Shown: positions 1-64,000 of the stretch, piece by piece
Layout of the letters: each line of letters begins with the position of its first letter
Position numbering within the stretch: the first letter of the stretch is position 1
From: a virus
IMG/VR virus record: IMGVR_UViG_3300025289_000028
Location: 5,342 to 69,341 of that record
DNA: 64,000 bases
Reading direction: 5' to 3' (one strand)
Notes under the pieces: model-generated
Databases searched by the model: none
What the model was told of the DNA's origin: nothing
What the model saw: the letters and a program-made list of their open reading frames with translations, nothing else
Made by a program: the position numbers and the translations under genes

Positions 1-1
1 G

Positions 2-73
2 ATGAATTTTTACAAGAAGAATGGATTCACATTAACAAACAAAGAAGGTCTTATGACTTATAAAAACAAATAA
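2..73 (+). CDS. 3' fragment of an upstream gene running off the window start. The tail ...NFYKKNGFTLTNKEGLMTYKNK* resembles a GNAT acetyltransferase C-terminus
   Basis: Open frame from position 2 to TAA at 71-73, immediately followed by the next ATG at 75. The 'FYKKNGF' pattern is typical of the GNAT C-terminal motif. The alternative frame 1 ends at 63. Confidence 0.3.
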   Translation: MNFYKKNGFTLTNKEGLMTYKNK

Positions 74-74
74 A

Positions 75-650
75 ATGAAGACAAAAACCTATAAAATAAT
101 TTTACTTCCATCAGAAAATTCGAGTAAATTATTATTAAATTATAAAACGCTCCATTATGATGATGGAAATTTAGATTTAGATGGAGAAGTGTTTTCGCAA
201 CATCTTTATATTATATCCAACGAAATTAATGAAGGTGATAATATTGTTTGTATTAAAAATGGAACAATAGCAAATCAAATGGGTATCAACAAAACAGGAA
301 GAACTGGAATATGTGTTTTTCCTAATGGTAATGATGGAAGTGTTTGGGTGAAAATAATAGCTTCAACAGATAAATCATTAGAATTGCCTTGGATACCAAA
401 ATTATTTATTTTTAATTATATCGAAAAATACAATCGTAATAATATAATTGCTGAGGTTGAATTGGAATGTGAGAATGTTGTTTCTAATAATCAAAATATT
501 AAAATAAACTCTGACGGCTCTATAATTATTCACCATCAAGTCAAAACTTACACTAAAAAAGAAGTTATTGAATTACTTAAACAAAGGGGTAATGATTTTG
601 CTAATGATAAAGAATATACATTAGACCAATGGATTGAAGAAAATTTATAA
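75..650 (+). CDS. hypothetical protein (191 aa)
   Basis: First ORF of the co-directional packed array. Confidence 0.55.
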   Translation: MKTKTYKIILLPSENSSKLLLNYKTLHYDDGNLDLDGEVFSQHLYIISNEINEGDNIVCIKNGTIANQMGINKTGRTGICVFPNGNDGSVWVKIIASTDKSLELPWIPKLFIFNYIEKYNRNNIIAEVELECENVVSNNQNIKINSDGSIIIHHQVKTYTKKEVIELLKQRGNDFANDKEYTLDQWIEENL

Positions 651-1017
651 CATGAAAGAAAATTACATCATTGAAATGCATAAGGCAGTTGACTCCTGTA
701 AAGCAAATACAATTTATACAGACGAGCAACTTATCAAAATGAAATCTGACGGAGAAAAAATCTTCAATGAAATTTTTGAAGTTGACGGAAAAATAATTAC
801 CTTCGATGACAACGGAACAGAAAAAGAAGTAAAAGTTGAAATTGAAAAATACGTATTCGGACATAATGATTTTAAGATTTACTGTAGTGACTTCATGATT
901 AAGAAAGCAATGAAAGAAGTTTTCTTTAATTTAAAAAAAGATGAAAAAATTGGACATCAAAGTACTAATGGTTATGGAACAGCATTTGTATTAAGTTATG
1001 ATTTAAAAAATAATTAG
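634..1017 (+). CDS. hypothetical protein (127 aa)
   Basis: ORF in packed array; 17-nt overlap with the upstream gene. Confidence 0.5.
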   Translation: MKKIYNMKENYIIEMHKAVDSCKANTIYTDEQLIKMKSDGEKIFNEIFEVDGKIITFDDNGTEKEVKVEIEKYVFGHNDFKIYCSDFMIKKAMKEVFFNLKKDEKIGHQSTNGYGTAFVLSYDLKNN

Positions 1018-1020
1018 AAA

Positions 1021-1236
1021 ATGACCAGACAAGAAACAAATAGATTAATTTTAAAGCAAATTTTAGCTATGGTTGAAGGTGCTCCAGACTTAAGATTTCA
1101 ACAAATTTTAATCAATATGGGAATTAATCAAACACAATTAGTTGGAACTATGCCAAACGAAATAATGATGTGTAAGGATTTATATCACGAGGAAAGTATT
1201 AAAACGCTTGAAAGAATAAATAAGAAAGATGCTTAA
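1021..1236 (+). CDS. hypothetical protein (71 aa)
   Basis: ORF in packed array. Confidence 0.5.
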   Translation: MTRQETNRLILKQILAMVEGAPDLRFQQILINMGINQTQLVGTMPNEIMMCKDLYHEESIKTLERINKKDA

Positions 1237-1486
1237 AAGTAAGATATTCAATTTCTTTGCAGTTAAACTTGTAGAAGGTGCTCATACTCAATTTTATAAA
1301 GAAAGAGATGAACATAACAGAGAAATAAGTGAATTCATTGAACAGTTAGGAAAAGATGGAAATACTTTTATAAACATGAACTCAGTAGGTTATGGAAGAT
1401 TTGAAAGTGTTGACAGAATAAGAACTATAATAATTTACATAGAAAACCAGACAAGGAAAGTTCTTGTTGAAAAAATTAAATCATAA
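1229..1486 (+). CDS. hypothetical small protein, paralog family A; C-terminal ...TRKVLVEKIKS*
   Basis: Clear paralog of 1489..1719 (NTFINMNSVGYGR...R.RT.I.Y.EN.TRKV.VEK); carries the recurrent motif. Confidence 0.6.
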   Translation: MLKSKIFNFFAVKLVEGAHTQFYKERDEHNREISEFIEQLGKDGNTFINMNSVGYGRFESVDRIRTIIIYIENQTRKVLVEKIKS

Positions 1487-1488
1487 GA

Positions 1489-1719
1489 ATGGCTAAATGT
1501 AAAACGTTTTATTCGGATGATAATAGAACAAACTATGAAATGCATGATTTAGAAATAAAATCTTTTCTTGAAGAATTAGAAACAAATGGGCACACATTTA
1601 TAAATATCAACACAATTTCTTTTGGAAGAAATAATGGTTATGTTGATAGATTTAGAACCGAAATTACATACATGGAAAATCCAACAAGAAAAGTTATTGT
1701 TGAGAAATCAGAAGCATAA
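1489..1719 (+). CDS. hypothetical small protein, paralog family A; C-terminal ...TRKVIVEKSEA*
   Basis: Paralog of 1229..1486; starts 3 nt after the upstream stop. Confidence 0.6.
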   Translation: MAKCKTFYSDDNRTNYEMHDLEIKSFLEELETNGHTFININTISFGRNNGYVDRFRTEITYMENPTRKVIVEKSEA

Positions 1720-1721
1720 GA

Positions 1722-2525
1722 ATGGAAATAAATAAATGTTATAACGAAAAGGCTGAGGAATTTTTAGTAAAGGCTCCAGATAATTTTATTGACCTCACTG
1801 TTACATCACCACCCTACGACGACTTGAGAAATTATAAAGGTTTCACTCTTGATTTAGATTTTGTTATAAAAGAATTATACAGAGCAACAAAGAAAGGCGG
1901 AATTTGTGTTTGGGTTGTTGCTGACCAAGTAAAAAAGAACAGTGAAACCGGTACCTCATTCAGACAAGCTCTTAAATTTATTGACCATGGTTGGAAGTTA
2001 CATGATACAATGATTTACAAAAAACTCAATCCAACACCAAATGCCAGAGCCAGATACCAACAATGTTTTGAGTATATGTTCGTATTTTCAAAAGGAAAAC
2101 CAAAAACAACCAATATAGAACTACGAGAGCGAAGAAACAAATGTAACGACAAAAGAACTTTCAGGAAAAAAAAGTTTTCCAGGAACGCAAATGGAGACTT
2201 TAACACGAACGATTATCACTTCAAGGAAAGAGTGCCAAAAGAAAATATTTGGGAATACTATGTTGGTGGTGGTAACAGTTCTAAAGATAAAATAGCTTTT
2301 AAACATCCGGCAATTTTTCCGGAGGAGCTTGCAAAAGACCATATATTAAGCTGGACAAATGAAGGAGACTTGGTTTGTGATATCATGGCCGGTAGCGGTA
2401 CAACTTTTAAAATGGCAAGACTAAATAAGAGAAACTATATCGGATGTGAAATCTCAAAAGAATATTGCGATGATATCATAGATGAAAGAATGAAAAAATA
2501 TCCAGAAGAAATATTAATTAAATAA
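1722..2525 (+). CDS. DNA methyltransferase, beta-class amino-MTase (N4-cytosine or N6-adenine)
   Basis: Motif IV 'TSPPYDD' is near the N-terminus and the AdoMet motif I 'DIMAGSGTT' near the C-terminus. This IV-then-I order is typical of beta-class MTases. Homologous to the interrupted gene 55081..55863. Confidence 0.8.
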   Translation: MEINKCYNEKAEEFLVKAPDNFIDLTVTSPPYDDLRNYKGFTLDLDFVIKELYRATKKGGICVWVVADQVKKNSETGTSFRQALKFIDHGWKLHDTMIYKKLNPTPNARARYQQCFEYMFVFSKGKPKTTNIELRERRNKCNDKRTFRKKKFSRNANGDFNTNDYHFKERVPKENIWEYYVGGGNSSKDKIAFKHPAIFPEELAKDHILSWTNEGDLVCDIMAGSGTTFKMARLNKRNYIGCEISKEYCDDIIDERMKKYPEEILIK

Positions 2526-2532
2526 CAACATT

Positions 2533-3111
2533 ATGACAGCAGAACAATTTTTAGCGTTAAAAAAAGATCCGTTGCAGAAATATAAAAAATTGTATAGTTT
2601 TGCAGTTGAATTCTCTACTAAAGCTCACTTCTTAAAAAGTTATGGTAATTTACCTTATCAGGCTCATTTATTTGATGTGGAATATGTAATCGTTAAATTT
2701 GGTTATGGAGAAGAAACAGTTGAAGGGTACGAAAATAGAATTGCTGCACTATTACACGACACAATTGAAGATTCGATCTACAACTATAGTGATGTTAAGA
2801 AAATTTTTGGTATTAATGTAGCAGAAATGGTTTATCTTTGCACTGATTTTAGAGGACGAAACAGAAAACAAAGAAAGCCAGATGCTCTTTATGAAGAAAT
2901 GAAAGGAAATCCAAGAGCTGTAATTATAAAACTGGCTGATAGAATTGCAAATGTTATGTTTTCTATCGAAAGTGGCGAAATGATTGATACTTATAAAAAA
3001 GAACATAATCATTTTAAAGAAAGTTTATATACTCCTGGAGTCGGAGAAGAAATGTGGAAATGCCTTGATTTATTACTTATACCATCATATCAAGAACTTT
3101 TAAAAAATTAA
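2533..3111 (+). CDS. RelA/SpoT-type HD-domain hydrolase (small alarmone (p)ppGpp hydrolase / Mesh1-like)
   Basis: 'RIAALLHDTIEDS', 'IFGINVAEMVYLCTD' and 'AVIIKLADRIANV' match the conserved SpoT HD hydrolase blocks (H..AALLHD..ED; FG..VA.LV.GVTK; IKLADRLHNMR). Confidence 0.8.
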   Translation: MTAEQFLALKKDPLQKYKKLYSFAVEFSTKAHFLKSYGNLPYQAHLFDVEYVIVKFGYGEETVEGYENRIAALLHDTIEDSIYNYSDVKKIFGINVAEMVYLCTDFRGRNRKQRKPDALYEEMKGNPRAVIIKLADRIANVMFSIESGEMIDTYKKEHNHFKESLYTPGVGEEMWKCLDLLLIPSYQELLKN

Positions 3112-3115
3112 ATTT

Positions 3116-3757
3116 ATGGGATATTCAACAGATTTTAGTGGTAAACTTTTATTCACAAAAGAATTAAAAGCCAGCGAACTTGCTGAACTTAATAATTTTC
3201 TTGGCAAAGACTGCAGAGAACATCCGGAATGGGGAAATGCCAACCTTAGTTATATTGACTTGCAATTAACTAAAGATTTTTTTGGACTTGAATGGGATGG
3301 TTCCGAGAAAACATATGATTTGGTTGAAAAAACCAATCTTGTCATTGAAAATATGAGAATAAAATATCCAGACTTTGGATTAACCGGAAAATTATTAGCT
3401 CAAGGAGAAGATATAGGCGATGCGTGGATTCTTGCTATAGAAAATGGAAAAGCAAAACATAAAAAAATAGATTTAAGTCACAAGAAAAAGATAACTTGTC
3501 CACATTGTGAAGAAGAATTTTTCTTGGATGAAGAAAAAAAATATTCATTTTCATTTGTTTTCTCCGGTTTTCGAGATAAAATTTTGGAAAACAAAATAAG
3601 AGAAAAGGATTGGGAAGTAACAGAAAATATTTCCAAAAATACCACACATCTTGTAATGAAAGATGAAACTAAAATCAGCAGTAAAAAAACACAAGCTTTG
3701 AAAAATGGTTGTGTAATTTTATCAATAGAAAAACTTGCAAATTTTTTAAACAATTAA
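3116..3757 (+). CDS. hypothetical protein with C-terminal BRCT-like domain
   Basis: C-terminal ~80 aa (WEVTENISKNTTHLVMKDETKISSKKTQALKNGCVILSIEKLANFL) fits the BRCT pattern as seen in NAD-ligase C-termini. Confidence 0.5.
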   Translation: MGYSTDFSGKLLFTKELKASELAELNNFLGKDCREHPEWGNANLSYIDLQLTKDFFGLEWDGSEKTYDLVEKTNLVIENMRIKYPDFGLTGKLLAQGEDIGDAWILAIENGKAKHKKIDLSHKKKITCPHCEEEFFLDEEKKYSFSFVFSGFRDKILENKIREKDWEVTENISKNTTHLVMKDETKISSKKTQALKNGCVILSIEKLANFLNN

Positions 3758-3760
3758 ACA

Positions 3761-4237
3761 ATGGGAATAGACATCAATATTCATATCGGGCCATATATGG
3801 TCACAAAAAGCAATAAGGAGATTCAAAAAGAATGCACTGTCAATACTTGTTTGAATACGGATTGTGAAACACATAAAGAAAATCAAGTAGTGCACAGTAA
3901 GTTTTGCGCCAACTGCGGTTATTCAATTGGTAAAAAGAAATATATTGAAATTGAAAAAATAACTCCTTATTCATTGTTAGAAGATGAATTTTTAGATGAG
4001 CTACATTGTGCATATGATTATGAAAATATAGAAATATATATTTCCAATCAATGCTCTCCATTCGATAGAGAATTTGACTCAGATAGATTCTTTGAAATTG
4101 ATTTGCAAAAGGCTGATTCCCAAAAAGAAATAGACTGGTTTAAAGAAAGATTTAAAAAAATAATTTCATGTTTTGAACTTGAATTTGGAAAAGATTCTAT
4201 TGAATTCAAATGGGGAATAATAAAGTGGTTTTCTTAA
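3761..4237 (+). CDS. hypothetical protein (158 aa) with Cys cluster (CLNTDCETH...CANCGYS)
   Basis: ORF in packed array; probable Zn-ribbon. Confidence 0.5.
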   Translation: MGIDINIHIGPYMVTKSNKEIQKECTVNTCLNTDCETHKENQVVHSKFCANCGYSIGKKKYIEIEKITPYSLLEDEFLDELHCAYDYENIEIYISNQCSPFDREFDSDRFFEIDLQKADSQKEIDWFKERFKKIISCFELEFGKDSIEFKWGIIKWFS

Positions 4238-4247
4238 CTCGCAAAAA

Positions 4248-4625
4248 ATGGAAAAAGAGATAAAATTTAAAGTATGGGATACTAAACAAAATATATTTTT
4301 AGAGGAAGTTCCTTTTGTGGAATCTTGGATTGGTAATGATTGTTGGGACGACGCAGAAGATGCAAGTCCGTATGATTGGACAACAGCACCAACGCACAAT
4401 GGGAGATTAATCTGGCTCCAATTCATAAATTCAACTGACACGAACGGAAAAGAAGTTTATGATGGTGATATTTTAGAAGCTCCATCTGGAAATAAATTTA
4501 TTGTAAAATGGTACGACGAAGAAATGAGATGGGTAATGTTTTCAAAAGACACTTGGTATAATATGAATATGAAATTGCACAAAGTTATTGGAAATATTTT
4601 TGAAAATCCTGAACTAATTAGTTAA
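4248..4625 (+). CDS. hypothetical protein (125 aa)
   Basis: ORF in packed array. Confidence 0.5.
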   Translation: MEKEIKFKVWDTKQNIFLEEVPFVESWIGNDCWDDAEDASPYDWTTAPTHNGRLIWLQFINSTDTNGKEVYDGDILEAPSGNKFIVKWYDEEMRWVMFSKDTWYNMNMKLHKVIGNIFENPELIS

Positions 4626-4626
4626 T

Positions 4627-5088
4627 ATGGAAGCACAAGAAAAATTAGAAACAGTACTCAACCACATTCAAAACGTACAAAGGAACTGTTATAAATTAGG
4701 ATTAAAGCTAATTAAGTTAGGTGAGATAGAACTTGGAAGAAATTTAATCGCCAATGGACAAATACATGATAATAGCAAACTTAAAGGCATTGAGTTCGAT
4801 CATTTATTTTATGACGACCCTATGTTACCTGATGTTATAAAACATCACAGTTCCACGAATCCTCATCATCCGGAATATTGGTCAAAAATACAATCTATGC
4901 CTGAGCTTTATTTGATCGAGCTTGTTTGTGATTGTACCGGTAGGTCTGCAGAATTTGGTTCTGACATACGTATTTGGTTTCATGAAGAAGCAACAAAAAA
5001 ATATAATTTTTCAATGGATGATGAAGTTGGGAAAAAAATAATTTATTATCTCGACTTATTATTAGATAAACCTTTTAAAAAAAAATAA
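4627..5088 (+). CDS. hypothetical protein (153 aa), His-rich (possible metal-dependent hydrolase)
   Basis: ORF in packed array; HD..H..HHP motifs. Weak. Confidence 0.45.
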   Translation: MEAQEKLETVLNHIQNVQRNCYKLGLKLIKLGEIELGRNLIANGQIHDNSKLKGIEFDHLFYDDPMLPDVIKHHSSTNPHHPEYWSKIQSMPELYLIELVCDCTGRSAEFGSDIRIWFHEEATKKYNFSMDDEVGKKIIYYLDLLLDKPFKKK

Positions 5089-5089
5089 A

Positions 5090-5317
5090 ATGACAGACAC
5101 ATTTTCTAAAGAAATACTTTTTAAAGAAAACGATTTAATAGAAGTAAAGCCAGAATTTATTCAGGATATAACCTATACAAATAAACCAACAATAGGTACA
5201 AAATACAGAATAAGAACCGTATTTGGTGGAGATATTTGGACTTATGGATTAAATTTTGAAACTGGAGGTGATACCTATATAAATATTAGTCATAAACACG
5301 TTAAACTTGCTAAATAA
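5090..5317 (+). CDS. hypothetical protein (75 aa)
   Basis: ORF in packed array. Confidence 0.5.
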   Translation: MTDTFSKEILFKENDLIEVKPEFIQDITYTNKPTIGTKYRIRTVFGGDIWTYGLNFETGGDTYINISHKHVKLAK

Positions 5318-5320
5318 ACG

Positions 5321-5530
5321 ATGACAGACTACAGAAATTTATCAGACTGGGCAAAAGCCAAAGTAGATAAAACAATTGCCGAAGAAATTGAGCCCGGACC
5401 TCGCGAAAATAAACACAATGGTTTTAAATGGAATGAACCAGAATATACACTTAACAGAGTTCATAATGGTGATTATTGTTCAGAGTGCTGGATGATTTAC
5501 TATAACTGTTTATGCTCACATGATAACTAA
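5321..5530 (+). CDS. hypothetical protein (69 aa)
   Basis: ORF in packed array. Confidence 0.5.
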   Translation: MTDYRNLSDWAKAKVDKTIAEEIEPGPRENKHNGFKWNEPEYTLNRVHNGDYCSECWMIYYNCLCSHDN

Positions 5531-5831
5531 AATTATGAAAGAAAAAGACGATTTCACTATCTCTACAAGATATTCAGAAACAGAATATCCGGATAAGCAT
5601 GGAAGATGGGCGAGAAAAGTTTATTTCAAAAACATGATGATTGCCTGGATAAACAGAGTTGAATACAATGGTTTTGTCTTTTACACAATAACTGATTATT
5701 TCCCATCGTTAATGCAAGACAATCCTTGCTATACTGGAAAAGATGACGATTTTAATAAAATAGTTTCAGATGCTAAAATTAGATTTCTATCATTCTTAAA
5801 TGCTTGTAATACATATGATTGCAATAAATAA
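5520..5831 (+). CDS. hypothetical protein (103 aa)
   Basis: ORF in packed array; 11-nt overlap with the upstream gene. Confidence 0.5.
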   Translation: MITKIMKEKDDFTISTRYSETEYPDKHGRWARKVYFKNMMIAWINRVEYNGFVFYTITDYFPSLMQDNPCYTGKDDDFNKIVSDAKIRFLSFLNACNTYDCNK

Positions 5832-5836
5832 GCGAT

Positions 5837-6082
5837 ATGCCAAAGCATAAGAAAAAATATCCACATCTGCCACATGGCGAATATAATAAAAGAAATTATA
5901 AAAAAGGTGAAACAGAACCAACCCAAATAGGAGGATTGCACAGAAAAGTTACAAATGGTGAAAAAATTCTTATATTTAAACACGAAATTACCGATAGGGA
6001 ATTAAGTAAAAAAATAAATCGTTCTGTAAAATCCATTCATATGATTAGACACAAAATAAAAACAGGTATCTATTTATTATAA
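5837..6082 (+). CDS. small HTH protein (sigma-70 region-4 / LuxR-like helix-turn-helix)
   Basis: 'ITDRELSKKINRSVKSIHMIRHKIKTG' fits an HTH. Basic N-terminus. Confidence 0.45.
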   Translation: MPKHKKKYPHLPHGEYNKRNYKKGETEPTQIGGLHRKVTNGEKILIFKHEITDRELSKKINRSVKSIHMIRHKIKTGIYLL

Positions 6083-6084
6083 AA

Positions 6085-6276
6085 ATGACAGAAGAAAGTA
6101 GAAATAAATTAATTGCTCAAGGAAGACAAGATTTGGTTGATACCTATGATTTACTTCAAACCGGTTATGCTGGTATAAATAGAAGTGGGACAATAGTAGA
6201 TAGAAGATTATTTCCAGAAGCTATTGAAATTAAACACAATTCAATGTTTGATACTCCTCCTCCTAAAAAAATATAA
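6085..6276 (+). CDS. hypothetical protein (63 aa)
   Basis: ORF in packed array. Confidence 0.45.
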   Translation: MTEESRNKLIAQGRQDLVDTYDLLQTGYAGINRSGTIVDRRLFPEAIEIKHNSMFDTPPPKKI

Positions 6277-6277
6277 T

Positions 6278-6754
6278 ATGAAAAAGAAAGTCACTTTAGT
6301 TCTTGTTCCTTTTTATCCTAACAAATTAGAGCCAGGAATGCTTATGGCATATAAAAGGAAAAAATTACAGCCGGAAACACATGATTATAATCCATTTTAT
6401 TTAACACAGTCAGACGTGACAGTATTGCATCATTATAATGATATTAATAGTGAAATTATAAAATATTGGACACCTGTTCAACCATATCTTATTTCTAATG
6501 ATGAATTAGAAGAGTTTGAAAATGATGACCCTCTTGTATTTTCTGTTTATGGAAGATTATGTGTCGCTTTTTTTGATGATTTGCTTGGCAATGATATATC
6601 GTGGGTAAGAAAAGTTATAGCCGGTCCATTAGAACTTGGTTCATTAGATATAGAGCTTATTAAAAAAATAATCAAGAACGGAGAAAGCTCTGGAGGTAAG
6701 TGTGAAATAGATATGGAAGAAAAAAACAAAGGTAATATTGTTATTTTCAGTTAA
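6278..6754 (+). CDS. hypothetical protein (158 aa)
   Basis: Start moved to the ATG at 6278 (MKKKVTL), directly after the upstream stop at 6276. The ORF-track start at 6224 lies inside the upstream gene. Confidence 0.5.
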   Translation: MKKKVTLVLVPFYPNKLEPGMLMAYKRKKLQPETHDYNPFYLTQSDVTVLHHYNDINSEIIKYWTPVQPYLISNDELEEFENDDPLVFSVYGRLCVAFFDDLLGNDISWVRKVIAGPLELGSLDIELIKKIIKNGESSGGKCEIDMEEKNKGNIVIFS

Positions 6755-6765
6755 AACTATTAATT

Positions 6766-7242
6766 TTGACAAATATCACTAAAGTATGTGGTATAAAAAA
6801 CTATGATATGGCTAAAAAGAACTCTAAAAGGGAAAAAATAACTTTTGAAACAATTAATGGTTTTAAATCAATTAATGGTGGACACATTTTAAAACCTGGA
6901 GCGAAGCTCATTCCTCGTGATATAACTAAAGAAAAAGAAGCCGACGAAAAGAAAGTTAAGGAAGATTTAGTCAGATATGAAAAAGATTTAAAAGAAGAAG
7001 AAATTAGATTCAAAAACCTACCTTGTCCATCTTGTAAAAATAAAAAGAAAGAAATTAATATAATTTCTCACATAGACGGACCAACCGTTTATGGAGGACA
7101 CAATAATAGAGCTGTTGTTCTCGCTGAATATTGCATATGTCAAGGTTGTGGAATTATGTACGTCGATTTAAATAAGAAAAAAGTAACACCTCCTTATAGT
7201 GGAATGTTTTCAACGAGTTTATATAACAGAAATTATTATTAA
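6766..7242 (+). CDS. hypothetical protein with Zn-ribbon (CPSCKNKK...CICQGCG)
   Basis: ORF in packed array. Confidence 0.5.
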   Translation: MTNITKVCGIKNYDMAKKNSKREKITFETINGFKSINGGHILKPGAKLIPRDITKEKEADEKKVKEDLVRYEKDLKEEEIRFKNLPCPSCKNKKKEINIISHIDGPTVYGGHNNRAVVLAEYCICQGCGIMYVDLNKKKVTPPYSGMFSTSLYNRNYY

Positions 7243-7243
7243 T

Positions 7244-7501
7244 ATGGTCGTAATTTGCAAAAATGCCTCATGTCGGCCAAATGACATTCCTACTTCTCAA
7301 TGGGTAGTAAAAAACAATGAATACACTGTCGTTGGTGTATGGAAGATGAATATGCAAGGTGGAATTTTGGGATTTGAACTTGCTGAAATAAATCTTACCG
7401 GATGTGCACCATATAAGTACTATGCTGCAAATAGATTTGTAATTAAAGAATTACAACCCCAAGTAAAAGTAGAAGAAAAGTTCGCAGAAGAACTTGCTTA
7501 A
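7244..7501 (+). CDS. hypothetical protein (85 aa)
   Basis: Start at ATG 7244, directly after the upstream stop at 7242. Confidence 0.5.
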   Translation: MVVICKNASCRPNDIPTSQWVVKNNEYTVVGVWKMNMQGGILGFELAEINLTGCAPYKYYAANRFVIKELQPQVKVEEKFAEELA

Positions 7502-7566
7502 AATTCCTTAGCAACAAATTATACATTTATTACGTTTAAATTATTGTACGTATCAAAATATACAAT

Positions 7567-8445
7567 ATGAAAATCCAAGCAGATAAACAATTAGGTTTAA
7601 TGTTTCAAGATAATGCTATTTTCAATCAGCATTTATTTAAGGTTCATTATGAAAAATACATTAAGGATAAAAGTTTATCCGAAAATGATTTAAAAGATTA
7701 CACAAGCGAGCTTGTTGATTTTATAATGAATCCATCTATGAAAAACTGGGACAATGTAAGAATTCAAAACCCTATTTTACAACCAATAGAAGGTCTTGCA
7801 TTTCCTGTTAATAAAAACTATGTGTTTAGTCAAAAAGCTTTAACTATAGCCAATAGTATAAAACTTGATATTACGAAATTTGACCCGGTAATTATATCTT
7901 CCTTAACAGAAGGAAAAATGTGTACTTTTTTATGTGGAAAAAATTTAGCTTTCAGATATTGGTACAAAAACAAGCAATTGCTTGGAATGATTTTAGAATT
8001 CAACGAGCAAGATGGAATGGTACGTTATGTCAATTTCAGATTGAAAGCCAGCGACAGCTCTTATTATTTTCCTCAAGACCATCCGGATACAATGCATTGG
8101 AAAGATACTTATTTTATTCAGTTTTTAAAATTGCTTTTCTTTTTAGAGTTTAGTGATGTAGAATATAAACTACTTGGTCCAAATCAAAAATATGGAACAA
8201 AAAGAGAAGGAAACTATCTAAACGCAACAAAAAGGAACATAACAATAGTTGATTCTAATTGGAATATCGTTACAATCAACAAAAATGCTTTTACCGTTTC
8301 TGGTCATTTAAGAATGCAGCCGGTAGGAAAAGACAGAATGGGCAGAAAATTGATTTTTATAGAAGAATTTGATAAAAGTGGATATACCAGAAAAGGACAA
8401 GGAACTGCAGGCACAACTCAGGAAGAAATTGATAAAAACATCTAA
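7567..8445 (+). CDS. hypothetical protein (292 aa)
   Basis: Long ORF in packed array. Confidence 0.6.
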   Translation: MKIQADKQLGLMFQDNAIFNQHLFKVHYEKYIKDKSLSENDLKDYTSELVDFIMNPSMKNWDNVRIQNPILQPIEGLAFPVNKNYVFSQKALTIANSIKLDITKFDPVIISSLTEGKMCTFLCGKNLAFRYWYKNKQLLGMILEFNEQDGMVRYVNFRLKASDSSYYFPQDHPDTMHWKDTYFIQFLKLLFFLEFSDVEYKLLGPNQKYGTKREGNYLNATKRNITIVDSNWNIVTINKNAFTVSGHLRMQPVGKDRMGRKLIFIEEFDKSGYTRKGQGTAGTTQEEIDKNI

Positions 8446-8988
8446 ATGATTGAGTATTTAAACATAATAAAGATAGAGCCTCCTAATTTAATTAACTTTC
8501 CACAGAAAAGAAGAGTGCTTGTTGAAAAATTTATTTATAAAGAATATCCTTTAAAAAAAGTTTTAGAAAATTACCGCAATTCGATAGTAGCTCCCGGTGA
8601 ATACGTATGGGTGATAGACGCTAATAGTCTTGTTATAGAAAGATATATAATTTCTTTAGTCCCAGAAATATTAGAAAATGGGAGTAAAATATTTTTTTTC
8701 GATAAAAAAGGGAAATTTCGTGAAATTCATACAATGATGCATGTTTTTTTAGATACAAATAATACATTAAATACTTTTCATTTATATGGAGGTCATTCGT
8801 CTGGTGATAAACTTATATGTTCTTCAGAAGAAGATGTTTTAATTTCATTAAAAAAATATATTCCATTACTAATAAAGAAAATACAAGAAAATTTATTTAG
8901 AGGAAATATGAGTATTGAAAAACAAGCAGGAAAAAAAACAAGAATAAAAGAACTCCAAAAATTTCAAAAATTTTTAGCTAAATCATGA
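8446..8988 (+). CDS. hypothetical protein (180 aa); N-terminal ...KRRVLVEK motif
   Basis: Starts the nucleotide after the upstream stop. Confidence 0.55.
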   Translation: MIEYLNIIKIEPPNLINFPQKRRVLVEKFIYKEYPLKKVLENYRNSIVAPGEYVWVIDANSLVIERYIISLVPEILENGSKIFFFDKKGKFREIHTMMHVFLDTNNTLNTFHLYGGHSSGDKLICSSEEDVLISLKKYIPLLIKKIQENLFRGNMSIEKQAGKKTRIKELQKFQKFLAKS

Positions 8989-9497
8989 ACTACCTTAAGT
9001 GTAAAGATTATTTTATTTTCAAGTTCAGATTTTATGCTGATAAAAGGATATTGGATAAATGGCATAGAGATGGTGGAGGAGTCCCAAAACAACATTGTGA
9101 TAGAGCTGTTGCGAGCTGTAATTTTTTATTGGCTTTAGTGAAAAAAATTACTGGCAAAAAACAGGAATATTGGTTTTCAGAATACTTATTTGAGCCATAC
9201 GATTGTATGATAGAAGAAATACAAGAAACTCATGGAATTTATAGGTTTTTGCTTTCGGATGGGTATTATACTTTTTTTATTCCAATACGTCATACTGAAA
9301 TTATTGAATGGATTAAACCGAAAATAAAATTCCCTCATAAAATAATCAAAAAAACAAGTGTTGGATTTATCAATCACAATGAAGATTGTTCTTTTCACAG
9401 AAGTTTGTCCGCACAAAGAACAAAAGACTTTAAACAAAAAATATTAATTGCAGAAAGCACAAGAAAGGTATTGTTCGAAAAATGTAATAATTGGTAA
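8985..9497 (+). CDS. hypothetical protein (170 aa); C-terminal ...TRKVLFEKCNNW*
   Basis: ATGA overlap with the upstream gene. Confidence 0.55.
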   Translation: MNYLKCKDYFIFKFRFYADKRILDKWHRDGGGVPKQHCDRAVASCNFLLALVKKITGKKQEYWFSEYLFEPYDCMIEEIQETHGIYRFLLSDGYYTFFIPIRHTEIIEWIKPKIKFPHKIIKKTSVGFINHNEDCSFHRSLSAQRTKDFKQKILIAESTRKVLFEKCNNW

Positions 9498-9824
9498 ATG
9501 TATAACATACTAAAAAACAAAGAAGTAAAAATAAGAAAGCCGAGAAAATGTTTTGGTTGTTTGGATATTGTGCCAATTGGAAGAATTATGACATATGTGG
9601 TAGGAGTTGAAGATGGAGTATTCGGAACTACTTATTGGTGTGATTTATGTGACGCTTATTTTCATTCATGTTCTGAATTCGCAGAAGATGGAATTTCAGA
9701 AGGTGAATTTAGGAACGAAATGAGTTATAATCAATTTAAAAAAGAGTATCTTTGCCAGGAAAGAAAAGTCTTATTTGAAAAAGATAATTTAAGATTAATC
9801 ATAAACAAAGTTCTCAATAAATAA
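9498..9824 (+). CDS. hypothetical Cys-rich protein (108 aa); ...ERKVLFEK motif
   Basis: CFGC...CDLCDAYFHSC cluster. Confidence 0.55.
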   Translation: MYNILKNKEVKIRKPRKCFGCLDIVPIGRIMTYVVGVEDGVFGTTYWCDLCDAYFHSCSEFAEDGISEGEFRNEMSYNQFKKEYLCQERKVLFEKDNLRLIINKVLNK

Positions 9825-9828
9825 TACC

Positions 9829-10197
9829 ATGGAAAAAAAAGAAAAATTAATAATTGGAATTCTTACAGAAGATTTAAAAGGAATTAAAAAAACTCTTAAA
9901 AATCAAGAAGAACAGCTGAGCGACATTCGCAAAAATGGAATCAATAAAGAAATTCATAAAGCGTATCACATTGAAATTCAAACTGGACTTAGTTATACTT
10001 CTGGATATTGCACTGGTCATATAAAACTTGCTGAGTCAGTGATTGGACTCCTTGGAATGAGCAATAAAGAAATCGAAGAGCTTATTGCTGACAATAAAAG
10101 AATAAGCGCTGAAAATAAAAAATATCTCAAAGAGATGTTTGATGATATTAAAAAAGAAATAAAGTCGGATGACAAGAAGAAAAAGAGTAAAAAATAA
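9829..10197 (+). CDS. hypothetical protein (122 aa), Lys-rich C-terminus
   Basis: ORF in packed array. Confidence 0.5.
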   Translation: MEKKEKLIIGILTEDLKGIKKTLKNQEEQLSDIRKNGINKEIHKAYHIEIQTGLSYTSGYCTGHIKLAESVIGLLGMSNKEIEELIADNKRISAENKKYLKEMFDDIKKEIKSDDKKKKSKK

Positions 10198-10606
10198 ATG
10201 GCATTTCACTTTAGGAGATTTTGAATTTAAAAAAGCTACTTATCATCCTGCCGGCAAAAAATCATTTGAAGTGTGGTATAAAAACGATTTTATAGGGGAT
10301 TGTATAGTGCCATTTTATAGATCAAAAAATAACATTCAAAAGTTGGAAATTTTCTCAAAAGAAGATTCAGGAACTAAATATAGTGCATATGATTTTGCTA
10401 ATGGAGGAAAACAACCAATTGGTAATGTGTTTTGCATTGGATTAAGAAGCAATTTCCCAACCACAATAATTAAAGCAGAATTATTTGCTGATAAATCAGA
10501 CATGGTTTCAATTAGAAAAATATTATTTGAAAAATATCCAGAAAAGCTTAAATTTGTTACTCTTGATGTTATTTTGAGAGAGTTAAACCATGGCGAATTA
10601 TTTTGA
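10169..10606 (+). CDS. hypothetical protein, paralog family B; ...IRKILFEK motif
   Basis: Paralog of 10603..11022 (KW..GDF.FK.AT....G..S..V.+K++FIG). The exact start is uncertain. Confidence 0.5.
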   Translation: MTRRKRVKNKWHFTLGDFEFKKATYHPAGKKSFEVWYKNDFIGDCIVPFYRSKNNIQKLEIFSKEDSGTKYSAYDFANGGKQPIGNVFCIGLRSNFPTTIIKAELFADKSDMVSIRKILFEKYPEKLKFVTLDVILRELNHGELF

Positions 10607-11022
10607 GCAGTAAAATGAAAAGAACCAAAAATAGCAAACCAAAGAAAAAATGGTCAAAGCAATGTGGAGATTTTTCATTTAAAAATGCCACACAAAATAA
10701 AGAAGGTTCTATATCTGTTGATGTGTTTTTTAAAGATGAATTTATTGGTGTTATGTCATGCACAAATAGGAAATTTACAGATAAATACGGTTTAGGAATT
10801 TATGATTTTTCAGAACAAAGACGTTCCGGAACTGCTATTGGTTTTGTAGAATGTTCGGGAATAATACATGGACTTCCAAAATCAATATTAAAAGTAGAAT
10901 TAAAAAGGAACTCTATTTTATCTTTAGAAAGAAAAGTTTTAATAGAAAAATTTAAATTAATTGAAGAAATTGATTGGATGGAAACATTTAGCTTTAATAA
11001 TCTTAGATTATTACTTCGATGA
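10603..11022 (+). CDS. hypothetical protein, paralog family B; ...ERKVLIEK motif
   Basis: ATGA overlap with the upstream gene. Confidence 0.55.
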   Translation: MSSKMKRTKNSKPKKKWSKQCGDFSFKNATQNKEGSISVDVFFKDEFIGVMSCTNRKFTDKYGLGIYDFSEQRRSGTAIGFVECSGIIHGLPKSILKVELKRNSILSLERKVLIEKFKLIEEIDWMETFSFNNLRLLLR

Positions 11023-11094
11023 ACAACAGTAGATTATACCAATATCCAGCACTATTCAATGAACAACAGTAGATTATACCGATATCCAGCACTA
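11019..11094 (+). repeat. Tandem direct duplication: two 36-bp copies with 1 mismatch and a 4-bp spacer, covering the start codon and first 12 codons of gene 11059
   Basis: atgaacaacagtagattatacc[a/g]atatccagcacta occurs at 11019-11054 and again at 11059-11094. Copy 1 encodes MNNSRLYQYPALFNEQQ*. Confidence 0.85.
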
Positions 11095-11823
11095 AATGAA
11101 TTTAATAATACTCTTTCTATTCATCATGATGAATCCCATTCACACGCTAAATTTCATCCCGATTTTAGAAAACCAATCATTAATAAAGCTCAAGCAAGAA
11201 GCATAAGAAAAAAGACTGGCTGTAATTTCGTTATAACCGGAGATATATTTTATTATAAATTATATTGGGTAAATTTTTGTCATGAATATGGACTTGTTAA
11301 TCATGTTAATATTAAAGAACAAAACGGAATGGCAATAGTTAGAGACAACGAAGTTATATGGTATTCAATACCTGGTCAACCAGAAGGACTTGCTGAAAGA
11401 AAAGTACTTATAGAAAAAACAAGAACAAAATTTATACTTGAAGGTGTTCGGCCATATTTAAATTTCATTACAGAAAACAGAAAAATGACAAAAGAAGAAT
11501 TAAATAAGTACGCCGACCAAGAAGCATCTTGGTTACGATATTACGGCAATATTGACACAAGAACATCAGACCCATTCGATGATGCAAAGTTTTATGACCG
11601 CATAATCGGAATAGGATATGCAAAGAGAGTTTTTCCTCTTCCTTTTAGATGCGTTGCTGGATATGTTACAAGTAAAAAACCAGCATTAGAATCTTCCGTT
11701 GAGGAATTGGAATTTTCTTCCGGACCAAGGAGTGCAGAAAATAATATATATTCTGCATTAGAATATGTATTCGCAACAAATTTTGAAGGCTCTGAAAAAC
11801 TTAGAGATTTTATTCGCTCTTAA
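11059..11823 (+). CDS. hypothetical protein (254 aa); ...AERKVLIEK motif
   Basis: ORF in packed array. Confidence 0.55.
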   Translation: MNNSRLYRYPALNEFNNTLSIHHDESHSHAKFHPDFRKPIINKAQARSIRKKTGCNFVITGDIFYYKLYWVNFCHEYGLVNHVNIKEQNGMAIVRDNEVIWYSIPGQPEGLAERKVLIEKTRTKFILEGVRPYLNFITENRKMTKEELNKYADQEASWLRYYGNIDTRTSDPFDDAKFYDRIIGIGYAKRVFPLPFRCVAGYVTSKKPALESSVEELEFSSGPRSAENNIYSALEYVFATNFEGSEKLRDFIRS

Positions 11824-11850
11824 CAAAAAATTATTTATCTTTGTTTTCAC

Positions 11851-12333
11851 ATGAGCAAGCAAAAGAAATCATCCTTAAAAACAAAAAGAGTTTTATTTGA
11901 TACACAATACGATATGTGCGATATGATTTATAGAAAACTATCAGAATTGATGTTATCGGTAAATAAATTAGAAATAATAATAAAGCACGAAAAATTTGGT
12001 AATTTTAAATTACTTATAAATGAAAGTGAAAGTGAAAAAATTCAATTTTATACAATCACAGAAAAAAATATTCTCATTAAAAATATTGGTTATGTACCTT
12101 TAAATAACATATCTCTAGAACAATTAGAAGACCCATTTATATATTTTATATGCGGAGAAATTAAATTCATAAATTCAAGACCAGAAATTTACTCTGAATG
12201 GTTTGAACAAATTAAATGCACAATGCAAGAATTGTTGGATGAAGAAAAAAAATACGAAGAATTAAGAAGCAAAATAGAAGAACTTCCAATATTTTCACCA
12301 ACTCGAGAAGTATTAATAGAAAAAAATAATTAA
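11851..12333 (+). CDS. hypothetical protein (160 aa); C-terminal ...FSPTREVLIEKNN*
   Basis: ORF in packed array. Confidence 0.55.
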   Translation: MSKQKKSSLKTKRVLFDTQYDMCDMIYRKLSELMLSVNKLEIIIKHEKFGNFKLLINESESEKIQFYTITEKNILIKNIGYVPLNNISLEQLEDPFIYFICGEIKFINSRPEIYSEWFEQIKCTMQELLDEEKKYEELRSKIEELPIFSPTREVLIEKNN

Positions 12334-12334
12334 A

Positions 12335-12607
12335 ATGATATTTAAAAAAGGAAATATAATAACAACAAATGAAAGAAACGCATTTGAAATTCTTGGTGTG
12401 AATGAAAGCGAAATTTGTGTGAGAGATTTGATAACTGAGGATTTCTCAGTATTTTCAAAAACAGAACACACTTATTCATTATTTAATCCAAAGATTGTTC
12501 TTAAAAATTGCATTAAAGAAGTTGTGGATGATACTGAAATTAGTATTCATGATAAAGAATTCATAACAGATAACATTAACATATTATTAGAAAAATTCAT
12601 CATATGA
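12335..12607 (+). CDS. hypothetical protein (90 aa); degenerate motif-like C-terminus ...NILLEKFII*
   Basis: ORF in packed array. Confidence 0.5.
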   Translation: MIFKKGNIITTNERNAFEILGVNESEICVRDLITEDFSVFSKTEHTYSLFNPKIVLKNCIKEVVDDTEISIHDKEFITDNINILLEKFII

Positions 12608-13560
12608 GTAATAATACAAATAATTTCAATTTCGATGCCGTAGGAACTTGTTATTTTGTTGACCCAGAATACCACATGATGCTACAAATTAACCAATTGT
12701 GGGATTCAACCGGTGATTTAGGTAAAGGAGATTCAATAGGAAGAACATTTGAGGCATATTACACATATCGAGATAAACGTTTTGTGGATGCTATTAAAAG
12801 TTGTTGGGTTGAAATAGATCTAGAAAGTGAACATGGTTATTATTACCAAGGCTATAGATTTCCTTCACATGATGATAAAACTCTATCAAGAGACCATTAT
12901 TTGAATACAATTTTAACGCTCATTGCATCTAATCATACCGAAGGTGAAGTTAAAGAATTTGTTACTCATGTTAATTGGAAACTCAGTGAGAAGTATAATC
13001 AAACATTAGATTTATGGTTGTGGTCAAGAGCTGTTTCCGGCATATGGTGGGCGAAAATTTTGTCACCAATTGTTGAAATATCTTTAATGAGCATAAATGT
13101 ATTATGGCAAAAATTTTGTTATTTAATAGCGCCGTTTTCTCCGGAATTGAGCCAAGAAGAATTTTGTTCCACACCTAAACCAGTTAAAACTAAATGGCAA
13201 AAAATTGTTGGTAATGCATTGTTCCCATCTTATACAATGACTCAGATAGCTTGGAAAATACATTATTCAAAAAATTCAATATCAAAAACTATTTTAAAAT
13301 GGTTACTCCTAAAAATTGCTAATAAACACAACTATGTTGTAAAATTATTATTGGATGATTCCAAAGTCACTAAGGAGCAAGTTTATTCTTATAAACCAAT
13401 GCTTGGAGGTAGATGGGACGGAATTTTAAATCCTCAAATAAATGATAGAGATTTACATATAATTGATGGTGCAAGATATGGAAATCATGAACAATTGTTA
13501 AGTGCAAATGTGCTTGATGTTGATTTAGTGAGAGAAATTTATAAAAACAAAACGAATTAA
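12604..13560 (+). CDS. hypothetical protein (318 aa)
   Basis: ATGA overlap with the upstream gene; immediately precedes the radical-SAM gene. Confidence 0.6.
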   Translation: MSNNTNNFNFDAVGTCYFVDPEYHMMLQINQLWDSTGDLGKGDSIGRTFEAYYTYRDKRFVDAIKSCWVEIDLESEHGYYYQGYRFPSHDDKTLSRDHYLNTILTLIASNHTEGEVKEFVTHVNWKLSEKYNQTLDLWLWSRAVSGIWWAKILSPIVEISLMSINVLWQKFCYLIAPFSPELSQEEFCSTPKPVKTKWQKIVGNALFPSYTMTQIAWKIHYSKNSISKTILKWLLLKIANKHNYVVKLLLDDSKVTKEQVYSYKPMLGGRWDGILNPQINDRDLHIIDGARYGNHEQLLSANVLDVDLVREIYKNKTN

Positions 13561-13562
13561 AT

Positions 13563-14441
13563 ATGAAATTATTAGAAAAAGTTAAATCAACACAGGATAA
13601 AACAATTAAGTATGTTTTTAAATTAAAAGACGGTTTAATTTCAGAAGCAACTTATATCGATAATAATACCGGCAAAGATATTATTTGTATAAGTTGTCAA
13701 ACGCTTTGCGCTATGGGTTGCACTTTTTGTCACTTAACAGATTATATAGGTAAACTAAAATTGAGAAACCTTAGTAATTGGGAAATGACAGAACCGGTTG
13801 ATTATATTTATGATGATTTAAAATTAAAAGATAACAACAGAGCTCTTTTGATTTCTTATATGGGAATTGGCGAGCCTCTTCTTAATATTGATAATGTAAC
13901 CGAAAGTATGAGGTTACTTAAAGGACATTATGAAAATGTTAGATTTGGCTTAGCAACCAGTCTACCTAAAGGTCAATGGAAAAACATTTTCACCCTTGCA
14001 AGTTATGTTAATTTTCATAAAATTCCACTCAAAGTGCATCTTTCTCTTCACTATACAAAAGATGATCAAAGGAATAAATCAATGCCGAATGCTTTAAATA
14101 TTAAAGCCAGCATTGCAGCTCTTGAATTTTATAAACAAGTTACCGGCAATTCAGTAGAAATTCATTATACACTAATTAAAGATGAAAATGATACGAATAA
14201 TGATTTGAGTACTCTTCTTGTTATGTTAACAAATAGAGATATACCTGTTAAATTTCTTAGATTTAACGAGAAAGAAACAAGTGAAAGCAGAAAGGCTGAA
14301 TTATCACGAATAGGTCATTTTAGAACCCTTCTTGAAAATAATGAAATTAAAACAGAATACTACAAGCCTCCAGGAAAAGATGTTTCATCTTCATGTGGAG
14401 AATTCTTATCTGATTATTATTTAAAATACAATAAAATATGA
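13563..14441 (+). CDS. radical SAM enzyme of the RlmN/Cfr family (rRNA/tRNA adenine C-methyltransferase-like)
   Basis: 'CISCQTLCAMGCTFC' matches the RlmN/Cfr Cys cluster pattern C.S.Q..CA..C.FC including the CxxxCxxC 4Fe-4S motif. C-terminal 'GKDVSSSCGEF' matches the RlmN 'G.DIDAACGQL' methyl-carrier Cys block. Confidence 0.65.
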   Translation: MKLLEKVKSTQDKTIKYVFKLKDGLISEATYIDNNTGKDIICISCQTLCAMGCTFCHLTDYIGKLKLRNLSNWEMTEPVDYIYDDLKLKDNNRALLISYMGIGEPLLNIDNVTESMRLLKGHYENVRFGLATSLPKGQWKNIFTLASYVNFHKIPLKVHLSLHYTKDDQRNKSMPNALNIKASIAALEFYKQVTGNSVEIHYTLIKDENDTNNDLSTLLVMLTNRDIPVKFLRFNEKETSESRKAELSRIGHFRTLLENNEIKTEYYKPPGKDVSSSCGEFLSDYYLKYNKI

Positions 14442-14677
14442 TAAGCGACGACTTTGTGTTTAAAATCGGGAAATACGCAGGGATTACATATAAGATAGTA
14501 AAACAAACTAATCCTTCATATATTGAGTGGGCGAAAGAAAAAGCACCTTATCTTCTTAAGGAAAAAAAGAAAAAAGAACCACTTCCGGCTCCTAAAATGA
14601 TTATACCGCCAGAAATAAACGATAAAAAAGGTTATGTACTAACACCTAATTTGAATTTTTTAAACGAAAAAAAATGA
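14438..14677 (+). CDS. hypothetical protein (79 aa)
   Basis: ATGA overlap with the upstream gene. Confidence 0.5.
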   Translation: MISDDFVFKIGKYAGITYKIVKQTNPSYIEWAKEKAPYLLKEKKKKEPLPAPKMIIPPEINDKKGYVLTPNLNFLNEKK

Positions 14678-14874
14678 AGTACATAATTATATATATAATT
14701 TCTTTAATTTTATTAATTGTTGGATTGATTTCTTGGCAATATTTTTTAATCATAGATTTTTGCTGGTACGATATTAAGATGTTTATTTCTTACACAATAG
14801 CGTATTTTATAATAATACGCCCAGTTATCAATTATTGGTTTGTTGAAATACAAAAAATTCTACTTAAAAAATAG
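14674..14874 (+). CDS. small membrane protein with 2 predicted TM helices (holin-like topology)
   Basis: Highly hydrophobic 66-aa ORF; ATGA overlap with the upstream gene. Confidence 0.45.
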   Translation: MKYIIIYIISLILLIVGLISWQYFLIIDFCWYDIKMFISYTIAYFIIIRPVINYWFVEIQKILLKK

Positions 14875-14877
14875 CTA

Positions 14878-15189
14878 ATGCCACACAATAAAAAAATAAT
14901 AGATAAGTTTTTAAATGATTGGATTAACACTTCAACATTTGATTTATATTCAAAAAATTTACTCGATGATTTATCTAAATATGAAAAAGTAGAAGAAGAA
15001 AAACCGGAGGCGCTTACAAGAAAAGTATTAATTGAAAAAACAAGCAAACTCAATATAGGGGTGTGGCAATTTTTGAATGAACATTTAAGAAACACAATCA
15101 ACAATGATTCACTTTTTAGCTCACATTATATATTAAGAGCACTTAATATAACCCAAGAAGATGTAAATGATAACAATTTAGAACATTGA
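14878..15189 (+). CDS. hypothetical protein (103 aa); ...LTRKVLIEK motif
   Basis: ORF in packed array. Confidence 0.5.
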   Translation: MPHNKKIIDKFLNDWINTSTFDLYSKNLLDDLSKYEKVEEEKPEALTRKVLIEKTSKLNIGVWQFLNEHLRNTINNDSLFSSHYILRALNITQEDVNDNNLEH

Positions 15190-16176
15190 TTAAATCTGAA
15201 TATTTGGATATCTTCTTTTAAAATTTTCTTTTTGGTCTTCGTGCAATGGAGTAACCCTAAAATTAACCTGAGTAGCGAAATCTGGATATTTCAATAAAAC
15301 TTTATATAATTCATTTTCTGAAAAAAGGGTTGGTTTTTGGGAATATAATTGAATTATTTGATTTAAATTTAAGTCCTTAAGTTCAAAGTTAGCGTCAGGT
15401 CTATAAGTACTTGGCGAAAAAGAAATAACACCAACTTTAGGCTCGAGTAAAAAGTCCATTATCCTATCGTGATATTCTACTTTTGGTTTTGTATTTGCCC
15501 TTCCTCTTAGTTGAACTAAAACTCCATTAATTTTATTTACTTCTCCTGTTAGATATGGTTGACGATTTTTTCTAAATGAATACAATGTTCCACTTGCTCC
15601 AGCTTGTCCGCAATGTCCCATCGCATTAGCTTCAGCTCTACAATTTCCTGTTTGTAAATCAAGCCAATAAAATCCGTCTGGATATGTTTTAATTATTTTC
15701 CCACTTTCATCTGTAATTTGTTCTGCTTTTAATCTCTGTACTTTTTCGTGCCAGATATCTGCTCTTTGTACTGCCAGTTCAAATGTGAGAGTATTTAAAT
15801 TAATCTCATCAGTTTCTGGTGAAATTTCTCTTCTATTTTGAAGCCACGTAACAACTAATTGAAAAACTCCTTGAAAATATAATTTTTGTCTATTGAGTTG
15901 TATTTTTAAAGAAGATTGTGTTTTATCTCCTTTTAGCATTTTAATCATAATATTTGCAACTATTTCTTTGCCTCCAGAAATTCTTTTGACAGCCTCTTTT
16001 TTGAAGTTGTTTGCTATCCACAGCTGAAACTTCTCGTTGTAATCATTTGTGAGCCATTCAGAAATTTCAGAAGGAAGACCTATTTTATTTACTATAATAT
16101 CGGTATTTTTAGCCTCAGTTAATAAAATGCTTCTAATTTCTTTTATTAAGAGAGATATATTTTTATCTTTTTTCAT
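15190..16176 (-). CDS. hypothetical protein (328 aa); C-terminal domain shares M-x-H-C ... NG-x-L-x-QL+G blocks with the protein at 46101..48158 (possibly PcfJ-like)
   Basis: Long minus-strand ORF. The shared blocks are 'ANAMGHCGQ...NGVLVQLRGRAN' versus 'MLMNHCIYT...NGGLEFDQLKGYRN'. Confidence 0.6.
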   Translation of the reverse strand: MKKDKNISLLIKEIRSILLTEAKNTDIIVNKIGLPSEISEWLTNDYNEKFQLWIANNFKKEAVKRISGGKEIVANIMIKMLKGDKTQSSLKIQLNRQKLYFQGVFQLVVTWLQNRREISPETDEINLNTLTFELAVQRADIWHEKVQRLKAEQITDESGKIIKTYPDGFYWLDLQTGNCRAEANAMGHCGQAGASGTLYSFRKNRQPYLTGEVNKINGVLVQLRGRANTKPKVEYHDRIMDFLLEPKVGVISFSPSTYRPDANFELKDLNLNQIIQLYSQKPTLFSENELYKVLLKYPDFATQVNFRVTPLHEDQKENFKRRYPNIQI

Positions 16177-16226
16177 CTTAAATAAATAGGGTTGCTTTTT
16201 ATAAACAAATAGGTTAATTTTAAATT

Positions 16227-16379
16227 ATGAAAACAAAAAAACAAAGACGCGAAAGAGTTAATACAACAATTAAAGAAAGTACAATTGATAAATTTAATCA
16301 ATTTTGTGAGGATAATAATATTAACAAATCTAAATTAATAGAAAAACTTATTAAAGAACATATTTCTAACAATATGTGA
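16227..16379 (+). CDS. ribbon-helix-helix (CopG/Arc-like) small DNA-binding protein, 50 aa (not in ORF track)
   Basis: MKTKKQRRERVNTTIKESTIDKFNQFCEDNNINKSKLIEKLIKEHISNNM*: a basic N-terminus, a beta-strand, then two helices. Paralog of 16424..16573. Confidence 0.55.
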   Translation: MKTKKQRRERVNTTIKESTIDKFNQFCEDNNINKSKLIEKLIKEHISNNM

Positions 16380-16423
16380 GTTTTACTTTTTTAGTACCTA
16401 TTTAGTATTAAATAACAAATAAT

Positions 16424-16573
16424 ATGAAAACAGATAAAAGAGTACAATTTCCACTAACATTATCTAGTGAACTTAGAAAGGAGTTTGATAATTTTTGTGA
16501 AGAAAGAGCTATTAATAAATCACAATTAATAGAATGGTTAATATTGCAATACATTGGAAAAAATGAAAAATAA
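16424..16573 (+). CDS. ribbon-helix-helix (CopG/Arc-like) small DNA-binding protein, 49 aa (not in ORF track)
   Basis: MKTDKRVQFPLTLSSELRKEFDNFCEERAINKSQLIEWLILQYIGKNEK*: the classic RHH pattern. Overlaps the annotated start of the GIY-YIG gene. Confidence 0.55.
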   Translation: MKTDKRVQFPLTLSSELRKEFDNFCEERAINKSQLIEWLILQYIGKNEK

Positions 16574-17648
16574 AGAAAGAAAACCAATGGGTTATTGGAC
16601 AAAAGAAAATTGTGAGAAAGAAGCATTAAAATACAGCTCAAGAAGCAATTTTGAAAGAGGTTCAAATGGAGCTTATGATAAATCTTTAAAAAACAATTGG
16701 TTAAATGATATTTGTAAACATATGATTACTAAAAAGAAACCAAACGGATATTGGACAAAAGAAAAATGTTTAGAAGAGGCATTAAAATATAGAACAAAAA
16801 CAGATTTTGCGAAAAAATCCAGTGGAGCATATGATTCTGTTTATAGAAATAAATGGGTTGAAGAATGTTGTTCACATATGGAAATTCTTGGAGATTTATA
16901 TAAAAGACTTATTTATGTAGCTGTTTTTGCAGATAATCATATTTATGTTGGTTTAACTGGAAATCCAAATAAAAGATTTGATGAACATTTAACTGATAAT
17001 AGATGCATTGTTTATAAACACATTAATAGAACAGAGTTAAAACCAAAATTTATAAAATTAACAGATTATTTGGATAACGAAAATGCCTCAATACAGGAAG
17101 GTGTTTTTAAAGAAAAATATGAAAAAGAAGGATATGTTATTTTAAATATAGCAAAAACTGGTTCCCTTGGAAGTGCTCCAAGAAAATGGACAAAAGAAAA
17201 ATGTACAGAAGAAGCTAAAAAATACGAATCTCGTTCTGAATTTAAAATAAAAAATAATTCTGCATATAGTGCCGTCATAAGAAATAACTGGGGAGATGAT
17301 TGTTGTAAACACATGGTTAGACGTAAAAAACCAAATGGCTATTGGAATATTAAAGAAAATTGTATAAATGTAGCTCTTCAATGTGAAAGCAGAACAGAAT
17401 TTATTCAAAAATATCCACGAGCACATGATTATGCTTGTAAAAATAAATGGCTTGAAGAAATTTGTTCTCATATGAAATTACTGAAAGAAATTTGGACTTT
17501 TGAAAAAATTTACAATATTGCAAAAAATCATAAAACTCTTTTTGAATTCAGGACAAAGAACAAAAGAGACTATGAAATTTTACGTTCTAATTTAGAATGG
17601 AAAGAAAAAATTTATACAGAATTTGGTTGGAAATCTCGTAAAAAATAA
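16554..17648 (+). CDS. GIY-YIG homing-endonuclease-like protein with four tandem ~45-aa repeats
   Basis: Central 'LIYVAVFADNHIYVGLTGNPNKRFDEH' is a GIY-YIG catalytic motif. Flanking repeats follow (K/R)PNGYWTKE.C.EEA.KY..R.EF....SAY...RN.W.D..C.HM (x4). The true start may be the internal Met near 16584. Confidence 0.7.
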   Translation: MEKMKNKERKPMGYWTKENCEKEALKYSSRSNFERGSNGAYDKSLKNNWLNDICKHMITKKKPNGYWTKEKCLEEALKYRTKTDFAKKSSGAYDSVYRNKWVEECCSHMEILGDLYKRLIYVAVFADNHIYVGLTGNPNKRFDEHLTDNRCIVYKHINRTELKPKFIKLTDYLDNENASIQEGVFKEKYEKEGYVILNIAKTGSLGSAPRKWTKEKCTEEAKKYESRSEFKIKNNSAYSAVIRNNWGDDCCKHMVRRKKPNGYWNIKENCINVALQCESRTEFIQKYPRAHDYACKNKWLEEICSHMKLLKEIWTFEKIYNIAKNHKTLFEFRTKNKRDYEILRSNLEWKEKIYTEFGWKSRKK

Positions 17649-17691
17649 TTAATTTTAGCAACATTCAAACAATCTTATCGTTTAATATAAT

Positions 17692-18186
17692 ATGGAAGAC
17701 AAAAAATACACTTTTTTCTGGAAAACCGAATCACCGTTTTCTAACTGGCACCACGCCGAATTCACAATTGACGGAGTTAAATTTAAGAACACAGAAATGC
17801 ATATGATGTGGAAGAAAGCTATGTTATTTGGAGATGCAGACACAGCAGAAGATATTTTAAAAGCAAAACACCCAAGAGATTGCAAAGATTTTGGTAGAAA
17901 AGTAAAAGGATTTGATAAGAACATTTGGGAAGAAAATTGTAAACAATTTGTTTATGATGGGAATTACGCAAAATTCACTCAAAATCCGACTTTATTGAAA
18001 GCTTTAATGGCTACCGGCAACACAAAATTAACTGAAGCAAGTCCGTTTGATAAAATTTGGGGAATTGGGCTTTCTGAAACTGATGCAAAAAATATTCCTG
18101 AAGAAAAATGGAACGGGACAAATTGGTTAGGAGAAATTTTAACTACGCTCAGAGAAAATCTAAAAGAACAAAGTTTAAAAAAGTAA
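17692..18186 (+). CDS. NADAR-family protein (YbiA-like, DUF1768)
   Basis: 'FFWKTESPFSNWHHAEF...FKNTEMHMMWKKAMLFGD...NPTLLKALMATGNTKLTEASPFDKIWGIG' matches the YbiA/NADAR signature blocks. Confidence 0.7.
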   Translation: MEDKKYTFFWKTESPFSNWHHAEFTIDGVKFKNTEMHMMWKKAMLFGDADTAEDILKAKHPRDCKDFGRKVKGFDKNIWEENCKQFVYDGNYAKFTQNPTLLKALMATGNTKLTEASPFDKIWGIGLSETDAKNIPEEKWNGTNWLGEILTTLRENLKEQSLKK

Positions 18187-18191
18187 AACAA

Positions 18192-18572
18192 ATGGGATTG
18201 GATACATCACACAACGCATGGCACGGACCATACAGCAGCTTTAATAATTTTAGACGATGGCTCGCTGAGAAAATCGAAATAAATCTTAATGATTATATCG
18301 GATATAGAAATGAAAGTGCCACCAAAAAGCTAACTTCTATTGACCATAAACTAATGCCATTGTTTAATCACTCAGATTGTGAAGGAATTTTAACTCCGGA
18401 TGAATGTAAACAAATAGCAGAAGGCATTGAAGAAGTATTGAAAAATATGAGCAAAGAAGAAATTGAACATCCAGAAAATGAATATTCTTTTAGCAATTAC
18501 AATAAAGCAAAACAATTCAGAGAAGGATGCTTGCTCGCATATTCATTAGATGAAAATATTGAATTTAGTTAA
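18192..18572 (+). CDS. hypothetical protein (126 aa)
   Basis: Start moved to ATG 18192 (MGLDTSH), just after the NADAR stop. The ORF-track start at 18108 lies inside the NADAR gene. Confidence 0.5.
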   Translation: MGLDTSHNAWHGPYSSFNNFRRWLAEKIEINLNDYIGYRNESATKKLTSIDHKLMPLFNHSDCEGILTPDECKQIAEGIEEVLKNMSKEEIEHPENEYSFSNYNKAKQFREGCLLAYSLDENIEFS

Positions 18573-18589
18573 ACCAAAAATACATTATC

Positions 18590-19087
18590 ATGACAAAATT
18601 ACATAAATTCGACTATAGCAAAGAAAGAATTCCTAAAATCGATAAATTAGAACTATCCAAGAGAATGACACTTATTTTTCCTTGTGTGGTGGAAGAAAAT
18701 GAAATTTTTTTAATAAAAAATATAGGCAACCCAATAAATTATTCTTTTTCATGGGATGCTAAAAAAGGTAAAAACGTTGGTTTAATAAGTCATGATGGAC
18801 TTTCTAAAAGAGATAGACCTGCAGAAAATGGAGGTTGGTATTGTAAAAAAGTAGCTGATAAAGTTGGTATGTTCATAACTCTTCATAATTTTGGATATTA
18901 TGGATTTTATAAACCAAGCATCGAAGAAGTTTTGGCTCAATTACCGGCTGAACTTTTTGATGAGAAAAAACTGTCAGGAAGAAAATTGTATTTCACAAAC
19001 AAAATGATAAGCGATGATGTCAACACTTCTTTACTTGATCAAGAATATCACATCGCAAAAACTGTAGTTTATATTGACGTAATATAA
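18590..19087 (+). CDS. hypothetical protein (165 aa)
   Basis: ORF in packed array. Confidence 0.5.
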   Translation: MTKLHKFDYSKERIPKIDKLELSKRMTLIFPCVVEENEIFLIKNIGNPINYSFSWDAKKGKNVGLISHDGLSKRDRPAENGGWYCKKVADKVGMFITLHNFGYYGFYKPSIEEVLAQLPAELFDEKKLSGRKLYFTNKMISDDVNTSLLDQEYHIAKTVVYIDVI

Positions 19088-19111
19088 AAGTTTATTTTAT
19101 TAAAATACAAA

Positions 19112-19267
19112 ATGAGAACAGCAATATTTTTAGGATTAACAGCAATAGCTGATGCTACAAGAAAAGACTGGCTAACAGATAAAAATGTAATTCACTTTTT
19201 AGTAATAACATTATGTTGCATGATTGTTATGGATATTGCTGAATTTATTAAAACTATGAAAAAATGA
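19112..19267 (+). CDS. small hydrophobic protein, 51 aa (not in ORF track)
   Basis: MRTAIFLGLTAIADATRKDWLTDKNVIHFLVITLCCMIVMDIAEFIKTMKK* fills an otherwise empty 177-bp gap. Confidence 0.4.
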   Translation: MRTAIFLGLTAIADATRKDWLTDKNVIHFLVITLCCMIVMDIAEFIKTMKK

Positions 19268-19470
19268 AAAAAGAATTTACCGGTTACAAGGATGATAATG
19301 GAAAACCAATTTTTGTTGGTCAAAAGTTAAAAAGCGAATGGGGCTATAAAGTTATTGTTACTAAATCTGGTACCGAATTTTTAGGTAAATTAGTTTGCAA
19401 TGATAGTCATAGTTGTAAAAACATTCCATATTCACTTAATAATGGAACTGGCCACAAAATTTGTAGATAA
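19264..19470 (+). CDS. hypothetical protein (68 aa)
   Basis: ORF followed by a terminator. Confidence 0.5.
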   Translation: MKKEFTGYKDDNGKPIFVGQKLKSEWGYKVIVTKSGTEFLGKLVCNDSHSCKNIPYSLNNGTGHKICR

Positions 19471-19493
19471 CTTATTTTAATATAATTATATTT

Positions 19494-19530
19494 CTCCTCC
19501 TAAAATTTGCTTTTTAGGGGGTTTTTTGTT
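19494..19530 (+). terminator. Rho-independent terminator
   Basis: cctcctaaaa-tttgc-ttttaggggg hairpin followed by a T6 run (gttttttgtttt). Confidence 0.7.
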
Positions 19531-19541
19531 TTATTTGCGTC

Positions 19542-20018
19542 ATGGAATTTAGCAAAAAATATCGTCACATAGGAAATAGTTACGCAGGTGTGCCCAGACA
19601 TTGGAAACCAGTAGTAGAGAAACACTTGGTAAGAATAGAAAAAGTAATGTGGAAACAGTGGTGGATGCCGCGATTTATTATGAGAGCCATCCATTTTTTG
19701 GCCACCGGAGGCTCCGTTGTCCGTATTAAATTTTGGTGGGCATACAACCTAAGAAACAAACTCACAGGCAGTCAAATAATACAAGATATTAAAGAAAAAT
19801 ATGGCTCATTAAGAATTTATGGATACTTTGGTAAAGAAATTGATGATATAATTACAGAAGCAGTAAAAGAATGTGCTAACACTTGTATGGATTGTGGAAG
19901 CAATAATAATGTTGAGTATATAGATAATGGTTGGGTTTATGTATTGTGTGCAGAATGTAGAGATAGACCTGAGTTTTCACCAACAAGAGAAGTTTTAATA
20001 GAAAAAAATGGTAATTAA
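19542..20018 (+). CDS. hypothetical protein with C-terminal Zn-ribbon; C-terminal ...FSPTREVLIEKNGN*
   Basis: CMDCGS...CAECRD cluster. Confidence 0.55.
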   Translation: MEFSKKYRHIGNSYAGVPRHWKPVVEKHLVRIEKVMWKQWWMPRFIMRAIHFLATGGSVVRIKFWWAYNLRNKLTGSQIIQDIKEKYGSLRIYGYFGKEIDDIITEAVKECANTCMDCGSNNNVEYIDNGWVYVLCAECRDRPEFSPTREVLIEKNGN

Positions 20019-20032
20019 AAACAAGTATCGAT

Positions 20033-20218
20033 ATGGAAGAAAAAATAAGAAATATTTGCACAGAACTAAATGACATGAAAATAACAGTATCACAAGCTAC
20101 TGAACAGTTATTGTATTTGTTTAACGTTAAAGACAGTGTTATTGAACAAGAAATCATAGATGCATACATGAAAGAGGCTAAGAAGTTTTATCCAAAAAAG
20201 CGACCAATTATATTATGA
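20033..20218 (+). CDS. hypothetical protein (61 aa)
   Basis: ORF in packed array. Confidence 0.45.
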   Translation: MEEKIRNICTELNDMKITVSQATEQLLYLFNVKDSVIEQEIIDAYMKEAKKFYPKKRPIIL

Positions 20219-20448
20219 TAAAAGATAATACAGCCACAAATATTTCTAATGAAGCAGAAGGCTCTACTTCTTGGCGTGTTGTTATGCCTTGTTTATTTTT
20301 CGTAGTTGCAAGAAATAACGAAGATAACTGGGAGCAAATAACACAAGGATTAAACACATACGAAAAAGCAAAAAATTACAGAGACAGCGATTTTTGTAAA
20401 AATAAATGGAAGCATGCTTTCATTGTCTGCACAATAAACGAGGAATAG
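20215..20448 (+). CDS. hypothetical protein (77 aa)
   Basis: ATGA overlap with the upstream gene. Confidence 0.45.
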   Translation: MIKDNTATNISNEAEGSTSWRVVMPCLFFVVARNNEDNWEQITQGLNTYEKAKNYRDSDFCKNKWKHAFIVCTINEE

Positions 20449-20453
20449 CAATT

Positions 20454-20786
20454 ATGGATATAAAAAAAACATATGACAGTTTAAAAAATGAAATTTTTGA
20501 ACTTGAAACTAAGCGTTCAGAATTACAAAATAAAAAAAACAAATTCGTAAGAGATAATTTTGATAAAATGTTTGTTGGTAAATTTTGGAAAAATGACAAC
20601 GTTAACGCAATAACCTATTCGTACTGCAAAAAATCCGGAATTGAAGAAGATGCGTTTGATGATTATTGCAATTATGGCATTATTGATTATTTTAAAATAG
20701 ATAATACAAAATGTGCATCAAAATTTTATAAAGATCATAAAGAATTCTTAGATAATGCACTCTATGTTTTTTTAAAAAAGAAATAA
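20454..20786 (+). CDS. hypothetical protein (110 aa in frame 0). A putative -1 frameshift at A_AAA_AAG (20774-20780) would extend it to 20881 with the tail ...KKEITREEFEKAQEKFRNQFFEFTKIERIVLIEKI*
   Basis: Start at ATG 20454 (MDIKKTYDSL), after the upstream stop at 20448. A slippery heptamer lies 4 nt before the frame-0 TAA. The -1 frame is open for 34 codons beyond the slip site and ends with the recurrent motif. Confidence 0.55.
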   Translation: MDIKKTYDSLKNEIFELETKRSELQNKKNKFVRDNFDKMFVGKFWKNDNVNAITYSYCKKSGIEEDAFDDYCNYGIIDYFKIDNTKCASKFYKDHKEFLDNALYVFLKKK

Positions 20787-20909
20787 CAAGAGAAGAATTT
20801 GAAAAAGCTCAAGAAAAATTCAGAAATCAGTTTTTTGAATTTACTAAGATTGAGAGAATTGTATTAATCGAGAAGATTTAAACATTTTAACATGTTTTTC
20901 GTTTAAATA

Positions 20910-21185
20910 ATGAAAACAAACATAGTTATGGGAAAATTACTTGATTTTGAAAACGAAAAATGTGAAAAGGGCTATGAACCATTTCAGCTAACAAAAGAAA
21001 ATATAAAAGCGAATATTGGCAAAAAAATATGTTATGTTGATTATGTAGAACCACACAGAGGAACATATTTTGTGAGATATGGGATTATATTTGGTGTGAA
21101 ATATTCACAGTTAATTTTAAATGATGGAGAAAAAAACGTTGACATTAGAAATGTAAGAGAATGTGGAATTGAAACAGGTGTATAG
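20910..21185 (+). CDS. hypothetical protein (91 aa)
   Basis: ORF. Confidence 0.5.
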   Translation: MKTNIVMGKLLDFENEKCEKGYEPFQLTKENIKANIGKKICYVDYVEPHRGTYFVRYGIIFGVKYSQLILNDGEKNVDIRNVRECGIETGV

Positions 21186-21260
21186 CGTTTGTTTCTATTA
21201 CTTGTCGCGTCCGACAATTTAAGGGATAATTAAAAAATTCATAAATTAAGAATCAAACAA

Positions 21261-21578
21261 ATGGAAAAAGTAAAATCACTTAGAGAACTAACAGAAAAAG
21301 AGTTCGACACATTGGAAAAATCGGGATTGCTAAAAACAATTTATTCTGATGCACCCGAAACTTACAAAGAAATTAGAGGCACAAGACCGAAGCTAAGTGC
21401 TAATCCTGATTTTAGCTCGTTGATAAAATTATGTGAGCAATATTTGGACAGCAAACAAGACCCCGAAAATAAGCGACTGAAAGATGGCGAACATTATATT
21501 TTTGAAGAAGCGATACAATGTGTTTACGGCAGAAATAACGAAAGTGGAATTTGGGATTTTATTAATCTAAATTCTTAA
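21261..21578 (+). CDS. hypothetical protein (105 aa)
   Basis: ORF. Confidence 0.5.
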   Translation: MEKVKSLRELTEKEFDTLEKSGLLKTIYSDAPETYKEIRGTRPKLSANPDFSSLIKLCEQYLDSKQDPENKRLKDGEHYIFEEAIQCVYGRNNESGIWDFINLNS

Positions 21579-21591
21579 TCATACGATAAGA

Positions 21592-21882
21592 ATGCTTAAA
21601 TTAAGATGTATAAAAAACTATATCACATGCGGAACAGGTTTTTCAAAAACAGCTTTTGAAATAGGTACAAGCTATACAATACATTCAATTGAAGAATATA
21701 CTATTTCTATATTAAATAATAACGGTCAACCTTATATTTTCGCATTAGAATATGATCCAGAAGGTTTTTGTTGTTGGGTAGATGACTTCTTTGAATCAAA
21801 TAAACGCTTCGTTATTTTTGAGAAGAAATGTAGAACATCTAATTTAAAAAAGTTTATAAAATTATTCGATTTAAATGATTAA
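21592..21882 (+). CDS. hypothetical protein, paralog family C (1 of 3); ...NKRFVIFEK
   Basis: Three tandem paralogs share M(L/I)KL(R/E)CIK...NPANKRFVI(F/I)EK....FNFK. Confidence 0.6.
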   Translation: MLKLRCIKNYITCGTGFSKTAFEIGTSYTIHSIEEYTISILNNNGQPYIFALEYDPEGFCCWVDDFFESNKRFVIFEKKCRTSNLKKFIKLFDLND

Positions 21883-22144
21883 ATTAGAGTGTATAAAACG
21901 GCTTTATGAAGTAGATTATAAATCTTTTACATTGGGTAAAAATTATAAAATCACATATCAAGATGGACATTTTATTGAACTTTTAGATAATAGAGGAAGA
22001 GAAATAAGTTTTAGCAAAATTTCCGGCTCTTATTTTCATTATGTATTTAAATATTTTAATCCGAATCCAGCTAATAAAAGATTTGTTATTTTCGAAAAAA
22101 CAAGTGAACCATTTAATTTTAAATTAAAGCAACTAAATGATTAA
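21875..22144 (+). CDS. hypothetical protein, paralog family C (2 of 3)
   Basis: Tandem paralog. Confidence 0.6.
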   Translation: MIKLECIKRLYEVDYKSFTLGKNYKITYQDGHFIELLDNRGREISFSKISGSYFHYVFKYFNPNPANKRFVIFEKTSEPFNFKLKQLND

Positions 22145-22445
22145 ATTAAGATGTATAAAAACTCTTTACAAATCAACGTATAAAGGAAATGCTTTTACGA
22201 GAAATAAATTATATGAAATCAGGTCAGACAAAAATCATGATTTTATACACATCTTAGATAATCAAGGACGGTTTTTTGGTTTTGAAAAACCACAACTCCG
22301 ATTTACCAAACAATACTATAAACAAGCCGGAATGTATCGCATACAAGATTATTTTAGTCCAAATCCGGCAAATAAACGTTTTGTTATTATTGAAAAAATA
22401 AATGAACCATTTAATTTCAAAGAAAAAGATTATGAAAATAAATAG
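22137..22445 (+). CDS. hypothetical protein, paralog family C (3 of 3)
   Basis: Tandem paralog. Confidence 0.6.
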   Translation: MIKLRCIKTLYKSTYKGNAFTRNKLYEIRSDKNHDFIHILDNQGRFFGFEKPQLRFTKQYYKQAGMYRIQDYFSPNPANKRFVIIEKINEPFNFKEKDYENK

Positions 22446-22680
22446 AATAACTCCTCCAACAGTTGATTTATACAATCCTGATGGAGAAAAAATTGGAACC
22501 GTAAACGAATATGAGTTTAATGATTTTTTAATTCAACTCAAAAATAATTATATTGAGGGCTATCATAGTATATTTAATGGCGAAAGAATTGATATACTTG
22601 AATATGGAAGAATCAGTAAACAGCCAAAAGGGTTCTTTGATATTATAGAATTTCAAATGGGTGAACTATTAGGTTTTTAA
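22432..22680 (+). CDS. hypothetical protein (82 aa)
   Basis: Start moved to the in-frame ATG 22432 (MKINRITPP), which overlaps the upstream gene by 14 nt. Confidence 0.45.
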   Translation: MKINRITPPTVDLYNPDGEKIGTVNEYEFNDFLIQLKNNYIEGYHSIFNGERIDILEYGRISKQPKGFFDIIEFQMGELLGF

Positions 22681-22681
22681 A

Positions 22682-23188
22682 ATGACCGAGCATTTAAATC
22701 AATATGTAATTAATCAACCTTATCATAGATTTGTCCTTTTCGAAAAGAGAAACAAAAGCGCTGAATTGTTTTTAGATATAGTAAATGACGCAGGATGGAC
22801 AGATGTTATTTATATGGACTATTATATGATGATTGCAATAAACGAAACAAGTAAAAAAATAATTTTTTTTATAATTTCCCCAAAAGATGAATCTAATTCC
22901 TCGTTTGTATTTCATAACTTTGGAGAAAAAAACAACAGTGACGCACTTAATGTAGCATCAATATTTGACTGTAATTATTCAGAAAAATCAAAAAATTTAA
23001 AAATTCCTGAGTTTATACATTGGTACCTTTCAGTTTTATCTATTTGTTTAAAATCAGTAGGTGAAGTGAAAATTTTAATGAAAAAATATAATAGTGGAAA
23101 TTCTAAAAATTTCGAAAAAGATTTTGATATTATCAAACGTTTTTTAAGTTCAGAATTCAAAAAGTTAGAACTATTAGCAAATGAATAA
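22682..23188 (+). CDS. hypothetical protein (168 aa); N-terminal ...YHRFVLFEK motif
   Basis: ORF in packed array. Confidence 0.5.
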   Translation: MTEHLNQYVINQPYHRFVLFEKRNKSAELFLDIVNDAGWTDVIYMDYYMMIAINETSKKIIFFIISPKDESNSSFVFHNFGEKNNSDALNVASIFDCNYSEKSKNLKIPEFIHWYLSVLSICLKSVGEVKILMKKYNSGNSKNFEKDFDIIKRFLSSEFKKLELLANE

Positions 23189-23507
23189 GAATAGCGAAAA
23201 TTTATACACCAATTTAAATATTGATATACCAACTTTACATGGAGTCTTAATTGAAAAATTCAAAGAGCCAGTTGTTAGTTATTGGGCAATTCGTTGGAAT
23301 GATAGGAATGATGAATTACATAGTTTTAACGGCTTCCCTTCTTGTATAGAAAGATCAATATTTAATAGAGTATGTTATTTAAGATGGCACAAACATGGTA
23401 AGGAAATAAAATCATTAACCGTACAAATTATACCAAGATCAGAAATAATAGCAGAAAAAATTAAAGCTCGAGATTTTCAAGAAAGAGCCAAAAAAAGAGA
23501 GTTATAA
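23181..23507 (+). CDS. hypothetical protein (108 aa); degenerate motif ...LHGVLIEK
   Basis: ORF. Confidence 0.5.
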   Translation: MNKNSENLYTNLNIDIPTLHGVLIEKFKEPVVSYWAIRWNDRNDELHSFNGFPSCIERSIFNRVCYLRWHKHGKEIKSLTVQIIPRSEIIAEKIKARDFQERAKKREL

Positions 23508-23561
23508 TAGAAAATTTTTGTACTTTAATGCTGTTTTGGTGTTTATAATAGAAAATTTTTG
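23501..23561. repeat. Intergenic ~20-bp direct repeat (ataatagaaaatttttg x2, 41 bp apart) between convergent genes
   Basis: Exact 17-mer at 23504-23520 and 23545-23561. Confidence 0.6.
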
Positions 23562-23563
23562 CA

Positions 23564-24307
23564 TTATTCAATTCTTGTTATATTTTTATTTTCATCAATT
23601 TCAAAAATCATAGGTTTATTTTGAATTTCATATCTAAGATTTAAAACAGATGCATTCACAAAATGAACTCCATCTATGAATTTATATCCGGCATGCTCGT
23701 GAATGTGTCCAAAACTTACAAGCTTCAAATTTTTCAATTCATATATCCTTTTTAGTAAATCTTTACATCCAACCTGTTCTCCTCTAATAGTAGAATCTAA
23801 AATAGAATAAGGTGGTCCATGAAGTATTAAGAATTCAACGTCATCAGGTATAGCATCCCAATATCTTTTTATCTTTTCTCCTCTATCAACATTAAACGCC
23901 CAATTATATCCAAAAGTAGGTTGAACTGGTTCTCCGTAAAATTTAATTCCATCAATAGTAACGCCTTGACTTTCAAGATAAATAATATTTGGATATTTTT
24001 TTAATAATTCTTGAGCTATGCTTCTTTTTTGTTCAAAAAGTCGGTCATGATTTCCTGGAACTAAAATCTTATGAGTATATGGAAGTTTTGAATACCATGC
24101 TAAAAAATTATCAATCTCATTTTCGCTTCCACTCATAGAAATATCTCCTGAACATATAATTACGTCGGCTTCTGCAGGTAAATAAACTCCAGAGATAATG
24201 TATTCTTTTACATATTCATCATCAAATTTCTCTCCTTGTTTAAGTATATATATTCCATTGTGCTTTGAGTGACTATCACTCATTAATACAATTTTGGTTT
24301 TTTTCAT
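23564..24307 (-). CDS. metallophosphoesterase (calcineurin-like phosphoesterase)
   Basis: Blocks GDISMSG, GNHD, ILHGPP and GHIHEH are the canonical MPP motifs. Confidence 0.8.
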   Translation of the reverse strand: MKKTKIVLMSDSHSKHNGIYILKQGEKFDDEYVKEYIISGVYLPAEADVIICSGDISMSGSENEIDNFLAWYSKLPYTHKILVPGNHDRLFEQKRSIAQELLKKYPNIIYLESQGVTIDGIKFYGEPVQPTFGYNWAFNVDRGEKIKRYWDAIPDDVEFLILHGPPYSILDSTIRGEQVGCKDLLKRIYELKNLKLVSFGHIHEHAGYKFIDGVHFVNASVLNLRYEIQNKPMIFEIDENKNITRIE

Positions 24308-24406
24308 TTACACTATTAATTTATTGATTCTGTAAATAAAACATATTTTTCTTACATTTCAAACAATTAATAACAAAATTTTATTATCTTCGTTTAATTA
24401 AATACA

Positions 24407-24898
24407 ATGGAAATAATAAACTTATACACAGACGGAAGTTGCCTAAAAAATCCTGGTTATGGAGGCTGTGCTTGCATACTTGAATATAAAGGAAATAAAA
24501 AAGAATTAAGTTCCGGATATAAGCTTACAACAAACAACAGAATGGAGCTTATGGCAGTTATAATTGGTTTAGAAGCAATTAAAACAAAAGATAAAAAAGT
24601 TATAATTTATTCGGATTCAAAGTATGTTATAGATTCTTTTGATAAAGGATGGATATATAACTGGGAAAGAGAAGGATTTTATAAAAGGACTAATGCTGAC
24701 CTTTTCATTCGGCTCCTAAATTTGTATAGGAGTTTTCCAAATATTGAATTTTCATGGGTAAAAGGACATAATGGACATGAGGAAAATGAAAAATGTGATG
24801 TTTTAGCAGTTGCTATGTCATCAAGAAATCCACAAACAGAAGATACTGGGTATTTAGAACAATTAAAAAATAACAATCATGAAAGGAACACTAACTAA
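24407..24898 (+). CDS. rnhA: ribonuclease HI
   Basis: 'LYTDGSC...NRMELMAVIIGLE...IYSDSKYV...WVKGHNGHEENEKCDVLA' carries the D-E-D-D RNase H catalytic residues in the expected spacing. Confidence 0.85.
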   Translation: MEIINLYTDGSCLKNPGYGGCACILEYKGNKKELSSGYKLTTNNRMELMAVIIGLEAIKTKDKKVIIYSDSKYVIDSFDKGWIYNWEREGFYKRTNADLFIRLLNLYRSFPNIEFSWVKGHNGHEENEKCDVLAVAMSSRNPQTEDTGYLEQLKNNNHERNTN

Positions 24899-25250
24899 AA
24901 TAGGAAATGTCTGGGTAATAAAACATTGGATAAAAGATCCATGTTTCCATGGAATGCCAGGAAGAACATGTTCAGAAATAGTAGAACTATTACCACTGCA
25001 TCCAGATGAAACAGACATGGATAGTTTAACACTAAACCCAGAAGGCAAAGAAGTGGAATTTGAGATTGAGGAAGTATACATAGAGCCGGAAGGAATTCAC
25101 TGTAATAGAGGAGGTTTTAAAAAGTATGCTGTAATTGTAGAGCCAGAAGATATTTGGGACGACATACAAGATAAAGCCACAAAAGATGGAGTTGATATTC
25201 CAATTGGCTGGTTTAAGGAAAGATATAATGTGCCAATAAAAAAAAATTAA
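24879..25250 (+). CDS. hypothetical protein (123 aa)
   Basis: ORF. Confidence 0.5.
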   Translation: MKGTLTKIGNVWVIKHWIKDPCFHGMPGRTCSEIVELLPLHPDETDMDSLTLNPEGKEVEFEIEEVYIEPEGIHCNRGGFKKYAVIVEPEDIWDDIQDKATKDGVDIPIGWFKERYNVPIKKN

Positions 25251-25251
25251 T

Positions 25252-25527
25252 ATGAAAACTAAATCAAATATTAGTATTGAATTAAAATCAACATCAGATA
25301 ATGATGATATAATTTACATTATAAAATCCAAATTAGGTCATTTCGAAGTTAATTGCAAAGGAGATGGTGGACTTTTAGTTTCTTCTCATATAAAAACTAT
25401 GAGTTCTGCTATTGGAGGTCGCGGTGAAGATGATGGTAAAAATGCCTGGTTTACAGATGAGCACTGCAAAAGCAATTCAGAAGCTGTCCATAATATTTTA
25501 GAACTTTTAATGACAATATCAAAATAA
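25252..25527 (+). CDS. hypothetical protein (91 aa)
   Basis: ORF. Confidence 0.5.
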   Translation: MKTKSNISIELKSTSDNDDIIYIIKSKLGHFEVNCKGDGGLLVSSHIKTMSSAIGGRGEDDGKNAWFTDEHCKSNSEAVHNILELLMTISK

Positions 25528-25535
25528 ATAAAAAT

Positions 25536-25742
25536 ATGAATAAAGAAACTAGACAATTTACACTTGGGATAATAGGAATAATTTGTTGTTCACTTGGACT
25601 TGTTTCAGGCTACGTTGGCATGGCAAACAGCATAACGCTAGAAACTATTAATATAAGCAGTTTTTTATTTAATTTTTTATTTGTTTTATTTGAAGCGTTA
25701 GGAATTATTATAAGCTTATTTTACGTCATAAAAAACATTTAA
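25536..25742 (+). CDS. small membrane protein with 2 predicted TM helices (holin-like topology)
   Basis: Hydrophobic 68-aa ORF. Confidence 0.45.
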   Translation: MNKETRQFTLGIIGIICCSLGLVSGYVGMANSITLETINISSFLFNFLFVLFEALGIIISLFYVIKNI

Positions 25743-26021
25743 ATGGACATAGCATGCGGTGATGTAGTTACTATTAAAGATGAAATATTCAGTGAATCTG
25801 GAAGAATAATTTTTCATAAAGGAACAAAAGTACAAATAAGCGAAGTTATTAAAAAAGAAGCATTTTGGGGGAAAATGTCCGGCGTATATTATCCCGAAGA
25901 AATAACAGGACTAAAAATTATTGGAATTTCTGGTGAATGGTCATTAGAAACCTTTAAGGAAACTTCAAGGAATCCAATAATAACAAGAGAAGTTTTAGTT
26001 GAAAAATTCAAATTTTATTAA
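25743..26021 (+). CDS. hypothetical protein (92 aa); C-terminal ...ITREVLVEKFKFY*
   Basis: ORF. Confidence 0.5.
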   Translation: MDIACGDVVTIKDEIFSESGRIIFHKGTKVQISEVIKKEAFWGKMSGVYYPEEITGLKIIGISGEWSLETFKETSRNPIITREVLVEKFKFY

Positions 26022-26023
26022 AA

Positions 26024-26542
26024 ATGGATTCAGAAACTGTAAAAAGATTAATTTTAGAAAAATTGTTTAATGAATTTATTCCTAAATTAATTGGTTATTA
26101 TAGACTTTTATCACCTGAAAAAGATCAATGGAATCCAAATTTTTTTCTTCTTAAAGAAAATATACGTTTGAATACCGATGGATATGAAATTTATTTTTAT
26201 GTTGCAATAAATAAGGATGGATTTTTTGAACGTTGTACTGTTTCCAAAATAAGAGTAAGGGCGTCCCTTGGTCACATAATGTTAGAACATTTACAAAGAG
26301 TAGAACCAGAAACATTAGATTTTAATTTTGACAACAAAAATACAGCAATAAATGAGCTTTGTAGAATACTTAATAATTCTTATGTTTTAAAACTTGGAAT
26401 GTGTGCTTTACAGGAGATTGAAAATCATGAAGTACCAGAAAATTGTAGCGTTGGAGCTATAAAGAAAATTTTAGGTCTTAGTCCAAATATGGATTTAAAT
26501 AATATAGAAACAAGAAAAGTATTATTAGAAAAAATAAAATAA
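26024..26542 (+). CDS. hypothetical protein (172 aa); C-terminal ...ETRKVLLEKIK*
   Basis: ORF. Confidence 0.55.
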   Translation: MDSETVKRLILEKLFNEFIPKLIGYYRLLSPEKDQWNPNFFLLKENIRLNTDGYEIYFYVAINKDGFFERCTVSKIRVRASLGHIMLEHLQRVEPETLDFNFDNKNTAINELCRILNNSYVLKLGMCALQEIENHEVPENCSVGAIKKILGLSPNMDLNNIETRKVLLEKIK

Positions 26543-27081
26543 TGAGCAAGAAAATAACGTTATTCCAAGAAATGTTCATGGTATTAAGAGAGAACGTCAT
26601 ACCAAGCATAATGTCAAGCTTACAAGAGATGGGAATGCTATATTCACATATTCATATAAATCCACAGCAATCACTTTGTTTTTTTAATCATTTAAGCTTG
26701 GAATTTCCATTTCAAAATTTACAAACAATAAAAGATGATAAAGGGAACAATATTCAAATTTTAATATTCAATATAAGGTCAGATGGACAAATATCTATTT
26801 GTGAAAATTTAAACTTTGGATTAGCTGGCACAGTAGAGCTAATTAATGAAGTTGTTCTTTTTGAAGATTTTAATAAAATGTTTGACGGTGTTGTATATGA
26901 AAATGCTTTTTTATTTTATCTTTCAAGAGAGCTTACTAATAAAGCATATCAATCTCAAGAGGAAGTGAAAGTAATAAAAACTCTTTTAGGTGAAATGTAC
27001 AAAATAACTCCAATCATAACAAGAGAAGTTTTATTTGAGAAAAAAATCAAAATCGTAAAAAAATCAAAAACTAAAAAATAA
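26542..27081 (+). CDS. hypothetical protein (179 aa); C-terminal ...ITREVLFEKKIKIVKKSKTKK*
   Basis: ORF. Confidence 0.55.
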   Translation: MSKKITLFQEMFMVLRENVIPSIMSSLQEMGMLYSHIHINPQQSLCFFNHLSLEFPFQNLQTIKDDKGNNIQILIFNIRSDGQISICENLNFGLAGTVELINEVVLFEDFNKMFDGVVYENAFLFYLSRELTNKAYQSQEEVKVIKTLLGEMYKITPIITREVLFEKKIKIVKKSKTKK

Positions 27082-27098
27082 TTTATTATATTTGCAAC

Positions 27099-27788
27099 AT
27101 GGAAAATTTAGACGAAGTAAAAGATAAATCATCCTCAACTTGGGGCTCTGATAATTTAACATTTGGCGGAGAAAAACCACAAGAGAAAATAGAATCAGAA
27201 GATATAGTAATAGACATCAACTCAATAAAACACGCTCCGGAAATAGAACATCAACATGAGTTATTATTTGATAATCCTTTTTTGAAGGTGAAAAGAGCCG
27301 GTGGATTCATTTATTCAGAACGAAAAGGAGTAGATTCTGTTGCTTTTATATTAATTGCTATAAACGCTTCTGATGAACGACGAATAGGATTAATTCACGA
27401 GTACAAAGACCCTTTAGGAAGACATTTAACCAGTGCTTTTGGAGGCTCAATAGATGATGAAAAATATCATGCCGACTTAAGAACATTAGTGAAAGACGAA
27501 ACCATAGAAGAGTCCGGATTTGATGTGAAAATTGAATCCATAGATTATCATGGGAAAGTAATGGTATCAACACAAAGTAATCAATTTTGCCATTTATTTT
27601 CAGTAGAGGTTGATAAACTTTTACAAGGAGAAAAAACAACAAAAAACCCAGTTGAATTAGGAGCCTCTGTAGATTGGATAACCATGAAAGATGTGCCACA
27701 ATTAGAAGATTGGAAAGCACAGGCTATAATTTTAAGAAGAATGATGTCCCGGAATGGTTTAGTATTTGTTAGTAGTCCTAAAAAATAA
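27099..27788 (+). CDS. Nudix-hydrolase-like protein (weak match)
   Basis: 'GGSIDDEKYHADLRTLVKDETIEESGF' approximates the Nudix box G.5E.7REU.EE.GU with one extra residue. Confidence 0.4.
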   Translation: MENLDEVKDKSSSTWGSDNLTFGGEKPQEKIESEDIVIDINSIKHAPEIEHQHELLFDNPFLKVKRAGGFIYSERKGVDSVAFILIAINASDERRIGLIHEYKDPLGRHLTSAFGGSIDDEKYHADLRTLVKDETIEESGFDVKIESIDYHGKVMVSTQSNQFCHLFSVEVDKLLQGEKTTKNPVELGASVDWITMKDVPQLEDWKAQAIILRRMMSRNGLVFVSSPKK

Positions 27789-27793
27789 ATCTC

Positions 27794-27982
27794 ATGAAAA
27801 ACTGGATAATAAAATCAAATGAGTGGTATAATAATTTATTAGAGCCAATACGCTTTTTGTTATTATTTTTTGTTGTAACCAGCATATTAACAATATCACA
27901 ATATTGTTTTATACTTTTATTTCCTATATTTGCATTAATTGTTGTATTCTGGAGATTTGGTTATGAGATTTTAAAAAAGTAG
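27794..27982 (+). CDS. small membrane protein (62 aa)
   Basis: Hydrophobic ORF. Confidence 0.4.
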   Translation: MKNWIIKSNEWYNNLLEPIRFLLLFFVVTSILTISQYCFILLFPIFALIVVFWRFGYEILKK

Positions 27983-27988
27983 AAAATA

Positions 27989-28261
27989 ATGCCAAAAGTC
28001 TATAATAGAATTACTATAGGAAAATACGATAGAAAAAAAATCTGTCAATATGATGATTCTGGTGAATTAATTAAAGAATGGGATTCTGCTTCTCAAATAA
28101 ATAATGAGCTTGGATTTGATAAGAGCGCAATTCTTAGATGTTGTAAAGGGGCTCAGAAAAAGTCTTATTGGTACGTTTGGAAATTCAAAGAGGAAGAAGA
28201 AACAGCTCCGGCAATATCATTTATTGAAAACGAAAATATTAACATTCTCAATCATGGATAA
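27989..28261 (+). CDS. stand-alone NUMOD1-like HTH protein (the homing-endonuclease-associated DNA-binding motif)
   Basis: 'YDDSGELIKEWDSASQINNELGFDKSAILRCCKGAQKKSYWYVWKF' matches the NUMOD1 pattern seen in I-TevI-like C-termini. Confidence 0.55.
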   Translation: MPKVYNRITIGKYDRKKICQYDDSGELIKEWDSASQINNELGFDKSAILRCCKGAQKKSYWYVWKFKEEEETAPAISFIENENINILNHG

Positions 28262-28772
28262 AATTTTTAGCAATTATAAAATAAACAAAAATATCGACCG
28301 TACAGGAGTTAATTTATTAATGAAAAATATTCGTAAAAGAACAAAATATTTATCAAGTATTGTTTATTCAGCTTACAATAGTAATGGAGAACAAATTAAT
28401 GGAAGGTGGCTTGTAAAAAAACAAAAAAATGGAAGATATAAATTTATTCCATATGATGAAGTATCTGAATTTTTAAGATTATCTTTAAACTTTAAAACAA
28501 CAATATTAAATTATTTAACTACTTCAAATTCTGTCATTGTCATACTTGTATGTAATATGAATCAGAAAATAGATGATAAAAAAATGATAAGAGAAATGTG
28601 GGGATTTAAAGTTGAAAGTAAAGGGGAAAATACAATTCTTACAGAAATAACAAGCGAAGATATTTATAAATATTCAACAACAAATGCTTATACTGGTAAA
28701 CATATCCCTCCGCAGTTGGAATTAGTTTATTGTGGTCCAGATGGGAAAATTTGTGGATGGGACATGATATAA
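28254..28772 (+). CDS. hypothetical protein (172 aa)
   Basis: Start moved to ATG 28254 (MDKIFSNY), overlapping the upstream stop. The ORF-track start at 28104 lies inside the upstream gene. Confidence 0.5.
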   Translation: MDKIFSNYKINKNIDRTGVNLLMKNIRKRTKYLSSIVYSAYNSNGEQINGRWLVKKQKNGRYKFIPYDEVSEFLRLSLNFKTTILNYLTTSNSVIVILVCNMNQKIDDKKMIREMWGFKVESKGENTILTEITSEDIYKYSTTNAYTGKHIPPQLELVYCGPDGKICGWDMI

Positions 28773-28787
28773 TATAACAACAATAAT

Positions 28788-29216
28788 ATGATGACAAAAA
28801 AAGATCAATTAGATTTCGAACAATGTAAAGAGTTACTTTATAGAATTGTGGACGAAAAATTAGATATTCCTTTGGAATACTTTCTATCAAACATTAAAAC
28901 CAGGGAACTCGCCAACACAAGAAGGGTCGTTGTGAAAATTTTAAAAATGAATTTTCCAAATTCAAAGGTAGAAACATTAGGAAAGGCAGTCAACAGGAAT
29001 CATGCAAACGTTTGTGTTCAATTAAAAAAACATGAAGATTTAATTTATTCAGATAAAATTTATGCTTCCTTGTTTCATAAAATAAATGATGAATTTTTTT
29101 TAATATACAAAAAAGATGATACTGATTATATCGATTATTTACGTAAGAACAAAAGCATTTTGGAAGACAAATTAAAATACATAAATCTACAAATTTCAGA
29201 AATAGAAAATAAATAA
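28788..29216 (+). CDS. DnaA domain-IV-like DNA-binding protein
   Basis: 'TRELANTRRVVVKILKMNFPNSKVETLGKAVNRNHANVCVQLKKHEDLI' resembles the DnaA C-terminal HTH block (R.iA..RqiAMYL....T..S...IG..FgrdHtTV.ha.kki). Confidence 0.45.
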   Translation: MMTKKDQLDFEQCKELLYRIVDEKLDIPLEYFLSNIKTRELANTRRVVVKILKMNFPNSKVETLGKAVNRNHANVCVQLKKHEDLIYSDKIYASLFHKINDEFFLIYKKDDTDYIDYLRKNKSILEDKLKYINLQISEIENK

Positions 29217-29217
29217 A

Positions 29218-29778
29218 ATGGGCTATCGAAACTACATTGCTTCTATCACAAAGGAAGAGTATGACAAAATTAAAGACTTCACAAAGAAAGAGCTTTATGA
29301 ATATAAAAACGAAGACATAGAAGATGGTTGTGTTGGAGTTTGTGATATGGCTGAAAAGGAGTTATATGGATTTGGAAAATATTGTGAATTTGGTGATGAA
29401 AAGTTTTATAAACCATTCTTTATGAATAAAGATTTACAAGAGAATTTCACAGCCGAACAAGATTTTTATATTGTTGGTAAAGATTTCCTAAAACATATAA
29501 TTGAGCACAATAATGAAAAAATGAAATTCTTATATACGGAATTAATTTCCGGAATCACAGATGAAAACATCAGCAACATACCTCAGAAAAAAGCTGAAGA
29601 ATTATTTAACTGGGTAAGAGGAAATGCAATAGAGTGGACACATTTAACTCCTTATAATTTGGATGAAGGAGATGAGATTACAACAAGCTGGAAATACGAA
29701 TATTCAATTTTTGAGCTTGTTAGAATTTATAAAAGTTTTGATTGGAAAAATAATATAATGTTTTATTACGGTTATTAA
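29218..29778 (+). CDS. hypothetical protein (186 aa)
   Basis: ORF. Confidence 0.5.
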   Translation: MGYRNYIASITKEEYDKIKDFTKKELYEYKNEDIEDGCVGVCDMAEKELYGFGKYCEFGDEKFYKPFFMNKDLQENFTAEQDFYIVGKDFLKHIIEHNNEKMKFLYTELISGITDENISNIPQKKAEELFNWVRGNAIEWTHLTPYNLDEGDEITTSWKYEYSIFELVRIYKSFDWKNNIMFYYGY

Positions 29779-29787
29779 TTTATAATA

Positions 29788-30141
29788 ATGACAAATATAT
29801 CAGTGCTTCCAGCAGCAATATTAGCTTTGCACAAACTAAATAAGGGTAAAGGTAAAAATTATGACCAATATCCAGCACTTAAGACTAAAAAACGTAAAGT
29901 GGATATTTGGTGGAATAGTTTAGATTTCCATCAAAAAGTAGAAGTTGGAAATGTTGCTATTCATTTTAAGAAAATGTCAGCAAACTATAAATGGAGATGC
30001 CAGGATTTAGAAAATGATAAAGGTGGAAGCAAATTTTCAGACTTAACTAATTCACAAAAAAGAATTGTGAAATTCGTGTTCCAACAAAGAAGTAAAAAAT
30101 ACAGCATGTTTGATTTGGCTAGTTTGTTTGGGGTAAATTAA
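29788..30141 (+). CDS. hypothetical protein (117 aa)
   Basis: ORF. Confidence 0.5.
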   Translation: MTNISVLPAAILALHKLNKGKGKNYDQYPALKTKKRKVDIWWNSLDFHQKVEVGNVAIHFKKMSANYKWRCQDLENDKGGSKFSDLTNSQKRIVKFVFQQRSKKYSMFDLASLFGVN

Positions 30142-30166
30142 CGTTTCTAATAATTGATATCAAAAA

Positions 30167-31108
30167 ATGAAAAAGATACACATAAACAATGATGATAATT
30201 ATGCTACTCCACCAGAGTTTTACGAAGAGTTAAACAGTAGATTTAATTTTGATTTTGATCCATGTCCTTACAGTGAAAACGAAATTACAGTTGATGGATT
30301 AAAAATTGAATGGGGTAATTCAAACTTCATTAATCCTCCTTATAGTCAAAAATTAAAAGAGAAATTTATTAAAAAAGGAATCGAAGAAATGAAAAAAGGC
30401 AAAGTTTGTGTTTTCCTGCTCCCTGTTTCAACTTCAACGAAATTATTCCAAGAATACATTAAACCAAATGCAACCAAAATTGAATTTATAAAAGGAAGAA
30501 TTAAGTTCGGCAAAATAGATGAAACTGGAAAATTCTATTTACCATTAAATTCAAAAGGAAAAACACAAAGTGGGACAAAAGATAGTATGATAGTTGTTTT
30601 TGACGGACGTGTTCCGGCTGAGAACATTAAAGATTTAGTATTATCAGAATACAAAAATGGAAACATAGTAACAGCAACATTTGATGGTATTCAAGCAATG
30701 CCATTAAAAGAATTTGTTAAACAACCAGCCGGAGGCATGTTGTATGATTTAAATAGATGCGAGTCTGTTATATTAACATTCATAGAAGACCCAAAATGGG
30801 TTAACGATTATGCTGTTGCACAGGTTATTAGAGAATTAAAAAGACAAATTGATGAGTTAAAAAGTAATGTTTCATGCCGTTTTAGTGTTGGAGATACAGT
30901 GATTTCAATAAATGATGCATTTTCTGAAACAGAACACAATAAAGACGGAGCGAAGAATGTTGGTAAGGAAACTTATATAGTAAACAAAGTGGAATATTGG
31001 AAGCAAGGCGAAGGGTACTTGGTTTATGGAGAGAAGTCAGATAAAAGAAATTGCCAAGTATGGCACCATGAAAACGATTTAGAACTTGTTAGTAAAAAGA
31101 GTGATTAA
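30167..31108 (+). CDS. phage-type DNA N6-adenine methyltransferase (Dam family) with a ~150-aa C-terminal extension
   Basis: 'NYATPPEFYEELNSRFNFDFDPCP...DGLKIEWGNSNFINPPYS...GKVCVFLLPVSTSTKLFQEYI' matches the phage Dam family blocks (ATP..f...lD.a........L...W...vf.NPPYs....w..k......g..vv.Llp..tst.wf). Confidence 0.8.
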   Translation: MKKIHINNDDNYATPPEFYEELNSRFNFDFDPCPYSENEITVDGLKIEWGNSNFINPPYSQKLKEKFIKKGIEEMKKGKVCVFLLPVSTSTKLFQEYIKPNATKIEFIKGRIKFGKIDETGKFYLPLNSKGKTQSGTKDSMIVVFDGRVPAENIKDLVLSEYKNGNIVTATFDGIQAMPLKEFVKQPAGGMLYDLNRCESVILTFIEDPKWVNDYAVAQVIRELKRQIDELKSNVSCRFSVGDTVISINDAFSETEHNKDGAKNVGKETYIVNKVEYWKQGEGYLVYGEKSDKRNCQVWHHENDLELVSKKSD

Positions 31109-31236
31109 CCACAAAACTTGATGAAGATATGACTTTCAAAACACAACAAATATTTACACAAATTAGACCACCACCAGTTTTTATTTATCTAATGTTAGTG
31201 GCAGTTTATTTTCATGCATCAAGTTTACCACAAAAC
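31109..31236. repeat. 10-bp perfect inverted repeat (aaacttgatg / catcaagttt) with an adjacent 9-bp direct repeat (ccacaaaac), flanking a 42-codon hydrophobic ORF (31129..31257)
   Basis: IR arms lie at 31114-31123 and 31217-31226. The direct repeat lies at 31109-31117 and 31228-31236. Confidence 0.7.
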
Positions 31237-31313
31237 ACGAAAGAAGATTTAAATTGAAAAAATAGCGTGGAAAAATAAATAATTTATTAATTAAACAATT
31301 AAAAACAAACAAA

Positions 31314-32738
31314 ATGCAACAAATAATTTTAATCTATGGTATTCCTTCAATAATATTGATTGCTATTTCTATTTATGTTTTCTCTCTACGAAGAATTGTT
31401 CCTACAAATGTAGTTCATATTGTTCAAAGGGGAAATAAAACAGTTTCATACGGAGTGGGAAAAGAATCTAATGTCTATTATGAATTTCCTGGATGGCTAC
31501 CAAAAATAGGTGTTATTAAGCGAGAATTGCCTGTATCAAATTTTGATATTGATTTATTAAAGTATTCTGCTTATGATAAAGACCGAGTACCTTTTGTGGT
31601 TGATGTTAAAGCGTTCTTTCATATAGCAGATACTAATAAAGCCGCAGAGAAAGTAGAATCATTTGATGAAATGAGAAAGCAATTAGAAAATGTTGTTCAA
31701 GGTGCTGTCCGTTCTATATTGGCAAAATCAAAATTGGAAGAAATAATGGAAGAGCGTTCTATTTTTGGAGATAAGTTTACTGAAAATGTAAAAACCGATT
31801 TGCAAAATTGGGGCGTTGAGCCAATAAAAAATATCGAGTTGATGGATGTGAGAGATGCTGATGGCTCAAATGTTATTCATCAGATAATGGCAAAAAGAAT
31901 TTCTGCAATTGATATGGAATCAAGAACAGAAGTTGCTAAAAATAGAAAGTTTGCTCAACAAGCGGAACTTGAAGCACAAAAAGAAATTGATATAACAAAA
32001 GCTGATACAGAAAAGATGTCCGGAGAGGCACAAGCTAAATCCAAACAAGCAATTGGTATAGCACAAGCAGAATCAGACAAACAATCAGGTATTGCTAATC
32101 AACAAGCAGTTTCAGAGATTGCAAAATCAGAAAGATTGACAGCCGAGCAACAGATGGAAGTTATTAAAGTAAATCAAATCAAACAAGCTGAAATCAATAA
32201 GGAGAATGCCATTATCTTAGCTGAACAAGATAAGAGAAAAATGGAAATTTCAGCAGAAGCCAATAAATTTAGAGTAGAAACTGATGCTTCTGCTCAACTG
32301 GAAGCCAAAAAGAAATTGGCAGAGGGTGAAAAAACTTTCGGTGAGGCTGAAGCTTTTGTTATTCAAGCTAAAGGTATTTCTATGGCAGAATCTAAGAAAG
32401 CAATGGAATTAGCAGGTGTAACAGCTCAAACAACACTGGCGAAAGAGATTGGTGAAAACAAACCTTATCAAGAATATTTGATAAAGATTAAAGAGGTTGA
32501 AGTTAGCCAAGTAATTGGTGTTACTCAATACGAATCAATAGCAACTGCTTTATCGAAAGCTGATTTAAAACTTTTAATCAATAGCGGTGATGTACATTCT
32601 GGTATAGGTAAATTGTCAGACTTATTTACCGCTAAAGGAGCTTCTCAACTAAATGGAATGATTGAGGGATTAAAGCAAACAGATGAAGGAAAAAGCATTC
32701 TGTCTATTTTAGACAAATTTAAACCTAAAGTAGGATAA
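31314..32738 (+). CDS. SPFH/band-7 (flotillin-like) membrane protein
   Basis: An N-terminal TM helix is followed by an SPFH domain and a long Ala/Glu/Gln-rich coiled-coil (AEQDKRKMEISAEANKFRVETDASAQLEAKKKLAEGEK). Confidence 0.7.
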   Translation: MQQIILIYGIPSIILIAISIYVFSLRRIVPTNVVHIVQRGNKTVSYGVGKESNVYYEFPGWLPKIGVIKRELPVSNFDIDLLKYSAYDKDRVPFVVDVKAFFHIADTNKAAEKVESFDEMRKQLENVVQGAVRSILAKSKLEEIMEERSIFGDKFTENVKTDLQNWGVEPIKNIELMDVRDADGSNVIHQIMAKRISAIDMESRTEVAKNRKFAQQAELEAQKEIDITKADTEKMSGEAQAKSKQAIGIAQAESDKQSGIANQQAVSEIAKSERLTAEQQMEVIKVNQIKQAEINKENAIILAEQDKRKMEISAEANKFRVETDASAQLEAKKKLAEGEKTFGEAEAFVIQAKGISMAESKKAMELAGVTAQTTLAKEIGENKPYQEYLIKIKEVEVSQVIGVTQYESIATALSKADLKLLINSGDVHSGIGKLSDLFTAKGASQLNGMIEGLKQTDEGKSILSILDKFKPKVG

Positions 32739-32742
32739 TCAT

Positions 32743-32790
32743 TGTAGGGAGGTGTTTTTAATTCAAATTTTCCTCCCTACATTTGTTAAA
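32743..32790 (+). terminator. Probable terminator or regulatory hairpin after the flotillin gene
   Basis: Perfect 10-bp inverted repeat tgtagggagg...cctccctaca with a 19-nt loop, followed by tttgtt. Confidence 0.5.
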
Positions 32791-32846
32791 ATTATAAATA
32801 TAACAAACAATAAACTTTTTCGTTTAATTTATAAAACATTAATATT

Positions 32847-33368
32847 ATGGGATGTCATACTTGGTTTTCAGCTCCTTATGAAACTGATAAGAAAAAAATA
32901 ATTAACTTAGCTCAGGAATGGCTAAATAAAACAGAGTATATTTCAGCTGGACACAGAAAAATGTATCAATGGGCAATTGATAACGAATTAGAAGAGCCGG
33001 TTTGTGAATTAGCAACATTTGAAACAGAATGTAATAGAAACGAAAACTGGATTCTATACAAGGATATTAGAAATTTTTCTGTTGAAAAATATAATAAAGA
33101 AAACGGAACGAGCTATTACAAATATGATACGTTTTTTGATAAAAATAACGTGTTAGAATCTTATTCAGATGAGCCAAGAATAGGCGGTTATCCAGATGAT
33201 ATAATCCATTCTTATGATGAAATGGTTGAATTTATGAAAACTGGTTATACCGACAAAGAGGGAAAACATTTTGATTTTCACTTAGATGAAGATAGAAAAG
33301 AAATGGTTATGAATGGAATTAAAACATTTTTCACCAATCATCCACAAGGAATTATTACTTTCGGTTAA
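32847..33368 (+). CDS. hypothetical protein (173 aa)
   Basis: ORF. Confidence 0.5.
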   Translation: MGCHTWFSAPYETDKKKIINLAQEWLNKTEYISAGHRKMYQWAIDNELEEPVCELATFETECNRNENWILYKDIRNFSVEKYNKENGTSYYKYDTFFDKNNVLESYSDEPRIGGYPDDIIHSYDEMVEFMKTGYTDKEGKHFDFHLDEDRKEMVMNGIKTFFTNHPQGIITFG

Positions 33369-33370
33369 TT

Positions 33371-34165
33371 ATGGAACACACAATAACAGATATTTCAATT
33401 TACAGGAAAGAAATGGCAAAATCCATGGTGGATAAGCTTTTCTTTATAGAACGAATTGACGCTAAATTAATAGTTGATTTCGGGTGCGCTGATGGTACCA
33501 TGCTAAAATTCATTAAAAACTTACGTCCGGATATAAAACTTGTAGGTTATGACGTATCACAAGAAATGATAGACATAGCTGATAATAGCGATATTTGGGA
33601 AGGCAAAAGTAGACCAATATTTACTTGTCATTGGAATAGAATAAAATCCATAGTAGAAGATTGTCAAAAAAAAGGAATAGAAACCGCCATAACTCTTTCA
33701 TCTGTTATTCATGAAGTATATTCCTATGGAAATGAAGAAAGCGTTAAGGAATTTTGGGATAATATTTTTAATACTGGCTTTGATTATATTATAATCAGAG
33801 ATATGCTTGTTAGTAAAAACGTAAATCATGAATCCTCATTAAAGGATGTTGAAAAAGTATACAATACTAACGACCAGCACATAGCTGAATTTGAATCTGT
33901 TTGGGGCTCCATTTCTAATCACAAAAACTTATTGCATTATCTTTTAAAATATCGTTATAATAAAAACTGGTTCCGGGAATTACGAGAAAACTACATGCCA
34001 ATCACATTAGAGGATATGCTAAGCCGGATACCAACAAACGATTATTCTTTTGATTTTTATGAGCATTATATTTTGCCGTTTATAGCTAAGTCTATTAAAA
34101 AGGAGTTTGGGATTACATTAAAAGAAAATACGCACATTAAGTTAATTCTTAAAAAGAAATTTTAA
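33371..34165 (+). CDS. class I SAM-dependent methyltransferase (substrate unknown)
   Basis: Motif I 'LIVDFGCADGTMLKFI' (hh[DE]hGxGxG). Confidence 0.6.
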   Translation: MEHTITDISIYRKEMAKSMVDKLFFIERIDAKLIVDFGCADGTMLKFIKNLRPDIKLVGYDVSQEMIDIADNSDIWEGKSRPIFTCHWNRIKSIVEDCQKKGIETAITLSSVIHEVYSYGNEESVKEFWDNIFNTGFDYIIIRDMLVSKNVNHESSLKDVEKVYNTNDQHIAEFESVWGSISNHKNLLHYLLKYRYNKNWFRELRENYMPITLEDMLSRIPTNDYSFDFYEHYILPFIAKSIKKEFGITLKENTHIKLILKKKF

Positions 34166-34167
34166 AT

Positions 34168-34404
34168 ATGAAAATTCATTTTGCAGAAATAGAAAGTCAT
34201 GCCAATGAAAGTGACAACACTACATACTGGAGCGATGCTATATGTGGAATAGAATCTGAAAATTTAGAAGATGATTGGGATTTAGTTGATTGTAAAAAAT
34301 GTTTAAAACGCAAAATCCAATATAAACAAGAACAAGAAATAGCAATTGAACAAAGTTGTGATGATATGGAAGGTTTTGTTAAATTCATGGAAAATAAAAA
34401 ATAA
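34168..34404 (+). CDS. hypothetical protein (78 aa), Cys cluster
   Basis: ORF. Confidence 0.45.
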   Translation: MKIHFAEIESHANESDNTTYWSDAICGIESENLEDDWDLVDCKKCLKRKIQYKQEQEIAIEQSCDDMEGFVKFMENKK

Positions 34405-34406
34405 CT

Positions 34407-34892
34407 ATGGAACAAGAAAAGCCGTTTAAAGACTGGGAAAACCATTTTCAAACACCTGAAAACATTTGTAAATACATGACATCATTTCTTCCAGAGAATG
34501 CCGGTTCTATTTTGGAACCAACTCCAGGAAAAGGAAATTTAGTAAGAGCATTACAACCTTTTGGCAATGTAATAGCTCCGGATAACTTCAACACTTTGAT
34601 ATTAAATAAATTCGACTACATCGTAATGAACCCTCCATTTACTCCAATGTCTGAAGGTTATAAAATACTTTATAAATGCATGGAAATGACTAATAATATC
34701 ATAGCTTTGATGCCTTATTTAGCTATTATAAATGGAGAAAAGAGAACACAAGACATCATGAATTTTGGATTGAAATCAATTACTCACTTGCCAAGAAGTA
34801 CATTCAAAGGAAGTAGAGTTCAAACCTGTATCTTAGAAATGAAACGCGAATACAAAGGTGAAACAATTTTTAAACTGTTACCAAAAATTTAA
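34407..34892 (+). CDS. compact N6-adenine MTase-like protein (gamma-class motif order)
   Basis: 'FQTPENICKYM...ILEPTPGKGNL' (motifs X/I) is followed by 'DYIVMNPPFTP' (motif IV). At 161 aa it is short for a complete MTase. Confidence 0.5.
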   Translation: MEQEKPFKDWENHFQTPENICKYMTSFLPENAGSILEPTPGKGNLVRALQPFGNVIAPDNFNTLILNKFDYIVMNPPFTPMSEGYKILYKCMEMTNNIIALMPYLAIINGEKRTQDIMNFGLKSITHLPRSTFKGSRVQTCILEMKREYKGETIFKLLPKI

Positions 34893-34897
34893 ACACA

Positions 34898-35125
34898 ATG
34901 AAAATAACAAAAATCGAGAGAGAAAAATGGGTATACTTAGTAACTTTTGAGCCAAATTTCTTAGAAAAGTTTTTTGGAATAAAAACTAAAACAAAAAAAT
35001 TTAAAGATAGCGGTAATCATTATACGTTTGGTGGAGGTAATATTTATCATGACGAAGATGGAGAAAAAACAGGTAATGGAAGTTATGTTGGAGAATCAAT
35101 TGATAAATGGAGAAGAAAATTTTAA
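34898..35125 (+). CDS. hypothetical protein (75 aa)
   Basis: ORF. Confidence 0.45.
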   Translation: MKITKIEREKWVYLVTFEPNFLEKFFGIKTKTKKFKDSGNHYTFGGGNIYHDEDGEKTGNGSYVGESIDKWRRKF

Positions 35126-35137
35126 AATAGCAAAAAC

Positions 35138-35578
35138 ATGAAATTAGCTTTTGATATACATGGCGTGGTTGATAGTTTACCGGAATTATTTTCTGTTATT
35201 TCTAAATTGTTAGTAGAAAACAAACATGAAATTCACATTCTTACCGGATCAAAATGGAGCAAAAAAGTAGAAGACCAGCTTGAAAAATATGGTATAAAAT
35301 ATACTCATCATTTTAGTATTACTGATTATCATCTTTCTATTGGTACTCCAATGCGTTATAGCACACCTGATGACCCATGGATTGATACTGGCGATAAGCA
35401 ACAAGATGAAATTCTATGGGATAGAACTAAAGGTGATTATTGTGCTGAGCATAAAATAGATTTATGTATTGATGACACAATGAGATATAATAACTACTTT
35501 TCAAGCCCTTTTGCGCGACTATGGACTCATAATAATCATAAAAAAGCTTCGCATAAAGACAAAAGACATTTAGATTAA
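35138..35578 (+). CDS. HAD-superfamily 5'(3')-deoxyribonucleotidase-like protein
   Basis: N-terminal 'LAFDIHGVV' (DxDGV-like motif I) and C-terminal 'LCIDD' (motif IV) resemble the NT5C family. Confidence 0.45.
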   Translation: MKLAFDIHGVVDSLPELFSVISKLLVENKHEIHILTGSKWSKKVEDQLEKYGIKYTHHFSITDYHLSIGTPMRYSTPDDPWIDTGDKQQDEILWDRTKGDYCAEHKIDLCIDDTMRYNNYFSSPFARLWTHNNHKKASHKDKRHLD

Positions 35579-35580
35579 AA

Positions 35581-35826
35581 ATGGGAATAGCAAATTTTAA
35601 ATGTGTTTATTGTGAGAAAAGTGTTATGTGGTTTTCTGAAACATTAAATAATCGTAGTGTTTTTATTTTCAGAACACCGATAGAAACCAAAGATGCTTGT
35701 TATAAATGTGCTTATATGGCTGAAAATACAAGAACTGTTATGATGGAGAAAGTAATTGAAGTTAAAGAAAGAATAAATTCTATTAGGAATAAGATAATTA
35801 GAGATAAAAAGATGTTAGACATTTAG
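35581..35826 (+). CDS. hypothetical Cys-rich protein (81 aa); variant motif ...TRTVMMEK
   Basis: ORF. Confidence 0.45.
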   Translation: MGIANFKCVYCEKSVMWFSETLNNRSVFIFRTPIETKDACYKCAYMAENTRTVMMEKVIEVKERINSIRNKIIRDKKMLDI

Positions 35827-35833
35827 ATTAAAT

Positions 35834-36037
35834 ATGGAAGACGGTGGTTTTGATATTAGAACAAGAGTGGTGTTAATTGAAAAGCGTGATAATCCTTTTC
35901 ATTATTCAAAATTAGAAGAAGTAAAAAATACTTGGAAAAACGGTGAACATCCAGAAGAGTGTAGAGGCCAATGTAATGTAAAAATGAGTTTTATCGTTGA
36001 ATCTTGCTCTTGTTGTGGATGGATAGGCGATTATTAA
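35834..36037 (+). CDS. hypothetical Cys-rich protein (67 aa); N-terminal ...RTRVVLIEK motif
   Basis: ORF. Confidence 0.45.
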   Translation: MEDGGFDIRTRVVLIEKRDNPFHYSKLEEVKNTWKNGEHPEECRGQCNVKMSFIVESCSCCGWIGDY

Positions 36038-36051
36038 TTAAACCAAAAAAT

Positions 36052-36234
36052 ATGAAAAATTCTCGTTTTAAACGCATTTGGAACGATTTCTGGTACGAGT
36101 GGCATTATCCAAGAACGATAATAATAGGTGGTGGTCCGCAAGGTTATAAAACCTTTAGAAAACAACGATTGTTTAATGTGATAATAGCGTTAATAGTTAT
36201 AACAATTAGTATTTTAACTTTTTTTAAAAAATAA
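36052..36234 (+). CDS. small membrane protein (60 aa)
   Basis: Start moved to the in-frame ATG 36052 (MKNSRFKRIW). C-terminal TM helix. Confidence 0.4.
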   Translation: MKNSRFKRIWNDFWYEWHYPRTIIIGGGPQGYKTFRKQRLFNVIIALIVITISILTFFKK

Positions 36235-36237
36235 CAT

Positions 36238-36906
36238 ATGAAAAACAAGAACTTTTTATTATCATTTATTAGCAAATCAAAACTATTTTATTTTGATGAA
36301 AATGAACTTCAATTTAAAAGAACACATGGATTTTTTACTATGATTGTTTTATTTTGCTTAATTATAGCATTCGTATCTGGGGGTATTATTACAAAAGAAA
36401 CGGAGCTTGAAATGATGAATAAATATAGTGATAAAGAAAAAATGTTGATAATAAAAAATGGAGATAAATTTAGTGAAGAAAAATTAATACTTTTTCTTAA
36501 TGAGCTTAATGTGCCATTTCCAGAGATAATTTATTCTCAAGCAAGATTAGAAAGTGGAAACTTCAGCAGTAAATTGTTTTTTGAAAATAACAACATTTTT
36601 GGAATGAGGACAGTAAGTTCACGAGCTACACTACAGATAAAAACGCAAAACGGTTACGGTGTTTATAATTCCTGGAGACAATCTGTTGTTGATTATGTTT
36701 TATTTTCTTGTTGTTACCTGAGAGATTTAAAAACAAAAGAACAATATTATGATTATATCGAAAAAAATTATTCAGAAACAGTAGGATATTCAGATAGAGT
36801 TAAAAGCATTGAAAAAGAATATTTTAAAAAAATAAAAGGGCTAACCGGGAATAGTTATGAAATATATTCAAAACCGGTTGTTGGTGATTCGGTTGTTAAA
36901 AAATAA
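36238..36906 (+). CDS. peptidoglycan hydrolase, glucosaminidase (FlgJ-like) domain with N-terminal TM anchor. Candidate endolysin or virion lysin
   Basis: 'IYSQARLESGNFSS...NNNIFGMR' matches the glucosaminidase motif (aqAalESgwG.S...NNlFGik). Confidence 0.65.
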   Translation: MKNKNFLLSFISKSKLFYFDENELQFKRTHGFFTMIVLFCLIIAFVSGGIITKETELEMMNKYSDKEKMLIIKNGDKFSEEKLILFLNELNVPFPEIIYSQARLESGNFSSKLFFENNNIFGMRTVSSRATLQIKTQNGYGVYNSWRQSVVDYVLFSCCYLRDLKTKEQYYDYIEKNYSETVGYSDRVKSIEKEYFKKIKGLTGNSYEIYSKPVVGDSVVKK

Positions 36907-37181
36907 TGAAAAAAATTAATCACGATGAAATTTCAGTACTAAAACGTATAGTACTTATAGAAAAAAGTTATTATTTTAAAAAAGGTGATACCGTTAGAAT
37001 AAATACTAAAATTATAGAGCCTTATTATTATTGGCGTGAATTTAAAGAAAGTTTAGGGACTGTATTTTCCTGTGATAAAGAATGGAACGAAGTAACAATA
37101 TTATGGTTTACTACAAATGATAGAGTAGGATTACCGTCATTATGGGATTCTTTTAATTTAATTAGAGTTGATAAGGATTGA
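36906..37181 (+). CDS. hypothetical protein (91 aa); N-terminal ...LKRIVLIEK motif
   Basis: Last gene of the plus-strand array. Confidence 0.5.
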   Translation: MKKINHDEISVLKRIVLIEKSYYFKKGDTVRINTKIIEPYYYWREFKESLGTVFSCDKEWNEVTILWFTTNDRVGLPSLWDSFNLIRVDKD

Positions 37182-38285
37182 CTTTAAATAATCAGTCAAT
37201 ATAGTCTCAATGTTCTTAAAGTCCCAGTAAGGAATTCTTAATAATGGAATGTTATTGTTTTTGCAGTATTCGTTTTTTATTTGGTCGTTTAGTTGCCTTG
37301 CTTTAAATGTTTTTTCACCACCAAAGTATTTAAAAGCTTTAAAATGTTGAGCTCCATCAAATTCTACACAAGTATTATAATCTGGTAAATAAAAATCGAA
37401 AGGTAATTTAAAAACATTTTTACAATCATCAAAAGTTTTTTGATATGTAAATATTATATTTTTTTCTTCTAAAATTTTAGTAATTTTAATTTCTCCTTTT
37501 GAAAAATTTGAACACTTTGGACAACCATTTCCAAATAAATGCATTGCTGGCCTTTGTTTGAAAATACCATGTTTATTACAAATTATATCTACTTTTGTTT
37601 GGTTATTTACATATTTTACATTATCATAATTATAAGTATTTCCATGAACTTCAAAAGATTTTGCCAAAAATATTTCTTTAGTTCCAACATATCCACCACT
37701 ACATATGTCACATCCGCGTCCTCTTAAATGGTCTTTGGCTAATTGACTGAACTTTCCATGTTTATTACAAATTATTGTTACTTTATTATCATTTTTTGTG
37801 TATAAAACTTCAGAATAATCGTATTTATTATTATGTTTTTCATTAGATTTTTTTATAAAATCTTCTTTTGCATATTGATACGTTCCTGAACAATAAATAC
37901 AACCCCTTCCACTTAAATGACTATCAGGTCTTTGATTAAATTCTCCATGCTCTGGACAAATTATAATAATTGGTTGTTTATTATTTTTATATACCACTTT
38001 TGAATAATCGTATTTATTATCATGAACTTCATTTGATTTAATAATAAATGATTCTAAAGTATGTTTACTTGGTAATGTTCTTTCTCCTTCGTACATACAT
38101 TTCTTACAATTATATCCTTTCATGTGATTTCTTGGAGATTGTAAAAATTCGCCATGTTTCTCACATATAATTGTGGATTTTACTGAGGAATTAACATATT
38201 CAAATTTTGAATAATCGTACCTTTCTCCATGAATTTGTTTTGCATTAAAAATAAATTTTTCAATACTTATAGCTTTCCCACTCAT
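37158..38285 (-). CDS. Homing-endonuclease-like protein with 5 tandem Zn-ribbon modules and a C-terminal Vsr-like PD-(D/E)xK nuclease domain
   Basis: Repeats follow YDYSK(V/F)EY.N...K..IIC..HG.F.Q.P..H..G.GC..C. C-terminal 'LPFDFYLPDYNTCVEFDGAQHF' resembles the Vsr 'FVDGCFWH' core. Paralog of 52833..53987. Confidence 0.65.
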   Translation of the reverse strand: MSGKAISIEKFIFNAKQIHGERYDYSKFEYVNSSVKSTIICEKHGEFLQSPRNHMKGYNCKKCMYEGERTLPSKHTLESFIIKSNEVHDNKYDYSKVVYKNNKQPIIIICPEHGEFNQRPDSHLSGRGCIYCSGTYQYAKEDFIKKSNEKHNNKYDYSEVLYTKNDNKVTIICNKHGKFSQLAKDHLRGRGCDICSGGYVGTKEIFLAKSFEVHGNTYNYDNVKYVNNQTKVDIICNKHGIFKQRPAMHLFGNGCPKCSNFSKGEIKITKILEEKNIIFTYQKTFDDCKNVFKLPFDFYLPDYNTCVEFDGAQHFKAFKYFGGEKTFKARQLNDQIKNEYCKNNNIPLLRIPYWDFKNIETILTDYLKSILINSN

Positions 38286-38425
38286 TTTTTATTTTCTTTT
38301 TCAAAAAATTCTTTTAATAACTTTGCAATTAATGCCGATTGAGGAATTAAGCTTTCCTCGCTATATGAAGCAAGTTTTTCCAAAATTTCTTCTGGTAATG
38401 TGAATGTTTTAGTTTTCGTAGCCAT
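38282..38425 (-). CDS. ribbon-helix-helix small protein, 47 aa (not in ORF track), translationally coupled (ATGA) to the endonuclease gene
   Basis: MATKTKTFTLPEEILEKLASYSEESLIPQSALIAKLLKEFFEKENKK* shows the RHH beta-alpha-alpha pattern. Confidence 0.55.
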   Translation of the reverse strand: MATKTKTFTLPEEILEKLASYSEESLIPQSALIAKLLKEFFEKENKK

Positions 38426-38537
38426 TTTTAGTGTTTTGGTAATTATAAAACATTATTATTATATTGTAAAGTATTACTTATAATTATAAATAGTATAAAA
38501 AATTTTACATTCTAATAAAATGTATTACATTTGTAAA

Positions 38538-40925
38538 ATGGCAAAGAAAAAAATAGGTTCCGATAATCAGAAATACGTTATGGTGGTAGAGTCTCCATCA
38601 AAAATAAAAAAGATAAAAGAGATATTAAAAGAAATAGGATATCATAATTATGATTGTATAGCTTCGGTGGGACATATCTTGGAATTAGATAAAGGTGCAA
38701 AAGGAGTGGATAAAAAAAATAATTTTGAACCACATTACATTGTATCTGAAAGCAAGAAAGATGTTGTTAAAACATTAAAAGAATTTAAGAAAAATGGATA
38801 CGAATTTATTCTTGCTTCTGACTTAGACCGAGAAGGCTCATTTATAGCTCATTCAGTGGCTATAACTTTAGACCTTCCATTAGAAACAACTAAACGTGCT
38901 GTATTTAATGAGATAACAAAAACAGCAGTAAAAAACGCAATAGATAATCCTGGAATAATTGATAAAAATTTAACTAATTCTCAACAAGCAAGACGTGTTT
39001 TGGATAGAATTGTAGGGTTTGATTTAAGTGGGTTGCTCTGGAAAAAAGTAGCCCCTAATTTAAGTGCTGGAAGGGTGCAAAGTAGCTCCGTTAGACTGAT
39101 AGTTGAAAAAGAAAGGGAAATAAAATCTTTTGAATCGGATGTAGATTTTAAAACTACTGGAGCTTTTGAAACAAAAAAAAGAGTTTCAATAAAATCTATT
39201 TTAGATAAAAGATTTAAAGATAAGCAAACTGCACATAAATTTTTAAATGAATGTATTGGAAAAGAATTTATAGTTAACAATAAAGAAACAAAAATTGGAA
39301 AACGTACAGCTTCAGCACCATTTACAACAAGTACATTACAACAAACTGCTGGAAATAAATTAGGATTTAGCGTTAAAAGATGTATGGATACTGCTCAATC
39401 GCTTTTTTCCAAGGGGTTTATTTCTTATCACAGAACTGATTCTGTAATGCTTTCAGAAGATTCTATTAAAGAGATTTCCACACAAATAAAATCAAAATAC
39501 GGAGATAAATATTTATGCAACAAGCAATATAAGAACAAAAACAAAGGAAGTCAGGAAGCTCATGAAGGAATCCGTTGTTCTCATTTCGAACAAGAAACAA
39601 TATCTGGCTCTTCTGATGAAGTTAGACTTTATGATTTAATATATAAAAGAGCTTTGGCTTCACAAATGAGTGATGCAGTTACAGAACTTACAAAAATTAC
39701 TATTGGCACACAAAACATAAAAGAACAATTTGTAACTAAAGGGACAATTATAAAATTTGATGGGTTTTTAAAAGTATACAACGACACAGATGATAATAAA
39801 GAAGATAATGAAAATGAAGATAGTGATTCTAAAATCCTTCCACCTTTAGAAAAAGGTGATAAACTTTATTATAAAGAATTAGTTTCATCACAATCATTTT
39901 CAAAACCAGTACCAAGATTTAATGAACCTGGACTTGTTAAATCCATGGAGGAGCTTCAAATTGGCAGGCCATCAACCTACGCTACGATAATCCAAACAAT
40001 CCAAGACCGTGGATACGTTGAAAAAAAAGATATTGAACCAAAGGAACGTAAAATCCAAACATTAACTCTATCATCAACAAACAATAAAATAGAAGAAAGT
40101 GAAGTAATAGATAAATTTGGAGGAGAAAAAGGAAAATTAGTTCCAACAGAAGTTGCCGGAGTGGTAGTTGACTATCTAAAAAAACATTTCCCGGACATCA
40201 TGGATTATAAATTTACTGCAGAGACTGAAGAAAAACTTGATGAGATAGCAGAAGGAAATAAAGAGTGGCAACAGATGATTGGAGAGTTTTATGAACCATT
40301 CAGCAAGACATTAAAAGAAGCTGCAGGCGAAGAAGGAAAAGCCGGAATAAGAGAAATTGGCAAAGACCCAAAAACAGGCAAAATAATCTACGCTCGTTTA
40401 GGTAAATTCGGACCAATGATACAAATGGGAGAGAGTGTTGACAAAAAAAGTGATGAAGAAAAGCCAAAATTCGCCAAATTAAAAGAAGGACAAACAATAG
40501 AAAACATCACTATAGAAGAGGCATTAGAACTTCTTATATGGCCAAGAAATATGGGTAAACATAAAGGTGAAGACGTTTCAATTGCAATAGGACGCTTCGG
40601 CCCATACGTCAAAGTCGGTCAAATCTACAGTTCAATTTCTAAAGAAGAAGACCCTTCCACAATATCTTTAAAACGTGCAATAGAAATCTTTGAAGAGAAA
40701 AGTGCAGCAAAGAGTAGTAATACCATTAAAGAATTTAAAAAAGAAGGCATAAGCGTACTTAATGGTAAATTCGGAGCGTACATAAAATCTAAGACAGGCA
40801 ACCATAAAATTCCTCTAGGAAAAGAAGCTGATACTTTAACTTTAAAAGATTGTGAAGAAATTATTAAAGAATCTAAAAATTCACCGAAGAAGAAAAAATT
40901 CACTAAATTCAAAAAGAAAGAATAA
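38538..40925 (+). CDS. topA: DNA topoisomerase I (type IA)
   Basis: Toprim 'VMVVESPSKIKKI' and 'DLDREGS'. 'SAGRVQSSSVRLIVEKEREI' is a conserved TopA block. Active-site 'GFISYHRTDS'. C-terminal 'GRFGPYVKVG' and 'NGKFGAYIKSK' repeats. Start placed at MAKKK (38538); the ORF-track start is 38520. Confidence 0.9.
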   Translation: MAKKKIGSDNQKYVMVVESPSKIKKIKEILKEIGYHNYDCIASVGHILELDKGAKGVDKKNNFEPHYIVSESKKDVVKTLKEFKKNGYEFILASDLDREGSFIAHSVAITLDLPLETTKRAVFNEITKTAVKNAIDNPGIIDKNLTNSQQARRVLDRIVGFDLSGLLWKKVAPNLSAGRVQSSSVRLIVEKEREIKSFESDVDFKTTGAFETKKRVSIKSILDKRFKDKQTAHKFLNECIGKEFIVNNKETKIGKRTASAPFTTSTLQQTAGNKLGFSVKRCMDTAQSLFSKGFISYHRTDSVMLSEDSIKEISTQIKSKYGDKYLCNKQYKNKNKGSQEAHEGIRCSHFEQETISGSSDEVRLYDLIYKRALASQMSDAVTELTKITIGTQNIKEQFVTKGTIIKFDGFLKVYNDTDDNKEDNENEDSDSKILPPLEKGDKLYYKELVSSQSFSKPVPRFNEPGLVKSMEELQIGRPSTYATIIQTIQDRGYVEKKDIEPKERKIQTLTLSSTNNKIEESEVIDKFGGEKGKLVPTEVAGVVVDYLKKHFPDIMDYKFTAETEEKLDEIAEGNKEWQQMIGEFYEPFSKTLKEAAGEEGKAGIREIGKDPKTGKIIYARLGKFGPMIQMGESVDKKSDEEKPKFAKLKEGQTIENITIEEALELLIWPRNMGKHKGEDVSIAIGRFGPYVKVGQIYSSISKEEDPSTISLKRAIEIFEEKSAAKSSNTIKEFKKEGISVLNGKFGAYIKSKTGNHKIPLGKEADTLTLKDCEEIIKESKNSPKKKKFTKFKKKE

Positions 40926-40944
40926 ATATTTAAATTATAACATT

Positions 40945-41406
40945 ATGGTGAAAACTGTCCCAAAAATCAGAAAAGAAATTATTGAGAAGATATTAAAACT
41001 TCTTCCGGAGCCACATTCTGTTGATATTAGTATTTTTAAACACGAAGATACTAAAACAAAAATAGCCGGTATCGACTATAGTACATATGATAAATCTGGA
41101 AGAATGGAAAATCCTACTAATAAAAAACTTTTACAAATAATTGATGATGGAAGTCAAAAATATAAAGACCAAAAAATTCAACTAAAAGAAGCTTTTTTCT
41201 ATTTAGATAAACTGAAAAAAAGAAAATCTAAAACAGAAAAAGGTTATACTGAAATATATGGTGGTGGAGAAATTTCAGTAACACTAACAGAGTGGTGTGT
41301 CAAAATAGAATGTCGTAAAACCGATTTAGGATTAAGAAACAAAGCTGCAACGCTTCTTTTACAATTAAGCAAATTTCCAGGTGTACCGGTGGAATTCAAT
41401 TTCTAA
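40945..41406 (+). CDS. hypothetical protein (153 aa)
   Basis: Start at ATG 40945 (MVKTVPK) after the topA stop. Confidence 0.5.
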   Translation: MVKTVPKIRKEIIEKILKLLPEPHSVDISIFKHEDTKTKIAGIDYSTYDKSGRMENPTNKKLLQIIDDGSQKYKDQKIQLKEAFFYLDKLKKRKSKTEKGYTEIYGGGEISVTLTEWCVKIECRKTDLGLRNKAATLLLQLSKFPGVPVEFNF

Positions 41407-41416
41407 ATCTAAAACG

Positions 41417-41569
41417 ATGAATGAGAATATTATTTTAACTTATCTTATTGCTTCTTATTTAGGAAGTGTTTTTTGTTGCAGAATAATAGAAATTAAAACA
41501 GAATCATATATTTTTTGGAAATGGATTCCTGTTATAATATTAATTGCAATATTTTTTAACAAAAAATAA
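41417..41569 (+). CDS. small membrane protein (50 aa, 2 TM)
   Basis: In-frame ATG 41417 (MNENIIL); sits immediately upstream of the CRISPR array. Confidence 0.4.
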   Translation: MNENIILTYLIASYLGSVFCCRIIEIKTESYIFWKWIPVIILIAIFFNKK

Positions 41570-41603
41570 CATACAAACGTCTTTTACAGGAAATGTTATA
41601 ATA

Positions 41604-41839
41604 GTTTTATAACCGTTAGATTTTAGACCATCTTCAAGGTATAATTTGGTTTGTTTCGCCATTGCTCCATGTTTTATAACCGTTAGATTTTAGACCATCT
41701 TCAAGGAAGTTGGCAGTGGTATATTTCCCTGGTATTGTTTTATAACCGTTAGATTTTAGACCATCTTCAAGGCTGGTAACCAAACTCTTCGGCAACAATG
41801 GAAGTTTTATAACCGTTAGATTTTAGACCATCTTCAAGG
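41604..41839. CRISPR. CRISPR mini-array: 4 identical 36-bp repeats (GTTTTATAACCGTTAGATTTTAGACCATCTTCAAGG) and 3 unique spacers of 31, 30 and 31 bp. No cas genes in the window
   Basis: Repeats at 41604-41639, 41671-41706, 41737-41772 and 41804-41839. The spacers are tataatttggtttgtttcgccattgctccat, aagttggcagtggtatatttccctggtatt and ctggtaaccaaactcttcggcaacaatggaa. Confidence 0.9.
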
Positions 41840-42213
41840 GTAATCTGTGTAAATGATTGAATCTCAGAGTATTCAAGTAGGTACAAGCTCTCAAAAACTG
41901 ACCAAAAGTTGGTATATTTTATATAAAACGTCTTGTTTTTTTCATATTTTTCCATTAAAATCTCATTATTTCCATTGATATTTTTAATGTAAAATATGTA
42001 ATCTTTGTACTCTGAGTTTGTATATAATTCACACCCATCAATTTTCGAAATAAAAAATTCTTTCATTTCTGTTTCCTTGGCTTTTTGAGAAATGTATTTC
42101 TCAAACAACACTTTTCTCGTCAAAAATGAACACAAGTCCACCTTTATCCCAAGGTTTGTCCATGGTGTATCCTTAACTTTTTCTTGCTTTTCTTTCAAAA
42201 TAGCATTTGACAT
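41767..42213 (-). CDS. hypothetical protein (148 aa); ...LTRKVLFEK motif. The last ~24 codons are encoded by CRISPR repeat 4 and spacer 3
   Basis: Minus-strand ORF in an operon with 42216..42845 and 42876..43787. The 3' end reads into the array, so the true C-terminus is uncertain. Confidence 0.5.
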   Translation of the reverse strand: MSNAILKEKQEKVKDTPWTNLGIKVDLCSFLTRKVLFEKYISQKAKETEMKEFFISKIDGCELYTNSEYKDYIFYIKNINGNNEILMEKYEKNKTFYIKYTNFWSVFESLYLLEYSEIQSFTQITLEDGLKSNGYKTSIVAEEFGYQP

Positions 42214-42215
42214 AT

Positions 42216-42845
42216 TTAAGATTTATAAAGGGAGGGTCTCAACCGGTTGTATTCTATTTTTTTAGCTAAATGTCTTTCTATGTCAATATTGTAAAACTCA
42301 ATAAGTGAGCCTAAATGAAATAAAATATGAGAAAGCCCATAATCTTCATCTTTGTCAGAAGAAAATAAACACATCGACAAAGCTTCATTTAACCAGTGAG
42401 CAACATTTTTATTGAATTCCTCTCTGGGTCTTACATTAACAAAAAAATGATTTAATTCAGAGTTTTCAAATGGCTCAATCCAAGGATGTGCAGAAATTAT
42501 ATCAATTTTTTTGCCACCAATCAAATCGGTTATTCTAAGGATGACATTAGCTATTTCGTCTTCAAAAGTATCTTTAATACATTCTTTATATATTGCTCTT
42601 TTTTCAAGATTTATATTTTGAACGTCTGGATAACTTTCTAAACTAAGTAAATCCTTTTCATAAGAATTCCAATCAGCTCTTCGTCCTTTTTTAAATGCTT
42701 TAGCAATATCTCCTAAATTAGAAAATATGTATAACATTTCTTCTCTTAAGTCTTTTTCTTTTTCCCAGAACCCGTGGTCTCGACCAAGAATGTGTGAAGT
42801 TTCAATTAGTGCGTGAATGTTCATAATTTTGTTATATTGTAGCAA
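42216..42845 (-). CDS. hypothetical protein (209 aa)
   Basis: Minus-strand ORF, tightly linked. Confidence 0.55.
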   Translation of the reverse strand: MLQYNKIMNIHALIETSHILGRDHGFWEKEKDLREEMLYIFSNLGDIAKAFKKGRRADWNSYEKDLLSLESYPDVQNINLEKRAIYKECIKDTFEDEIANVILRITDLIGGKKIDIISAHPWIEPFENSELNHFFVNVRPREEFNKNVAHWLNEALSMCLFSSDKDEDYGLSHILFHLGSLIEFYNIDIERHLAKKIEYNRLRPSLYKS

Positions 42846-42875
42846 ATATAGTTATTAAAATTAAAAACTACACCC

Positions 42876-43787
42876 TTAAATATTCTCATGTTTATCCGAA
42901 AGCTCCATTAATAAATTCAATAAATTAAGACAGATTTCATTACCGTCATTGGATTTGTTAATTTTCTTAACTTCTTTATTATATTCTTCTAAGAATTTAT
43001 CTCCGGCTTTAGTATTAGAATTAATGTTAGAAACATATTTATTAGCAAAGTTAATAAAACTTTCTCTAAAATCTCTTTTTTCTGTTCTTAATTCCCATTC
43101 TTCTGTGGTAAAGAATTCTATACCAGAATTTGTGAAAATATAAAACATAGAGTCAACGGCTCCTTTTCTGTTTTTTGAGAAGGTAATTGTTCTTTCATTT
43201 GTTTTTTTATCAAAATTCATAATCATATGAATATCAATAAGCTGTTTAAGACAAGCCGCTCCTTTGTAGTCACCAGCTTTAGTATTATGCGAAATAATAA
43301 AAACAACAGCATTATTTTCCTCTGCCCATGTTCTTAAAATTTTACTAATATGATTTAACGCATCTTCTTCAGATAATTCAGTAAAATCCTCCATAGCTAC
43401 TGCCTGAATTGAATCAAGAATAACTATTTCTGGTTTTAAAGTATTTAATTCTTTGATATAATCATTAAAATGAGGATGAGTTTTTTTGTCAGCAATATAA
43501 GCATTACTATGTTTCGGTTTCACATTTGATGTTTGCTCACAAACTGAATTTAAGCTCACCTCCCTTTCATACATAGAAATAACAGTATTTGACATTACAC
43601 TCATTAGGTTGAGCATTAAACTAGTCTTGCCAGCTCCTGATGTTCCACTCAAAAGAATAGAACTACCTTTTACTAATCCACCTTTATTTGATAACCAGTT
43701 ATCAAATTTTTCATTACCAGTTTTTAAAGTAGGTTCATTACTCAATTTTACCTCTTTAACTTTTTGACTTTTAATTACAGTTTCCAT
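42876..43787 (-). CDS. RecA-superfamily ATPase, DnaB-helicase C-terminal-domain-like
   Basis: Walker A 'LSGTSGAGKTSLMLNL', Walker B 'EIVILDSIQAV', 'VVFIISHNTKAG'. Resembles the DnaB_C / KaiC / RadA fold. Confidence 0.65.
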   Translation of the reverse strand: METVIKSQKVKEVKLSNEPTLKTGNEKFDNWLSNKGGLVKGSSILLSGTSGAGKTSLMLNLMSVMSNTVISMYEREVSLNSVCEQTSNVKPKHSNAYIADKKTHPHFNDYIKELNTLKPEIVILDSIQAVAMEDFTELSEEDALNHISKILRTWAEENNAVVFIISHNTKAGDYKGAACLKQLIDIHMIMNFDKKTNERTITFSKNRKGAVDSMFYIFTNSGIEFFTTEEWELRTEKRDFRESFINFANKYVSNINSNTKAGDKFLEEYNKEVKKINKSNDGNEICLNLLNLLMELSDKHENI

Positions 43788-43906
43788 ATTTGTTTGCTCT
43801 TTTTAATATTAAACGGATTAAGAGCTTAAATGTTGCAATGTGTGAATTATGCAATTAAAATATTTCATTTCAATATGTTTGTAGCTATTTATAATAAATT
43901 AATGTT

Positions 43907-44095
43907 ATGAAGATTATTGATAGAAGTAATAAAGCAGCAATTGTTGAAATTACTAACATAGAGCTTAAACAAAGAGGATTTGATGCTATTTGGGATGATA
44001 TAAGGAAAGAGTTTACAGAAAACCTTTATGAAGTAGATAAAGTTGATGTTTCTGAGAAGACAATACTATTTAAACTAAAATTGAAAAAGTATTAA
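43907..44095 (+). CDS. hypothetical protein (62 aa)
   Basis: Short isolated plus-strand ORF. Confidence 0.35.
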   Translation: MKIIDRSNKAAIVEITNIELKQRGFDAIWDDIRKEFTENLYEVDKVDVSEKTILFKLKLKKY

Positions 44096-44490
44096 CCCCT
44101 TTCAAAAAATGGAATTAATATTTCTGTTGAGTTGCTCATTGTCACGAAGTCAAATTCAACATGTCGAAAAATAAAAAAATAAATTCCTTCCATTTCATCA
44201 AGCTCTGTTCTTACCCAATACTTTTTCTCAATTAATGTGACAAATCTATTATTACTTCTTATCTTTTCAGTTAAAACAATCCTATTTTTAAAAAAAACAC
44301 ATAGAAAACTATCAATTTGTGTTTCGGAAACAATTACATTACAGTCATTATCTTGTATAATTGTTGAAATAAAGCTTTCATTGATTTTAACAATTCCAAA
44401 AATAGATTCTTCATTTATATGAATATTATTGAATTCTGATGACGCTCCCTCATATCTATCACATTTTGAAATCGACTTATAGGGTTTCAT
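44092..44490 (-). CDS. hypothetical protein (132 aa)
   Basis: Minus-strand ORF. Confidence 0.5.
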   Translation of the reverse strand: MKPYKSISKCDRYEGASSEFNNIHINEESIFGIVKINESFISTIIQDNDCNVIVSETQIDSFLCVFFKNRIVLTEKIRSNNRFVTLIEKKYWVRTELDEMEGIYFFIFRHVEFDFVTMSNSTEILIPFFERG

Positions 44491-44491
44491 T

Positions 44492-45250
44492 TTAGATTCT
44501 TTGAATGTTTATTTCTTTTATGAATTTACCAGTAATTGAAACATAGTCGCAAAAAATATCTTTTATTTCAAAAGCCAGCATTTTTTTATTTTGGTCAAGC
44601 ATTAGAAACCTGGTTCCGGTAGCCATTGTTCTAACTTCTTTCGGTAGTTCAATATCTGTTTCGGCGTAATCTAAGTTTATTCTTATTTCAACATGCTCTT
44701 CATCTTCAACTTTTGAATTTTTATTTAAAGTCAACAATTCTAAAGACTCTTCACTTATTCTTTTTATCTTATCTTCTATCTTTTGTGCCTTTTCCTGAAT
44801 CATAGCATCCATTCGTTGAATCATGTCTTCCAATTTCTTTTCCTTGTCTTGAATTATGATTACTAATGATTTTATCTTTTCGTCGGCCAGCTTTAATAGT
44901 TCCTCTTTTTTTGTTTCAGAAACATTATTTATTTCAACATTGGCTTGTTCTGTTCCTTTTTTAATAGCAGATAAACTTTCTTCTTCTGGATTTGGAGGAT
45001 TTAAATTATCTTTTATTGGTCTTTTACCATTTGAATAATTTACTATTAAATTTTTTATATATTCGTCAGTTCCGGCCTTTTGATCATAGTTAGCGTTCGA
45101 CTTAAAGTTATACTTAAAATAAAATGTTTTTATAGCATCAAATTCTTGACCGTTATATTTTTCGACCAAATTTGGTACATCTGATTTTTTGGTGTGATTA
45201 TATTTTTCATATAAATCTTCCAAAAGTATTTGAAAATGTTCTTTGTTCAT
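44492..45250 (-). CDS. hypothetical coiled-coil protein (252 aa)
   Basis: Minus-strand ORF. Confidence 0.55.
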   Translation of the reverse strand: MNKEHFQILLEDLYEKYNHTKKSDVPNLVEKYNGQEFDAIKTFYFKYNFKSNANYDQKAGTDEYIKNLIVNYSNGKRPIKDNLNPPNPEEESLSAIKKGTEQANVEINNVSETKKEELLKLADEKIKSLVIIIQDKEKKLEDMIQRMDAMIQEKAQKIEDKIKRISEESLELLTLNKNSKVEDEEHVEIRINLDYAETDIELPKEVRTMATGTRFLMLDQNKKMLAFEIKDIFCDYVSITGKFIKEINIQRI

Positions 45251-45264
45251 ATCAATAATTATGT

Positions 45265-45298
45265 AAAATTAAAAAAGGGAGCTAAATAATTGCTCCCT
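45265..45298 (-). terminator. Rho-independent terminator downstream of ssb
   Basis: On the minus strand: AGGGAGC-aattattta-GCUCCCU hairpin followed by UUUUUUAAUUUU. Confidence 0.75.
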
Positions 45299-45322
45299 CT
45301 TAATTAATTGAAAATCAAAAAG

Positions 45323-45799
45323 TTAGAAAGGAAGATCGTCGTCTGAATCACTTCCAGTTGTTACGGTGGCTGCTGTTGCTGTTGTTTTTCCAGCTGTTTT
45401 TACATTTACAGGTGTTACTGTTTTTGTCGGAGCCTCTGTTTTTGTAGAAGTTTCTCCATCTTCAGATTTTTTAGAGTCAAGAAATTCAATAGTGAATGCA
45501 TTAACTTCTGTGGTATATCTTTTAACACCATCTTTATCATCCCAACTACGGGTCTGCAGTTTTCCTTCAATATAAACCAAACTTCCTTTTGATACATATT
45601 TAGAAATTAATTCAGCTTTTTCAGCCCAGGCAACAATATTGTGCCATTCTGTTTTTTGTTGTTTTACTCCAGCTTTGTCTTTGAAATTTTCAGACGTTGC
45701 TATAGCAAAATTTACCACTTTACTTCCTCCTTCGAAGTTTTTGAGTTCCGGATTAGCTCCAACTCTTCCTACTAAAATTACTTTGTTTACTGATGCCAT
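45323..45799 (-). CDS. ssb: single-stranded DNA-binding protein
   Basis: N-terminal OB-fold block 'VNKVILVGRVGANPELKNFEGGSKVVNFAIATSE', the acidic tail 'DDDLPF*', and a Gly/Thr-rich linker. Confidence 0.9.
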   Translation of the reverse strand: MASVNKVILVGRVGANPELKNFEGGSKVVNFAIATSENFKDKAGVKQQKTEWHNIVAWAEKAELISKYVSKGSLVYIEGKLQTRSWDDKDGVKRYTTEVNAFTIEFLDSKKSEDGETSTKTEAPTKTVTPVNVKTAGKTTATAATVTTGSDSDDDLPF

Positions 45800-45834
45800 T
45801 TTTTTGGTTTTTAAATTGTTTATGAATAGTTGTA

Positions 45835-45864
45835 CAAATATAATAAATAAAATTAACTTCCAAA
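45835..45864 (-). promoter_or_regulatory. Bacteroidota-type sigma-A promoter upstream of ssb: TTTG-N18-TATATTTG (-33/-7 elements)
   Basis: On the minus strand: ttTTGgaagttaattttatttatTATATTTGtacaa, ~35 nt upstream of the ssb ATG. No Shine-Dalgarno sequence. Confidence 0.5.
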
Positions 45865-45884
45865 ATTATTTTTCAAAATTCTTT

Positions 45885-46088
45885 TTAAGATTCGCCTATA
45901 GATGATATTTTCATTTTAGACGAGCCCGATCCCAATGTGTTATCACATAATCCAGATAAGATAATTTCAAAATACCACCAAGATGGATAATCATTATTAT
46001 TATCTTTTTTAACTTTATCGCAGTTTTCATTCCATTCTTTGGAATTTTTACTTGATTTCATCAACTCTATTACTTCTTGTTTTTCCAT
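45885..46088 (-). CDS. hypothetical protein (67 aa)
   Basis: Minus-strand ORF. Confidence 0.4.
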   Translation of the reverse strand: MEKQEVIELMKSSKNSKEWNENCDKVKKDNNNDYPSWWYFEIILSGLCDNTLGSGSSKMKISSIGES

Positions 46089-46100
46089 TTTTATATAATT

Positions 46101-48158
46101 TTAAGCAAATAATCCAAAAAATCCTTTTTTATTTTTTTGATGTGACTTTGAATACTTAGGAACATACTCTTTTCCTTCTGATTTTGCTTTTTCCATCTCA
46201 ATATTTTCCTTTTTTTCTCTTTCTTTTCTTATTTTCATGACTTCTTCGTCACTTAAATAATCATGCATTCTGGTTATGCTTCCGGCAGAAGGTGTTAAAT
46301 CACTGTTTCTGGAAGAAGATTGTATTTTGTTAATTTGTATAAACTCCAGTACTCCTTCAATTAACTCTCTTGAGGCTCTTGAGTTACGATAACCTTTTAA
46401 CTGATCAAATTCAAGGCCTCCATTTTTACGATATAAACCCAAAGTTGCTCTTTCATTTGAAATTATATGTTGTACATGGACAGCCATATAATCTCTATTA
46501 ACAATTCGATCAAGGTATGTATAAATACAATGATTCATAAGCATACCTTCTTTATTTAAGTCCTCAAGAGTTGGAATAACTGTCAATTCAACATCGCCAA
46601 CAATTGTATTTATGTTTGACAATTCCTTAGCTGCTTTTTTATAAAATTCTGCTTTTTTAGCATCTTTAATAGCTCCATATCTCGCTGCAAGGTCATCATG
46701 TATAGTTTTTAACTCGACATTACTTTTAATACGATAAATATAATTATCAGAAAGCTCCAACAGCCTCATTGAGTTAATAGTATCTGTATACAAATGCAAA
46801 TAATCAGAATTGCCACCTTTTACAACATCATCTATATTTCTATCTAAGATGTGTTTAATGTTTTTGATTGTAAAACTGGCATTATCTTGAATTCTTTGTT
46901 TTTCTAAATTTCTGTAGAATTTATAAATACGCTCAGTATCATAACTTTGAAACAAAGTTTCAATATCAGTTTTGGAAATATATTTTTTACGATATATACT
47001 AAGCAAAATTTCCATATCCTGTGGAGTGCTTATGTGTTTATAAATCAAAGGACTAACCTTTAAATAGTTAGGACTATCTTCTATGGTTTTTGATATTTTA
47101 ACGACTTTTTTAGCAACTTCCTTAGTATCATTATCTCCACTTCCTTTTAACATACCGTTAATATCGCAATTCATAGAAATTTCCAATATTTTAGTAGGAG
47201 ATGTTGCTTCAAACAATTCATAAACTTGAGAAGATAAAATGTTTTTACTGTGGATAAATTCTTTAAAAAACACTTGTCCTTTAGTAAGTAATATTGTTGA
47301 AATACTCTGGAAGTCAGATACACAAAGAAAAATTTTAGACAATTCAACATATCTGGATAAATACCCACCTATATTTAATTTTTTCTCTTCTTTTTTTCCG
47401 TCTCCAAAACCGCTATCAACTTTATTATAAGTTATTGACTCTCCGGTTATTTCATCTGTTTTTTCAAAAACATCATGATTATTATAAGCATAACTTATTT
47501 GAGGAATCAATTTCTTAATATCGTCAAGGTCAGTTACTACAACATCAATTTTGTTAAAAAAATTGAATATATTTATAAGACCACCATAAGAAGCAAAATC
47601 ATAAAATTGGAAAAAATGTTCTAATCTTCCTATTTTTGAAAGACCTACTTCTTCCGTAATGTTATTCACATCATTCTGCTTATTATTTACTGATATTTTA
47701 TCAAGTAATGGCTTTTCTAAGAAAATTTCAGTTTTGTTTTTGCTTCTATCAAATTTAATTGAATCGGTTCTGACAATATTATCATTTAATTTATCAGTAG
47801 AAGAATCGTATCTAACAAATGTTTTTTGTCTTAAAAGAGTTATTGTTTTTCCTTTTTCTTCTACTAAAAATGAAACTTTATAAATTTCATCTTCATCTGG
47901 AATAATAAGAAATAAACGATTTTTACTGTCATAAACGCTTCCGCACTTATCACATTTAATTGTTTCAATACTATGCTTGTCTTCAACAGTAGTGTCGTGT
48001 TTTTTTACAAGCAATCTTCTCGCTTTACTTTTTAGCTCTTTTTTATTACCGCAATGGCAGTACATTCTTTGACTGTCTTTTCCTTCTGAGCTTATTTTAT
48101 TTGTATCGACCATAGTTTTGCCGATATCTACCAAAAATGAATGTTGTTTCATTACCAT
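46101..48158 (-). CDS. large hypothetical protein (685 aa) with an N-terminal Zn-ribbon (CHCG...CDKCG). The C-terminal domain is shared with 15190..16176 (possibly PcfJ-like)
   Basis: Long minus-strand ORF. Confidence 0.65.
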   Translation of the reverse strand: MVMKQHSFLVDIGKTMVDTNKISSEGKDSQRMYCHCGNKKELKSKARRLLVKKHDTTVEDKHSIETIKCDKCGSVYDSKNRLFLIIPDEDEIYKVSFLVEEKGKTITLLRQKTFVRYDSSTDKLNDNIVRTDSIKFDRSKNKTEIFLEKPLLDKISVNNKQNDVNNITEEVGLSKIGRLEHFFQFYDFASYGGLINIFNFFNKIDVVVTDLDDIKKLIPQISYAYNNHDVFEKTDEITGESITYNKVDSGFGDGKKEEKKLNIGGYLSRYVELSKIFLCVSDFQSISTILLTKGQVFFKEFIHSKNILSSQVYELFEATSPTKILEISMNCDINGMLKGSGDNDTKEVAKKVVKISKTIEDSPNYLKVSPLIYKHISTPQDMEILLSIYRKKYISKTDIETLFQSYDTERIYKFYRNLEKQRIQDNASFTIKNIKHILDRNIDDVVKGGNSDYLHLYTDTINSMRLLELSDNYIYRIKSNVELKTIHDDLAARYGAIKDAKKAEFYKKAAKELSNINTIVGDVELTVIPTLEDLNKEGMLMNHCIYTYLDRIVNRDYMAVHVQHIISNERATLGLYRKNGGLEFDQLKGYRNSRASRELIEGVLEFIQINKIQSSSRNSDLTPSAGSITRMHDYLSDEEVMKIRKEREKKENIEMEKAKSEGKEYVPKYSKSHQKNKKGFFGLFA

Positions 48159-48281
48159 GTTTTAATTTTATTTTTTTGTTTGTTTTTAATCACTGCAAAT
48201 CTATAAATTTTTTTATTAATTCCAAAAAATTTTATCAAGTTTTTTATCTTTTTCTATCTATTTAGTTGTAAAACTAATGCT

Positions 48282-50690
48282 ATGACCTTATTAAACGAAA
48301 ATCTTCTTCATGAGTTGCAAAGAATGTCAAAATTAGCTGGAGTTTCACAAAACACCATTAATGAAAGCGATTCTACCATTATAAACTCAAAAAAAACAGA
48401 GCCAAAAAAACTTTTAAAAGAAGATGATGATGATATTTTTGGAGATATTGGAGATTTAATGGGTGATGAAGGAAGAGCTTTAGAAATAAAAGGGAAATCC
48501 GAAGGAGTACTGACGAAAGACATGAAAGCATCCATGGTATTGAATAATATAAATCAATATGAAGCTGCGAATTTAAAACTTTCAGGAGAATACAAACCAA
48601 AAACACTTGGTGCAAGGCCAGAAGAAGAAGGTGGTGTAGAAGGAACTGTTATCGAAAAGAAGCCTATACAAAAACTACCAGGAGCTTCAAGAGAATATGG
48701 AAGATTAGTAACTCCAATTATTAGTCCAGCTGAAATTAGTCGTCTTAAAAAAGCTGGAATGAGCCAAGAAGAAATTGATGCAATTATAGAAAAAGATAAA
48801 AAAACAAAAAGAAGCGCCGTTACATTTGGACAAGAAGGTGGTAATGTACAATCAGCAAAATGGCAACCAAAAATAAAAGATAAAAACATAATTAGCTATC
48901 ATACATTTGAAGAAAATGGCAAAAAATTAGTTGGGATTTCAGATTTAGGAAAACAACAACTTGAATTTTTACAAAGAATGTTATCAGGTAGGCCATTACC
49001 AGCAAATGGTGATGAAAATATTGATATAGAAGAGATTTTATTAGGTAACTGGCCATATAAAAATTTAGTAATAGCTAATGCTGAACATATTATTAGAGAT
49101 TTTTATGGAAAAGCTGTAATACCAATACTTGCACAAACACTTAAAAGGAAAAAAAATCCAAAGGATAGTCAATTCATTGTATTTGCAGAAAATGGTATAA
49201 ACCATGCTATAGACCAAACAAAAGAAAAACAATATTCTCAGGAAAAATATAATAATTATGGAGCTTGGTTTATTCAAGTTGTTAAACATAAAGTAATTGA
49301 CCAATTAAGAAGCATAAGTGACTACGTATTGGATAGAACAGAGGTTGAACGAAGACTTGTTGCAGAAACTGCTCCTCTTGTTGTTGATTCTAAATTAAAT
49401 CCTGAAAAAGCTATTGAAGGAAATTATGAAGTTACAATTAGTCCATTCACATTTAAAGTTAAAACTAAAGATGGTGAAATAGTAAAAAAACCCTTTTTCA
49501 GATATACATTTAAGGATGCAATGGATGCTATAGGGCTTTTTGGAGCAAAAGAAGAAGATGGAAAAATTTCTCCTCTAAGTGCTAGATTTCTGAAAAATCC
49601 AAATGAATTTTATAAAAGCGTTTCAAAGGACAAGCCGGAGGATTTAACTAAAGCAATATACGAACCAGGAGAAGGCTCCATAGCTGAAAAAGCCATGTAT
49701 GAAGGAGTTCCTGTTAGCGAAGCAATGCGTTTAGCAAAAACTGAAATTGATAACATTCTTGATGAAATTTCTATTGAAATGTTAAGTACTGATTTAAAAA
49801 TTGGAGAGAAAGTTAGATTAGAAAGGGTTAATGAATTATTAGACCCGGAGAAAACAAAAAGTCCAGAAATATTTCAAAATCTTAATTCGAAAAAAGAATA
49901 CACAGTAACAAAAAAAGAAGCAACAGGCAAAAACGATAAAAACGGGAATACGGTTTATATATACACTATACTTGATGATGCTGGAAAAGAAATAAATCTT
50001 TCTAATAGATATGTTAAATCAACTTCAAAAACATCGGCACTACCACAAGAATTAGGTACGAAATACAAAGATGCTTTAATCGAAGCACTAAGACTTATGT
50101 TGCAATATGGTAGAATGGTTCCAAAATACACAAGAACAGTTTATTTTAGAAATGTAGATGGTACACCAAAAATAGTAAACGCTTATAATCCTTATACTCA
50201 CAAAGGTGGAAAAGTAGAAAAAGAAAATGGGAAAATTGCTCTCCCATACAAGGATAGTGGACTTATAAATAAGTATCAAAAAATAAGAGAGGTACCGTTT
50301 AGTTATGTATGGGATACAGGTGGGAAATTAGTTGGAAATACAGAAAAAATTATTGATCAACTTTCTAAAGTTGCTTTTGCAAAAAATATAGAATTGCCTC
50401 AAAATTTATTTAATCCAGAAACAAAACAAGCTCTATATAAAACAGCAGAGTCTGCAGAAGAAAAAAAATCATTAACAGACAAAACATTAGAATTTATAAA
50501 TTCTTTAAGATTGGGATTAAGAAAGTTTTTCGGATTTGAAGGGTTAGAGAATCCAGCAATAAAGAAAGATAGAGATTTATTAAATGATTTACTTAAAAAT
50601 TATGAAATGTCATCACAATTATCAGAAAATCATATAAGAAAAGTTGTAAGAGAGCTTATGGTAGAAAGATTTAAAAAAACAAATAAATAA
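48282..50690 (+). CDS. large hypothetical protein (802 aa) with an acidic N-terminal region (DDDDIFGDIGDLMGDEG)
   Basis: Long ORF. Its C-terminal ~80-aa module is shared with the next gene. Confidence 0.65.
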   Translation: MTLLNENLLHELQRMSKLAGVSQNTINESDSTIINSKKTEPKKLLKEDDDDIFGDIGDLMGDEGRALEIKGKSEGVLTKDMKASMVLNNINQYEAANLKLSGEYKPKTLGARPEEEGGVEGTVIEKKPIQKLPGASREYGRLVTPIISPAEISRLKKAGMSQEEIDAIIEKDKKTKRSAVTFGQEGGNVQSAKWQPKIKDKNIISYHTFEENGKKLVGISDLGKQQLEFLQRMLSGRPLPANGDENIDIEEILLGNWPYKNLVIANAEHIIRDFYGKAVIPILAQTLKRKKNPKDSQFIVFAENGINHAIDQTKEKQYSQEKYNNYGAWFIQVVKHKVIDQLRSISDYVLDRTEVERRLVAETAPLVVDSKLNPEKAIEGNYEVTISPFTFKVKTKDGEIVKKPFFRYTFKDAMDAIGLFGAKEEDGKISPLSARFLKNPNEFYKSVSKDKPEDLTKAIYEPGEGSIAEKAMYEGVPVSEAMRLAKTEIDNILDEISIEMLSTDLKIGEKVRLERVNELLDPEKTKSPEIFQNLNSKKEYTVTKKEATGKNDKNGNTVYIYTILDDAGKEINLSNRYVKSTSKTSALPQELGTKYKDALIEALRLMLQYGRMVPKYTRTVYFRNVDGTPKIVNAYNPYTHKGGKVEKENGKIALPYKDSGLINKYQKIREVPFSYVWDTGGKLVGNTEKIIDQLSKVAFAKNIELPQNLFNPETKQALYKTAESAEEKKSLTDKTLEFINSLRLGLRKFFGFEGLENPAIKKDRDLLNDLLKNYEMSSQLSENHIRKVVRELMVERFKKTNK

Positions 50691-50691
50691 A

Positions 50692-52389
50692 ATGGAAAAC
50701 AAAAAATTAACATTTGAAAGTTTAAAAAAGTTCATCATAAGTAGAACTTTTAAAATCTTGAAAGAAGAAGAAATTGCTAATGATGAAGAATTTGATGACA
50801 GTTCTGAATTAGACAGCAAAGAAGACGTTGGCCAAGTAGATACGATGAACCCAGAAGAGTCTAATTTGGATTTGGATTTCTCTAATATAAGTGCAAAAAT
50901 TAATGAATTATCAAAAAATTTTAGTGAAGATGAATTAGTTGATTTATATGAATTAATAGAAAAAGCAAAAACAACTGGAAGACTTGGAAATAATTTCAAT
51001 TATAACAAAATGTCTGAAGGACATAAGATTAAACAGTTTAATTTCATTACAACAGTATTAGCTTCATTATATAAAGATGATAGCACTCTTGAAAATGAAA
51101 AGAAAAATATTAGAGATGTATTATTTATAGCAATGGTTCAACCAGATGAATTTACTTCTTTTGAAAAAGGTAGTGGAGGAAATAGACCTTCATTAATTTC
51201 AAGAATTGTTGCTAAAAATGCTGGTATTTATAATTTTGTTGAAAAAACCGGCAGAAAGACAATTGATGGTGAGAATTTACGAGCAATAGTTTCAAGTGCT
51301 ATTGAAGATGCTTTTGATTATTCTTTAGAAAACTTTAATCCAAGTAGAGGAGGACAACTTCCTTCTAATATAATATTTAATGCTACTTCAAGAGCGAAAT
51401 CACAAGTTCAATCTAAGTATGCAAAAACAGCATTAGGTCAATCAAGTGGAGGATTAAAAGGAAGCTCATTAGATGAGCCACTTGGAGATTCAGATGAAGA
51501 TGTTGACCAAACAAAAAGTGATAGAATCACTGGAGAAGAAGGACAAAAAAGCACTTCTCAAAAAGAAGCTGCAAAAGAATTATCAGATGTAATGCAAAAT
51601 TTTATTATAAGTCGTTTACAATCAAATATAAAACACGGTGGTATAAATCCTTCATTTTTAGAAGTAGCAAAATTATTATTTCAAGGACATATTTTATCTG
51701 AAATATCTGATATTTTAGGAAAACCAGCCGGAACAGTGAGACAAATAAAAAAAAGAATGGAAGAAGTTATAACATTTTACGTTCAAAATGGCTCTTTTCA
51801 AAAATACATTAAAGACAAAACAGGAATAAAAGTAAATTTCACCAATAATAAATACGCTTTTTCAGTACAAGGAGTTGGAGAAGAAGGAGAAAAAGAAAAT
51901 CCTTTAGAATATTTTAAGCAAACAGGAATTGACATAGCAACAGGAGATCCAAAAGGGGAATGGGTTCCATTAGAAACAGAGAAAGAAGAAGGAGTTGATT
52001 CGGATACATTAGGAGATATTGCATTTCCAAAAAGAATACAAGTTGGAGAAAAAGTTAAAATATCCAATCTTCCTGTACTCATGAAAATAAATCCAGAAGA
52101 ATATAAAAATCTTTCAAGCAAAAAAGAATATACAATACAAAGAATAGAGCCGAAAGAATTTTTTGAACCTCAAGGATTAGATAATTTTATTATAATTGAT
52201 AATGCCGGCAAAGAAGTATCAATACCTTCTGATAAATATCTTTTCAAAGTAGAACCAGAAGAAAAAGAAGAAGAACCTGAAAATATAGAAGATTTAGGTC
52301 CGGATGACCAATCACTTACTGAATCTTTTATTGTAAATGAAATAATGAAACGTGTTAACATACGAATATTAAAAGAATTAAAAAAATGA
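50692..52389 (+). CDS. large hypothetical protein (565 aa) with a sigma-70 region-4-like HTH
   Basis: 'FLEVAKLLFQGHILSEISDILGKPAGTVRQIKKRMEEV' resembles sigma-70 region 4. A C-terminal module 'VGEKVKIS...SSKKEYTIQRIEP...FIIIDNAGKEVSIPSDKY' is paralogous to 'IGEKVRLE...NSKKEYTVTKKEA...YIYTILDDAGKEINLSNRY' in the 802-aa protein. Confidence 0.6.
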   Translation: MENKKLTFESLKKFIISRTFKILKEEEIANDEEFDDSSELDSKEDVGQVDTMNPEESNLDLDFSNISAKINELSKNFSEDELVDLYELIEKAKTTGRLGNNFNYNKMSEGHKIKQFNFITTVLASLYKDDSTLENEKKNIRDVLFIAMVQPDEFTSFEKGSGGNRPSLISRIVAKNAGIYNFVEKTGRKTIDGENLRAIVSSAIEDAFDYSLENFNPSRGGQLPSNIIFNATSRAKSQVQSKYAKTALGQSSGGLKGSSLDEPLGDSDEDVDQTKSDRITGEEGQKSTSQKEAAKELSDVMQNFIISRLQSNIKHGGINPSFLEVAKLLFQGHILSEISDILGKPAGTVRQIKKRMEEVITFYVQNGSFQKYIKDKTGIKVNFTNNKYAFSVQGVGEEGEKENPLEYFKQTGIDIATGDPKGEWVPLETEKEEGVDSDTLGDIAFPKRIQVGEKVKISNLPVLMKINPEEYKNLSSKKEYTIQRIEPKEFFEPQGLDNFIIIDNAGKEVSIPSDKYLFKVEPEEKEEEPENIEDLGPDDQSLTESFIVNEIMKRVNIRILKELKK

Positions 52390-52829
52390 TTAACGAAAAT
52401 AAAATAAGAAAGGCCATAAGAAAACATTTGTTTGAATGTGGTATAATGGATGAAATGATGATTGACGAAGAAAGACTTACTAATGAGGATGGGTTAGAAA
52501 AAGTTCGCAATAAAGAGAATTTTATAGGTAGCCATTGCTGGGGTGAATCTTTTCCAGACAAAAGCTACATCACAGTAAGTTATGGCCAACAGTTCCCTTT
52601 ATTTTTATATGACTCAAAAGAAAAAATTTGGTATGAAAATAATGAGGAATATACCTTTGACGGCGAAATTATGGAATCAACAGAACAACACAGAGCATTA
52701 TTAAAACCAACAGAAAACACTCATTTAAAATCCTTAGAATGGATGTTAAATAAATTAGAATTTATTAAAAAGAGAAATAATATAATAACTCTTTCGCATT
52801 TAAGCGTAGAACCAGGAACTAAAAACTAA
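52386..52829 (+). CDS. hypothetical protein (147 aa)
   Basis: ATGA overlap with the upstream gene. Confidence 0.5.
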   Translation: MINENKIRKAIRKHLFECGIMDEMMIDEERLTNEDGLEKVRNKENFIGSHCWGESFPDKSYITVSYGQQFPLFLYDSKEKIWYENNEEYTFDGEIMESTEQHRALLKPTENTHLKSLEWMLNKLEFIKKRNNIITLSHLSVEPGTKN

Positions 52830-52832
52830 ACA

Positions 52833-53987
52833 TTACTCAATACAGTTGAATTCTTTCTCTAAAATTTCATTTATATTTTTCAAATTTAAATATGAAATTC
52901 TAATAAGTTTTATATTGTTATTTAAACAATATTTATTTTTTATGTTATCAGTTCTTTGTATATCCAAAAAATTTTTTTCTCCTCCAAATTTTTTGACTGA
53001 TTCAAAATGCTGTCTCCCATCAAATTCTATACAAGTATTGTATTTTGGTAAATAAAAATCAAATGGTAATTTATTTGATATTCCTATGCAATCATTAAAT
53101 TTATGTTGATGTATAAATTCGATGTTATTCTTTTTTAAAAATTCAATTATACCTTTTTCTCCCTTTGATATTTTTGAAAAATTACATTTTTTACATCCAT
53201 ATCCATTCAAATGTGAGCTTGGAGTTATTTGAAAATCTCCATGTAATGGACAAATTACTATTACCTTAGTTTTGTTTTGAACGTAGTTAACTTTTGAATA
53301 ATCGTATTTTGGTTCACATGTTTTTTCATTTATGTGTATAATTTTCGATTTTTCAATAAAATATTCAGAAGTATTAGCTCTTTTTAAGGAACTTTCTTCA
53401 AATCCGCAAAAAGGACATTGGTGTCCAGCTAAATGTTTATCTGGTGATTGCTCAAAAACACCATGTTTCTTACAAATTATCTTAACTTTAATTATAGAAT
53501 TAACATATTCAACTAACTCATAATTATATGTATATCCATAAATAATTATAGATTTTTCAATAAACTCTATCGTGTTTCTTAATGCGGTTCCGCCACACTT
53601 ACCACATCCATGCCCACCCAAATGACTTGCTGGAATTTGTTCAAAAACTCCATGATTATTACATATTATTTTAACTTTTGTATTATTGTTAAAATATTCT
53701 ACTAATGAATAATCATATATATTACTATGAACTTTGTTAGACTTTTCAATAAATTCTTCGGTTGTTAATTTTTTGAGTCCAGAACATTCAACACATCCAC
53801 AACCAGATAAATGATCATTTGGCGTTTGCTCAAAAACACCATGTTCTTTACAAATTATTTTAATCTTAGTTTTGCTATTTTTATATTCAACTAAACTGTA
53901 ATCATATTTTGATTCATTAGTTATTCTGTTTACATGTATAATTTTAGCTCTTTCAATAAACTCTTCTGTTGTTAATTTTTTTGACAT
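52833..53987 (-). CDS. Homing-endonuclease-like protein with tandem Zn-ribbon modules and a C-terminal Vsr-like PD-(D/E)xK domain (paralog of 37158..38285)
   Basis: Same repeat architecture. C-terminal 'LPFDFYLPKYNTCIEFDGRQHF...FGGEKNF...YCLNNNIKLIRI'. Confidence 0.65.
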   Translation of the reverse strand: MSKKLTTEEFIERAKIIHVNRITNESKYDYSLVEYKNSKTKIKIICKEHGVFEQTPNDHLSGCGCVECSGLKKLTTEEFIEKSNKVHSNIYDYSLVEYFNNNTKVKIICNNHGVFEQIPASHLGGHGCGKCGGTALRNTIEFIEKSIIIYGYTYNYELVEYVNSIIKVKIICKKHGVFEQSPDKHLAGHQCPFCGFEESSLKRANTSEYFIEKSKIIHINEKTCEPKYDYSKVNYVQNKTKVIVICPLHGDFQITPSSHLNGYGCKKCNFSKISKGEKGIIEFLKKNNIEFIHQHKFNDCIGISNKLPFDFYLPKYNTCIEFDGRQHFESVKKFGGEKNFLDIQRTDNIKNKYCLNNNIKLIRISYLNLKNINEILEKEFNCIE

Positions 53988-53988
53988 C

Positions 53989-54147
53989 TTAAATCTTCCC
54001 TTCTAAATCCATTTCCATAAGCTCTCGTATTCTCTTTGACATGTCAATGTCATTATTAATACAATGTTTTTTATAGTTTTTTCTTAATTCTTTTGAAACC
54101 ATGAAGTTTAATCTTACTTCATTTTGTTCTTCTTTTTTCTCTTTCAT
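53989..54147 (-). CDS. ribbon-helix-helix small protein, 52 aa (not in ORF track), immediately upstream of the endonuclease gene
   Basis: MKEKKEEQNEVRLNFMVSKELRKNYKKHCINNDIDMSKRIRELMEMDLEGKI*. Its stop lies 1 nt before the endonuclease ATG. Confidence 0.55.
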   Translation of the reverse strand: MKEKKEEQNEVRLNFMVSKELRKNYKKHCINNDIDMSKRIRELMEMDLEGKI

Positions 54148-54216
54148 ATCTGTAAGTTTTTAAGTAAATATATAAGAAAAAATAAAAAACGCAATATTTA
54201 TTATAAATTAACCACC

Positions 54217-54477
54217 ATGGCAATCGATTTAGAAAAACTTAACGTACCTTTAAAAACAGTTGTTATGGTAGTTATTTATATATCTTCATTGGTGGGAATA
54301 TACTATACAATGAAATTCAAAGTAGATGATAATCAAGCTAAGGTTATAGAACTTGAAAATAAGTTAAGTAAATACAATCCGGAAGTTATGGATTATCGTT
54401 TAAATGAATTAACGAAGGAGGTTTCTAAGTTAAATGAAAAAGCCGATAAAATATACGACATAATAACTGCTAAATAA
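54217..54477 (+). CDS. small membrane protein: N-terminal TM helix plus coiled-coil (i-spanin-like topology)
   Basis: Start at ATG 54217 (MAIDLEKL). 'TVVMVVIYISSLVGIYY' is the TM helix, followed by a coiled-coil. Confidence 0.4.
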   Translation: MAIDLEKLNVPLKTVVMVVIYISSLVGIYYTMKFKVDDNQAKVIELENKLSKYNPEVMDYRLNELTKEVSKLNEKADKIYDIITAK

Positions 54478-54839
54478 TGTTGCATAAAATTAAATACCTT
54501 TTTTACTTATCTATTTTATTTATTATTTTTTCATGCGCTCAACAAAGCGATAGAAAATGTGGTCAAAAATTTCAATCAGACTCAATTCATTCTTTTGAAA
54601 TGGTAGACTCAGCTTTGTTATCAATTTTAGATTCAATAAAAATAGATTCTGTTAAAATATTTAAAATTAGCTTTTCAGATACTACAGATTATTCGAAGCT
54701 TAAAGAAAATTACAAACGTGCTTCAAAAAATAAAATTAGAACATTAAAAATGAACAAACTTACAGATACAATGAATTTAATAAATTCAAAATTTGATAAG
54801 ATAAACGAGTGCTTAAAAAAACGTAAAGCATCAGAATGA
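54477..54839 (+). CDS. putative lipoprotein (o-spanin-like?)
   Basis: Signal peptide with lipobox-like 'LFIIFSCAQ'. TAATG overlap with the upstream gene. Confidence 0.35.
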   Translation: MLHKIKYLFYLSILFIIFSCAQQSDRKCGQKFQSDSIHSFEMVDSALLSILDSIKIDSVKIFKISFSDTTDYSKLKENYKRASKNKIRTLKMNKLTDTMNLINSKFDKINECLKKRKASE

Positions 54840-54853
54840 CATTTTCAATAATT

Positions 54854-55081
54854 TTACTTATATTTCTCAATTAAAACTACTCTTTCAAATGTGTTTAAAC
54901 AAATAGGACATCGTTTACAAAATGTTACATTTCCAGAAACACCATAATCAACACTTTCAATTGTGGAAACTTTTAAAACATTTGGATGTTTCCTACAATA
55001 AGGCTCGGAATGAAATTCTTTAAAAAACGATGCAAACATTGAATTATGTTCCTTTTTTAATTGTTCTAATAATTCAGACAT
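54854..55081 (-). CDS. small Zn-ribbon protein (75 aa); C-terminal ...FERVVLIEKYK*
   Basis: CRKH...CKRCPICLN cluster. Confidence 0.5.
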   Translation of the reverse strand: MSELLEQLKKEHNSMFASFFKEFHSEPYCRKHPNVLKVSTIESVDYGVSGNVTFCKRCPICLNTFERVVLIEKYK

Positions 55082-55863
55082 TAGATAGTCCTCCTTTTGC
55101 TCATTTCATAAAATTTCTCATCATTTTCAATCATTATCCAATTCCTTTTTAGCTCTTTGCTTGCTAAACCGGTTGTGCCACTGCCGGAACAATTGTCCAA
55201 AACTAAATCACCTTCATTGGTATATGTCTTAATGAAATACTTACACAACTCCAATGGTTTTTGGGTATCATGAATAAATTCTGTGTTTTTATTTTTTTGT
55301 TTATCAGAAGAAAATTTCAATACACTTCTTGGATATCTGTCGGTGTTTCCTCCACCAACAATTTCTTTATTTCCTTTACCATAAACTCTTGTCTTGTTTC
55401 CAATATCAATTTTCTTGGTAAATGAATTTACAGGTTTATGCCCGGTTGTTTTTTGTGGATTATATGTAGGAAGATTCTTATAGTATATCAAAATGTTTTC
55501 ATGCGATTTCATACACATCTTCTTTGCATTATAATGCCCAGTTGCATGTGTTTTTTCCCAAATCCATTCATATCTCAATAAAGGCAGGTTGCTGGCACCA
55601 AGAACTTTATCAAATGGTGTCTGAGCAAATAAAGCAATACAACCATTATCTTTAATAATACGTTCATATTGTTCCCATAATTTAGGAATGTCAATTATGG
55701 AATCCCATGGACATTGAGTAGTTTCTCAACCGAAGGGAAGGTCTGCAAAAATAAAATCTATGGATTTGTCCTGAATTAATTTCATAACCTCAAGGCAGTC
55801 TCCAAATAGAGTTTGATTAACAGATAACTTCCCTTCGGAATTATATTTTACATCTTCTATCAT
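55081..55863 (-). pseudogene. beta-class DNA methyltransferase (paralog of 1722..2525) interrupted by a single in-frame TGA at 55726..55728
   Basis: Minus-strand frame from ATG 55863 reads MIEDVKYNSEGK...IDFIFADLPFG*ETTQCPWD...DNCSGSGTTG.... It is open except for one TGA at codon 46. Motif IV is atypical (DLPF). ATGA coupling with the upstream gene. Confidence 0.6.
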
Positions 55864-56078
55864 TTTATTTCTTTCAATATCAAATGGTCAGTCCCTTCAA
55901 AACAAGCAACACCAGATTCAAATCTTGATGTGGATATTTTCTTTGTTCGGTTGGAATAAAACTTCCAATCGCACTTACTAAATTTTAAAACATGACAACC
56001 ATTTTCAGTTTTAACAAACTGAGCTACCAGCTTTTTACCATCTGGAACTTCGAATAGATAGGATTTACCTTTTTTCAT
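55860..56078 (-). CDS. hypothetical protein (72 aa)
   Basis: Minus-strand ORF. Confidence 0.45.
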   Translation of the reverse strand: MKKGKSYLFEVPDGKKLVAQFVKTENGCHVLKFSKCDWKFYSNRTKKISTSRFESGVACFEGTDHLILKEIK

Positions 56079-56644
56079 TGTTCTATTTTTAAAATGAATT
56101 TCAAATTATTATTATAAGCTAACAAACAAAATATTATTGTTCCTATATAAAAAAACAATCCCATTATTGCTCTTTCTCCATCACTCATCTTTGTTATATC
56201 TATACTCATTGTACAAAATATAATAATTAAACTAAAACCGAATACTGTAAAAAAATAAAATACAAAAATGGATAATAACTTTTTAAACCAGTTTATAGTT
56301 AAAGATTTTATTTCAATTTCATTATAACGTTTATTTTCAGTATCATACCGCATAGAAACTTGATAACTGCAGTAAAAATAAGTAAGAGCGGTTCCTATAA
56401 GAGAAATTATAAGAAACATAAATCTGGAAGGCGTGCTCCAAAATATTAAATTATAATTTAAAGCAAAAAATGCTGTAGTTATGTATGCAAAAAACATACT
56501 TATAATAGAAGATATAAAAATAGCAATTTTATTTTTTGAGTTCATTTTTTCGAAATTATGTTTAATATCATCTTCAGTATTAATTCCTGTTTTTTCAAAC
56601 AGTACTTTTCTCTCAAGTTTATATGGAAAATGTAGAGTTATCAT
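56075..56644 (-). CDS. multi-pass membrane protein (189 aa); N-terminal ...LERKVLFEK motif
   Basis: Several hydrophobic segments. Confidence 0.5.
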   Translation of the reverse strand: MITLHFPYKLERKVLFEKTGINTEDDIKHNFEKMNSKNKIAIFISSIISMFFAYITTAFFALNYNLIFWSTPSRFMFLIISLIGTALTYFYCSYQVSMRYDTENKRYNEIEIKSLTINWFKKLLSIFVFYFFTVFGFSLIIIFCTMSIDITKMSDGERAIMGLFFYIGTIIFCLLAYNNNLKFILKIEQ

Positions 56645-56647
56645 TGT

Positions 56648-57697
56648 TTAGATATGGCAATCATACACTGATAATAAAGTTTCTTCCGGTAACTCACTGA
56701 TTAATTTGTTGAATTCATTATCCCAAACTTCATTAGATTTTTCATCAGATGCGATTCCCCACCAGCCCATTCTTCCACGTTCAAACCATTCTCCATTTTT
56801 TAAAACAGCAAATGTCACAAAACTTGCATGTCTTTTTATATAAGATTCTTTTGTTTCCGGAATAAAAACTTTATCTTCCATTTCTCCTTTTACTCCATAT
56901 TCAAAATATGGATGATATGATTTACATTCCTTATCGTTTTCATATTTCTCAAGAAATTTATCATAAGTTATAGCACTTTCTTCTAAGCCTTTCTTTGACA
57001 TTTCTACAAAATCAATATCACACTTTCTTGCAGAATCTACACATCCAGCATCAGCTTTTTCTGTTTGCAATCCTGGTTTACCAGTTTTACCGGTAGCTCC
57101 TTCTTTTAATTTTAACATTCCGGTCCAACGTCCACCAAGTGTATACCAATCCCAAGTTGCTTTTTCATTATTCCAATAACCCATACGTCCATCTTCTTCT
57201 TTTTTGTATCCATGATATTCATCCAAAAATTTTTCAAATGAACCATATTTTTCTTTCATAGAAATTTGTTTAGGAGAATCAATTTTTTCAAGTGAAGCAA
57301 AAATTATTTTAATAGGTCTGGATTCTTCATCTTTTATTACATTGATTAATTTCACATATATATCTTCTGAAAATCTTGCATGTTCTGTATTTCTCCAGAT
57401 TTCTTCTGGAAATTCATAATTCACTCTTACTCTATTTCCGGTTATAAATTTGTAACTATGACATGGGTCAGGAGGAAAATCCTTCAATTCTAACTTTCCT
57501 TCTTTTTCAAGAATTTCAAAATCTTCTTTTGTAATTGTTGCATCTACATCGGCATACCATTCACTAATAGTATCTTTTTCCCAGCTTTTATTTACTTCTT
57601 CGGTACAATCTTGAAAATCTATTTTTAAACTTTCATCGAATGGTTTTAATTGCTCTTCTGGGTTATCATTCAAGACTAATACGGTGTAGTGTGACAT
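56648..57697 (-). CDS. hypothetical protein (349 aa)
   Basis: Long minus-strand ORF. Confidence 0.6.
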   Translation of the reverse strand: MSHYTVLVLNDNPEEQLKPFDESLKIDFQDCTEEVNKSWEKDTISEWYADVDATITKEDFEILEKEGKLELKDFPPDPCHSYKFITGNRVRVNYEFPEEIWRNTEHARFSEDIYVKLINVIKDEESRPIKIIFASLEKIDSPKQISMKEKYGSFEKFLDEYHGYKKEEDGRMGYWNNEKATWDWYTLGGRWTGMLKLKEGATGKTGKPGLQTEKADAGCVDSARKCDIDFVEMSKKGLEESAITYDKFLEKYENDKECKSYHPYFEYGVKGEMEDKVFIPETKESYIKRHASFVTFAVLKNGEWFERGRMGWWGIASDEKSNEVWDNEFNKLISELPEETLLSVYDCHI

Positions 57698-57785
57698 ATT
57701 TTTTAGGTTTTAGGTTAATAAATTAATTCCCGACAAAAATAATAAATTTTTCAATATTAAAAAATATATTTATTAACAATTAAGA

Positions 57786-58193
57786 TTATTTTTTAGAATT
57801 GGAAAATTCTTCTAAAATAGCAGTGATATTTTTTCTTCCTGCAGTACTTTGAGAATGCACTTTAAATGCCGGGAGATTAAGATTGTTTGTTTTACAAAAT
57901 TCTATTATCCACTGAGCTGAATGAAATCCTGTAGGAATAGTTGTTAAGGAGTAGTCAAATTCTTTATACCCAGTCTTTTCTCCGATAGTATAGTGTTCAT
58001 CATCGAGATCATGATCAAAAGATATAATTGCTGGCCATTTTCCTTCTGAAAAAAAATTTGTTATAGTTTTAACAAATTCATCATGAGAGCGAACTACAAC
58101 CCATTTCAATTTAAGATAGTCAGTATCTTTTAAAATATTAAAAGCGTCATATGGATGCCGGAAATCATCGAGATAAATATGTAAACTATCCAT
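57786..58193 (-). CDS. hypothetical protein (135 aa)
   Basis: Minus-strand ORF. Confidence 0.5.
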   Translation of the reverse strand: MDSLHIYLDDFRHPYDAFNILKDTDYLKLKWVVVRSHDEFVKTITNFFSEGKWPAIISFDHDLDDEHYTIGEKTGYKEFDYSLTTIPTGFHSAQWIIEFCKTNNLNLPAFKVHSQSTAGRKNITAILEEFSNSKK

Positions 58194-58524
58194 GATTATA
58201 TTTTTCTACCAAAACTTTTCTAACTGCATCTCTATACAAAAAATCAATAATATCTTCTTTAAAGGCTGGTCTTTTTTTAATAGAATCGTATAAATCAGAT
58301 ATTAATTTTTTTTCTCTAAAAACTTCTTCTGCTTTTTCTTTTATTAATTCTTTTATTTGCAAAGAATTTATGTCAAAATCAAGATTAAAGGAATTGATTG
58401 TATTGATAATAGAATCTCCAGTAATTTCAATATAATCTTCTAACCTTAATCCTTTGTAATCTTTCATATGATTAAATATTTCCAAACGCCAAATAACCTT
58501 CCAACTTAGTTTTGGCATCTTCAT
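58186..58524 (-). CDS. hypothetical protein (112 aa); C-terminal ...VRKVLVEKYNHG*
   Basis: Minus-strand ORF. Confidence 0.5.
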   Translation of the reverse strand: MKMPKLSWKVIWRLEIFNHMKDYKGLRLEDYIEITGDSIINTINSFNLDFDINSLQIKELIKEKAEEVFREKKLISDLYDSIKKRPAFKEDIIDFLYRDAVRKVLVEKYNHG

Positions 58525-59428
58525 AAGACATTAATGCTATTTTTTGTTCACCGCTTACTTTGGTAATTGATAAGTAATTACAAATCGTCAAAAATATTTT
58601 CACAACACTATCATCAAATCTTTTTTCATCAACCATAGTAACAAAATCCTTATAAGAAGGAAGTTCTTCACCATTTTGAGCCGTTCCTTCCTTATAGAGA
58701 ACTTTTAATAATTCAGAGTAATTTATCCAATCTTTTTCAAGTTTTTCTTTTTTGGTTTTAACATATTCATTAAAACCATCTTCTTGTGTGTTTTCTATTG
58801 GTTTTATTGGTTCTGAAGGCTCTTTTATTGATTTTACAGGTATCTCTTCTGTTTTAATGAATTTTACCGGTTCTTCGATTGGTTTTACAGGTTCCTCTTC
58901 TGTTTTAATAGATTTTGCTGGTTCTTCGATTTTGTTTTCTAATTTTTCTTCCTTATTTGAACTTGTAATATATTTCATAAGCAAATCAAGAAAACACAAA
59001 GATATAATCGGCAATATAGCTCCGGACAATATTGCAATTATCCTTTTCACAAATATTATATCACTTGCATCATATACGCTAAACCCAAACAATTCAGTAA
59101 AATTCTTAATTAAATTAGAATCAGTAATCATTTTTGTTGTAGTGGTATCGTAGGAATAATAAGTATTCCCCATCATTTGAAACGTTGTTAAAAGGATAAA
59201 AATAGCCCAAACTGTACCTTTATTTATTTTATCCATGGCAACTATCCCAGCCAATGAGGAAAGTGCCCCAAGCTCAAAAACAACAGCAAGAACTATGGAA
59301 ATTGCTTTGTAATTACTAAGCTCAAAAAAACTAACAACATGGAGTGCACTTACCAAACTAACACTAAATGGTACAATCATGAAAGCGATTACTATCCACC
59401 ATGAAGCTTTTTGTTTATTATCTGACAT
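58472..59428 (-). CDS. membrane protein with Pro/Glu/Lys-rich tandem repeats (EEPVKPIEEPVKFIKTEEIPVKSIKEPSEPIKPIE)
   Basis: N-terminal TM helices. The repeats correspond to the DNA tandem repeat at ~58795-58935. Confidence 0.55.
   Translation of the reverse strand: MSDNKQKASWWIVIAFMIVPFSVSLVSALHVVSFFELSNYKAISIVLAVVFELGALSSLAGIVAMDKINKGTVWAIFILLTTFQMMGNTYYSYDTTTTKMITDSNLIKNFTELFGFSVYDASDIIFVKRIIAILSGAILPIISLCFLDLLMKYITSSNKEEKLENKIEEPAKSIKTEEEPVKPIEEPVKFIKTEEIPVKSIKEPSEPIKPIENTQEDGFNEYVKTKKEKLEKDWINYSELLKVLYKEGTAQNGEELPSYKDFVTMVDEKRFDDSVVKIFLTICNYLSITKVSGEQKIALMSYEDAKTKLEGYLAFGNI
58795..58935. repeat. Coding tandem repeat, ~48-51-bp units x ~2.5
   Basis: gattttacaggtatctcttctgttttaatgaattttaccggttcttc / gattggttttacaggttcctcttctgttttaatagattttgctggttcttc. 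Confidence 0.6.
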
Positions 59429-59765
59429 TTTTTAGTTTTTCTTGAAGTTCTTTTATTTGAATGTTGTATTTGTTTATCACATCATCCGGACGTTCAGATG
59501 TCCTAACTATGGCGTTATTAGTGTAAACTACCTCTCTGGCTATTTCTATTGCATTAATCTTTAAAAGAATATCCATCTTCTCAGAAGAAATTTTTAATGA
59601 CAGAATTGAATCAGTCATTATTATTGCTTTCTCCAGTTTATCAATTCTTCGTCCATTTCTTTCGTTGACTGATTTCGTCCCGCAAGTATTTAAGAATGTC
59701 ATAAATCCAAAGGATAGAAGCATTAAAATACCATATTTGTTTAAAAAATCTAATAGTTTTTTCAT
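59418..59765 (-). CDS. hypothetical protein with N-terminal signal/TM (115 aa)
   Basis: Minus-strand ORF. Confidence 0.5.
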   Translation of the reverse strand: MKKLLDFLNKYGILMLLSFGFMTFLNTCGTKSVNERNGRRIDKLEKAIIMTDSILSLKISSEKMDILLKINAIEIAREVVYTNNAIVRTSERPDDVINKYNIQIKELQEKLKNVR

Positions 59766-59789
59766 AATTGTAAATATATCAATAAAAGT

Positions 59790-60464
59790 TTATAATGTCA
59801 ACATTGCCCTAATTGGCCAGTCAACATATTTCTCATAATTTCTTAATCCAATTAATATAGCGTGGGCATAATTTTTCTTTGAAAATGGGTATTTTATGTA
59901 TTCAGGTGAATCATCTTTGTTTTTTTGAAAAACCATATCTCCATTTTTACTTATACTACATGGTAATTCTGTATTTAAACAATAAGTTCTTCTATATGCT
60001 CGTCCTTTATTATACCAAACAATACCATCTGAACTAATAAGACCCGGCATATCATTAAAACTGTGTAATTCTCCTCTTTTGTTTAACCAATGAAATTCTA
60101 TTCCCATAATATTAGTTAAAAAATGAGATTGAACTATAACTTTATTAAACTTAAAATTTTTACGATATGGCTCTCCATTATTATGCCATTCCACATTTAT
60201 CCAAACGCTTGAATTAAAAGAAATTTTAGATGGCATATCATTAAAACTATGAAGGTTTCCGTTTGAATTATACCAACACATTTCGATGTAATTAATAGTA
60301 TAATATAATGTACCTTCTGGGACAGATACATTTGGCTTTCGCCACTTTTCTACAATGACAGAGCGCTCAATAGGAATTTTTAGATCTCTAAATCTGTCCA
60401 AAGCTTCTTTTATTAAGGCTTGTTCTAATAATAATTTTTCCTGTATTTCTGTTAAGATTTTCAT
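59790..60464 (-). CDS. MORN-repeat (YwqK-like) protein; N-terminal ...ERSVIVEK motif
   Basis: Repeated 'W.N.NG.LHSFNDMP' and 'WYNKGRAYR' units. Confidence 0.55.
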   Translation of the reverse strand: MKILTEIQEKLLLEQALIKEALDRFRDLKIPIERSVIVEKWRKPNVSVPEGTLYYTINYIEMCWYNSNGNLHSFNDMPSKISFNSSVWINVEWHNNGEPYRKNFKFNKVIVQSHFLTNIMGIEFHWLNKRGELHSFNDMPGLISSDGIVWYNKGRAYRRTYCLNTELPCSISKNGDMVFQKNKDDSPEYIKYPFSKKNYAHAILIGLRNYEKYVDWPIRAMLTL

Positions 60465-60467
60465 TTT

Positions 60468-61610
60468 TTAATGCAATTCATCATATTCTCTAATGCGAGA
60501 ATAAACACCTTTTAAATGTTGTGTTTTTTCACTATCCGGCTCAGCTGATTTAACATTCTTAAGTTCTGTAATAGATTTCCTTTCTTCTTCTGTTAATGTC
60601 TTTGGAACAAAAATATTTACATAAACCATTTGATCGCCTCTTTGAGAAGGATTATTTATATTAGGAATTCCTTTACCTTTTAAACGTAGGATTTTGCCAG
60701 ACTCTGTTCCTGGCTCTATTTTGACTTTAACGTTTCCATCAACAGTATTTATTTCTAAAGAATCATTCCCAATCACAGCATCATAATAACTAATAAAAAC
60801 ATCAGTTAAAATATTATTGCCTTCTCTTTTAAAAATAGGATGTTCAATCTCTGTTATTTCAATAATAAGACTTCCGTTATTCCCTCCGCCTCTTGCTTCG
60901 TTTCCAACGTTATTAATGTTTAAATTTATTCCTTCTACTGCACCGGCTGGAATATCAAATTCTACTTCATCACTATTCGAAATCATCCCTTGTCCTTTAC
61001 AGGAATTGCATTTTTCTTTAATTTCTTTTCCTTCTCCACCACAATGCTGACAAGTGTATTGTTGAATCATCATTCCCATTTGCGTATTCTGTCTTATTGT
61101 AACAATACCAGTACCATCACATACACTGCATTTTACTATCGATTCTTTATTTTTAGCACCAGTTCCAGAACAGTCTGGACAATTTATTTCTCTTTGTAAT
61201 TTTACTTTTTTATGTGCACCTGTAATTAATTCATGAATAGTTAATGAAATTCTTATTTTTAAATCTCCACCTCTTCTAGTTTTTGTTTGTTGAGCATGTC
61301 TACTACTACCACCTCTAAACCCAAATGATTCAGCATGCCTTCTAAATAATTCATCCGCCATACTGTGAGGATTAAATCCAAAACCACCATCATTAAACAT
61401 GCCATCGTTTTCATATTTAGCTTTCTTTTCTGGGTTGGATAAAATATCATATGCGTTAGAAATTTTTTTAAAAGTATTTTCATCCCCACCCTTATCTGGG
61501 TGATGTTTTTTTACTAATTTTCTATAAGATTGTTTTATTTCTTCTTGAGATGCTGTTTTGTCTACTTCAAGAATATTATAGAGACTTTCTTTTTCAGACA
61601 TATTTTCCAA
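60468..61610 (-). CDS. dnaJ: molecular chaperone DnaJ (type I Hsp40)
   Basis: J-domain with the 'HHPDKGGD' HPD motif, a Gly/Phe region, four CxxCxGxG zinc-finger repeats and a C-terminal domain. Confidence 0.9.
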   Translation of the reverse strand: MENMSEKESLYNILEVDKTASQEEIKQSYRKLVKKHHPDKGGDENTFKKISNAYDILSNPEKKAKYENDGMFNDGGFGFNPHSMADELFRRHAESFGFRGGSSRHAQQTKTRRGGDLKIRISLTIHELITGAHKKVKLQREINCPDCSGTGAKNKESIVKCSVCDGTGIVTIRQNTQMGMMIQQYTCQHCGGEGKEIKEKCNSCKGQGMISNSDEVEFDIPAGAVEGINLNINNVGNEARGGGNNGSLIIEITEIEHPIFKREGNNILTDVFISYYDAVIGNDSLEINTVDGNVKVKIEPGTESGKILRLKGKGIPNINNPSQRGDQMVYVNIFVPKTLTEEERKSITELKNVKSAEPDSEKTQHLKGVYSRIREYDELH

Positions 61611-62520
61611 TTTTTCTATTTAAATAATATATTTCATTTTTTTTAACCCACTCTATTAAACTTAATACTGGTTTGTTAGATATAGCAAAAGAATATATTT
61701 TACCTTTTTGATGTATTTTTTGATTCACATCAACAAATAATGTTGTTTTTAATGTTTCTTTAATCCATTCAAGCATTTTTAATGTGCCTAAAAATGTTAT
61801 TCTTAAATTATTATTAATTTTATATATTGAACCATCCCCATCTAATAACCCAATTATAAATGCTATTTTTTGATTTGAATTTTTTATTGTTGGAGGCACT
61901 GCTGTAAATGTTTTTTTATTAGTAATTAAAAAATTTATTTTTAATTTATTTATTATATTTTTTGAATATATGTCTATAGTTGCTGATTTATGTTCAGTAC
62001 CAAAAGAGTTGTTATCTCTAATGAATATTGGAGCATTAGAATTTATTGTTTTTTTAAAAACTTCTAAATGCTCAACATCTTTACTACTTAATTTTATACT
62101 TAATAAAGAATTAATAGGTTTTACACATCCATCAGCTGATATAAAACCAGCCCAATAACAATTTTCAAGTGAAAAATCATCAAAAAAATTATGATTAACA
62201 TTGTATTTATATTTTTTATAAACAAATCTAGCTTCATTATTTCTCTTCAATCCTAAAAATGTTGCTCTATTTAGAAGAGAACTCCTAGTTCTGTTTTTAA
62301 ATAATTCAATTAATAATCTTGTTGGTTTAAGTGGAAAATTTTCACGTAATAAATCATCCTCATCTTTTGACCATTTAATAGTGCATATACCTAATTTATA
62401 TAATTTAGATTTAACTACACTTATTTTTTTTTCTAATTTTTCTGCTATTTCATTTAATGTGATTTTTTTTACATTTTCTATTAAAAAATCAATTTCTTTT
62501 TCTGTCCATTTCTTTCTCAT
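61594..62520 (-). CDS. LAGLIDADG-family homing-endonuclease-like protein with N-terminal HTH repeats
   Basis: 'AGFISADGCV' and 'IGLLDGDGSIY' are two LAGLIDADG motifs. The N-terminal 'WTEKEIDFLIENVKKITLNEIAEKL' and 'WSKDEDDLLRENF' form HTH/Myb-like repeats. Located between dnaJ and clpP. Confidence 0.7.
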   Translation of the reverse strand: MRKKWTEKEIDFLIENVKKITLNEIAEKLEKKISVVKSKLYKLGICTIKWSKDEDDLLRENFPLKPTRLLIELFKNRTRSSLLNRATFLGLKRNNEARFVYKKYKYNVNHNFFDDFSLENCYWAGFISADGCVKPINSLLSIKLSSKDVEHLEVFKKTINSNAPIFIRDNNSFGTEHKSATIDIYSKNIINKLKINFLITNKKTFTAVPPTIKNSNQKIAFIIGLLDGDGSIYKINNNLRITFLGTLKMLEWIKETLKTTLFVDVNQKIHQKGKIYSFAISNKPVLSLIEWVKKNEIYYLNRKIGKYV

Positions 62521-62604
62521 TTTTTATATTTAATAATAAATATGAAAAAAAAATAAATCTATTACGCTTTATCTAATTATTTAAATTTGTACTTAAAAAT
62601 ATTA

Positions 62605-62649
62605 ATTTTTTAAAAAGGTAAAACGGAATGTTGTATTATACAACACTCC
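62605..62649 (-). terminator. Probable terminator downstream of clpP
   Basis: Minus-strand hairpin GGAGUGUUGUAUA-AUACAACAUUCC (12-bp stem with 1 mismatch) followed by GUUUUACCUUUUUAAAAAA. Confidence 0.55.
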
Positions 62650-62686
62650 GCTTACTTGAGATTTGGTTATTTTTGCTCCCTACCTC

Positions 62687-63409
62687 TTATTTTCTTTTTA
62701 TTAGAACTTCGTCAATTAATCCTTCTCCAACTGCTTGCTCTGCTGAAACCCAATAATCTTTTTGACATTTATTGAATATTGTTTCATAATCCTGTCCTGT
62801 ATTTTTAGAAAGTTTTTCATACAATCTTTTTTCCATTATTTGACATTGTTCATAACTTACTTTTAAATCTTTCATTTTTCCTTCAAATCCAGATGCTAAT
62901 TCGTGCATCATTATTCTTGAACTTGGTAATGCATATCTTTTACCTTTCGTCCCACTTGATAAAAGCATTGTACCCATACTTGCAACAACTCCCATTCCAA
63001 CCGTTTTAATATCACACGAAACAAGCTCGAATGTGTCTAAAATTGCGCTTCCTGAGTCAATTTCCCCGCCCGGACTCATGATATAAAATGTAATATCTTT
63101 TTTACCTTCAGTCATTTCTAAAAACAATATTTGTGCTATTGCAATATTAGAAGTTTCAGTAGTTACCGGATGGCAAAAATAGATTATTCTATCTTTTAAA
63201 AGACGAGAATACACATCATATGATATTAATTGTCCAGAACTTGATTCTTCTATTACACTTGGAGATAGATTTTTAATAGAATGGTCAATTAATTTGTTGG
63301 TCGAACTGGAGATTAGCTTTTTATTTATGTTGGCGCTTTTTCCTGCTATTTCAAATTTTTCAATAATGTTTTGCATATTATATTTTTTAGTTTGTTTATG
63401 TGTTGACAA
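62687..63409 (-). CDS. clpP: ATP-dependent Clp protease proteolytic subunit with a ~60-aa N-terminal extension
   Basis: 'IMSPGGEIDSGSAILDTF...GVVASMGTMLLSSGTKGKRYALPSSRIMMHE' gives the ClpP Ser-His-Asp triad context. Confidence 0.85.
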   Translation of the reverse strand: MSTHKQTKKYNMQNIIEKFEIAGKSANINKKLISSSTNKLIDHSIKNLSPSVIEESSSGQLISYDVYSRLLKDRIIYFCHPVTTETSNIAIAQILFLEMTEGKKDITFYIMSPGGEIDSGSAILDTFELVSCDIKTVGMGVVASMGTMLLSSGTKGKRYALPSSRIMMHELASGFEGKMKDLKVSYEQCQIMEKRLYEKLSKNTGQDYETIFNKCQKDYWVSAEQAVGEGLIDEVLIKRK

Positions 63410-63511
63410 ATGTAATATTTTTTATTGTAAAATAAAATAAATCTTAATAAAATAATAACTATTTCATTTTCTTAAATAATTATCATATTTACATAATATT
63501 ACCTCAAAAGT

Positions 63512-64000
63512 ATGAACGAGGCTAAAATCAGTAAAATGAAAAAAATTATAATATATGGATTATTCGAAGCTAATACACCAGAGGAAATAAAATATATAGG
63601 AAAAACAGAAAGAACAATAAAAGGACGATTAAGTGAACATAAATATATTTCAAAGTTTAAAAAAACCTATAAAGATAAGTGGATGCAGTCTATAATAGTT
63701 AAAGGCGGAAAAATAGATATTAAAATAATTGAAATAGTTAACGAACATAACTGGGAAGAAAGAGAAAGATTTTGGATAAATTTTTACAAAGAAAAAGGTT
63801 GCAAACTAACCAATCTACAAATTGGTGGACAATTTGGACCTCGTGGCGGAGGTAAAATTAAATATTTCATAACTTATGAAGAATGTAAAAAATGGATTAA
63901 CGAAAAATATCCAGATTTAATATTTGAAAGTGATTTCAAAAAAATAAAATATAAATTACCAACTCATATACCGAAATGCCCAAAAGATGTTTTTAAAAAT
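63512..64000 (+). CDS. GIY-YIG homing-endonuclease-like protein; the 3' end runs off the window
   Basis: From ATG 63512: 'KIIIYGLFEANTPEEIKYIGKTERTIKGRLSEH' is a GIY-YIG motif. No stop occurs before position 64000. Not in the ORF track. Confidence 0.6.
   Translation, partial: MNEAKISKMKKIIIYGLFEANTPEEIKYIGKTERTIKGRLSEHKYISKFKKTYKDKWMQSIIVKGGKIDIKIIEIVNEHNWEERERFWINFYKEKGCKLTNLQIGGQFGPRGGGKIKYFITYEECKKWINEKYPDLIFESDFKKIKYKLPTHIPKCPKDVFKN

Follow-up and report, generated by a model that had tools for sequence, protein, structure and literature searches.

The window analysed here is a 64-kb stretch, part of a 503-kb contig of an uncultivated huge phage, in which the peptide x-R-x-V-L-[IFVLM]-E-K recurs in 20 exact and nine one-off copies (Table 1). 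Its carriers share a gene run with DnaJ, ClpP and methylase genes, not with structural genes. A preceding sequence-only reading had listed 28 carrier ORFs, and the motif or a one-off variant was present in all of them; ORF 44092-44490 (NRIVLTEK) is a further carrier. The earlier estimate that roughly one in five ORFs carries the motif was borne out by a count of 22% (about a quarter). A six-frame scan of the window with the exact pattern R.VL[IFVLM]EK returned 20 matches, 19 in called genes and one frameshift-dependent; the latter, ascribed to the gene at 20454 via a frameshift, is indeed reachable only by a shift at a T7A6 run. All 29 copies lie in the sense frame of coding sequence, as had been claimed, and the scan found none in the other five frames or in the intergenic DNA of the window.

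Table 1. Copies of the motif in the window, with their placement in the encoding ORF.
Positions	Strand	Motif	Placement	ORF (length)	Remark
1451..1474	+	TRKVLVEK	3 aa from C-terminus	1229-1486 (85 aa)	
1684..1707	+	TRKVIVEK	3 aa from C-terminus	1489-1719 (76 aa)	L to I variant; paralogue of 1229
8506..8529	+	KRRVLVEK	residues 21-28	8446-8988 (180 aa)	
9459..9482	+	TRKVLFEK	4 aa from C-terminus	8985-9497 (170 aa)	
9759..9782	+	ERKVLFEK	residues 88-95	9498-9824 (108 aa)	shortly after PHROG 16244 domain (residues 5-82)
10511..10534	+	IRKILFEK	23 aa from C-terminus	10169-10606 (145 aa)	V to I variant
10927..10950	+	ERKVLIEK	23 aa from C-terminus	10615-11022 (135 aa)	paralogue of 10169
11395..11418	+	ERKVLIEK	residues 113-120, internal	11059-11823 (254 aa)	fused modules
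12301..12324	+	TREVLIEK	2 aa from C-terminus	11851-12333 (160 aa)	
15016..15039	+	TRKVLIEK	residues 47-54	14878-15189 (103 aa)	
19983..20006	+	TREVLIEK	3 aa from C-terminus	19542-20018 (158 aa)	
20852..20875	+	ERIVLIEK	1 aa before stop	20406-20786	frame joins ORF only via shift at T7A6 run 20767-20779
21802..21825	+	KRFVIFEK	18 aa from C-terminus	21592-21882 (96 aa)	variant
22076..22099	+	KRFVIFEK	14 aa from C-terminus	21875-22144 (89 aa)	variant
22374..22397	+	KRFVIIEK	15 aa from C-terminus	22137-22445 (102 aa)	variant
22724..22747	+	HRFVLFEK	residues 15-22	22682-23188 (168 aa)	
23235..23258	+	LHGVLIEK	residues 19-26	23181-23507 (108 aa)	R to H variant
25983..26006	+	TREVLVEK	4 aa from C-terminus	25743-26021 (92 aa)	
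26510..26533	+	TRKVLLEK	2 aa from C-terminus	26024-26542 (172 aa)	
27019..27042	+	TREVLFEK	12 aa from C-terminus	26542-27081 (179 aa)	
35728..35751	+	TRTVMMEK	24 aa from C-terminus	35581-35826 (81 aa)	weak variant, least certain member
35861..35884	+	TRVVLIEK	residues 10-17	35834-36037 (67 aa)	
36942..36965	+	KRIVLIEK	residues 13-20	36906-37181 (91 aa)	
42097..42120	-	TRKVLFEK	residues 32-39	41767-42213 (148 aa)	
44263..44286	-	NRIVLTEK	residues 69-76, internal	44092-44490 (132 aa)	variant
54863..54886	-	ERVVLIEK	2 aa from C-terminus	54854-55081 (75 aa)	
56591..56614	-	ERKVLFEK	residues 11-18	56075-56644 (189 aa)	predicted four-helix membrane protein
58201..58224	-	VRKVLVEK	4 aa from C-terminus	58186-58524 (112 aa)	
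60345..60368	-	ERSVIVEK	residues 33-40	59790-60464 (224 aa)	variant; paralogue of 23181

Comparison with shuffled proteins, a check set beforehand, placed the motif far above chance. Amino-acid composition predicts 0.008 copies, an enrichment of about 2400-fold, and 2000 within-protein shuffles gave a mean of 0.009 and a maximum of one; no other 5-mer of the window proteome is as widely shared as VLIEK. A looser regular expression matched 27 times in the window versus four times in a 1.21-Mb control composed of the best 80 ClpC-matching loci of other large phages (GC 27–39%, equally AT-rich), a difference of about 130-fold. Conservation had been placed at the peptide level, not at a DNA or RNA site, and codon usage agrees: the motif codons for R, L, E and K follow background synonymous usage (chi-square p 0.48–0.89), those for V deviate marginally (p 0.04), Arg is encoded by both AGR and CGN codons and Leu by both TTR and CTN. 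Since synonymous codons follow the background, the motif is shown to be under selection as a peptide.

The carriers are mostly unrelated to one another, in line with the proposal of a terminal tag on unrelated proteins. BLAST joined those of the window into five paralogue groups ({1229,1489}, {10169,10615}, {11851,19542}, {21592,21875,22137} and {23181,59790}) and left the others as singletons, and we found no Pfam or PHROG family common to the window carriers. The motif is common to related genomes of uncultivated phages, at least three to five in number. Small ORFs are favoured, with about one third of those of 60–200 aa in these genomes carrying the motif versus 2 of 35 ORFs of at least 300 aa. 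Carriers in the relatives include a LAGLIDADG endonuclease and an SNF2 helicase. No described motif matches the tag, as had been suspected: a literature search found its strings in no paper, and matches across the whole PDB fell in only two unrelated families.

Placement within the proteins is strongly biased towards the ends. Ten window copies end 1–4 residues before the C-terminus and eight end 12–24 residues before it, while nine start at residues 10–47 and two are internal. In the wider set of 103 unique copies (424 ORFs), 84 (~80%) lie at most 35 aa from an end, with spacing peaks of 6–8 residues ahead of R and 2–4 residues beyond K. The tag stands outside conserved domains: the conserved PHROG 16244 domain of ORF 9498 excludes it, and in 21 of 45 representatives of a gp21-like small-domain family a leader, the motif and an 8-aa linker precede the conserved LLTDF start, about 12 others starting 5–7 aa ahead of LLTDF without the extension. 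Motif-bearing and motif-free homologues thus both exist. The motif is kept between orthologues only 30–50% identical, and in two families its columns are the most conserved of the alignment. The copy in ORF 1229-1486 is retained in homologues P0003-P0008, the L006 orthologue of ORF 11851-12333 ends in ...TREVIIEKN, and the L129 paralogues of ORF 41767-42213 carry the motif from residue 9. In the 518-kb relative, the modules of ORF 11059-11823 are separate genes with the motif near the C-terminus of the first, so the copy is internal in the window because two modules are fused. Such gene arrangements show the motif as a marker of module ends, where genes fuse or split. The eight-residue tag (TRKVLIEK) is a portable short linear motif attached at either terminus of many small proteins that are otherwise unrelated and belong to one huge-phage clade, and it resembles an address or processing label used throughout the phage.

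As a tentative reading, plausible though not probable, we propose that the tag functions like the capsid-targeting and gp21 cleavage signal of T4, read by a T4-type head-assembly machinery. The tag would bring its carrier into the prohead by docking on the scaffolding core, and a gp21-type prohead protease would cut behind the invariant Glu (V-[L/I]-x-E | K), setting free cargo tagged at the N-terminus and taking apart assembly proteins with several tags. On this view, the carriers would be small internal or ejection proteins, in very large number. The T4-type protease rule, already raised by the sequence-only reading, receives circumstantial support. T4-type prohead proteases all cleave after Glu, with gp21 following L/I-x-E (T4 sites ITE and LTE; PMC5694885), and the tag likewise ends in [L/I]-x-Glu: the position two before Glu is L in 78% and I in 22% of exact copies, and the residue between varies (F/I/V/T). 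Glu and Lys are fixed by our search pattern; in a profile search almost no near-misses lost either, while loss of R was tolerated. A T4-type portal and large terminase are encoded on related motif-bearing contigs. Short proteins of a Gp23-N family (P0010-P0039) combine gp23, gp20-portal and gp21 active-site peptides with two to three motif copies between them, and in the AF2 model of one member both copies lie in coil (pLDDT <50). The motif is further carried by gp21-like pseudo-proteases, by a C-terminal fragment of gp23 and by a small ORF that follows closely after the portal gene.

The likeness to T4 extends to the cargo. The internal proteins of T-even phages, small defence proteins of diverse kinds, have only the capsid-targeting sequence in common (PMC3012670), as the carriers have only the tag; the leader before N-terminal copies is similar in length to that 10-aa sequence, and in T4 Alt both termini are processed (PMC5694885). 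Prohead proteases of giant phages, phiKZ gp175 (S/A/G-x-E) and SPN3US gp245 (A-x-E), also cut after Glu with specificity two residues upstream, process many head and ejection proteins, some with multi-site propeptides, and are accompanied by diverged non-catalytic paralogues (PMC5694885, PMC10052503), which parallel the gp21-like pseudo-protease family seen here.

The C-terminal copies, however, fit a prohead cleavage site poorly. They are half of all copies, with 1–5 residues beyond Lys in 20 cases, so that cleavage there would have little effect, whereas known prohead-protease substrates are cut almost exclusively near the N-terminus (PMC10052503). The giant-phage motifs are three residues long and serve 8–19 substrates, almost all cut at N-terminal propeptides; the tag has eight residues and is as often C-terminal. 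It also differs in sequence from the T4 capsid-targeting sequence and is much more specific: seven of its positions are constrained, among them Arg P6, Val P4 and Lys P1'. Its predicted carriers number in the hundreds versus about five to ten. Their share of the window ORFs far exceeds any known head-protein set, and the membrane protein at 56075, the LAGLIDADG endonuclease and the SNF2 helicase are unlikely virion cargo. The motif of the 1229 family is modelled by AF2, at moderate confidence, as a C-terminal helix and not as an extended site, a further point against cleavage in the head. Among T4-like relatives (Flavobacterium phage immuto, LR756508.1), head genes are present and the motif is absent. 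The window carriers also lie away from structural genes, which counts against a role in the head, and the placement of carriers outside head-gene clusters is a difference from the T4 system.

Alternatively, though we consider it rather unlikely, the tag could be a docking motif that recruits its carriers to one place or partner without cleavage, the hub being, for instance, a chaperone, polymerase, membrane or compartment scaffold or condensate of phage or host. Terminal position, portability and exclusion from domains fit this equally well; membrane protein, nuclease and helicase carriers are accommodated, and the phage encodes a DnaJ. The helix of the 1229 family is short and amphipathic with Thr as N-cap, and the Gp23-N copies fall in disordered linkers (both from AF2 models). 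Encapsulation peptides of microcompartments and cargo-loading peptides of encapsulins are comparable: short N- or C-terminal helices on unrelated cargo, joined by a poorly conserved linker and present on targeted but not untargeted homologues (PMC4594438). Those peptides, however, are ~17 aa long and share only an amphipathic pattern, whereas the tag is conserved residue by residue, and the scanned window proteins included no member of a microcompartment shell or encapsulin family. Furthermore, the strict E-K, the variable residue before E and the dispensable R suit protease subsites better than one hydrophobic face of a helix.

A weaker rival to the head-assembly reading, and in our view improbable, is that the tag directs its carriers to degradation by, or to an adaptor of, the phage's own ClpC-ClpP, timing the turnover of many small accessory proteins. 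The earlier suggestion of a degron for the co-encoded ClpP/DnaJ system gained from a ClpA/ClpC-like double-AAA+ protein of 676 aa, encoded just past the window end and adjoining ClpP (62687-63376) and DnaJ (60468-61601); it is without an N-domain but has a VGF ClpP-docking loop. Degrons and adaptor tags of AAA+ proteases are short and lie at accessible N- or C-termini, which matches the bimodal position of the motif. Co-occurrence speaks against the suggestion. ClpC-like homologues (~50% identical) are common in large phages, yet among the 80 control loci two or more motif matches occur only in that of the 518-kb clade relative; the other 79 have two single matches in total and are essentially motif-free, so unfoldase and tag do not travel together. 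No motif lies in the 10 kb around the phage ClpC. Multiple copies in the internal linkers of Gp23-N proteins would be needless for a degron, and marking a quarter of all proteins for degradation would be expensive. To our knowledge, the tag has no sequence likeness to the known ssrA/SspB, ClpX (N- and C-motif), ClpA or ClpC signal classes.

Shared ancestry without a common reader, in which the carriers form one very diverged superfamily or inherited a recombined terminal segment, seems very unlikely. Paralogy is real, in the five window groups and in large arrays in L129; motif-to-domain-start spacing is constant in the gp21-like family, and in the AF2 model the motif helix could pack on the 1229-fold sheet. 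Against this, the motif is N-terminal in some families and C-terminal in others, outside conserved domains, no profile joins the carriers, and the 8-mer stays fixed while its flanks diverge. Demonstrably unrelated folds are tagged (LAGLIDADG, SNF2, gp21-like, Gp23 pieces, PHROG 16244).

Finally, a translated nucleic-acid signal (promoter, RNA-binding site or recombination site) could account for copies near gene boundaries and for the A-rich DNA consensus AGA AAA GTN YTN NTN GAA AAA, but with third positions as free as background codon use, no fixed spacing from the boundary and one sense frame relative to the gene in 29 of 29 copies, it is effectively refuted.

A six-frame scan of the window for R-x-V-L-[IFVLM]-E-K, representing the eight-residue peptide T-R-K-V-L-I-E-K and its variants, returned 20 exact copies and nine with one departure, all of them in the sense frame of a coding sequence. 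The 28 open reading frames (ORFs) listed by the sequence-only reading were all recovered as carriers, together with a further weak one outside that list (Table). From composition, 0.008 copies would be expected in the 20,667-residue window proteome, and 2000 within-protein shuffles gave a mean of 0.009 and a maximum of one, far below the number observed. Using a looser pattern, we found 27 matches in the 64-kb window versus four in 1.21 Mb of other large-phage DNA with a G+C content of 27–39%; 77 of the 80 control loci had no motif at all, and two T4-like relatives had none in 83 kb. The shuffles and the AT-rich phage control rule out an origin by chance or composition. The impression that the motif had not been described before was borne out: a literature search for the motif strings found no match, and a profile search of the whole PDB (177,635 sequences) matched only two unrelated families, by chance, and no peptide complex. 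One copy, at 20852, is reached from its ORF (20406-20786) only through a T7A6 run near the end of that ORF, where a one-base shift adds about 35 residues ending in ...ERIVLIEKI; this could be an assembly error, or programmed slippage that yields the protein both with and without the tag.

The window is AT-rich (28.8% G+C) and tightly packed with about 125 genes, and a megablast search of it found no GenBank phage with DNA-level similarity. The topoisomerase, ClpP and the first ORF have identical copies on CACVIJ010000001.1 (GCA_902731165.1, 503,412 bp) and on JGI/ENA metagenome contigs, which makes the window part of the genome of an uncultivated huge phage, covering approximately 365–429 kb of CACVIJ010000001.1. 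Recognisable genes encode a type IA topoisomerase, a PcfJ-like protein, an SPFH protein, Dam and N4/N6 methylases, a radical-SAM protein, DnaJ, ClpP, and homing endonucleases of the HNH, GIY-YIG and LAGLIDADG types. Selfish elements are dense, with two paralogous HNH enzymes and, shortly before the window begins, an IS605-type TnpB; the LAGLIDADG enzyme has a tagged homologue in L033, and the window copy has no tag. A Bacteroidota host would be our inference, drawn solely from the appearance of the sigma genes in two related loci, L119 and L128, which we take to resemble RpoD-like sigma factors of that phylum.

Scanning IMG/VR with the pattern brought up further multi-copy contigs, including one of 518 kb (IMGVR_UViG_3300014205_000170), one of 212 kb (3300025319_000005) and several of smaller size. 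Across 10.6–16.2 kb of the window there is synteny with the 518-kb contig, at protein identities of 32–62%, and the motif is kept in the orthologues; elsewhere, 20 copies occur within a 14.8-kb stretch (L129), where small paralogues form arrays. Pooling the window with fifteen motif-rich loci of related contigs yielded 103 unique copies, with the logo T(60%)-R-[K/E/x]-V(96%)-L(78%)/I-[F/I/V/T]-E-K-[Y/F]. Near-misses in the profile search had K, N, H, S or P in place of Arg, and hardly any had lost E-K. A search of a collection of 5.8 billion proteins with a full-length alignment gave only nine matches, since E-values are scaled to the whole database. Within the motif-rich loci, about a third of ORFs of 60–200 aa carry the motif versus two of 35 ORFs of at least 300 aa, the former an upper estimate because the loci were picked for having it; the carrier fraction within the window is 22%. 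The two 10-kb flanks contain zero copies and two weak variants, respectively, and the GenBank records with the closest portals (Flavobacterium phage immuto, LR756508.1) have no motif.

The position of the 103 copies is bimodal: 42 lie within 35 residues of the N-terminus, 42 within 25 residues of the C-terminus, and 19 are internal. C-terminal copies peak at two to four residues after the Lys, which is never the final residue, and N-terminal copies peak at six to eight residues before the Arg. The motif sits on unrelated domains. In ORF 9498-9824, the PHROG 16244 profile (87 positions) spans residues 5–82 and the motif follows just beyond, at 88–95; in relatives, it occurs at the C-terminus of a LAGLIDADG endonuclease and of an SNF2 helicase, and internally in a DnaB-like ATPase. 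Some homologues have it and others do not, as seen for PHROG 16244 and for the gp21-like family described below. BLAST, Pfam and PHROG revealed no family common to the carriers and gave no support for one hidden superfamily, which agrees with the initial description of a terminal tag on otherwise unrelated proteins; one diverged family with the motif at a fixed position, the finding that would have contradicted that description, was looked for and did not emerge. Carriers and non-carriers did not differ in pI, charge, hydropathy or Cys content, and a depletion of membrane proteins among carriers was not significant. In two families, the motif columns were the best conserved (0.93 versus 0.72 in the family of ORF 1229-1486; 0.85 versus 0.61 in the Gp23-N family described below). 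AlphaFold2 placed the motif of the former in a C-terminal helix (pLDDT about 76–80, shallow alignment) and both copies in a Gp23-N protein in coil (pLDDT below 50). Overall, the view of the motif as a portable terminal tag is well supported. Twin-arginine signals, ribbon-helix-helix strands, CsrA-like N-termini, and clamp-binding and SUMO-interaction-like motifs do not fit its position or spacing.

An internal copy can be traced to gene fusion. In the 518-kb relative, two neighbouring genes that overlap slightly match the two halves of the 254-aa product of ORF 11059-11823; in the first, the motif lies 21 residues short of the end, and the first residue of the second aligns with Met143, so that the tag is near the C-terminus of a separate protein there. 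The fusion or fission point lies exactly after the tag and its tail. Separately, an N-terminally tagged family in the window and in L129 has a variable number of C-terminal repeats of about 20 residues (LEDGLKSNGYKT in the window, LETHVKLEGYTP in L129), and neighbouring short ORFs consist of these repeats alone.

What the tag does is most plausibly, though tentatively, explained as T4-type capsid targeting with processing by a prohead protease, a reading that we rank first because the core follows L/I-x-E, head genes of T4 type occur in related contigs and some head-derived proteins bear several tags. All T4-type prohead proteases cleave after Glu; the T4 sites are I-T-E and L-T-E, and L/I-x-E is the cleavage consensus of T4 gp21 (PMC5694885). 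In exact copies of the tag, where Glu is fixed by the search pattern, the residue two positions before it is Leu in 78% and Ile in 22%. The constrained Val and Leu/Ile, the variable residue and the fixed Glu and Lys fit a prohead-protease site. T-even internal proteins are diverse defence proteins with only the capsid-targeting sequence in common (PMC3012670), and here too the peptide is the only similarity among small phage proteins that are otherwise unrelated. The T4-type prohead rule invoked by the sequence-only reading holds for the [L/I]-x-E core. The location differs: T4 capsid-targeting sequences sit right at the N-terminus, immediately behind the initiator Met, and only 42 of the 103 tag copies are N-terminal. 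T4 Alt is processed at both ends, and giant phages have diverged protease paralogues (PMC5694885). Several observations weaken the capsid-targeting reading: C-terminal copies have tails of only one to five residues, prohead-protease substrates show an N-terminal cleavage bias (PMC10052503), the carriers are very numerous, lie in a non-structural gene neighbourhood and include, for example, a four-helix membrane protein, and our searches retrieved neither a catalytic gp21 nor a scaffold or full-length Gp23 of this clade.

The T4-type head genes are a large terminase and a gp20 portal encoded in the motif-bearing loci L128 and L119, whose closest GenBank portals belong to T4-like Flavobacterium and Microcystis phages. 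The L119 portal gene contains an intein (CLALDT...HN|S) that the L128 orthologue lacks. The head-derived proteins form a mosaic family (Gp23-N) of 105–329 aa, comprising P0010–P0039 and ORFs at three further loci. They pass the Pfam threshold for Gp23 across no more than the first 50–70 profile positions, and one also passes that for Portal_T4. Their pieces, variable in order and number and joined by two or three motif copies, are the gp23 N-terminal region, the gp23 VQPM region, two gp20 portal peptides, a G-[IV]-S-S-R-G peptide and an FtsA-like amphipathic helix. The two gp20 peptides flank the portal site at which the L119 intein sits. The G-[IV]-S-S-R-G peptide, presumably the catalytic-serine motif of T4 gp21, matches the corresponding peptide (GISSRGTGS) of the annotated prohead protease of immuto. 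Similarly, a 208-aa ORF in L119 consists of gp23(305-351), the motif and gp23(470-533), and in L128 the second gp23 piece is a separate ORF that starts with the motif. Stop-codon recoding does not account for the adjacent same-frame ORFs in L106 and L009, where the stops are TAA, doubled in L009. The Gp23-N profile retrieved only short forms from the clade and, elsewhere, motif-free full-length proteins; the short protein is absent from GenBank phages.

A second head-related family (P0130–P0174, gp21-like) comprises small-domain proteins of 116–225 aa in which the Ser motif is replaced (IRATG) and GELxHP is kept in some members only; from these residues, they look like non-catalytic prohead-protease paralogues. 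An exhaustive search with a 154-aa carrier yielded 45 representatives. In 21 of them, an N-terminal leader, the motif and an eight-residue linker precede a conserved LLTDF start, and about a dozen others begin five to seven residues before LLTDF with no extension. As a route to the catalytic protease of the clade, an indexed search with a gp21-like ORF returned the query alone and the exhaustive search returned the non-catalytic family.

The T4 capsid-targeting sequence is the closest in kind to the tag. The tag differs from it in sequence and specificity, is used in linkers as well as at either end, and exceeds it in scale by one to two orders of magnitude. To our knowledge, this scale and two-ended use have no described counterpart in any virus of bacteria. 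A more speculative possibility, in which we have limited confidence, is a proteome-wide addressing system in this clade of huge phages, in which one universal eight-residue tag, fitted to one or the other end of considerably more than a hundred different small proteins per genome, specifies a single destination and doubles as the joint between modules of the head-fragment mosaics. Mass capsid loading of an effector arsenal for co-injection would fit as the destination, as would a phage-specific, sequence-specific processing network. Most huge-phage genes are small ORFs with no recognisable function, and a single tag marking a quarter to a third of small ORFs would place this dark matter in a functional class. 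The tag would also offer an experimental handle, since any protein could be tagged or untagged. If it is a capsid-targeting and processing signal, the injected protein arsenal would be far larger than in any known phage, and the tag could serve to load foreign proteins into large capsids, as is already done with the T4 sequence.

Ranked second, and rather unlikely, is a docking motif for another hub that involves no cleavage, for which the encapsulation peptides of microcompartments provide a working analogy (PMC4594438). The helical character of such peptides appears in one of our two AlphaFold2 models, the other having coil, and the tag occurs on some homologues and not on others, as encapsulation peptides do. 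No shell or encapsulin gene was found among the window proteins scanned against Pfam, the sequence covered in all being 84 kb of the 503 kb.

Less likely still, in third place, is a tag for the phage's own ClpC–ClpP protease, one of the options raised by the sequence-only reading as a degron for the ClpP/DnaJ system. Unfoldase and peptidase are indeed encoded: a 676-aa ClpA/ClpC-like protein, without an N-domain and with a VGF ClpP-docking loop, lies just past the window end and adjoins ClpP and DnaJ. However, this ATPase has homologues of about 50% identity on hundreds of large viral contigs, and they are common in large phages without the motif. The expected co-occurrence of tag and protease was not seen, with 77 of 80 ClpC-like loci lacking the motif and only that of the 518-kb relative having two copies. 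Either as a degron or as a docking motif, the tag would define a new regulatory hub.

Common descent of the carriers with no common reader is very improbable, the motif not being held at one fixed position of one fold. Finally, a nucleic-acid signal that happens to be translated can practically be dismissed on codon usage and frame. In the pooled copies, Arg uses all six codons (AGR, CGN) and Leu all six in background proportions, Glu and Lys are likewise at background (chi-square p 0.48–0.89), and Val is marginal (p 0.04). Free synonymous codon use and the strict restriction to the sense frame, with no frame-independent conservation of nucleotides, rule out a DNA or RNA site, as had been proposed in placing the conservation at the peptide level; they also exclude reading ...NTT GAA AAA as a -35-like TTGAAA.

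Table. Coordinates of features in the window and in related or flanking loci.
Feature	Sequence	Position (strand)
Additional weak carrier ORF	window	44092-44490
T7A6 run	window	20767-20779
Paralogous HNH endonucleases	window	37158-38285 and 52833-53987 (-)
GIY-YIG endonuclease	window	16563-17648 (+)
LAGLIDADG endonuclease	window	61594-62520 (-)
IS605-type TnpB	L223	4286-5497
DnaJ, full-length	window	60468-61601
ClpP	window	62687-63376
ClpA/ClpC-like ATPase	L142	6863-8893
Gene pair matching ORF 11059-11823	L006	537-1263
Tagged repeat family	window	41540-42213 (-)
Tagged repeat family	L129	1901-5894
Portal gene with intein	L119	8706-11204 (-)
Gp23-N mosaic ORF	L009	439-1251 (-)
Gp23-N mosaic ORF	L106	9946-10896 (+)
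Gp23-N mosaic ORF	L124	2875-3450 (+)
gp21-like family member	L002	6199-6663 (-)
Paralogous ORF, 802 aa	window	48282-50690 (+)
Paralogous ORF, 565 aa	window	50692-52389 (+)
TCGTTTAAW copies	window	17678-17686, 20899-20907, 24390-24398, 32820-32828

The sequence TCGTTTAAW is found just 5' of four plus-strand gene starts, each after an intergenic gap; four of its seven window copies fall in the intergenic DNA, which amounts to roughly 1.7 kb, making it a candidate promoter element. In addition, two large adjacent ORFs are paralogous, and their sole family signal is a weak match to sigma-70 region 4 in the second.

Follow-up and report, generated by a model that had tools for sequence, protein, structure and literature searches.

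The gene examined here lies in a 64-kb stretch of viral DNA (the whole stretch analyzed, called the window below) and encodes a member of the RlmN/Cfr superfamily of class-A radical-SAM methylases, its carrier being a huge phage of about 500 kb. To our knowledge, RlmN and Cfr are the only characterized class-A radical-SAM methylases, and a single adenine target in rRNA and tRNA defines them both. The window protein exposes a very large huge-phage clade in which the catalytic machinery is whole, the domain that reads RNA shape is gone and the substrate pocket is altered. The best explanation, put forward tentatively, is a competent, minimal class-A methylase of this huge-phage clade, whose target would be an adenine in an RNA stem-loop and which would not act in Cfr-type resistance.

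Superfamily placement and catalytic residues

RlmN is the dual-specificity C2-methyltransferase of 23S rRNA A2503 and tRNA A37, and Cfr is the C8-methyltransferase of 23S rRNA A2503. The original prediction had assigned the product to an RlmN/Cfr-like family from its cysteine pattern and C-terminal block, and profile, fold and residue comparisons bear out membership of the superfamily. The NCBIfam model TIGR00048 (RlmN) matches at E=5.8e-38 with 130.7 bits, where the next unrelated NCBIfam family reaches 24.6 bits, and Pfam Radical_SAM scores above its cut-off; among PDB sequences, RlmN 6fz6 is found at E=2.8e-20 and Cfr at E=1.2e-9. The best Foldseek matches of the AF2 model (pLDDT 92.8) are all RlmN, with TMq 0.82-0.84, followed by Cfr with TMq 0.67, and the next fold, the PFL-activating enzyme, comes at TM 0.58 and E=6e-9, where RlmN and Cfr give E=1e-21 to 1e-12. 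Because homology is established by TIGR00048, 6fz6 and 381 database homologs, a chance origin of the motifs is irrelevant.

The closest match in both sequence and fold is RlmN (E. coli, PDB 3RFA and 5HR7; Sphaerobacter thermophilus, 6FZ6), with which the protein has in common the CX3CX2C cluster, the two mechanistic cysteines, GxGEP, E105, the beta-sheet extension and the spacing of the C-terminal tail, although identity is 23-29% and the HhH2 domain (PF21016) is lacking. Cfr (PDB 9P0P; cfr, cfr(C), cfr(D)) belongs to the same superfamily and uses the same mechanism, and its S153 corresponds to S98 of the window protein, but the match is weaker than that to RlmN, and both the Cfr alpha5/beta6 loop extension and the N-terminal domain are missing. 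An RlmN ortholog was considered and rejected: the score of 130.7 bits compares with a curated equivalog cut-off of 290 bits for TIGR00048, the N-terminal domain is lacking, an invariant Tyr replaces an Arg, and the clade is a separate one. In neighbor-joining trees, built with no outgroup, a split with 99% and 86-90% bootstrap divides cellular RlmN and Cfr from the window family. The three Cfr sequences come together elsewhere with 100% support, to the exclusion of the window protein. By its profile and fold scores, the protein stands apart from unrelated radical-SAM families.

The CX3CX2C motif lies within the partial TIM-barrel radical-SAM core, and the two extra cysteines of class A are also present, one in the tail (C278) and the other seven residues ahead of the cluster motif (C42; Table 1). 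The pattern C.S.Q..CA..C.FC read by the first analysis fits residues 42-56 (C-I-S-C-Q-T-L-C-A-M-G-C-T-F-C), and the SSSCGEF block was located correctly, at residues 275-281. In the alignment of the 39-member family, C42, Q46, C49, C53, C56 and C278 are invariant, the last aligning with the methyl-carrying Cys of RlmN (C355) and Cfr (C338); E28 and the GxGEP motif are invariant or kept, and C45, which lies outside the motif, is variable. The tail that wraps the target adenine has the same Gly-to-Cys spacing as in RlmN and Cfr. With the full catalytic set retained, the methylase is apparently catalytically competent.

Table 1. Positions in the window of the methylase gene, its adjoining reading frames and its catalytic motifs
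Feature	Coordinates	Strand	Description
Methylase gene	13563..14441	+	ATG-to-stop ORF, 292 aa; Pfam Radical_SAM, TIGR00048, PHROG 27142, AF2, Foldseek
Cys42 codon	13686..13688	+	RlmN C118 / Cfr C105 from alignment columns; invariant in 39-member family
C49-x3-C53-x2-C56, [4Fe-4S]/SAM cluster motif	13707..13730	+	RlmN C125/C129/C132
M100-G-I-G-E-P105, GxGEP SAM-binding motif	13860..13877	+	Common to RlmN and Cfr
C-terminal tail E265-Y-Y-K-P-P-G-K-D-V-S-S-S-C278-G-E-F	14355..14405	+	C278 = RlmN C355 / Cfr C338
318-aa ORF, upstream	12604..13560	+	No sequence-family match; confident model, (alpha/alpha)6-barrel-like fold
79-aa ORF, downstream	14438..14677	+	ATG overlaps methylase stop (ATGA)

From this conserved catalytic set and the established chemistry of RlmN and Cfr, we infer a methyl transfer of the same kind. 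A first SAM would methylate Cys278, and a second would be cleaved at the [4Fe-4S] cluster held by C49, C53 and C56, giving a 5'-deoxyadenosyl radical that would take a hydrogen from methyl-Cys278. The methylene radical so formed would add to the sp2 (amidine) carbon of the adenine, and Cys42 would resolve the covalent enzyme-substrate adduct to leave the C-methylated base, much as the resolving Cys of RlmN (C118) and Cfr (C105) resolves the covalent enzyme-substrate cross-link (PMC13001441).

It might be asked whether a nucleobase is methylated at all, since the pocket is heavily altered and the enzyme could instead turn its radical-SAM core on a protein, a small molecule or some other substrate, or have a structural or regulatory role. 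Related fusions lacking the catalytic cysteines persist in many copies, which indicates that the domain can survive as a non-enzyme, and in a related chimallivirus/Pseudomonas-plasmid clade the resolving Cys is replaced by Tyr. In the window family, however, none of the five mechanistic cysteines varies among sequences down to 47% identity, nor do the SAM motifs or the tail geometry. Selection for the complete ping-pong methyl-transfer chemistry would be expected to leave such a pattern, and a role of this other kind seems quite improbable.

The missing docking domain and the substrate pocket

Three parts make up the product: a beta-sheet extension, the partial TIM barrel of the radical-SAM core and a C-terminal tail. 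As had been remarked before, it is shorter than canonical RlmN, covering positions 73-342 of the 355 in the TIGR00048 profile, and the reason is the absence of the N-terminal HhH2 domain. Pfam RlmN_N (PF21016) picks out the control RlmNs P0278 and P0293 and gives no match to the window protein, which has 0 residues N-terminal to the beta-extension, compared with 58-83 in eight cellular proteins. The HhH2 domain reads the L-shape of tRNA and rRNA. It binds the rRNA H91/H92 junction, the equivalent of the tRNA acceptor stem and D-arm, in Cfr and RlmN and anchors Cfr on the H90/H91/H92 junction (PMC13001441), and an isolated anticodon stem-loop is not methylated by RlmN (PMC5130265).

The pocket set of L95, L96, S98, E199, E265, Y267, P269 and P270 is family-specific and more hydrophobic or acidic, and the residues replaced are the RNA-contacting ones in RlmN and Cfr. 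E265, Y267, P269 and P270, which stand for RlmN I342, R344, T346 and R347, are invariant apart from P269, which is nearly so; L95, L96 and S98 take the positions of RlmN T171, N172 and V174. Over a wider set, RlmN E111, T116, T171, N172, V174, R344, T346 and R347 become N/K, I, L, L, S, Y, P and P, respectively. An Arg found in every canonical RlmN and Cfr sequence compared (RlmN R344, Cfr R327) is here an invariant Tyr (Y267); Cfr R327 bonds the target ribose. The net charge and pI of the core did not separate phage from cellular enzymes.

Seven residues are conserved among Cfr orthologs and diversified in RlmN, namely Y97, W101, S103, S151, S153, Q329 and F330 (PMC12887959), and their equivalents in the window protein are N34, K38, I40, L96, S98, P269 and P270, so that the S153 equivalent alone matches. 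With one of these seven residues shared, and with Cfr models giving 77-81 bits against cut-offs of 468-550 bits, neither the Cfr-type activity raised in the original prediction nor a role in Cfr-type resistance is supported. Action on A2503 of host 23S rRNA in general, either at C8 with resistance to PTC antibiotics or at C2 with ribosome tuning during infection, appears very improbable. The superfamily and the catalytic residues are the same, and JGI and GenBank label homologs 23S rRNA (adenine2503-C2)-methyltransferase, a label that rests on homology only. Against this, the domain that anchors Cfr on H90/H91/H92 (PMC13001441) is absent, the equivalents of Q329 and F330 are Pro-Pro, scores lie well under both the RlmN and the Cfr cut-offs, and the grouping of RlmN with Cfr at 99% bootstrap leaves out the window clade. 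Moreover, methylation of this rRNA is confined to the stage before the 50S subunit is fully assembled (PMC13602947), and a lytic huge phage would therefore gain little from such an enzyme. In antibiotic-resistance surveillance, phage genes of this clade should not be counted as cfr-like resistance determinants.

The huge-phage clade and its candidate substrates

The viral context assumed for the gene is upheld by an identical 292-aa protein on a contig of 503,412 bp and by phage-type genes in the 64-kb window; a nucleotide comparison of the 12 kb around the gene with 50,697 phage records gave no match. The best 120 of the 381 database homologs are all 283-337 aa long, on contigs of up to 503 kb, and IMG/VR holds 41 related loci, on contigs of up to 676 kb. 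A search of one genome each for 185,579 species gave 6 matches, all in MAGs. At E<=1e-30, 725 clusters (50% identity) were collected, among which canonical RlmN with its RlmN_N domain enters only at 177 bits or less. The clade of the window protein is found almost only on huge-phage contigs and is distinct from cellular RlmN and from Cfr.

Named relatives in PHROG 27142 include Tunturi_5 gp170 (host Tunturiibacter), Psa21 gp398 and 201phi2-1 gp434 (both Pseudomonas) and the proteins of BUCTxx99 (Stenotrophomonas) and Arash (Salmonella), all of which lack the N-terminal domain and are labeled 'Fe-S-cluster redox domain-containing' or 'rRNA large subunit methyltransferase N'. The Tunturi_5 protein, which is 37% identical and has the same pocket signature, groups with the window family at 74% bootstrap, and more weakly in a second tree. 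The Psa21/201phi2-1 group is a separate clade with Tyr where the window protein has its resolving Cys, and the BUCTxx99 and Arash proteins group with cellular RlmN and Cfr, their pocket residues differing from those of the window protein. No functional study of phage RlmN-like proteins was found in the literature searched.

We weakly infer that the substrate would be RNA and the methylated carbon C2 or C8. The target could be, e.g., the A37 position in anticodon loops of phage or host tRNA, and its recognition would be simpler than, or different from, that of RlmN, as there is no HhH2 domain to read the L-shape. As far as we know, rRNA A2503 and tRNA A37 are the only substrates of the superfamily, which counts for RNA. 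Gene neighborhoods in the clade point the same way: in the subclade at least 58% identical to the window protein, a DNA ligase gene lies within 2 kb in 4 of 9 lineages, three of these four also having an Rnl2-type and two an Rnl1-type RNA ligase nearby; more distant phage homologs lie within or adjoin tRNA arrays and RtcB; and Thg1-like genes occur within 10 kb in 6 loci. On the other side, tRNA or tmRNA genes within 10 kb were seen in 13 of the 41 related loci, several of them redundant, with no clear enrichment. Nearly all anticodon loops of the nearby phage tRNAs have A37, hence they do not discriminate, and ARAGORN and Rfam searches of the 64-kb window gave no tRNA and no Rfam match. The loss of HhH2, the replaced RNA-contact residues, the fusions of relatives to dCMP deaminase and nucleoside 2-deoxyribosyltransferase (NDT) family domains and the deoxynucleotide-metabolism genes beside the methylase in many lineages all count against an RNA target. 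If that target is the true one, huge phages have their own C-methylase for anticodon loops or other RNA, of relevance to translation takeover or to evading tRNA-cleaving defenses.

The fusions and deoxynucleotide genes suggest instead an enzyme of DNA-precursor or DNA metabolism that C-methylates adenine, either in a deoxynucleotide or in the phage DNA, before or after replication, and in that case the lost RNA-docking domain and the altered pocket would reflect a change of substrate. We consider this rather unlikely, though a serious rival to the RNA reading. Rosetta-stone fusions occur in the nearest relatives outside the family, which are 33-37% identical to the window protein: in metagenomic proteins P0216 (dCMP deaminase followed by the radical-SAM domain), P0237 (radical-SAM domain followed by dCMP deaminase) and P0250 (radical-SAM domain followed by Nuc_deoxyrib_tr), the radical-SAM part is core-only with all cysteines and has the same signature L-L-S / E-x-H-Y / Y-x-P-P as the window protein, which is itself a stand-alone domain. 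A TadA-type (tRNA) identity of the fused deaminase was rejected, at 28 bits against 113 bits for the ComEB/dCMP type. A junction search added further fusions of radical-SAM and deaminase domains, with 36, 22, 8 and 5 member sequences. In the most abundant fusions, though, the radical-SAM motifs have decayed, either the SSCG cysteine or the entire cluster motif being gone, and these fusions therefore argue for physical association and not for chemistry. Each intact fusion was seen on a single contig.

Gene order adds to the case for deoxynucleotides among lineages whose methylase has 44-53% identity to that of the window, where a dCMP deaminase gene lies 3-164 bp off, RNR 22-38 bp, ThyA 57 bp, dUTPase 236 bp, ThyX 392 bp and NDT about 500 bp. 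Enzymes of the deoxypyrimidine/pyrimidine pathway make up 9 of 141 immediate neighbors, and none is among the 25 top families listed for 150 control ORFs 6-10 kb off (one-sided p about 0.0015 with respect to those listed families). The gene for Tunturi_5 gp170 adjoins those for an exonuclease, an SbcD-like protein and a DnaB-like helicase, and phage DNA modification has a radical-SAM precedent in M6 gp53 (PMC8989533), which also speaks for a DNA target. Nucleotide-metabolism markers are nevertheless missing near the gene in the 64-kb window and in the subclade at least 58% identical, and a dCMP deaminase partner has no obvious call for an adenine methylase. We know of no class-A radical-SAM methylase acting on DNA or free nucleotides. 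The product could be 2- or 8-methyl-deoxyadenosine, and the literature searched describes no C-methyl-adenine in phage DNA. The earlier idea that the enzyme modifies the phage's own nucleic acid gains some support from the domain fusions. That the core-only huge-phage clade has left RNA modification, its enzyme being a nucleobase C-methylase physically coupled to dNTP-pool enzymes (dCMP deaminase, deoxyribosyltransferase-like), is unlikely. A DNA or deoxynucleotide target, if true, would mean a new phage DNA modification chemistry and the first class-A methylase with a non-RNA substrate.

Genes beside the methylase in the window

The immediate surroundings of the gene are uninformative as to its substrate. 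Homologs of RNA ligase, RtcB, Thg1, dCMP deaminase, ThyA, ThyX, RNR, dUTPase and NDT were not found in the 64-kb window, and PADLOC defense-system models matched neither the methylase gene nor its neighbors. When the ORFs of 51 related loci were clustered all against all, no neighboring gene was common to more than 8 loci, the commonest neighbor being a homing-endonuclease-like family.

The upstream 318-aa ORF had been proposed as a partner that overlaps the methylase gene by ATGA, and neither part of this proposal holds. Its TAA, at 13558-13560, is followed by a 2-nt spacer and then by the methylase ATG at 13563; the ATGA overlap of the methylase gene is that with the downstream 79-aa ORF, at 14438-14441. 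The 318-aa ORF adjoins the methylase gene only in the closest relative (75% identity) and is absent beside methylases at 68% identity or less, and its own homologs (40-61% identity) have no radical-SAM gene adjoining. It is a lineage-specific neighbor and not a conserved partner. The downstream ORF is likewise kept only in the closest relative and matches ExoX-like_C weakly (E=0.0022, below the Pfam cut-off). A further ATGA overlap joins a 90-aa ORF to the 318-aa ORF at 12604-12607.

Family assignment and catalytic apparatus

The cysteine motif and the C-terminal block from which an RlmN/Cfr-like methylase had been predicted are both present in the 292-aa window protein, at residues 42-56 (C-I-S-C-Q-T-L-C-A-M-G-C-T-F-C) and 275-281 (S-S-S-C-G-E-F). 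In NCBIfam, it matches the RlmN model TIGR00048 at E=5.8e-38 (130.7 bits, profile positions 73-342 of 355) and the Cfr models at 77-81 bits, scores far under the curated cut-offs of 290-633 bits, and the top unrelated radical-SAM family reaches 24.6 bits. Pfam returns the generic Radical_SAM domain only, and PHROGs return phrog_27142 ('Fe-S-cluster redox domain-containing'). The PDB sequence matches are Sphaerobacter RlmN 6fz6 (E=2.8e-20), E. coli RlmN (E=2.6e-15) and Cfr (E=1.2e-9). An AlphaFold2 model (mean pLDDT 92.8), with an alignment of the window family as input (39 sequences, down to 47% identity to the window protein), retrieves exclusively RlmN chains at the top of a Foldseek search of the PDB (TMq 0.78-0.84), followed by Cfr (0.67) and then pyruvate formate-lyase activating enzyme (0.58). 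These profile, sequence and fold matches therefore do not place the protein with unrelated radical-SAM families, and it is a genuine member of the RlmN/Cfr superfamily.

Invariant in the family alignment are C42, Q46, C49, C53, C56, S98, M100, G101, G103 and E104, as well as H159-L-S-L-H163, E199, H201, Y202, N209, E265, Y267, P270, S277, C278 and G279; C45 is variable and lies outside the motif. Compared with E. coli-type RlmN and Cfr, C42 aligns with the cysteine resolving the enzyme-RNA cross-link (RlmN C118, Cfr C105), the cluster ligands C49, C53 and C56 with RlmN C125, C129 and C132, and C278 with the methyl carrier (RlmN C355, Cfr C338), the spacing from tail glycine to carrier cysteine being equal to that of RlmN and Cfr. 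Judged from these residues, the predicted apparatus for RlmN/Cfr-type ping-pong methyl transfer (summarised in PMC13001441) is complete and under selection, and we infer that the protein is active. Because of this conservation the chemistry can be proposed with high confidence: a methyl-Cys would form on the carrier cysteine, a radical would be generated, addition to an sp2 carbon of a purine would follow, and C42 would resolve the adduct.

A core-only clade and its substrate pocket

In eight cellular RlmN, Cfr and related proteins 58-83 residues precede the beta-sheet extension, in the window protein 0, and in all phage homologues examined 0-21. The Pfam domain RlmN_N, found in control RlmNs retrieved by the family profile, is absent from the window protein, which is thus core-only, i.e., without the HhH2 N-terminal domain. 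In the Cfr structure obtained with rRNA by cryo-EM, HhH2 is fixed at the point of divergence of H90, H91 and H92 and reads RNA shape; in the RlmN-tRNA complex the counterparts of H91 and H92 are the acceptor stem and the D-arm (PMC13001441). RlmN requires distal tRNA elements, an anticodon stem-loop 17-mer not being a substrate (PMC5130265).

According to Fruci et al., Cfr (M95, Y97, W101, S103, D150, S151, S153, S328, Q329, F330) can be told from RlmN (I109, E111, R114, T116, T171, N172, V174, K345, T346, R347) by ten residues close to the target adenine (PMC12887959). The same columns in the window family read I32, N/K34, K38, I40, L95, L96, S98, a variable 268, P269 and P270, S98 alone resembling Cfr and I32 alone RlmN; the predicted pocket thus has a strongly conserved signature of the family's own. 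The arginine of every canonical RlmN and Cfr compared (RlmN R344, Cfr R327), which in Cfr hydrogen-bonds the target ribose (PMC13001441), is replaced by the invariant Y267. Likewise, the invariant E199 and E265 take the places of T276/Y252 and I342/T325 of RlmN/Cfr.

To our knowledge, every characterised relative acts on RNA and, since the part of the tail that surrounds the adenine also retains its geometry, our tentative preference is for an adenine in an RNA stem-loop, similar to tRNA A37, as the target, with methylation at either C2 or C8. The loss of the shape-reading domain and of the RNA-contact residues speaks against this. Some homologues, among the matches listed, carry the JGI name 23S rRNA (adenine2503-C2)-methyltransferase; that A2503 itself is the target, as the original prediction had it, is very improbable, and the same losses bear on that reading.

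When 27 sequences were joined in a neighbour-joining tree over 286 columns, cellular RlmN, three Cfr types, a Variovorax 'RNA methyltransferase' and the proteins of phages BUCTxx99 and Arash form a group (99% bootstrap) with the window family outside it; Tunturi_5 gp170 joins the window family (74%), and a third group (100%) unites Psa21, 201phi2-1 and a Pseudomonas megaplasmid protein. A second NJ tree of 45 sequences supports canonical RlmN, Cfr and Variovorax at 86% (90% once BUCTxx99 and Arash are included) and unites all core-only proteins with the window-type signature (71%). Both trees lack an outgroup, so that they separate the clades and do not give the direction of evolution.

The third group, Psa21 gp398 (L019:4001-4882), 201phi2-1 gp434 (L020:3971-4879) and the Pseudomonas sp. 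FeN3W protein (L017:701-1564), from phiKZ-related Pseudomonas jumbo phages and a 910-kb plasmid, is a separate core-only RlmN-like clade that keeps the cluster motif and the methyl-carrier cysteine and has Tyr at the position of the resolving RlmN C118. Mutation of this residue in RlmN (C118A) traps the covalent enzyme-RNA adduct, and the Tyr clade may therefore use a different chemistry. As a side observation, the RlmN-like genes of BUCTxx99 (OR529408.1, L021:3992-4951) and Xanthomonas phage JGB6 are called 'prohibitin family protein' in GenBank, which is likely a mis-annotation.

A word-indexed search gave 381 homologues at E<=1e-5; the best 120 have lengths of 283-337 aa and share 47-75% identity with the window protein, and several of those listed lie on 200-500 kb contigs. 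IMG/VR contributes 41 loci, the longest contig measuring 676 kb; 185,579 bacterial and archaeal species (one genome each) yielded six matches only, all in metagenome-assembled bins (Patescibacteria etc.) or unclassified bins. An exhaustive profile search returned 725 clusters (50% identity) at E<=1e-30, and nearly all of the best 150 hits begin at residue 1-20 of a 265-340-aa protein. The closest homologue among isolated phages is gp170 (37% identity) of the Tunturiibacter jumbo phage Tunturi_5, a 309-kb myovirus with 43 tRNA genes (PMC11924767).

Neighbourhoods, fusions and the substrate

Across 134 related loci, grouped into 80 lineages at 85% methylase identity, no single neighbour family is widely conserved, and two partial associations were found. 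In the subclade at least 58% identical to the window protein, a DNA ligase lies within 2 kb in 4/9 lineages (L005, L071, L078 and L024), with an Rnl2-type RNA ligase nearby in three of the four and an Rnl1-type in two, a tendency that favours an RNA target. Thg1-like genes occur at 4-7 kb in 6 loci, and ArgRS and IF3 appear twice each among 141 immediate neighbours. In more distant clades, the BUCTxx99 gene sits within an array of 13 annotated tRNA genes and that of Psa21 adjoins tRNAs and RtcB. However, only 13/41 IMG/VR loci, several of them redundant, have a tRNA or tmRNA within 10 kb, and this weak linkage counts against RNA.

In lineages 44-53% identical to the window protein, the methylase gene is accompanied by dCMP deaminase (3-164 bp away; the L027 group of 12 loci, L081, L038), ribonucleotide reductase (22-38 bp; L008, L110), ThyA (57-1003 bp; L131, L007, L079), a Nuc_deoxyrib_tr-like gene (about 500 bp; L007, L153), dUTPase (236 bp; L050) or ThyX (392 bp; L043). 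Ribonucleotide reductase, dUTPase, dCMP deaminase, aspartate carbamoyltransferase or ThyA make up 9/141 immediate neighbours and are absent from the top 25 families of 150 ORFs located at a distance of 6-10 kb in these loci (one-sided p about 0.0015 by our own arithmetic, the control being those top 25 families only).

The best 150 profile hits include three fusions, P0216 (dCMP deaminase then radical-SAM), P0237 (the reverse order) and P0250 (radical-SAM then a nucleoside 2-deoxyribosyltransferase-family domain), each on one contig. With 33-37% identity to the window protein, they stand nearer to it than any canonical RlmN, keep every mechanistic cysteine and carry the window-family signature (L-L-S, E-x-H-Y, Tyr at 267 then S/P-P). 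In P0216 and P0237 the deaminase domain hits ComEB-type dCMP deaminase (113 and 61 bits) as well as a model of an anti-phage dCTP deaminase; the tRNA deaminase TadA was rejected as the fused domain (a weak 28 bits for P0216, none among the matches listed for P0237). Searching with the junction region of P0237 retrieved more radical-SAM-deaminase fusions with many members, P0323 (36 sequences, 6 contigs), P0331, P0326, P0329 and P0316 (22, 8, 5 and 5 sequences). In these five metagenomic proteins the radical-SAM part is degenerate and the SSCG carrier cysteine lost, P0331 also lacking the Fe-S cluster motif, and the domain appears, from its sequence, to be a pseudo-enzyme kept on a nucleotide-metabolism enzyme. 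The physical link of the clade with dCMP deaminase is therefore real and repeated, and it can outlive catalysis.

Such fusion and adjacency to deoxynucleotide enzymes argue against RNA and for DNA or a deoxynucleotide as the target, which, set against the RNA-acting relatives, we consider rather unlikely. A non-methylase or non-nucleobase role, as the degenerate fusions might suggest, is improbable for the window protein with its conserved cysteines. The 64-kb window holds no RNA-repair or deoxynucleotide marker genes, so its local context adds nothing on the substrate.

An RlmN-like gene in a phage is not in itself new, because GenBank and PHROGs annotate such genes and Kaminska et al. noted viral members of the family in 2009 (PMC2836569); no functional study of these was found in the literature searched. 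What appears undescribed in that literature is a very large clade that uniformly lacks the N-terminal domain and is nearly confined to huge-phage contigs, with a conserved substrate pocket of its own and with links, through fusion and gene adjacency, to dCMP deaminase and further enzymes of the dNTP pool. The substrate question lends itself to direct testing, as covalent capture of the substrate is expected with a C42A variant and Tunturi 5 provides a cultured model.

Setting of the gene in the window

The original prediction also proposed the upstream 318-aa ORF as a partner overlapping the methylase gene by ATGA. Its TAA stop in fact occupies 13558-13560, two bases before the ATG; the ATGA overlaps are at the methylase 3' end, with a 79-aa ORF beginning at 14438, and at 12604-12607, between a 90-aa ORF and the 318-aa ORF. 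The 318-aa protein has 37 homologues and no match in Pfam, NCBIfam, PHROG or PADLOC. It adjoins the methylase only in the window lineage and a 75%-identical relative, L070, which also retains the 79-aa ORF; relatives at <=68% identity have different neighbours, and no radical-SAM gene lies beside three examined homologues of the 318-aa protein, at 40-61% identity. The partnership thus finds no support, and the ORF is treated as an unrelated neighbour.

Selected genes of the window
Feature	Position	Strand	Remark
Methylase ORF	13563..14441	+	ATG to stop, 292 aa
Upstream 318-aa ORF	12604..13560	+	no overlap with methylase gene
GIY-YIG endonuclease	16554-17648	+	N-terminal modules repeated
NADAR protein	17692-18186	+	strong NADAR domain, E=5e-50
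SPFH/Band-7 protein	31314-32738	+	cell-like
HNH/DUF4379 homing-endonuclease-like paralogue	37158-38285	-	phrog_559, about 1e-88
Type IA topoisomerase	38520-40925	+	full, with C-terminal repeats; cell-like
PcfJ-like protein	46101-48158	-	cell-like
HNH/DUF4379 homing-endonuclease-like paralogue	52833-53987	-	phrog_559, about 1e-88
DnaJ homologue	60468-61610	-	complete (J, Zn-finger, C-terminal domains); cell-like

The identical 292-aa protein is recorded on at least 24 contigs, the largest of 503,412 bp, which makes the source a huge phage; a nucleotide search with 12 kb around the gene gave zero matches among 50,697 phage records. G+C across the window is 26-32%, and neither tRNA genes nor Rfam families at gathering score were found in it. 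Genes of phage type in the window include those of the topoisomerase, the DnaJ homologue, the SPFH/Band-7, PcfJ-like and NADAR proteins, and homing endonucleases of GIY-YIG and HNH type; the two HNH/DUF4379 paralogues and the GIY-YIG gene point to several mobile endonuclease genes in the region. The NADAR gene, situated 3 kb downstream of the methylase, is kept in the closest relatives; NADAR proteins reverse ADP-ribosylation of DNA, and the gene may therefore mark an anti-defence region. Coding strand and GC skew flip from + to - in blocks at about 42000-48000 and 52000-64000, which are transcription-direction modules. The peptide motif R-x-V-L-I-E-K occurs in ten different ORFs, starting at 10936, 11404, 12310, 15025, 19992, 20861, 23244, 35870 and 36951 (+) and 54877 (-), frequently at or near the C-terminus (TREVLIEKNN*, TREVLIEKNGN*, ERIVLIEKI*, ERVVLIEKYK*), with a chance expectation roughly estimated at below 1. 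Its codons vary at synonymous sites, so that conservation seems to lie in the peptide and not in the DNA; the motif may serve as a signal for sorting or cleavage, or may mark paralogues.

Follow-up and report, generated by a model that had tools for sequence, protein, structure and literature searches.

Three nuclease genes in the window, a 64,000-nt stretch of phage DNA, are each led by one or two very small genes (Table). The source phage genome is about 500 kb in size. The four small open reading frames (ORFs), here called R1 to R4, had been proposed in a sequence-only reading of this DNA, and all four, with their 47-52 codons, were confirmed at their coordinates. That reading also held up in its description of the gene arrangement: all four ORFs lie immediately upstream of the nuclease genes and are co-oriented with them, with junctions ranging from -20 to +1 nt. 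R1 and R2 precede the gene for a GIY-YIG nuclease (ORF opening at 16554), R3 shares an ATGA with the start of nuclease gene 2 (-4 nt), and a single nucleotide separates the end of R4 from the ATG of nuclease gene 3 (+1 nt). The R2/GIY-YIG overlap amounts to 11 nt from the ATG at 16563, or to 20 nt from the TTG at 16554. Each unit begins in a divergent intergenic region of 50-94 nt, with R1, R3 and R4 as the promoter-proximal genes. Both here and in relatives, the small gene is the first, co-oriented and contiguous cistron of its unit, as in CopG/Arc-type operons.

Table. Small leader genes, nuclease genes and intergenic regions in the window
Feature	Position	Strand	Remarks
Divergent intergenic region, 50 nt	16177..16226		Between the gene for a 328-aa protein (15190-16176, - strand) and R1
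R1	16227-16379	+	50-aa ribbon-helix-helix (RHH) minigene, first cistron of module 1
R1-R2 spacer, 44 nt	16380..16423		Inverted copy of TAAATAGG at 16397-16404, - strand
R2	16424-16573	+	49-aa RHH minigene; overlaps the 5' end of the GIY-YIG gene
GIY-YIG nuclease gene	16563..17648	+	ORF opens with TTG at 16554; likely start ATG at 16563
Nuclease gene 2	37158..38285	-	Zn-finger repeats and Vsr-like domain; anti-oriented to both flanking genes
R3	38282-38425	-	47-aa RHH minigene; ATGA overlap with nuclease gene 2
Divergent intergenic region, 94 nt	38426..38519		Between R3 and the topoisomerase I gene
Nuclease gene 3	52833..53987	-	48% identical paralogue of nuclease 2; opposite in direction to both flanking genes
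R4	53989-54147	-	52-aa probable RHH minigene; ends 1 nt before the ATG of nuclease gene 3
Divergent intergenic region, 69 nt	54148..54216		Upstream of R4; neighbouring + strand gene called from 54217
LAGLIDADG homing-endonuclease-like gene, two motifs	61594-62520	-	Between clpP and dnaJ; no RHH gene

ORFs this short in DNA of 29% GC could in principle be chance reading frames in AT-rich intergenic DNA, and R4, for which a diverged homologue was looked for among the database homologues, has none there. We give this explanation practically no credence, and for R1-R3 it is already refuted. Comparison with orthologues gave dN/dS values of 0.10 for R1 (versus lineage L025), 0.15 for R2 and 0.07 for R3; about 100 database homologues of the small ORFs retain the beta-alpha-alpha pattern; the matches to RHH profiles are significant; and the ORFs are kept in several lineages. 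Gene calls of 52 aa for R4 exist in 24 contigs, and ORFs of the R1-R4 type have already been called by public gene callers in public assemblies. The small ORFs are genuine genes under purifying selection (dN/dS 0.07-0.15 for R1-R3).

Profile searches supported the predicted RHH fold. PHROG 3180, annotated as 'Arc-like repressor', was matched by R1 (2.6e-9), R2 (3.4e-4) and R3 (1.9e-9). In Pfam, R1 scored above the gathering threshold with RepB-RCR_reg (22.8 bits, threshold 21) and R3 with RHH_3 (26 bits, threshold 21.6), while the matches of R2 to RHH_1 and RHH_9 stayed below threshold; R2 also matched PHROG 582 (6.2e-4) and is a paralogue of R1 (7e-8). A profile of the family searched against the PDB found CopG (3e-4), SvtR (9.5e-4) and the RHH domain of NikR (0.02). 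The RHH assignment that these profiles predict for R1-R3 is solid. The sequence-only reading had seen a clear RHH pattern in all four ORFs, which stands for R1-R3 by PHROG, Pfam and PDB profiles, whereas R4 is unclear by profile methods. R4 had no match in Pfam, and a family HMM built without it missed it (E=2.1), so that its membership is on weaker evidence. Reciprocal phmmer matches of R4 to R1 and R2 were marginal (2e-3 to 1e-2), and the best relevant match of R4 alone among PDB sequences was SvtR (2kel), at E=0.47 in a full-length alignment. Its AF2 model (pLDDT 80.8) has residues 1-18 extended, followed by helices 19-31 and 36-49, and is a model of the monomer, while the strand of an RHH forms only in the dimer. 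When the model was compared with the PDB by Foldseek, 12 of 12 matches, weak ones with E of 2-10, were RHH-type DNA-binding proteins (Arc (1par), CopG, AmrZ, TacA, VapB and RHH antitoxins) or close relatives. R4 is only probably an RHH protein. No other RHH-like small ORFs occur in the 64-kb window.

Among the proteins encoded downstream, the GIY-YIG gene product matches Pfam PF01541 over residues 120-194 (25.1 bits, gathering threshold 22.6) and PHROG 20046 (9e-66), and carries repeated modules of about 45 aa on both sides of the catalytic domain. Nuclease 2 has four treble-clef Zn-finger repeats (DUF4379/DUF723) in its N-terminal region, with Pfam DUF4379 matching four stretches (4.7e-10), and belongs to PHROG 559/9084, 'HNH/homing endonuclease'. 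Sequence searches of the nucleases against the PDB returned nothing and NCBIfam was uninformative, hence fold comparison was needed. The AF2 model of residues 257-375 of nuclease 2 (pLDDT 95.7) matched I-Bth0305I (3r3p; E 6e-3, probability 1.00), Vsr (1cw0; probability 1.00, TM 0.71) and 3hrl in Foldseek, and the modelled structure thereby confirms a Vsr/I-Bth0305I-like fold for the C-terminal domain of nuclease 2; nuclease 3 is included through its 48% paralogy. Across 41 homologues, four residues never vary (D41, E52, H58 and K81) and two more hardly do (D54 and D78), a pattern compatible with the E/D/H/D active-site set (PMC3239194). The Vsr-like nucleases have no NUMOD/HTH N-terminal region but 3-4 treble-clef Zn-finger repeats instead, which makes them members of the same catalytic superfamily as I-Bth0305I with a different architecture. 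The 'homing' label of the GIY-YIG and Vsr-like nucleases is a putative one, taken from family membership and distribution.

A small RHH gene that comes first and overlaps a larger enzyme gene also resembles the gene order of a type II toxin-antitoxin operon, and the weak profile and fold matches included RHH antitoxins (HicB-like, BrnA, TacA and VapB). The RHH protein might then neutralise the nuclease by direct binding, like ParD, CcdA, FitA and TacA, and repress the operon as a complex with it. Several observations make such a pair improbable. The RHH domain alone takes up about 45 aa of these 47-52 aa peptides, and at most 5-8 residues are left, so that a C-terminal extension for binding a toxin is missing. 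In length the peptides do not exceed the RHH domain itself (the profile match to the 45-aa CopG covers positions 8-45), which fits a pure DNA binder. The best profile matches are repressors (Arc-like, CopG and SvtR) and not antitoxins. The downstream proteins, GIY-YIG or Zn-finger plus Vsr-like nucleases of the homing type, belong to no known toxin family, and they have multi-repeat DNA-binding regions of their own, as is typical of site-specific homing enzymes. Finally, the same type of RHH gene heads a DNA polymerase gene.

The association of RHH genes with nuclease genes in the window is non-random and far above chance: in 2,000,000 simulated random gene orders, all four RHH genes led into a nuclease gene at a frequency of 5e-7. 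The sequence-only reading went too far, however, in pairing such a leader with each free-standing homing-endonuclease gene, as the two-motif LAGLIDADG gene is without one. Another generalization, that RHH leaders mark the head of every transcription unit, was rejected, since the divergent or reversed genes 15190-16176, 23564-24307 and 38520-40925 have none.

With moderate confidence, we take R1-R4 to be leader repressors of the CopG/Arc type, which would control their nuclease operons by autorepression and translational coupling. Each RHH gene would be the promoter-proximal gene of a short, self-contained transcription unit ending in a free-standing nuclease of the homing-endonuclease type. 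The RHH dimer would bind its own promoter region and switch the unit off following a short burst, in the manner of CopG at copG-repB and Arc at arc-ant. With stop and start codons that overlap or abut, translation of the nuclease would depend on that of the RHH protein and stay below it. Together, repression and coupling would hold a potentially genome-damaging nuclease at low and transient levels. It is from the protein family and the gene architecture that we infer autoregulation and repression, reasonably in our view, and the same applies to binding of the proteins to their own promoter DNA and to the translational coupling. The two tandem RHH genes of module 1 speak against simple autoregulation, which leaves them unexplained.

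The upstream regions offer some candidate sites for such control. A conserved block, AATAAATAGG(G/T)TT(G/A)CTTTT, lies upstream of R1 and contains TAAATAGG at 16183-16190. The block is kept in five lineages, as against coding DNA that is only about 86% identical, and TAAATAGG has only two copies in the window, this one and an inverted one upstream of R2; the block is a candidate promoter or operator. In the R1-R2 spacer, ACCTATTTA is conserved in three of four lineages. Upstream of R3 lies the best sigma70-like site of that region (TTTACA-17-TATAAT, 38470->38442 on the - strand), with an imperfect palindrome, TATTTATAA/TTATAAGTA (about 38473-38494), adjoining its -35 element. The number of promoters predicted in the R3 region was not above the shuffled control, and the sigma70-like site is therefore a candidate only. 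Neither a consensus promoter nor a repeat was found upstream of R4. A direct repeat AAATAGG upstream of R1 was rejected as an operator because its second copy is not conserved in L025. In the operator search of the four upstream regions, the repeats were short, weak and AT-rich and established no operator, no motif common to all three modules was found, and scans for sigma70-type promoters and terminators gave results not above shuffled controls.

Relatives of the phage carry the same arrangements. The entire R1-R2-GIY-YIG module is also present in lineages L025, L072 and L075, and an orthologue of R3 with a Vsr-type nuclease is found in L028, between the topoisomerase I gene and a glucosaminidase gene, as in the window. 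The sequence-only reading had named a lack of conservation of the small ORFs in syntenic homologues as a ground for refuting it; syntenic copies do exist in these four lineages, so that this refutation fails, and the start/stop overlaps are kept in them. In the more distant relatives L068, L069 and L070, R1, R2 and the GIY-YIG gene are jointly missing from the same site while the flanking gene for the 328-aa protein is kept, so the GIY-YIG gene is sporadic at this syntenic site (present in the window, L025, L072 and L075; absent from L068-L070). A small upstream ORF in L069 was considered as another RHH gene and rejected, being the N-terminal piece of a split homologue of the 328-aa protein. 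Searches of INPHARED found no close phage relatives by megablast and none by tblastn with R1, and a single-protein search of IMG/VR with topoisomerase I found no related locus. MT835665, which holds the best topoisomerase I match, is a Bacteroidetes-like bacterial fragment and was useless for synteny.

The pairing also recurs elsewhere, as the sequence-only reading had suggested should be checked. In ten further distinct phage loci, a 54-aa RHH gene of another subfamily stands directly upstream of Vsr-type nuclease genes (gap -1 to +3, once 86 nt), and just upstream of it these loci have a conserved promoter sequence in common, TTGACT-17-TAcAAT. About 15 other phage loci have the same Vsr-type nuclease without an RHH gene, some of them in divergent contexts with a promoter of their own. 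Given that this nuclease family usually occurs without an RHH gene in other phages, the leader is not required. Conversely, the DNA polymerase B gene and other operons of relatives are likewise headed by RHH minigenes from this family, and two divergent RHH genes occur in relatives as well. This leader type would therefore be a general operon-leader repressor that is very frequent at nuclease genes and not exclusive to them.

The two parts of the module differ greatly in conservation. Between relatives, the RHH proteins are 77-86% identical (R2 86% to its L025 orthologue, R3 77% to that of L028) and are the best conserved part of their neighbourhoods, compared with 46-72% for the flanking genes and 46-51% for the nucleases. 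Between the GIY-YIG gene product and its positional orthologue in L025, identity is only 51%. For the L028 nuclease, the positional counterpart in the window (46%) is no nearer a match than unrelated copies are (44-48%); this nuclease has 247 aa against the 375 aa of nuclease 2, with a different number of repeats. In strain L060, nuclease 3 is split into pieces of 125 and 250 aa and R4 is intact. Judged by these identities, stability and strong selection mark the RHH leader, and the nuclease behind it evolves or is replaced much faster. Since RHH genes also head polB, this points to a stable regulatory leader with fast-turnover cargo and not to a simple co-mobile cassette. Of the conserved RHH-endonuclease cassette put forward by the sequence-only reading, syntenic conservation, recurrence and joint absence bear out one part; in neither direction, though, does the pairing hold universally, nor is it a simple co-mobile unit.

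The same data could mean that the RHH genes are ordinary backbone regulators at divergent promoters (such as those of topoisomerase I, polB and the gene for the 328-aa protein), downstream of which nucleases have repeatedly inserted or been replaced, either for the sake of expression or because the RHH/promoter DNA is the homing target. The pairing would then reflect a preference for insertion sites rather than a partnership in regulation that had evolved for the nuclease. The much stronger conservation of the RHH proteins than of the nucleases behind them, the lack of any special similarity of the L028 nuclease to its counterpart together with their unequal lengths, and the presence of family RHH genes ahead of polB and other operons all fit this account; so do the location of all RHH genes in divergent promoter regions adjoining conserved genes and the occurrence of one nuclease family behind three very different RHH subfamilies. 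Against it, L068-L070 lack R1, R2 and the GIY-YIG gene all at once, and no RHH gene remains there; the start/stop overlaps are maintained across lineages; and the R1/R2, R3, R4 and 'SNRSNYLDW' subfamilies have no locus without a downstream nuclease wherever sequence is available. We regard insertion next to pre-existing regulators as rather unlikely, if a serious contender. As it is compatible with repression of the unit by the RHH protein, it differs from the leader-repressor explanation mainly in evolutionary history.

A bolder reading, which we put forward as a speculation with a small chance of being right, would make the RHH gene and its promoter, in this clade of huge phages, a conserved 'expression dock' behind which homing nucleases (GIY-YIG, Vsr-like with varying repeat number, DUF7487) have been exchanged repeatedly. 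The DNA of the dock might itself be the homing target, and the paralogous RHH proteins might form a dedicated, mutually insulated set of repressors that times the expression of selfish nucleases and couples it, via shared divergent promoters, to essential replication genes (topoisomerase I and DNA polymerase). A different role for the RHH protein would be self-protection or specificity: it might cover the site that the nuclease recognizes in the DNA of its own phage, or a site related to it, and so block self-cleavage, or it might redirect the nuclease. In favour of this there is circumstantial evidence only, namely the tight pairing, one to one, in which every nuclease has its own RHH paralogue. 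However, no target sites are known, RHH genes also head genes other than nuclease genes, and homing nucleases normally escape self-cleavage because the site is removed by insertion or polymorphism (PMC2988022). We consider a protective or specificity role very improbable.

Free-standing homing-endonuclease genes (HEGs) are abundant in large phages, where they shape phage-phage competition and recombination boundaries. Most of what is known on how their expression is rendered harmless comes from T4, where the enzyme represses itself and RNA hairpins are used. If R1-R4 are indeed leader repressors, a separate, strongly conserved repressor gene of about 50 residues that is coupled to the nuclease gene would add a third, modular solution, and one that parallels a very recent result on IS605 transposons. 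It would also provide an annotation rule, namely to look for sub-threshold RHH minigenes upstream of the nuclease genes of huge phages. A conserved leader in front of fast-evolving nucleases also gives a handle on HEG turnover. Should repression not be confirmed, what is left would be an annotation, correct but ordinary, of four small regulator genes that had been missed.

The regulatory design is a familiar one, and it is the setting, the nuclease operons of a phage, in which it has hardly been described. CopG of pMV158 is an autoregulating first cistron that represses its own copG-repB promoter. Like R1-R4, CopG/RepA of pMV158 (1b01/2cpg) is a minimal RHH protein (45 aa) encoded by a first cistron that is co-transcribed with the gene of a DNA-cleaving enzyme, and among PDB entries the family profile matches it best (E=3e-4, in a full-length alignment). 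Sequence identity is low, however, and RepB is the replication-initiator nickase of a plasmid rather than a selfish homing nuclease of a phage. Arc of P22 is also an autoregulating first cistron and silences its own operon following a burst. This 53-aa RHH protein heads a phage operon (arc-ant, with mnt divergent) from a divergent promoter region, and R1-R3 match the Arc-like PHROG 3180; the gene downstream of arc codes for an antirepressor and not a nuclease, and there is no sign here of an Mnt-like partner. SvtR of the archaeal virus SIRV1 (2kel), a 56-aa viral RHH repressor and the second-best PDB profile match of the family (9.5e-4), is a global regulator of viral structural genes, but it is not operon-coupled to a nuclease.

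On the side of the nucleases, phage HEGs need tight control, which is exerted by autorepression, as in I-TevI, and by translational coupling, as in the nrdA/mobE start-stop overlap (PMC2988022). The modules described here would meet the same problem with the same two layers, transcriptional repression at the promoter that drives the HEG and translational coupling where stop and start codons overlap. In T4, however, repression is the work of the endonuclease, or RNA hairpins are employed, and no separate dedicated repressor gene has been described there. I-Bth0305I, the 'EDxHD' enzyme (PMC3239194; 3r3p), has the fold that is predicted for the C-terminal domain of nuclease 2, in whose homologues Asp, Glu and His residues are invariant, and belongs to a family that is found free-standing in phages. 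It differs from nuclease 2 in that the latter has treble-clef Zn fingers (DUF4379/DUF723) and not NUMOD/HTH at its N-terminus and is associated with no intron or intein, and in that no RHH partner has been reported for I-Bth0305I.

A further parallel comes from IS605-family elements, whose Arc RHH protein binds the intergenic, often bidirectional promoter of the element and represses the tnpA and tnpB promoters (Moon et al., bioRxiv 10.64898/2026.09.24.754181); Arc homologues adjacent to homing endonuclease genes were noted in the same work. There, an RHH protein encoded within a selfish element represses nuclease and transposase genes. Those elements are bacterial and encode TnpA and the RNA-guided TnpB, whereas the nucleases here are protein-only GIY-YIG and Vsr-like enzymes of a huge phage. 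Unlike the IS605 Arc, moreover, the RHH gene in our modules is an upstream cistron, putatively translationally coupled to the nuclease gene, and more conserved than the nuclease itself.

The sequence-only reading had placed four open reading frames of 47-52 codons (R1-R4) at the heads of nuclease genes, and all four were found there and are called as genes by public gene callers. R1 and R2 form module 1 with a GIY-YIG gene, R3 forms module 2 with nuclease 2, and R4 forms module 3 with nuclease 3. A family profile found 101 database proteins, nearly all of 47-55 aa, and all family members share a basic N-terminus, an alternating-hydrophobic strand, helix A, an N-K/R-S turn and helix B, the ribbon-helix-helix (RHH, CopG/Arc-type) pattern. 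R1, R2 and R3 match PHROG 3180 'Arc-like repressor' (2.6e-9, 3.4e-4 and 1.9e-9), and Pfam gathering scores are exceeded by R1 for RepB-RCR_reg and by R3 for RHH_3. In the PDB, a 22-sequence family profile matches CopG (3e-4), with an alignment spanning the whole 45-aa chain, SvtR (9.5e-4) and the NikR RHH domain (0.02). The dN/dS values against orthologues are 0.10 (R1), 0.15 (R2) and 0.07 (R3), and the possibility that these are chance ORFs is refuted for R1-R3. R4 is probably an RHH protein as well. It has no Pfam match and is undetected by a family HMM built without it; its phmmer matches to R1 and R2 are reciprocal but marginal, and it aligns with SvtR over its full length (E=0.47). In the AF2 model, two helices follow an extended N-terminus, and 12 of 12 Foldseek matches are RHH-type proteins, none statistically significant.

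Small RHH genes and nuclease genes in the window
Feature	Position	Strand	Remarks
R1	16227-16379	+	precedes GIY-YIG gene together with R2
R2	16424-16573	+	11-nt overlap with GIY-YIG gene from ATG 16563
GIY-YIG nuclease gene	16563-17648	+	GIY-YIG domain above Pfam threshold
R3	38282-38425	-	ATGA overlap onto 375-aa nuclease gene
Nuclease 2	37158-38285	-	375 aa; Zn-finger repeats, Vsr-like C-terminal fold
R4	53989-54147	-	ends 1 nt before 384-aa paralogous nuclease gene
Nuclease 3	52833-53987	-	384 aa; paralogue of nuclease 2
LAGLIDADG gene	61594-62520	-	308 aa, two-motif, free-standing; Pfam LAGLIDADG_3 1.7e-7

Nucleases 2 and 3 are 48% identical, carry 3-4 treble-clef Zn-finger repeats (DUF4379/DUF723) each, and match PHROG families annotated as homing/HNH endonuclease; by family membership, the nucleases are putatively of the homing type. 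The C-terminal 119 residues of nuclease 2 (AF2 model, pLDDT 95.7) find their best PDB fold matches in the catalytic domain of the homing endonuclease I-Bth0305I and in Vsr, and Asp, Glu and His residues are invariant among homologues, so the 'Vsr-like' label given earlier is right. Members of this nuclease family are present in 865 INPHARED phages, and jumbo phages often have several copies, a distribution consistent with selfish nuclease genes. At its 3' end (37158-37181) the nuclease 2 gene overlaps a convergent 91-aa gene (36906-37181) by 24 nt; in the related locus L028 the 91-aa gene is missing and the nuclease overlaps a glucosaminidase gene by 11 nt instead.

R1-R4 are mutually best matches among the 458 window ORFs, which hold no fifth member of the family, and none of 36 other small window ORFs has an RHH/Arc PHROG match. 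A simulation of 2,000,000 random orders of 115 genes, among them 4 RHH and 4 nuclease genes, had every RHH leading into a nuclease at a frequency of 5e-7. The observed pairing is thus non-random and the original observation largely correct, but it does not hold for each homing-endonuclease gene, as had been claimed: the LAGLIDADG gene, lying between clpP (62687-63409) and dnaJ (60468-61610) with all three co-oriented, has no RHH leader. This gene overlaps dnaJ by 17 nt, and its product has two N-terminal 'KW(T/S)xxE(I/D)D.L' repeats. A search from the nuclease side also revealed that an RHH is lacking at ~15 further IMG/VR loci that carry the Vsr-type family of nucleases 2 and 3.

The small ORFs are conserved in syntenic homologues. 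The module 1 order (a 328-aa gene, divergent R1, R2, GIY-YIG) is kept in three other lineages (L025, L072 and L075), and L028 has an R3 orthologue with a 247-aa nuclease between the topoisomerase I and glucosaminidase genes. The pairing also recurs with a different, 54-aa RHH subfamily ('KTSNRSNYLDW'), which lies directly upstream of Vsr-type nucleases (235-443 aa) at ten distinct further large-phage loci, with a gap of -1 to +3 nt and once of 86 nt. At these loci a second RHH subfamily, divergently oriented, is found ~105 nt away, directly upstream of an N-terminal fragment of family-B DNA polymerase. Because they head this fragment besides nuclease genes, RHH minigenes are operon leaders in this phage clade, very often but not solely for nuclease genes. 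The polymerase gene appears split in related large phages (L031 598-3895; L039 4001-6772; L001, L044-L049), the RHH-headed N-terminal fragment being ~495 aa and ending after motif A. The DUF7487/Zn-finger gene inserted after it occurs in either orientation, reversed with its own 48-aa RHH at its head (L039) or co-oriented without one (L031).

The 'cassette' picture, however, needs correction, since between relatives the RHHs are 77-86% and the nucleases 46-51% identical. Against L028, identity is 77% for R3, 71% for topoisomerase I and 46% for the nuclease; against L025, it is 78% for R1, 86% for R2, 66-76% for flanking proteins and 51% for the GIY-YIG protein. The nuclease of L028 is no more similar to the one at the equivalent window position than to unrelated copies, repeat number differs between nucleases, and one nuclease family stands behind three RHH subfamilies mutually undetectable by BLAST. 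In L060 (1429-2699), a strain variant of window 52833-54147, nuclease 3 is split into 125-aa and 250-aa ORFs beside an intact 52-aa R4, a frameshift or pseudogene in one metagenomic strain. Taken together, these data indicate that the RHH leader is the stable, strongly selected element, while the nuclease diverges fast or gets replaced. A landing-pad scenario, with nucleases arriving behind RHH regulators already in place, fits this asymmetry, but the RHHs and the GIY-YIG gene are jointly absent in three more distant relatives (L068-L070) that keep the 328-aa gene at 53-63% identity.

The source is a phage-like genome of ~500 kb, the window corresponding approximately to positions 365,004-429,003 of contig CACVIJ010000001.1 (503,412 bp; NCBI GCA_902731165.1). 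Its gene content includes topoisomerase I, SSB, ClpP, DnaJ, RNase H, several DNA methylases and other proteins, and INPHARED contains no close relative of this genome. A Bacteroidota host is suggested by the absence of Shine-Dalgarno sequences upstream of module genes, the GC content of 28.8% and a topoisomerase I whose closest sequence (44%) is Bacteroidetes-like, in addition to a ~675-aa protein of relatives with Plug and TonB-dependent-receptor beta-barrel domains (L025 8072-10099; L068 1-1276; L069 1-827; L070 1-413). Its gene and the module 1 site are a few kb apart, and the corresponding window position has no ORF of similar length. Beside module 3, an N6/N4 DNA methylase (54854-56078, -) looks fragmented and may be split or frameshifted; a 165-aa ORF (55081-55578) covers only profile positions 78-220 of 221. 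Two separate small window ORFs, not individually identified, match DNA-methyltransferase PHROGs.

The divergent intergenic starts of modules 1, 2 and 3 measure 50, 94 and 69 nt, and modules 2 and 3, being anti-oriented to both neighbours, need their own promoters. Relatives have a well-conserved TTGACT-17-TAcAAT element just upstream of the nuclease-leading RHH, and the best sigma70-like site of the module 2 region, TTTACA-17-TATAAT, is a candidate 16 nt upstream of R3; sigma70-like promoter scans gave no excess over shuffled controls. TAAATAGG has only two copies in the 64 kb, one upstream of R1 and the other, inverted, upstream of R2; kept in relatives, it is a candidate operator, as is an imperfect palindrome that abuts the -35 of the putative R3 promoter. 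In an alignment of nine loci (L001 1753-1861 and eight others), the conserved TTGACT -35 is closely preceded by a short inverted repeat, xxAT-AAA-ATxx, which may be an operator as well. Six loci show co-variation of its outer positions between lineages (CTAT/ATAG, TGAT/ATCA, AGAT/ATCT); in three the repeat is missing or unclear.

As the peptides are no larger than one RHH domain, R1-R4 are most simply predicted to be pure DNA binders. Toxin-antitoxin-like neutralisation of the nuclease by the RHH is unlikely because nothing extends past that domain, and a self-protection role has no direct support. The copG-repB and arc-ant operons are autorepressed by their RHH proteins, CopG and Arc. By analogy with these and with Arc of IS605, each RHH would autorepress its own transcription unit, and the overlapping stop and start codons suggest that translational coupling would limit how much nuclease is made, in the way proposed for nrdA/mobE of T4-type phages (PMC2988022). 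The original interpretation, of which an autoregulatory or repressor role is the inferred part, is plausible and partly supported, with 'each' and 'cassette' amended. In the literature searched, RHH association with free-standing phage homing nucleases receives a passing mention only (bioRxiv 10.64898/2026.09.24.754181), in the study that recently showed Arc to be a repressor of IS605 promoters. The nearest known systems are the CopG/Arc-type autoregulated operons and this Arc repressor of IS605.
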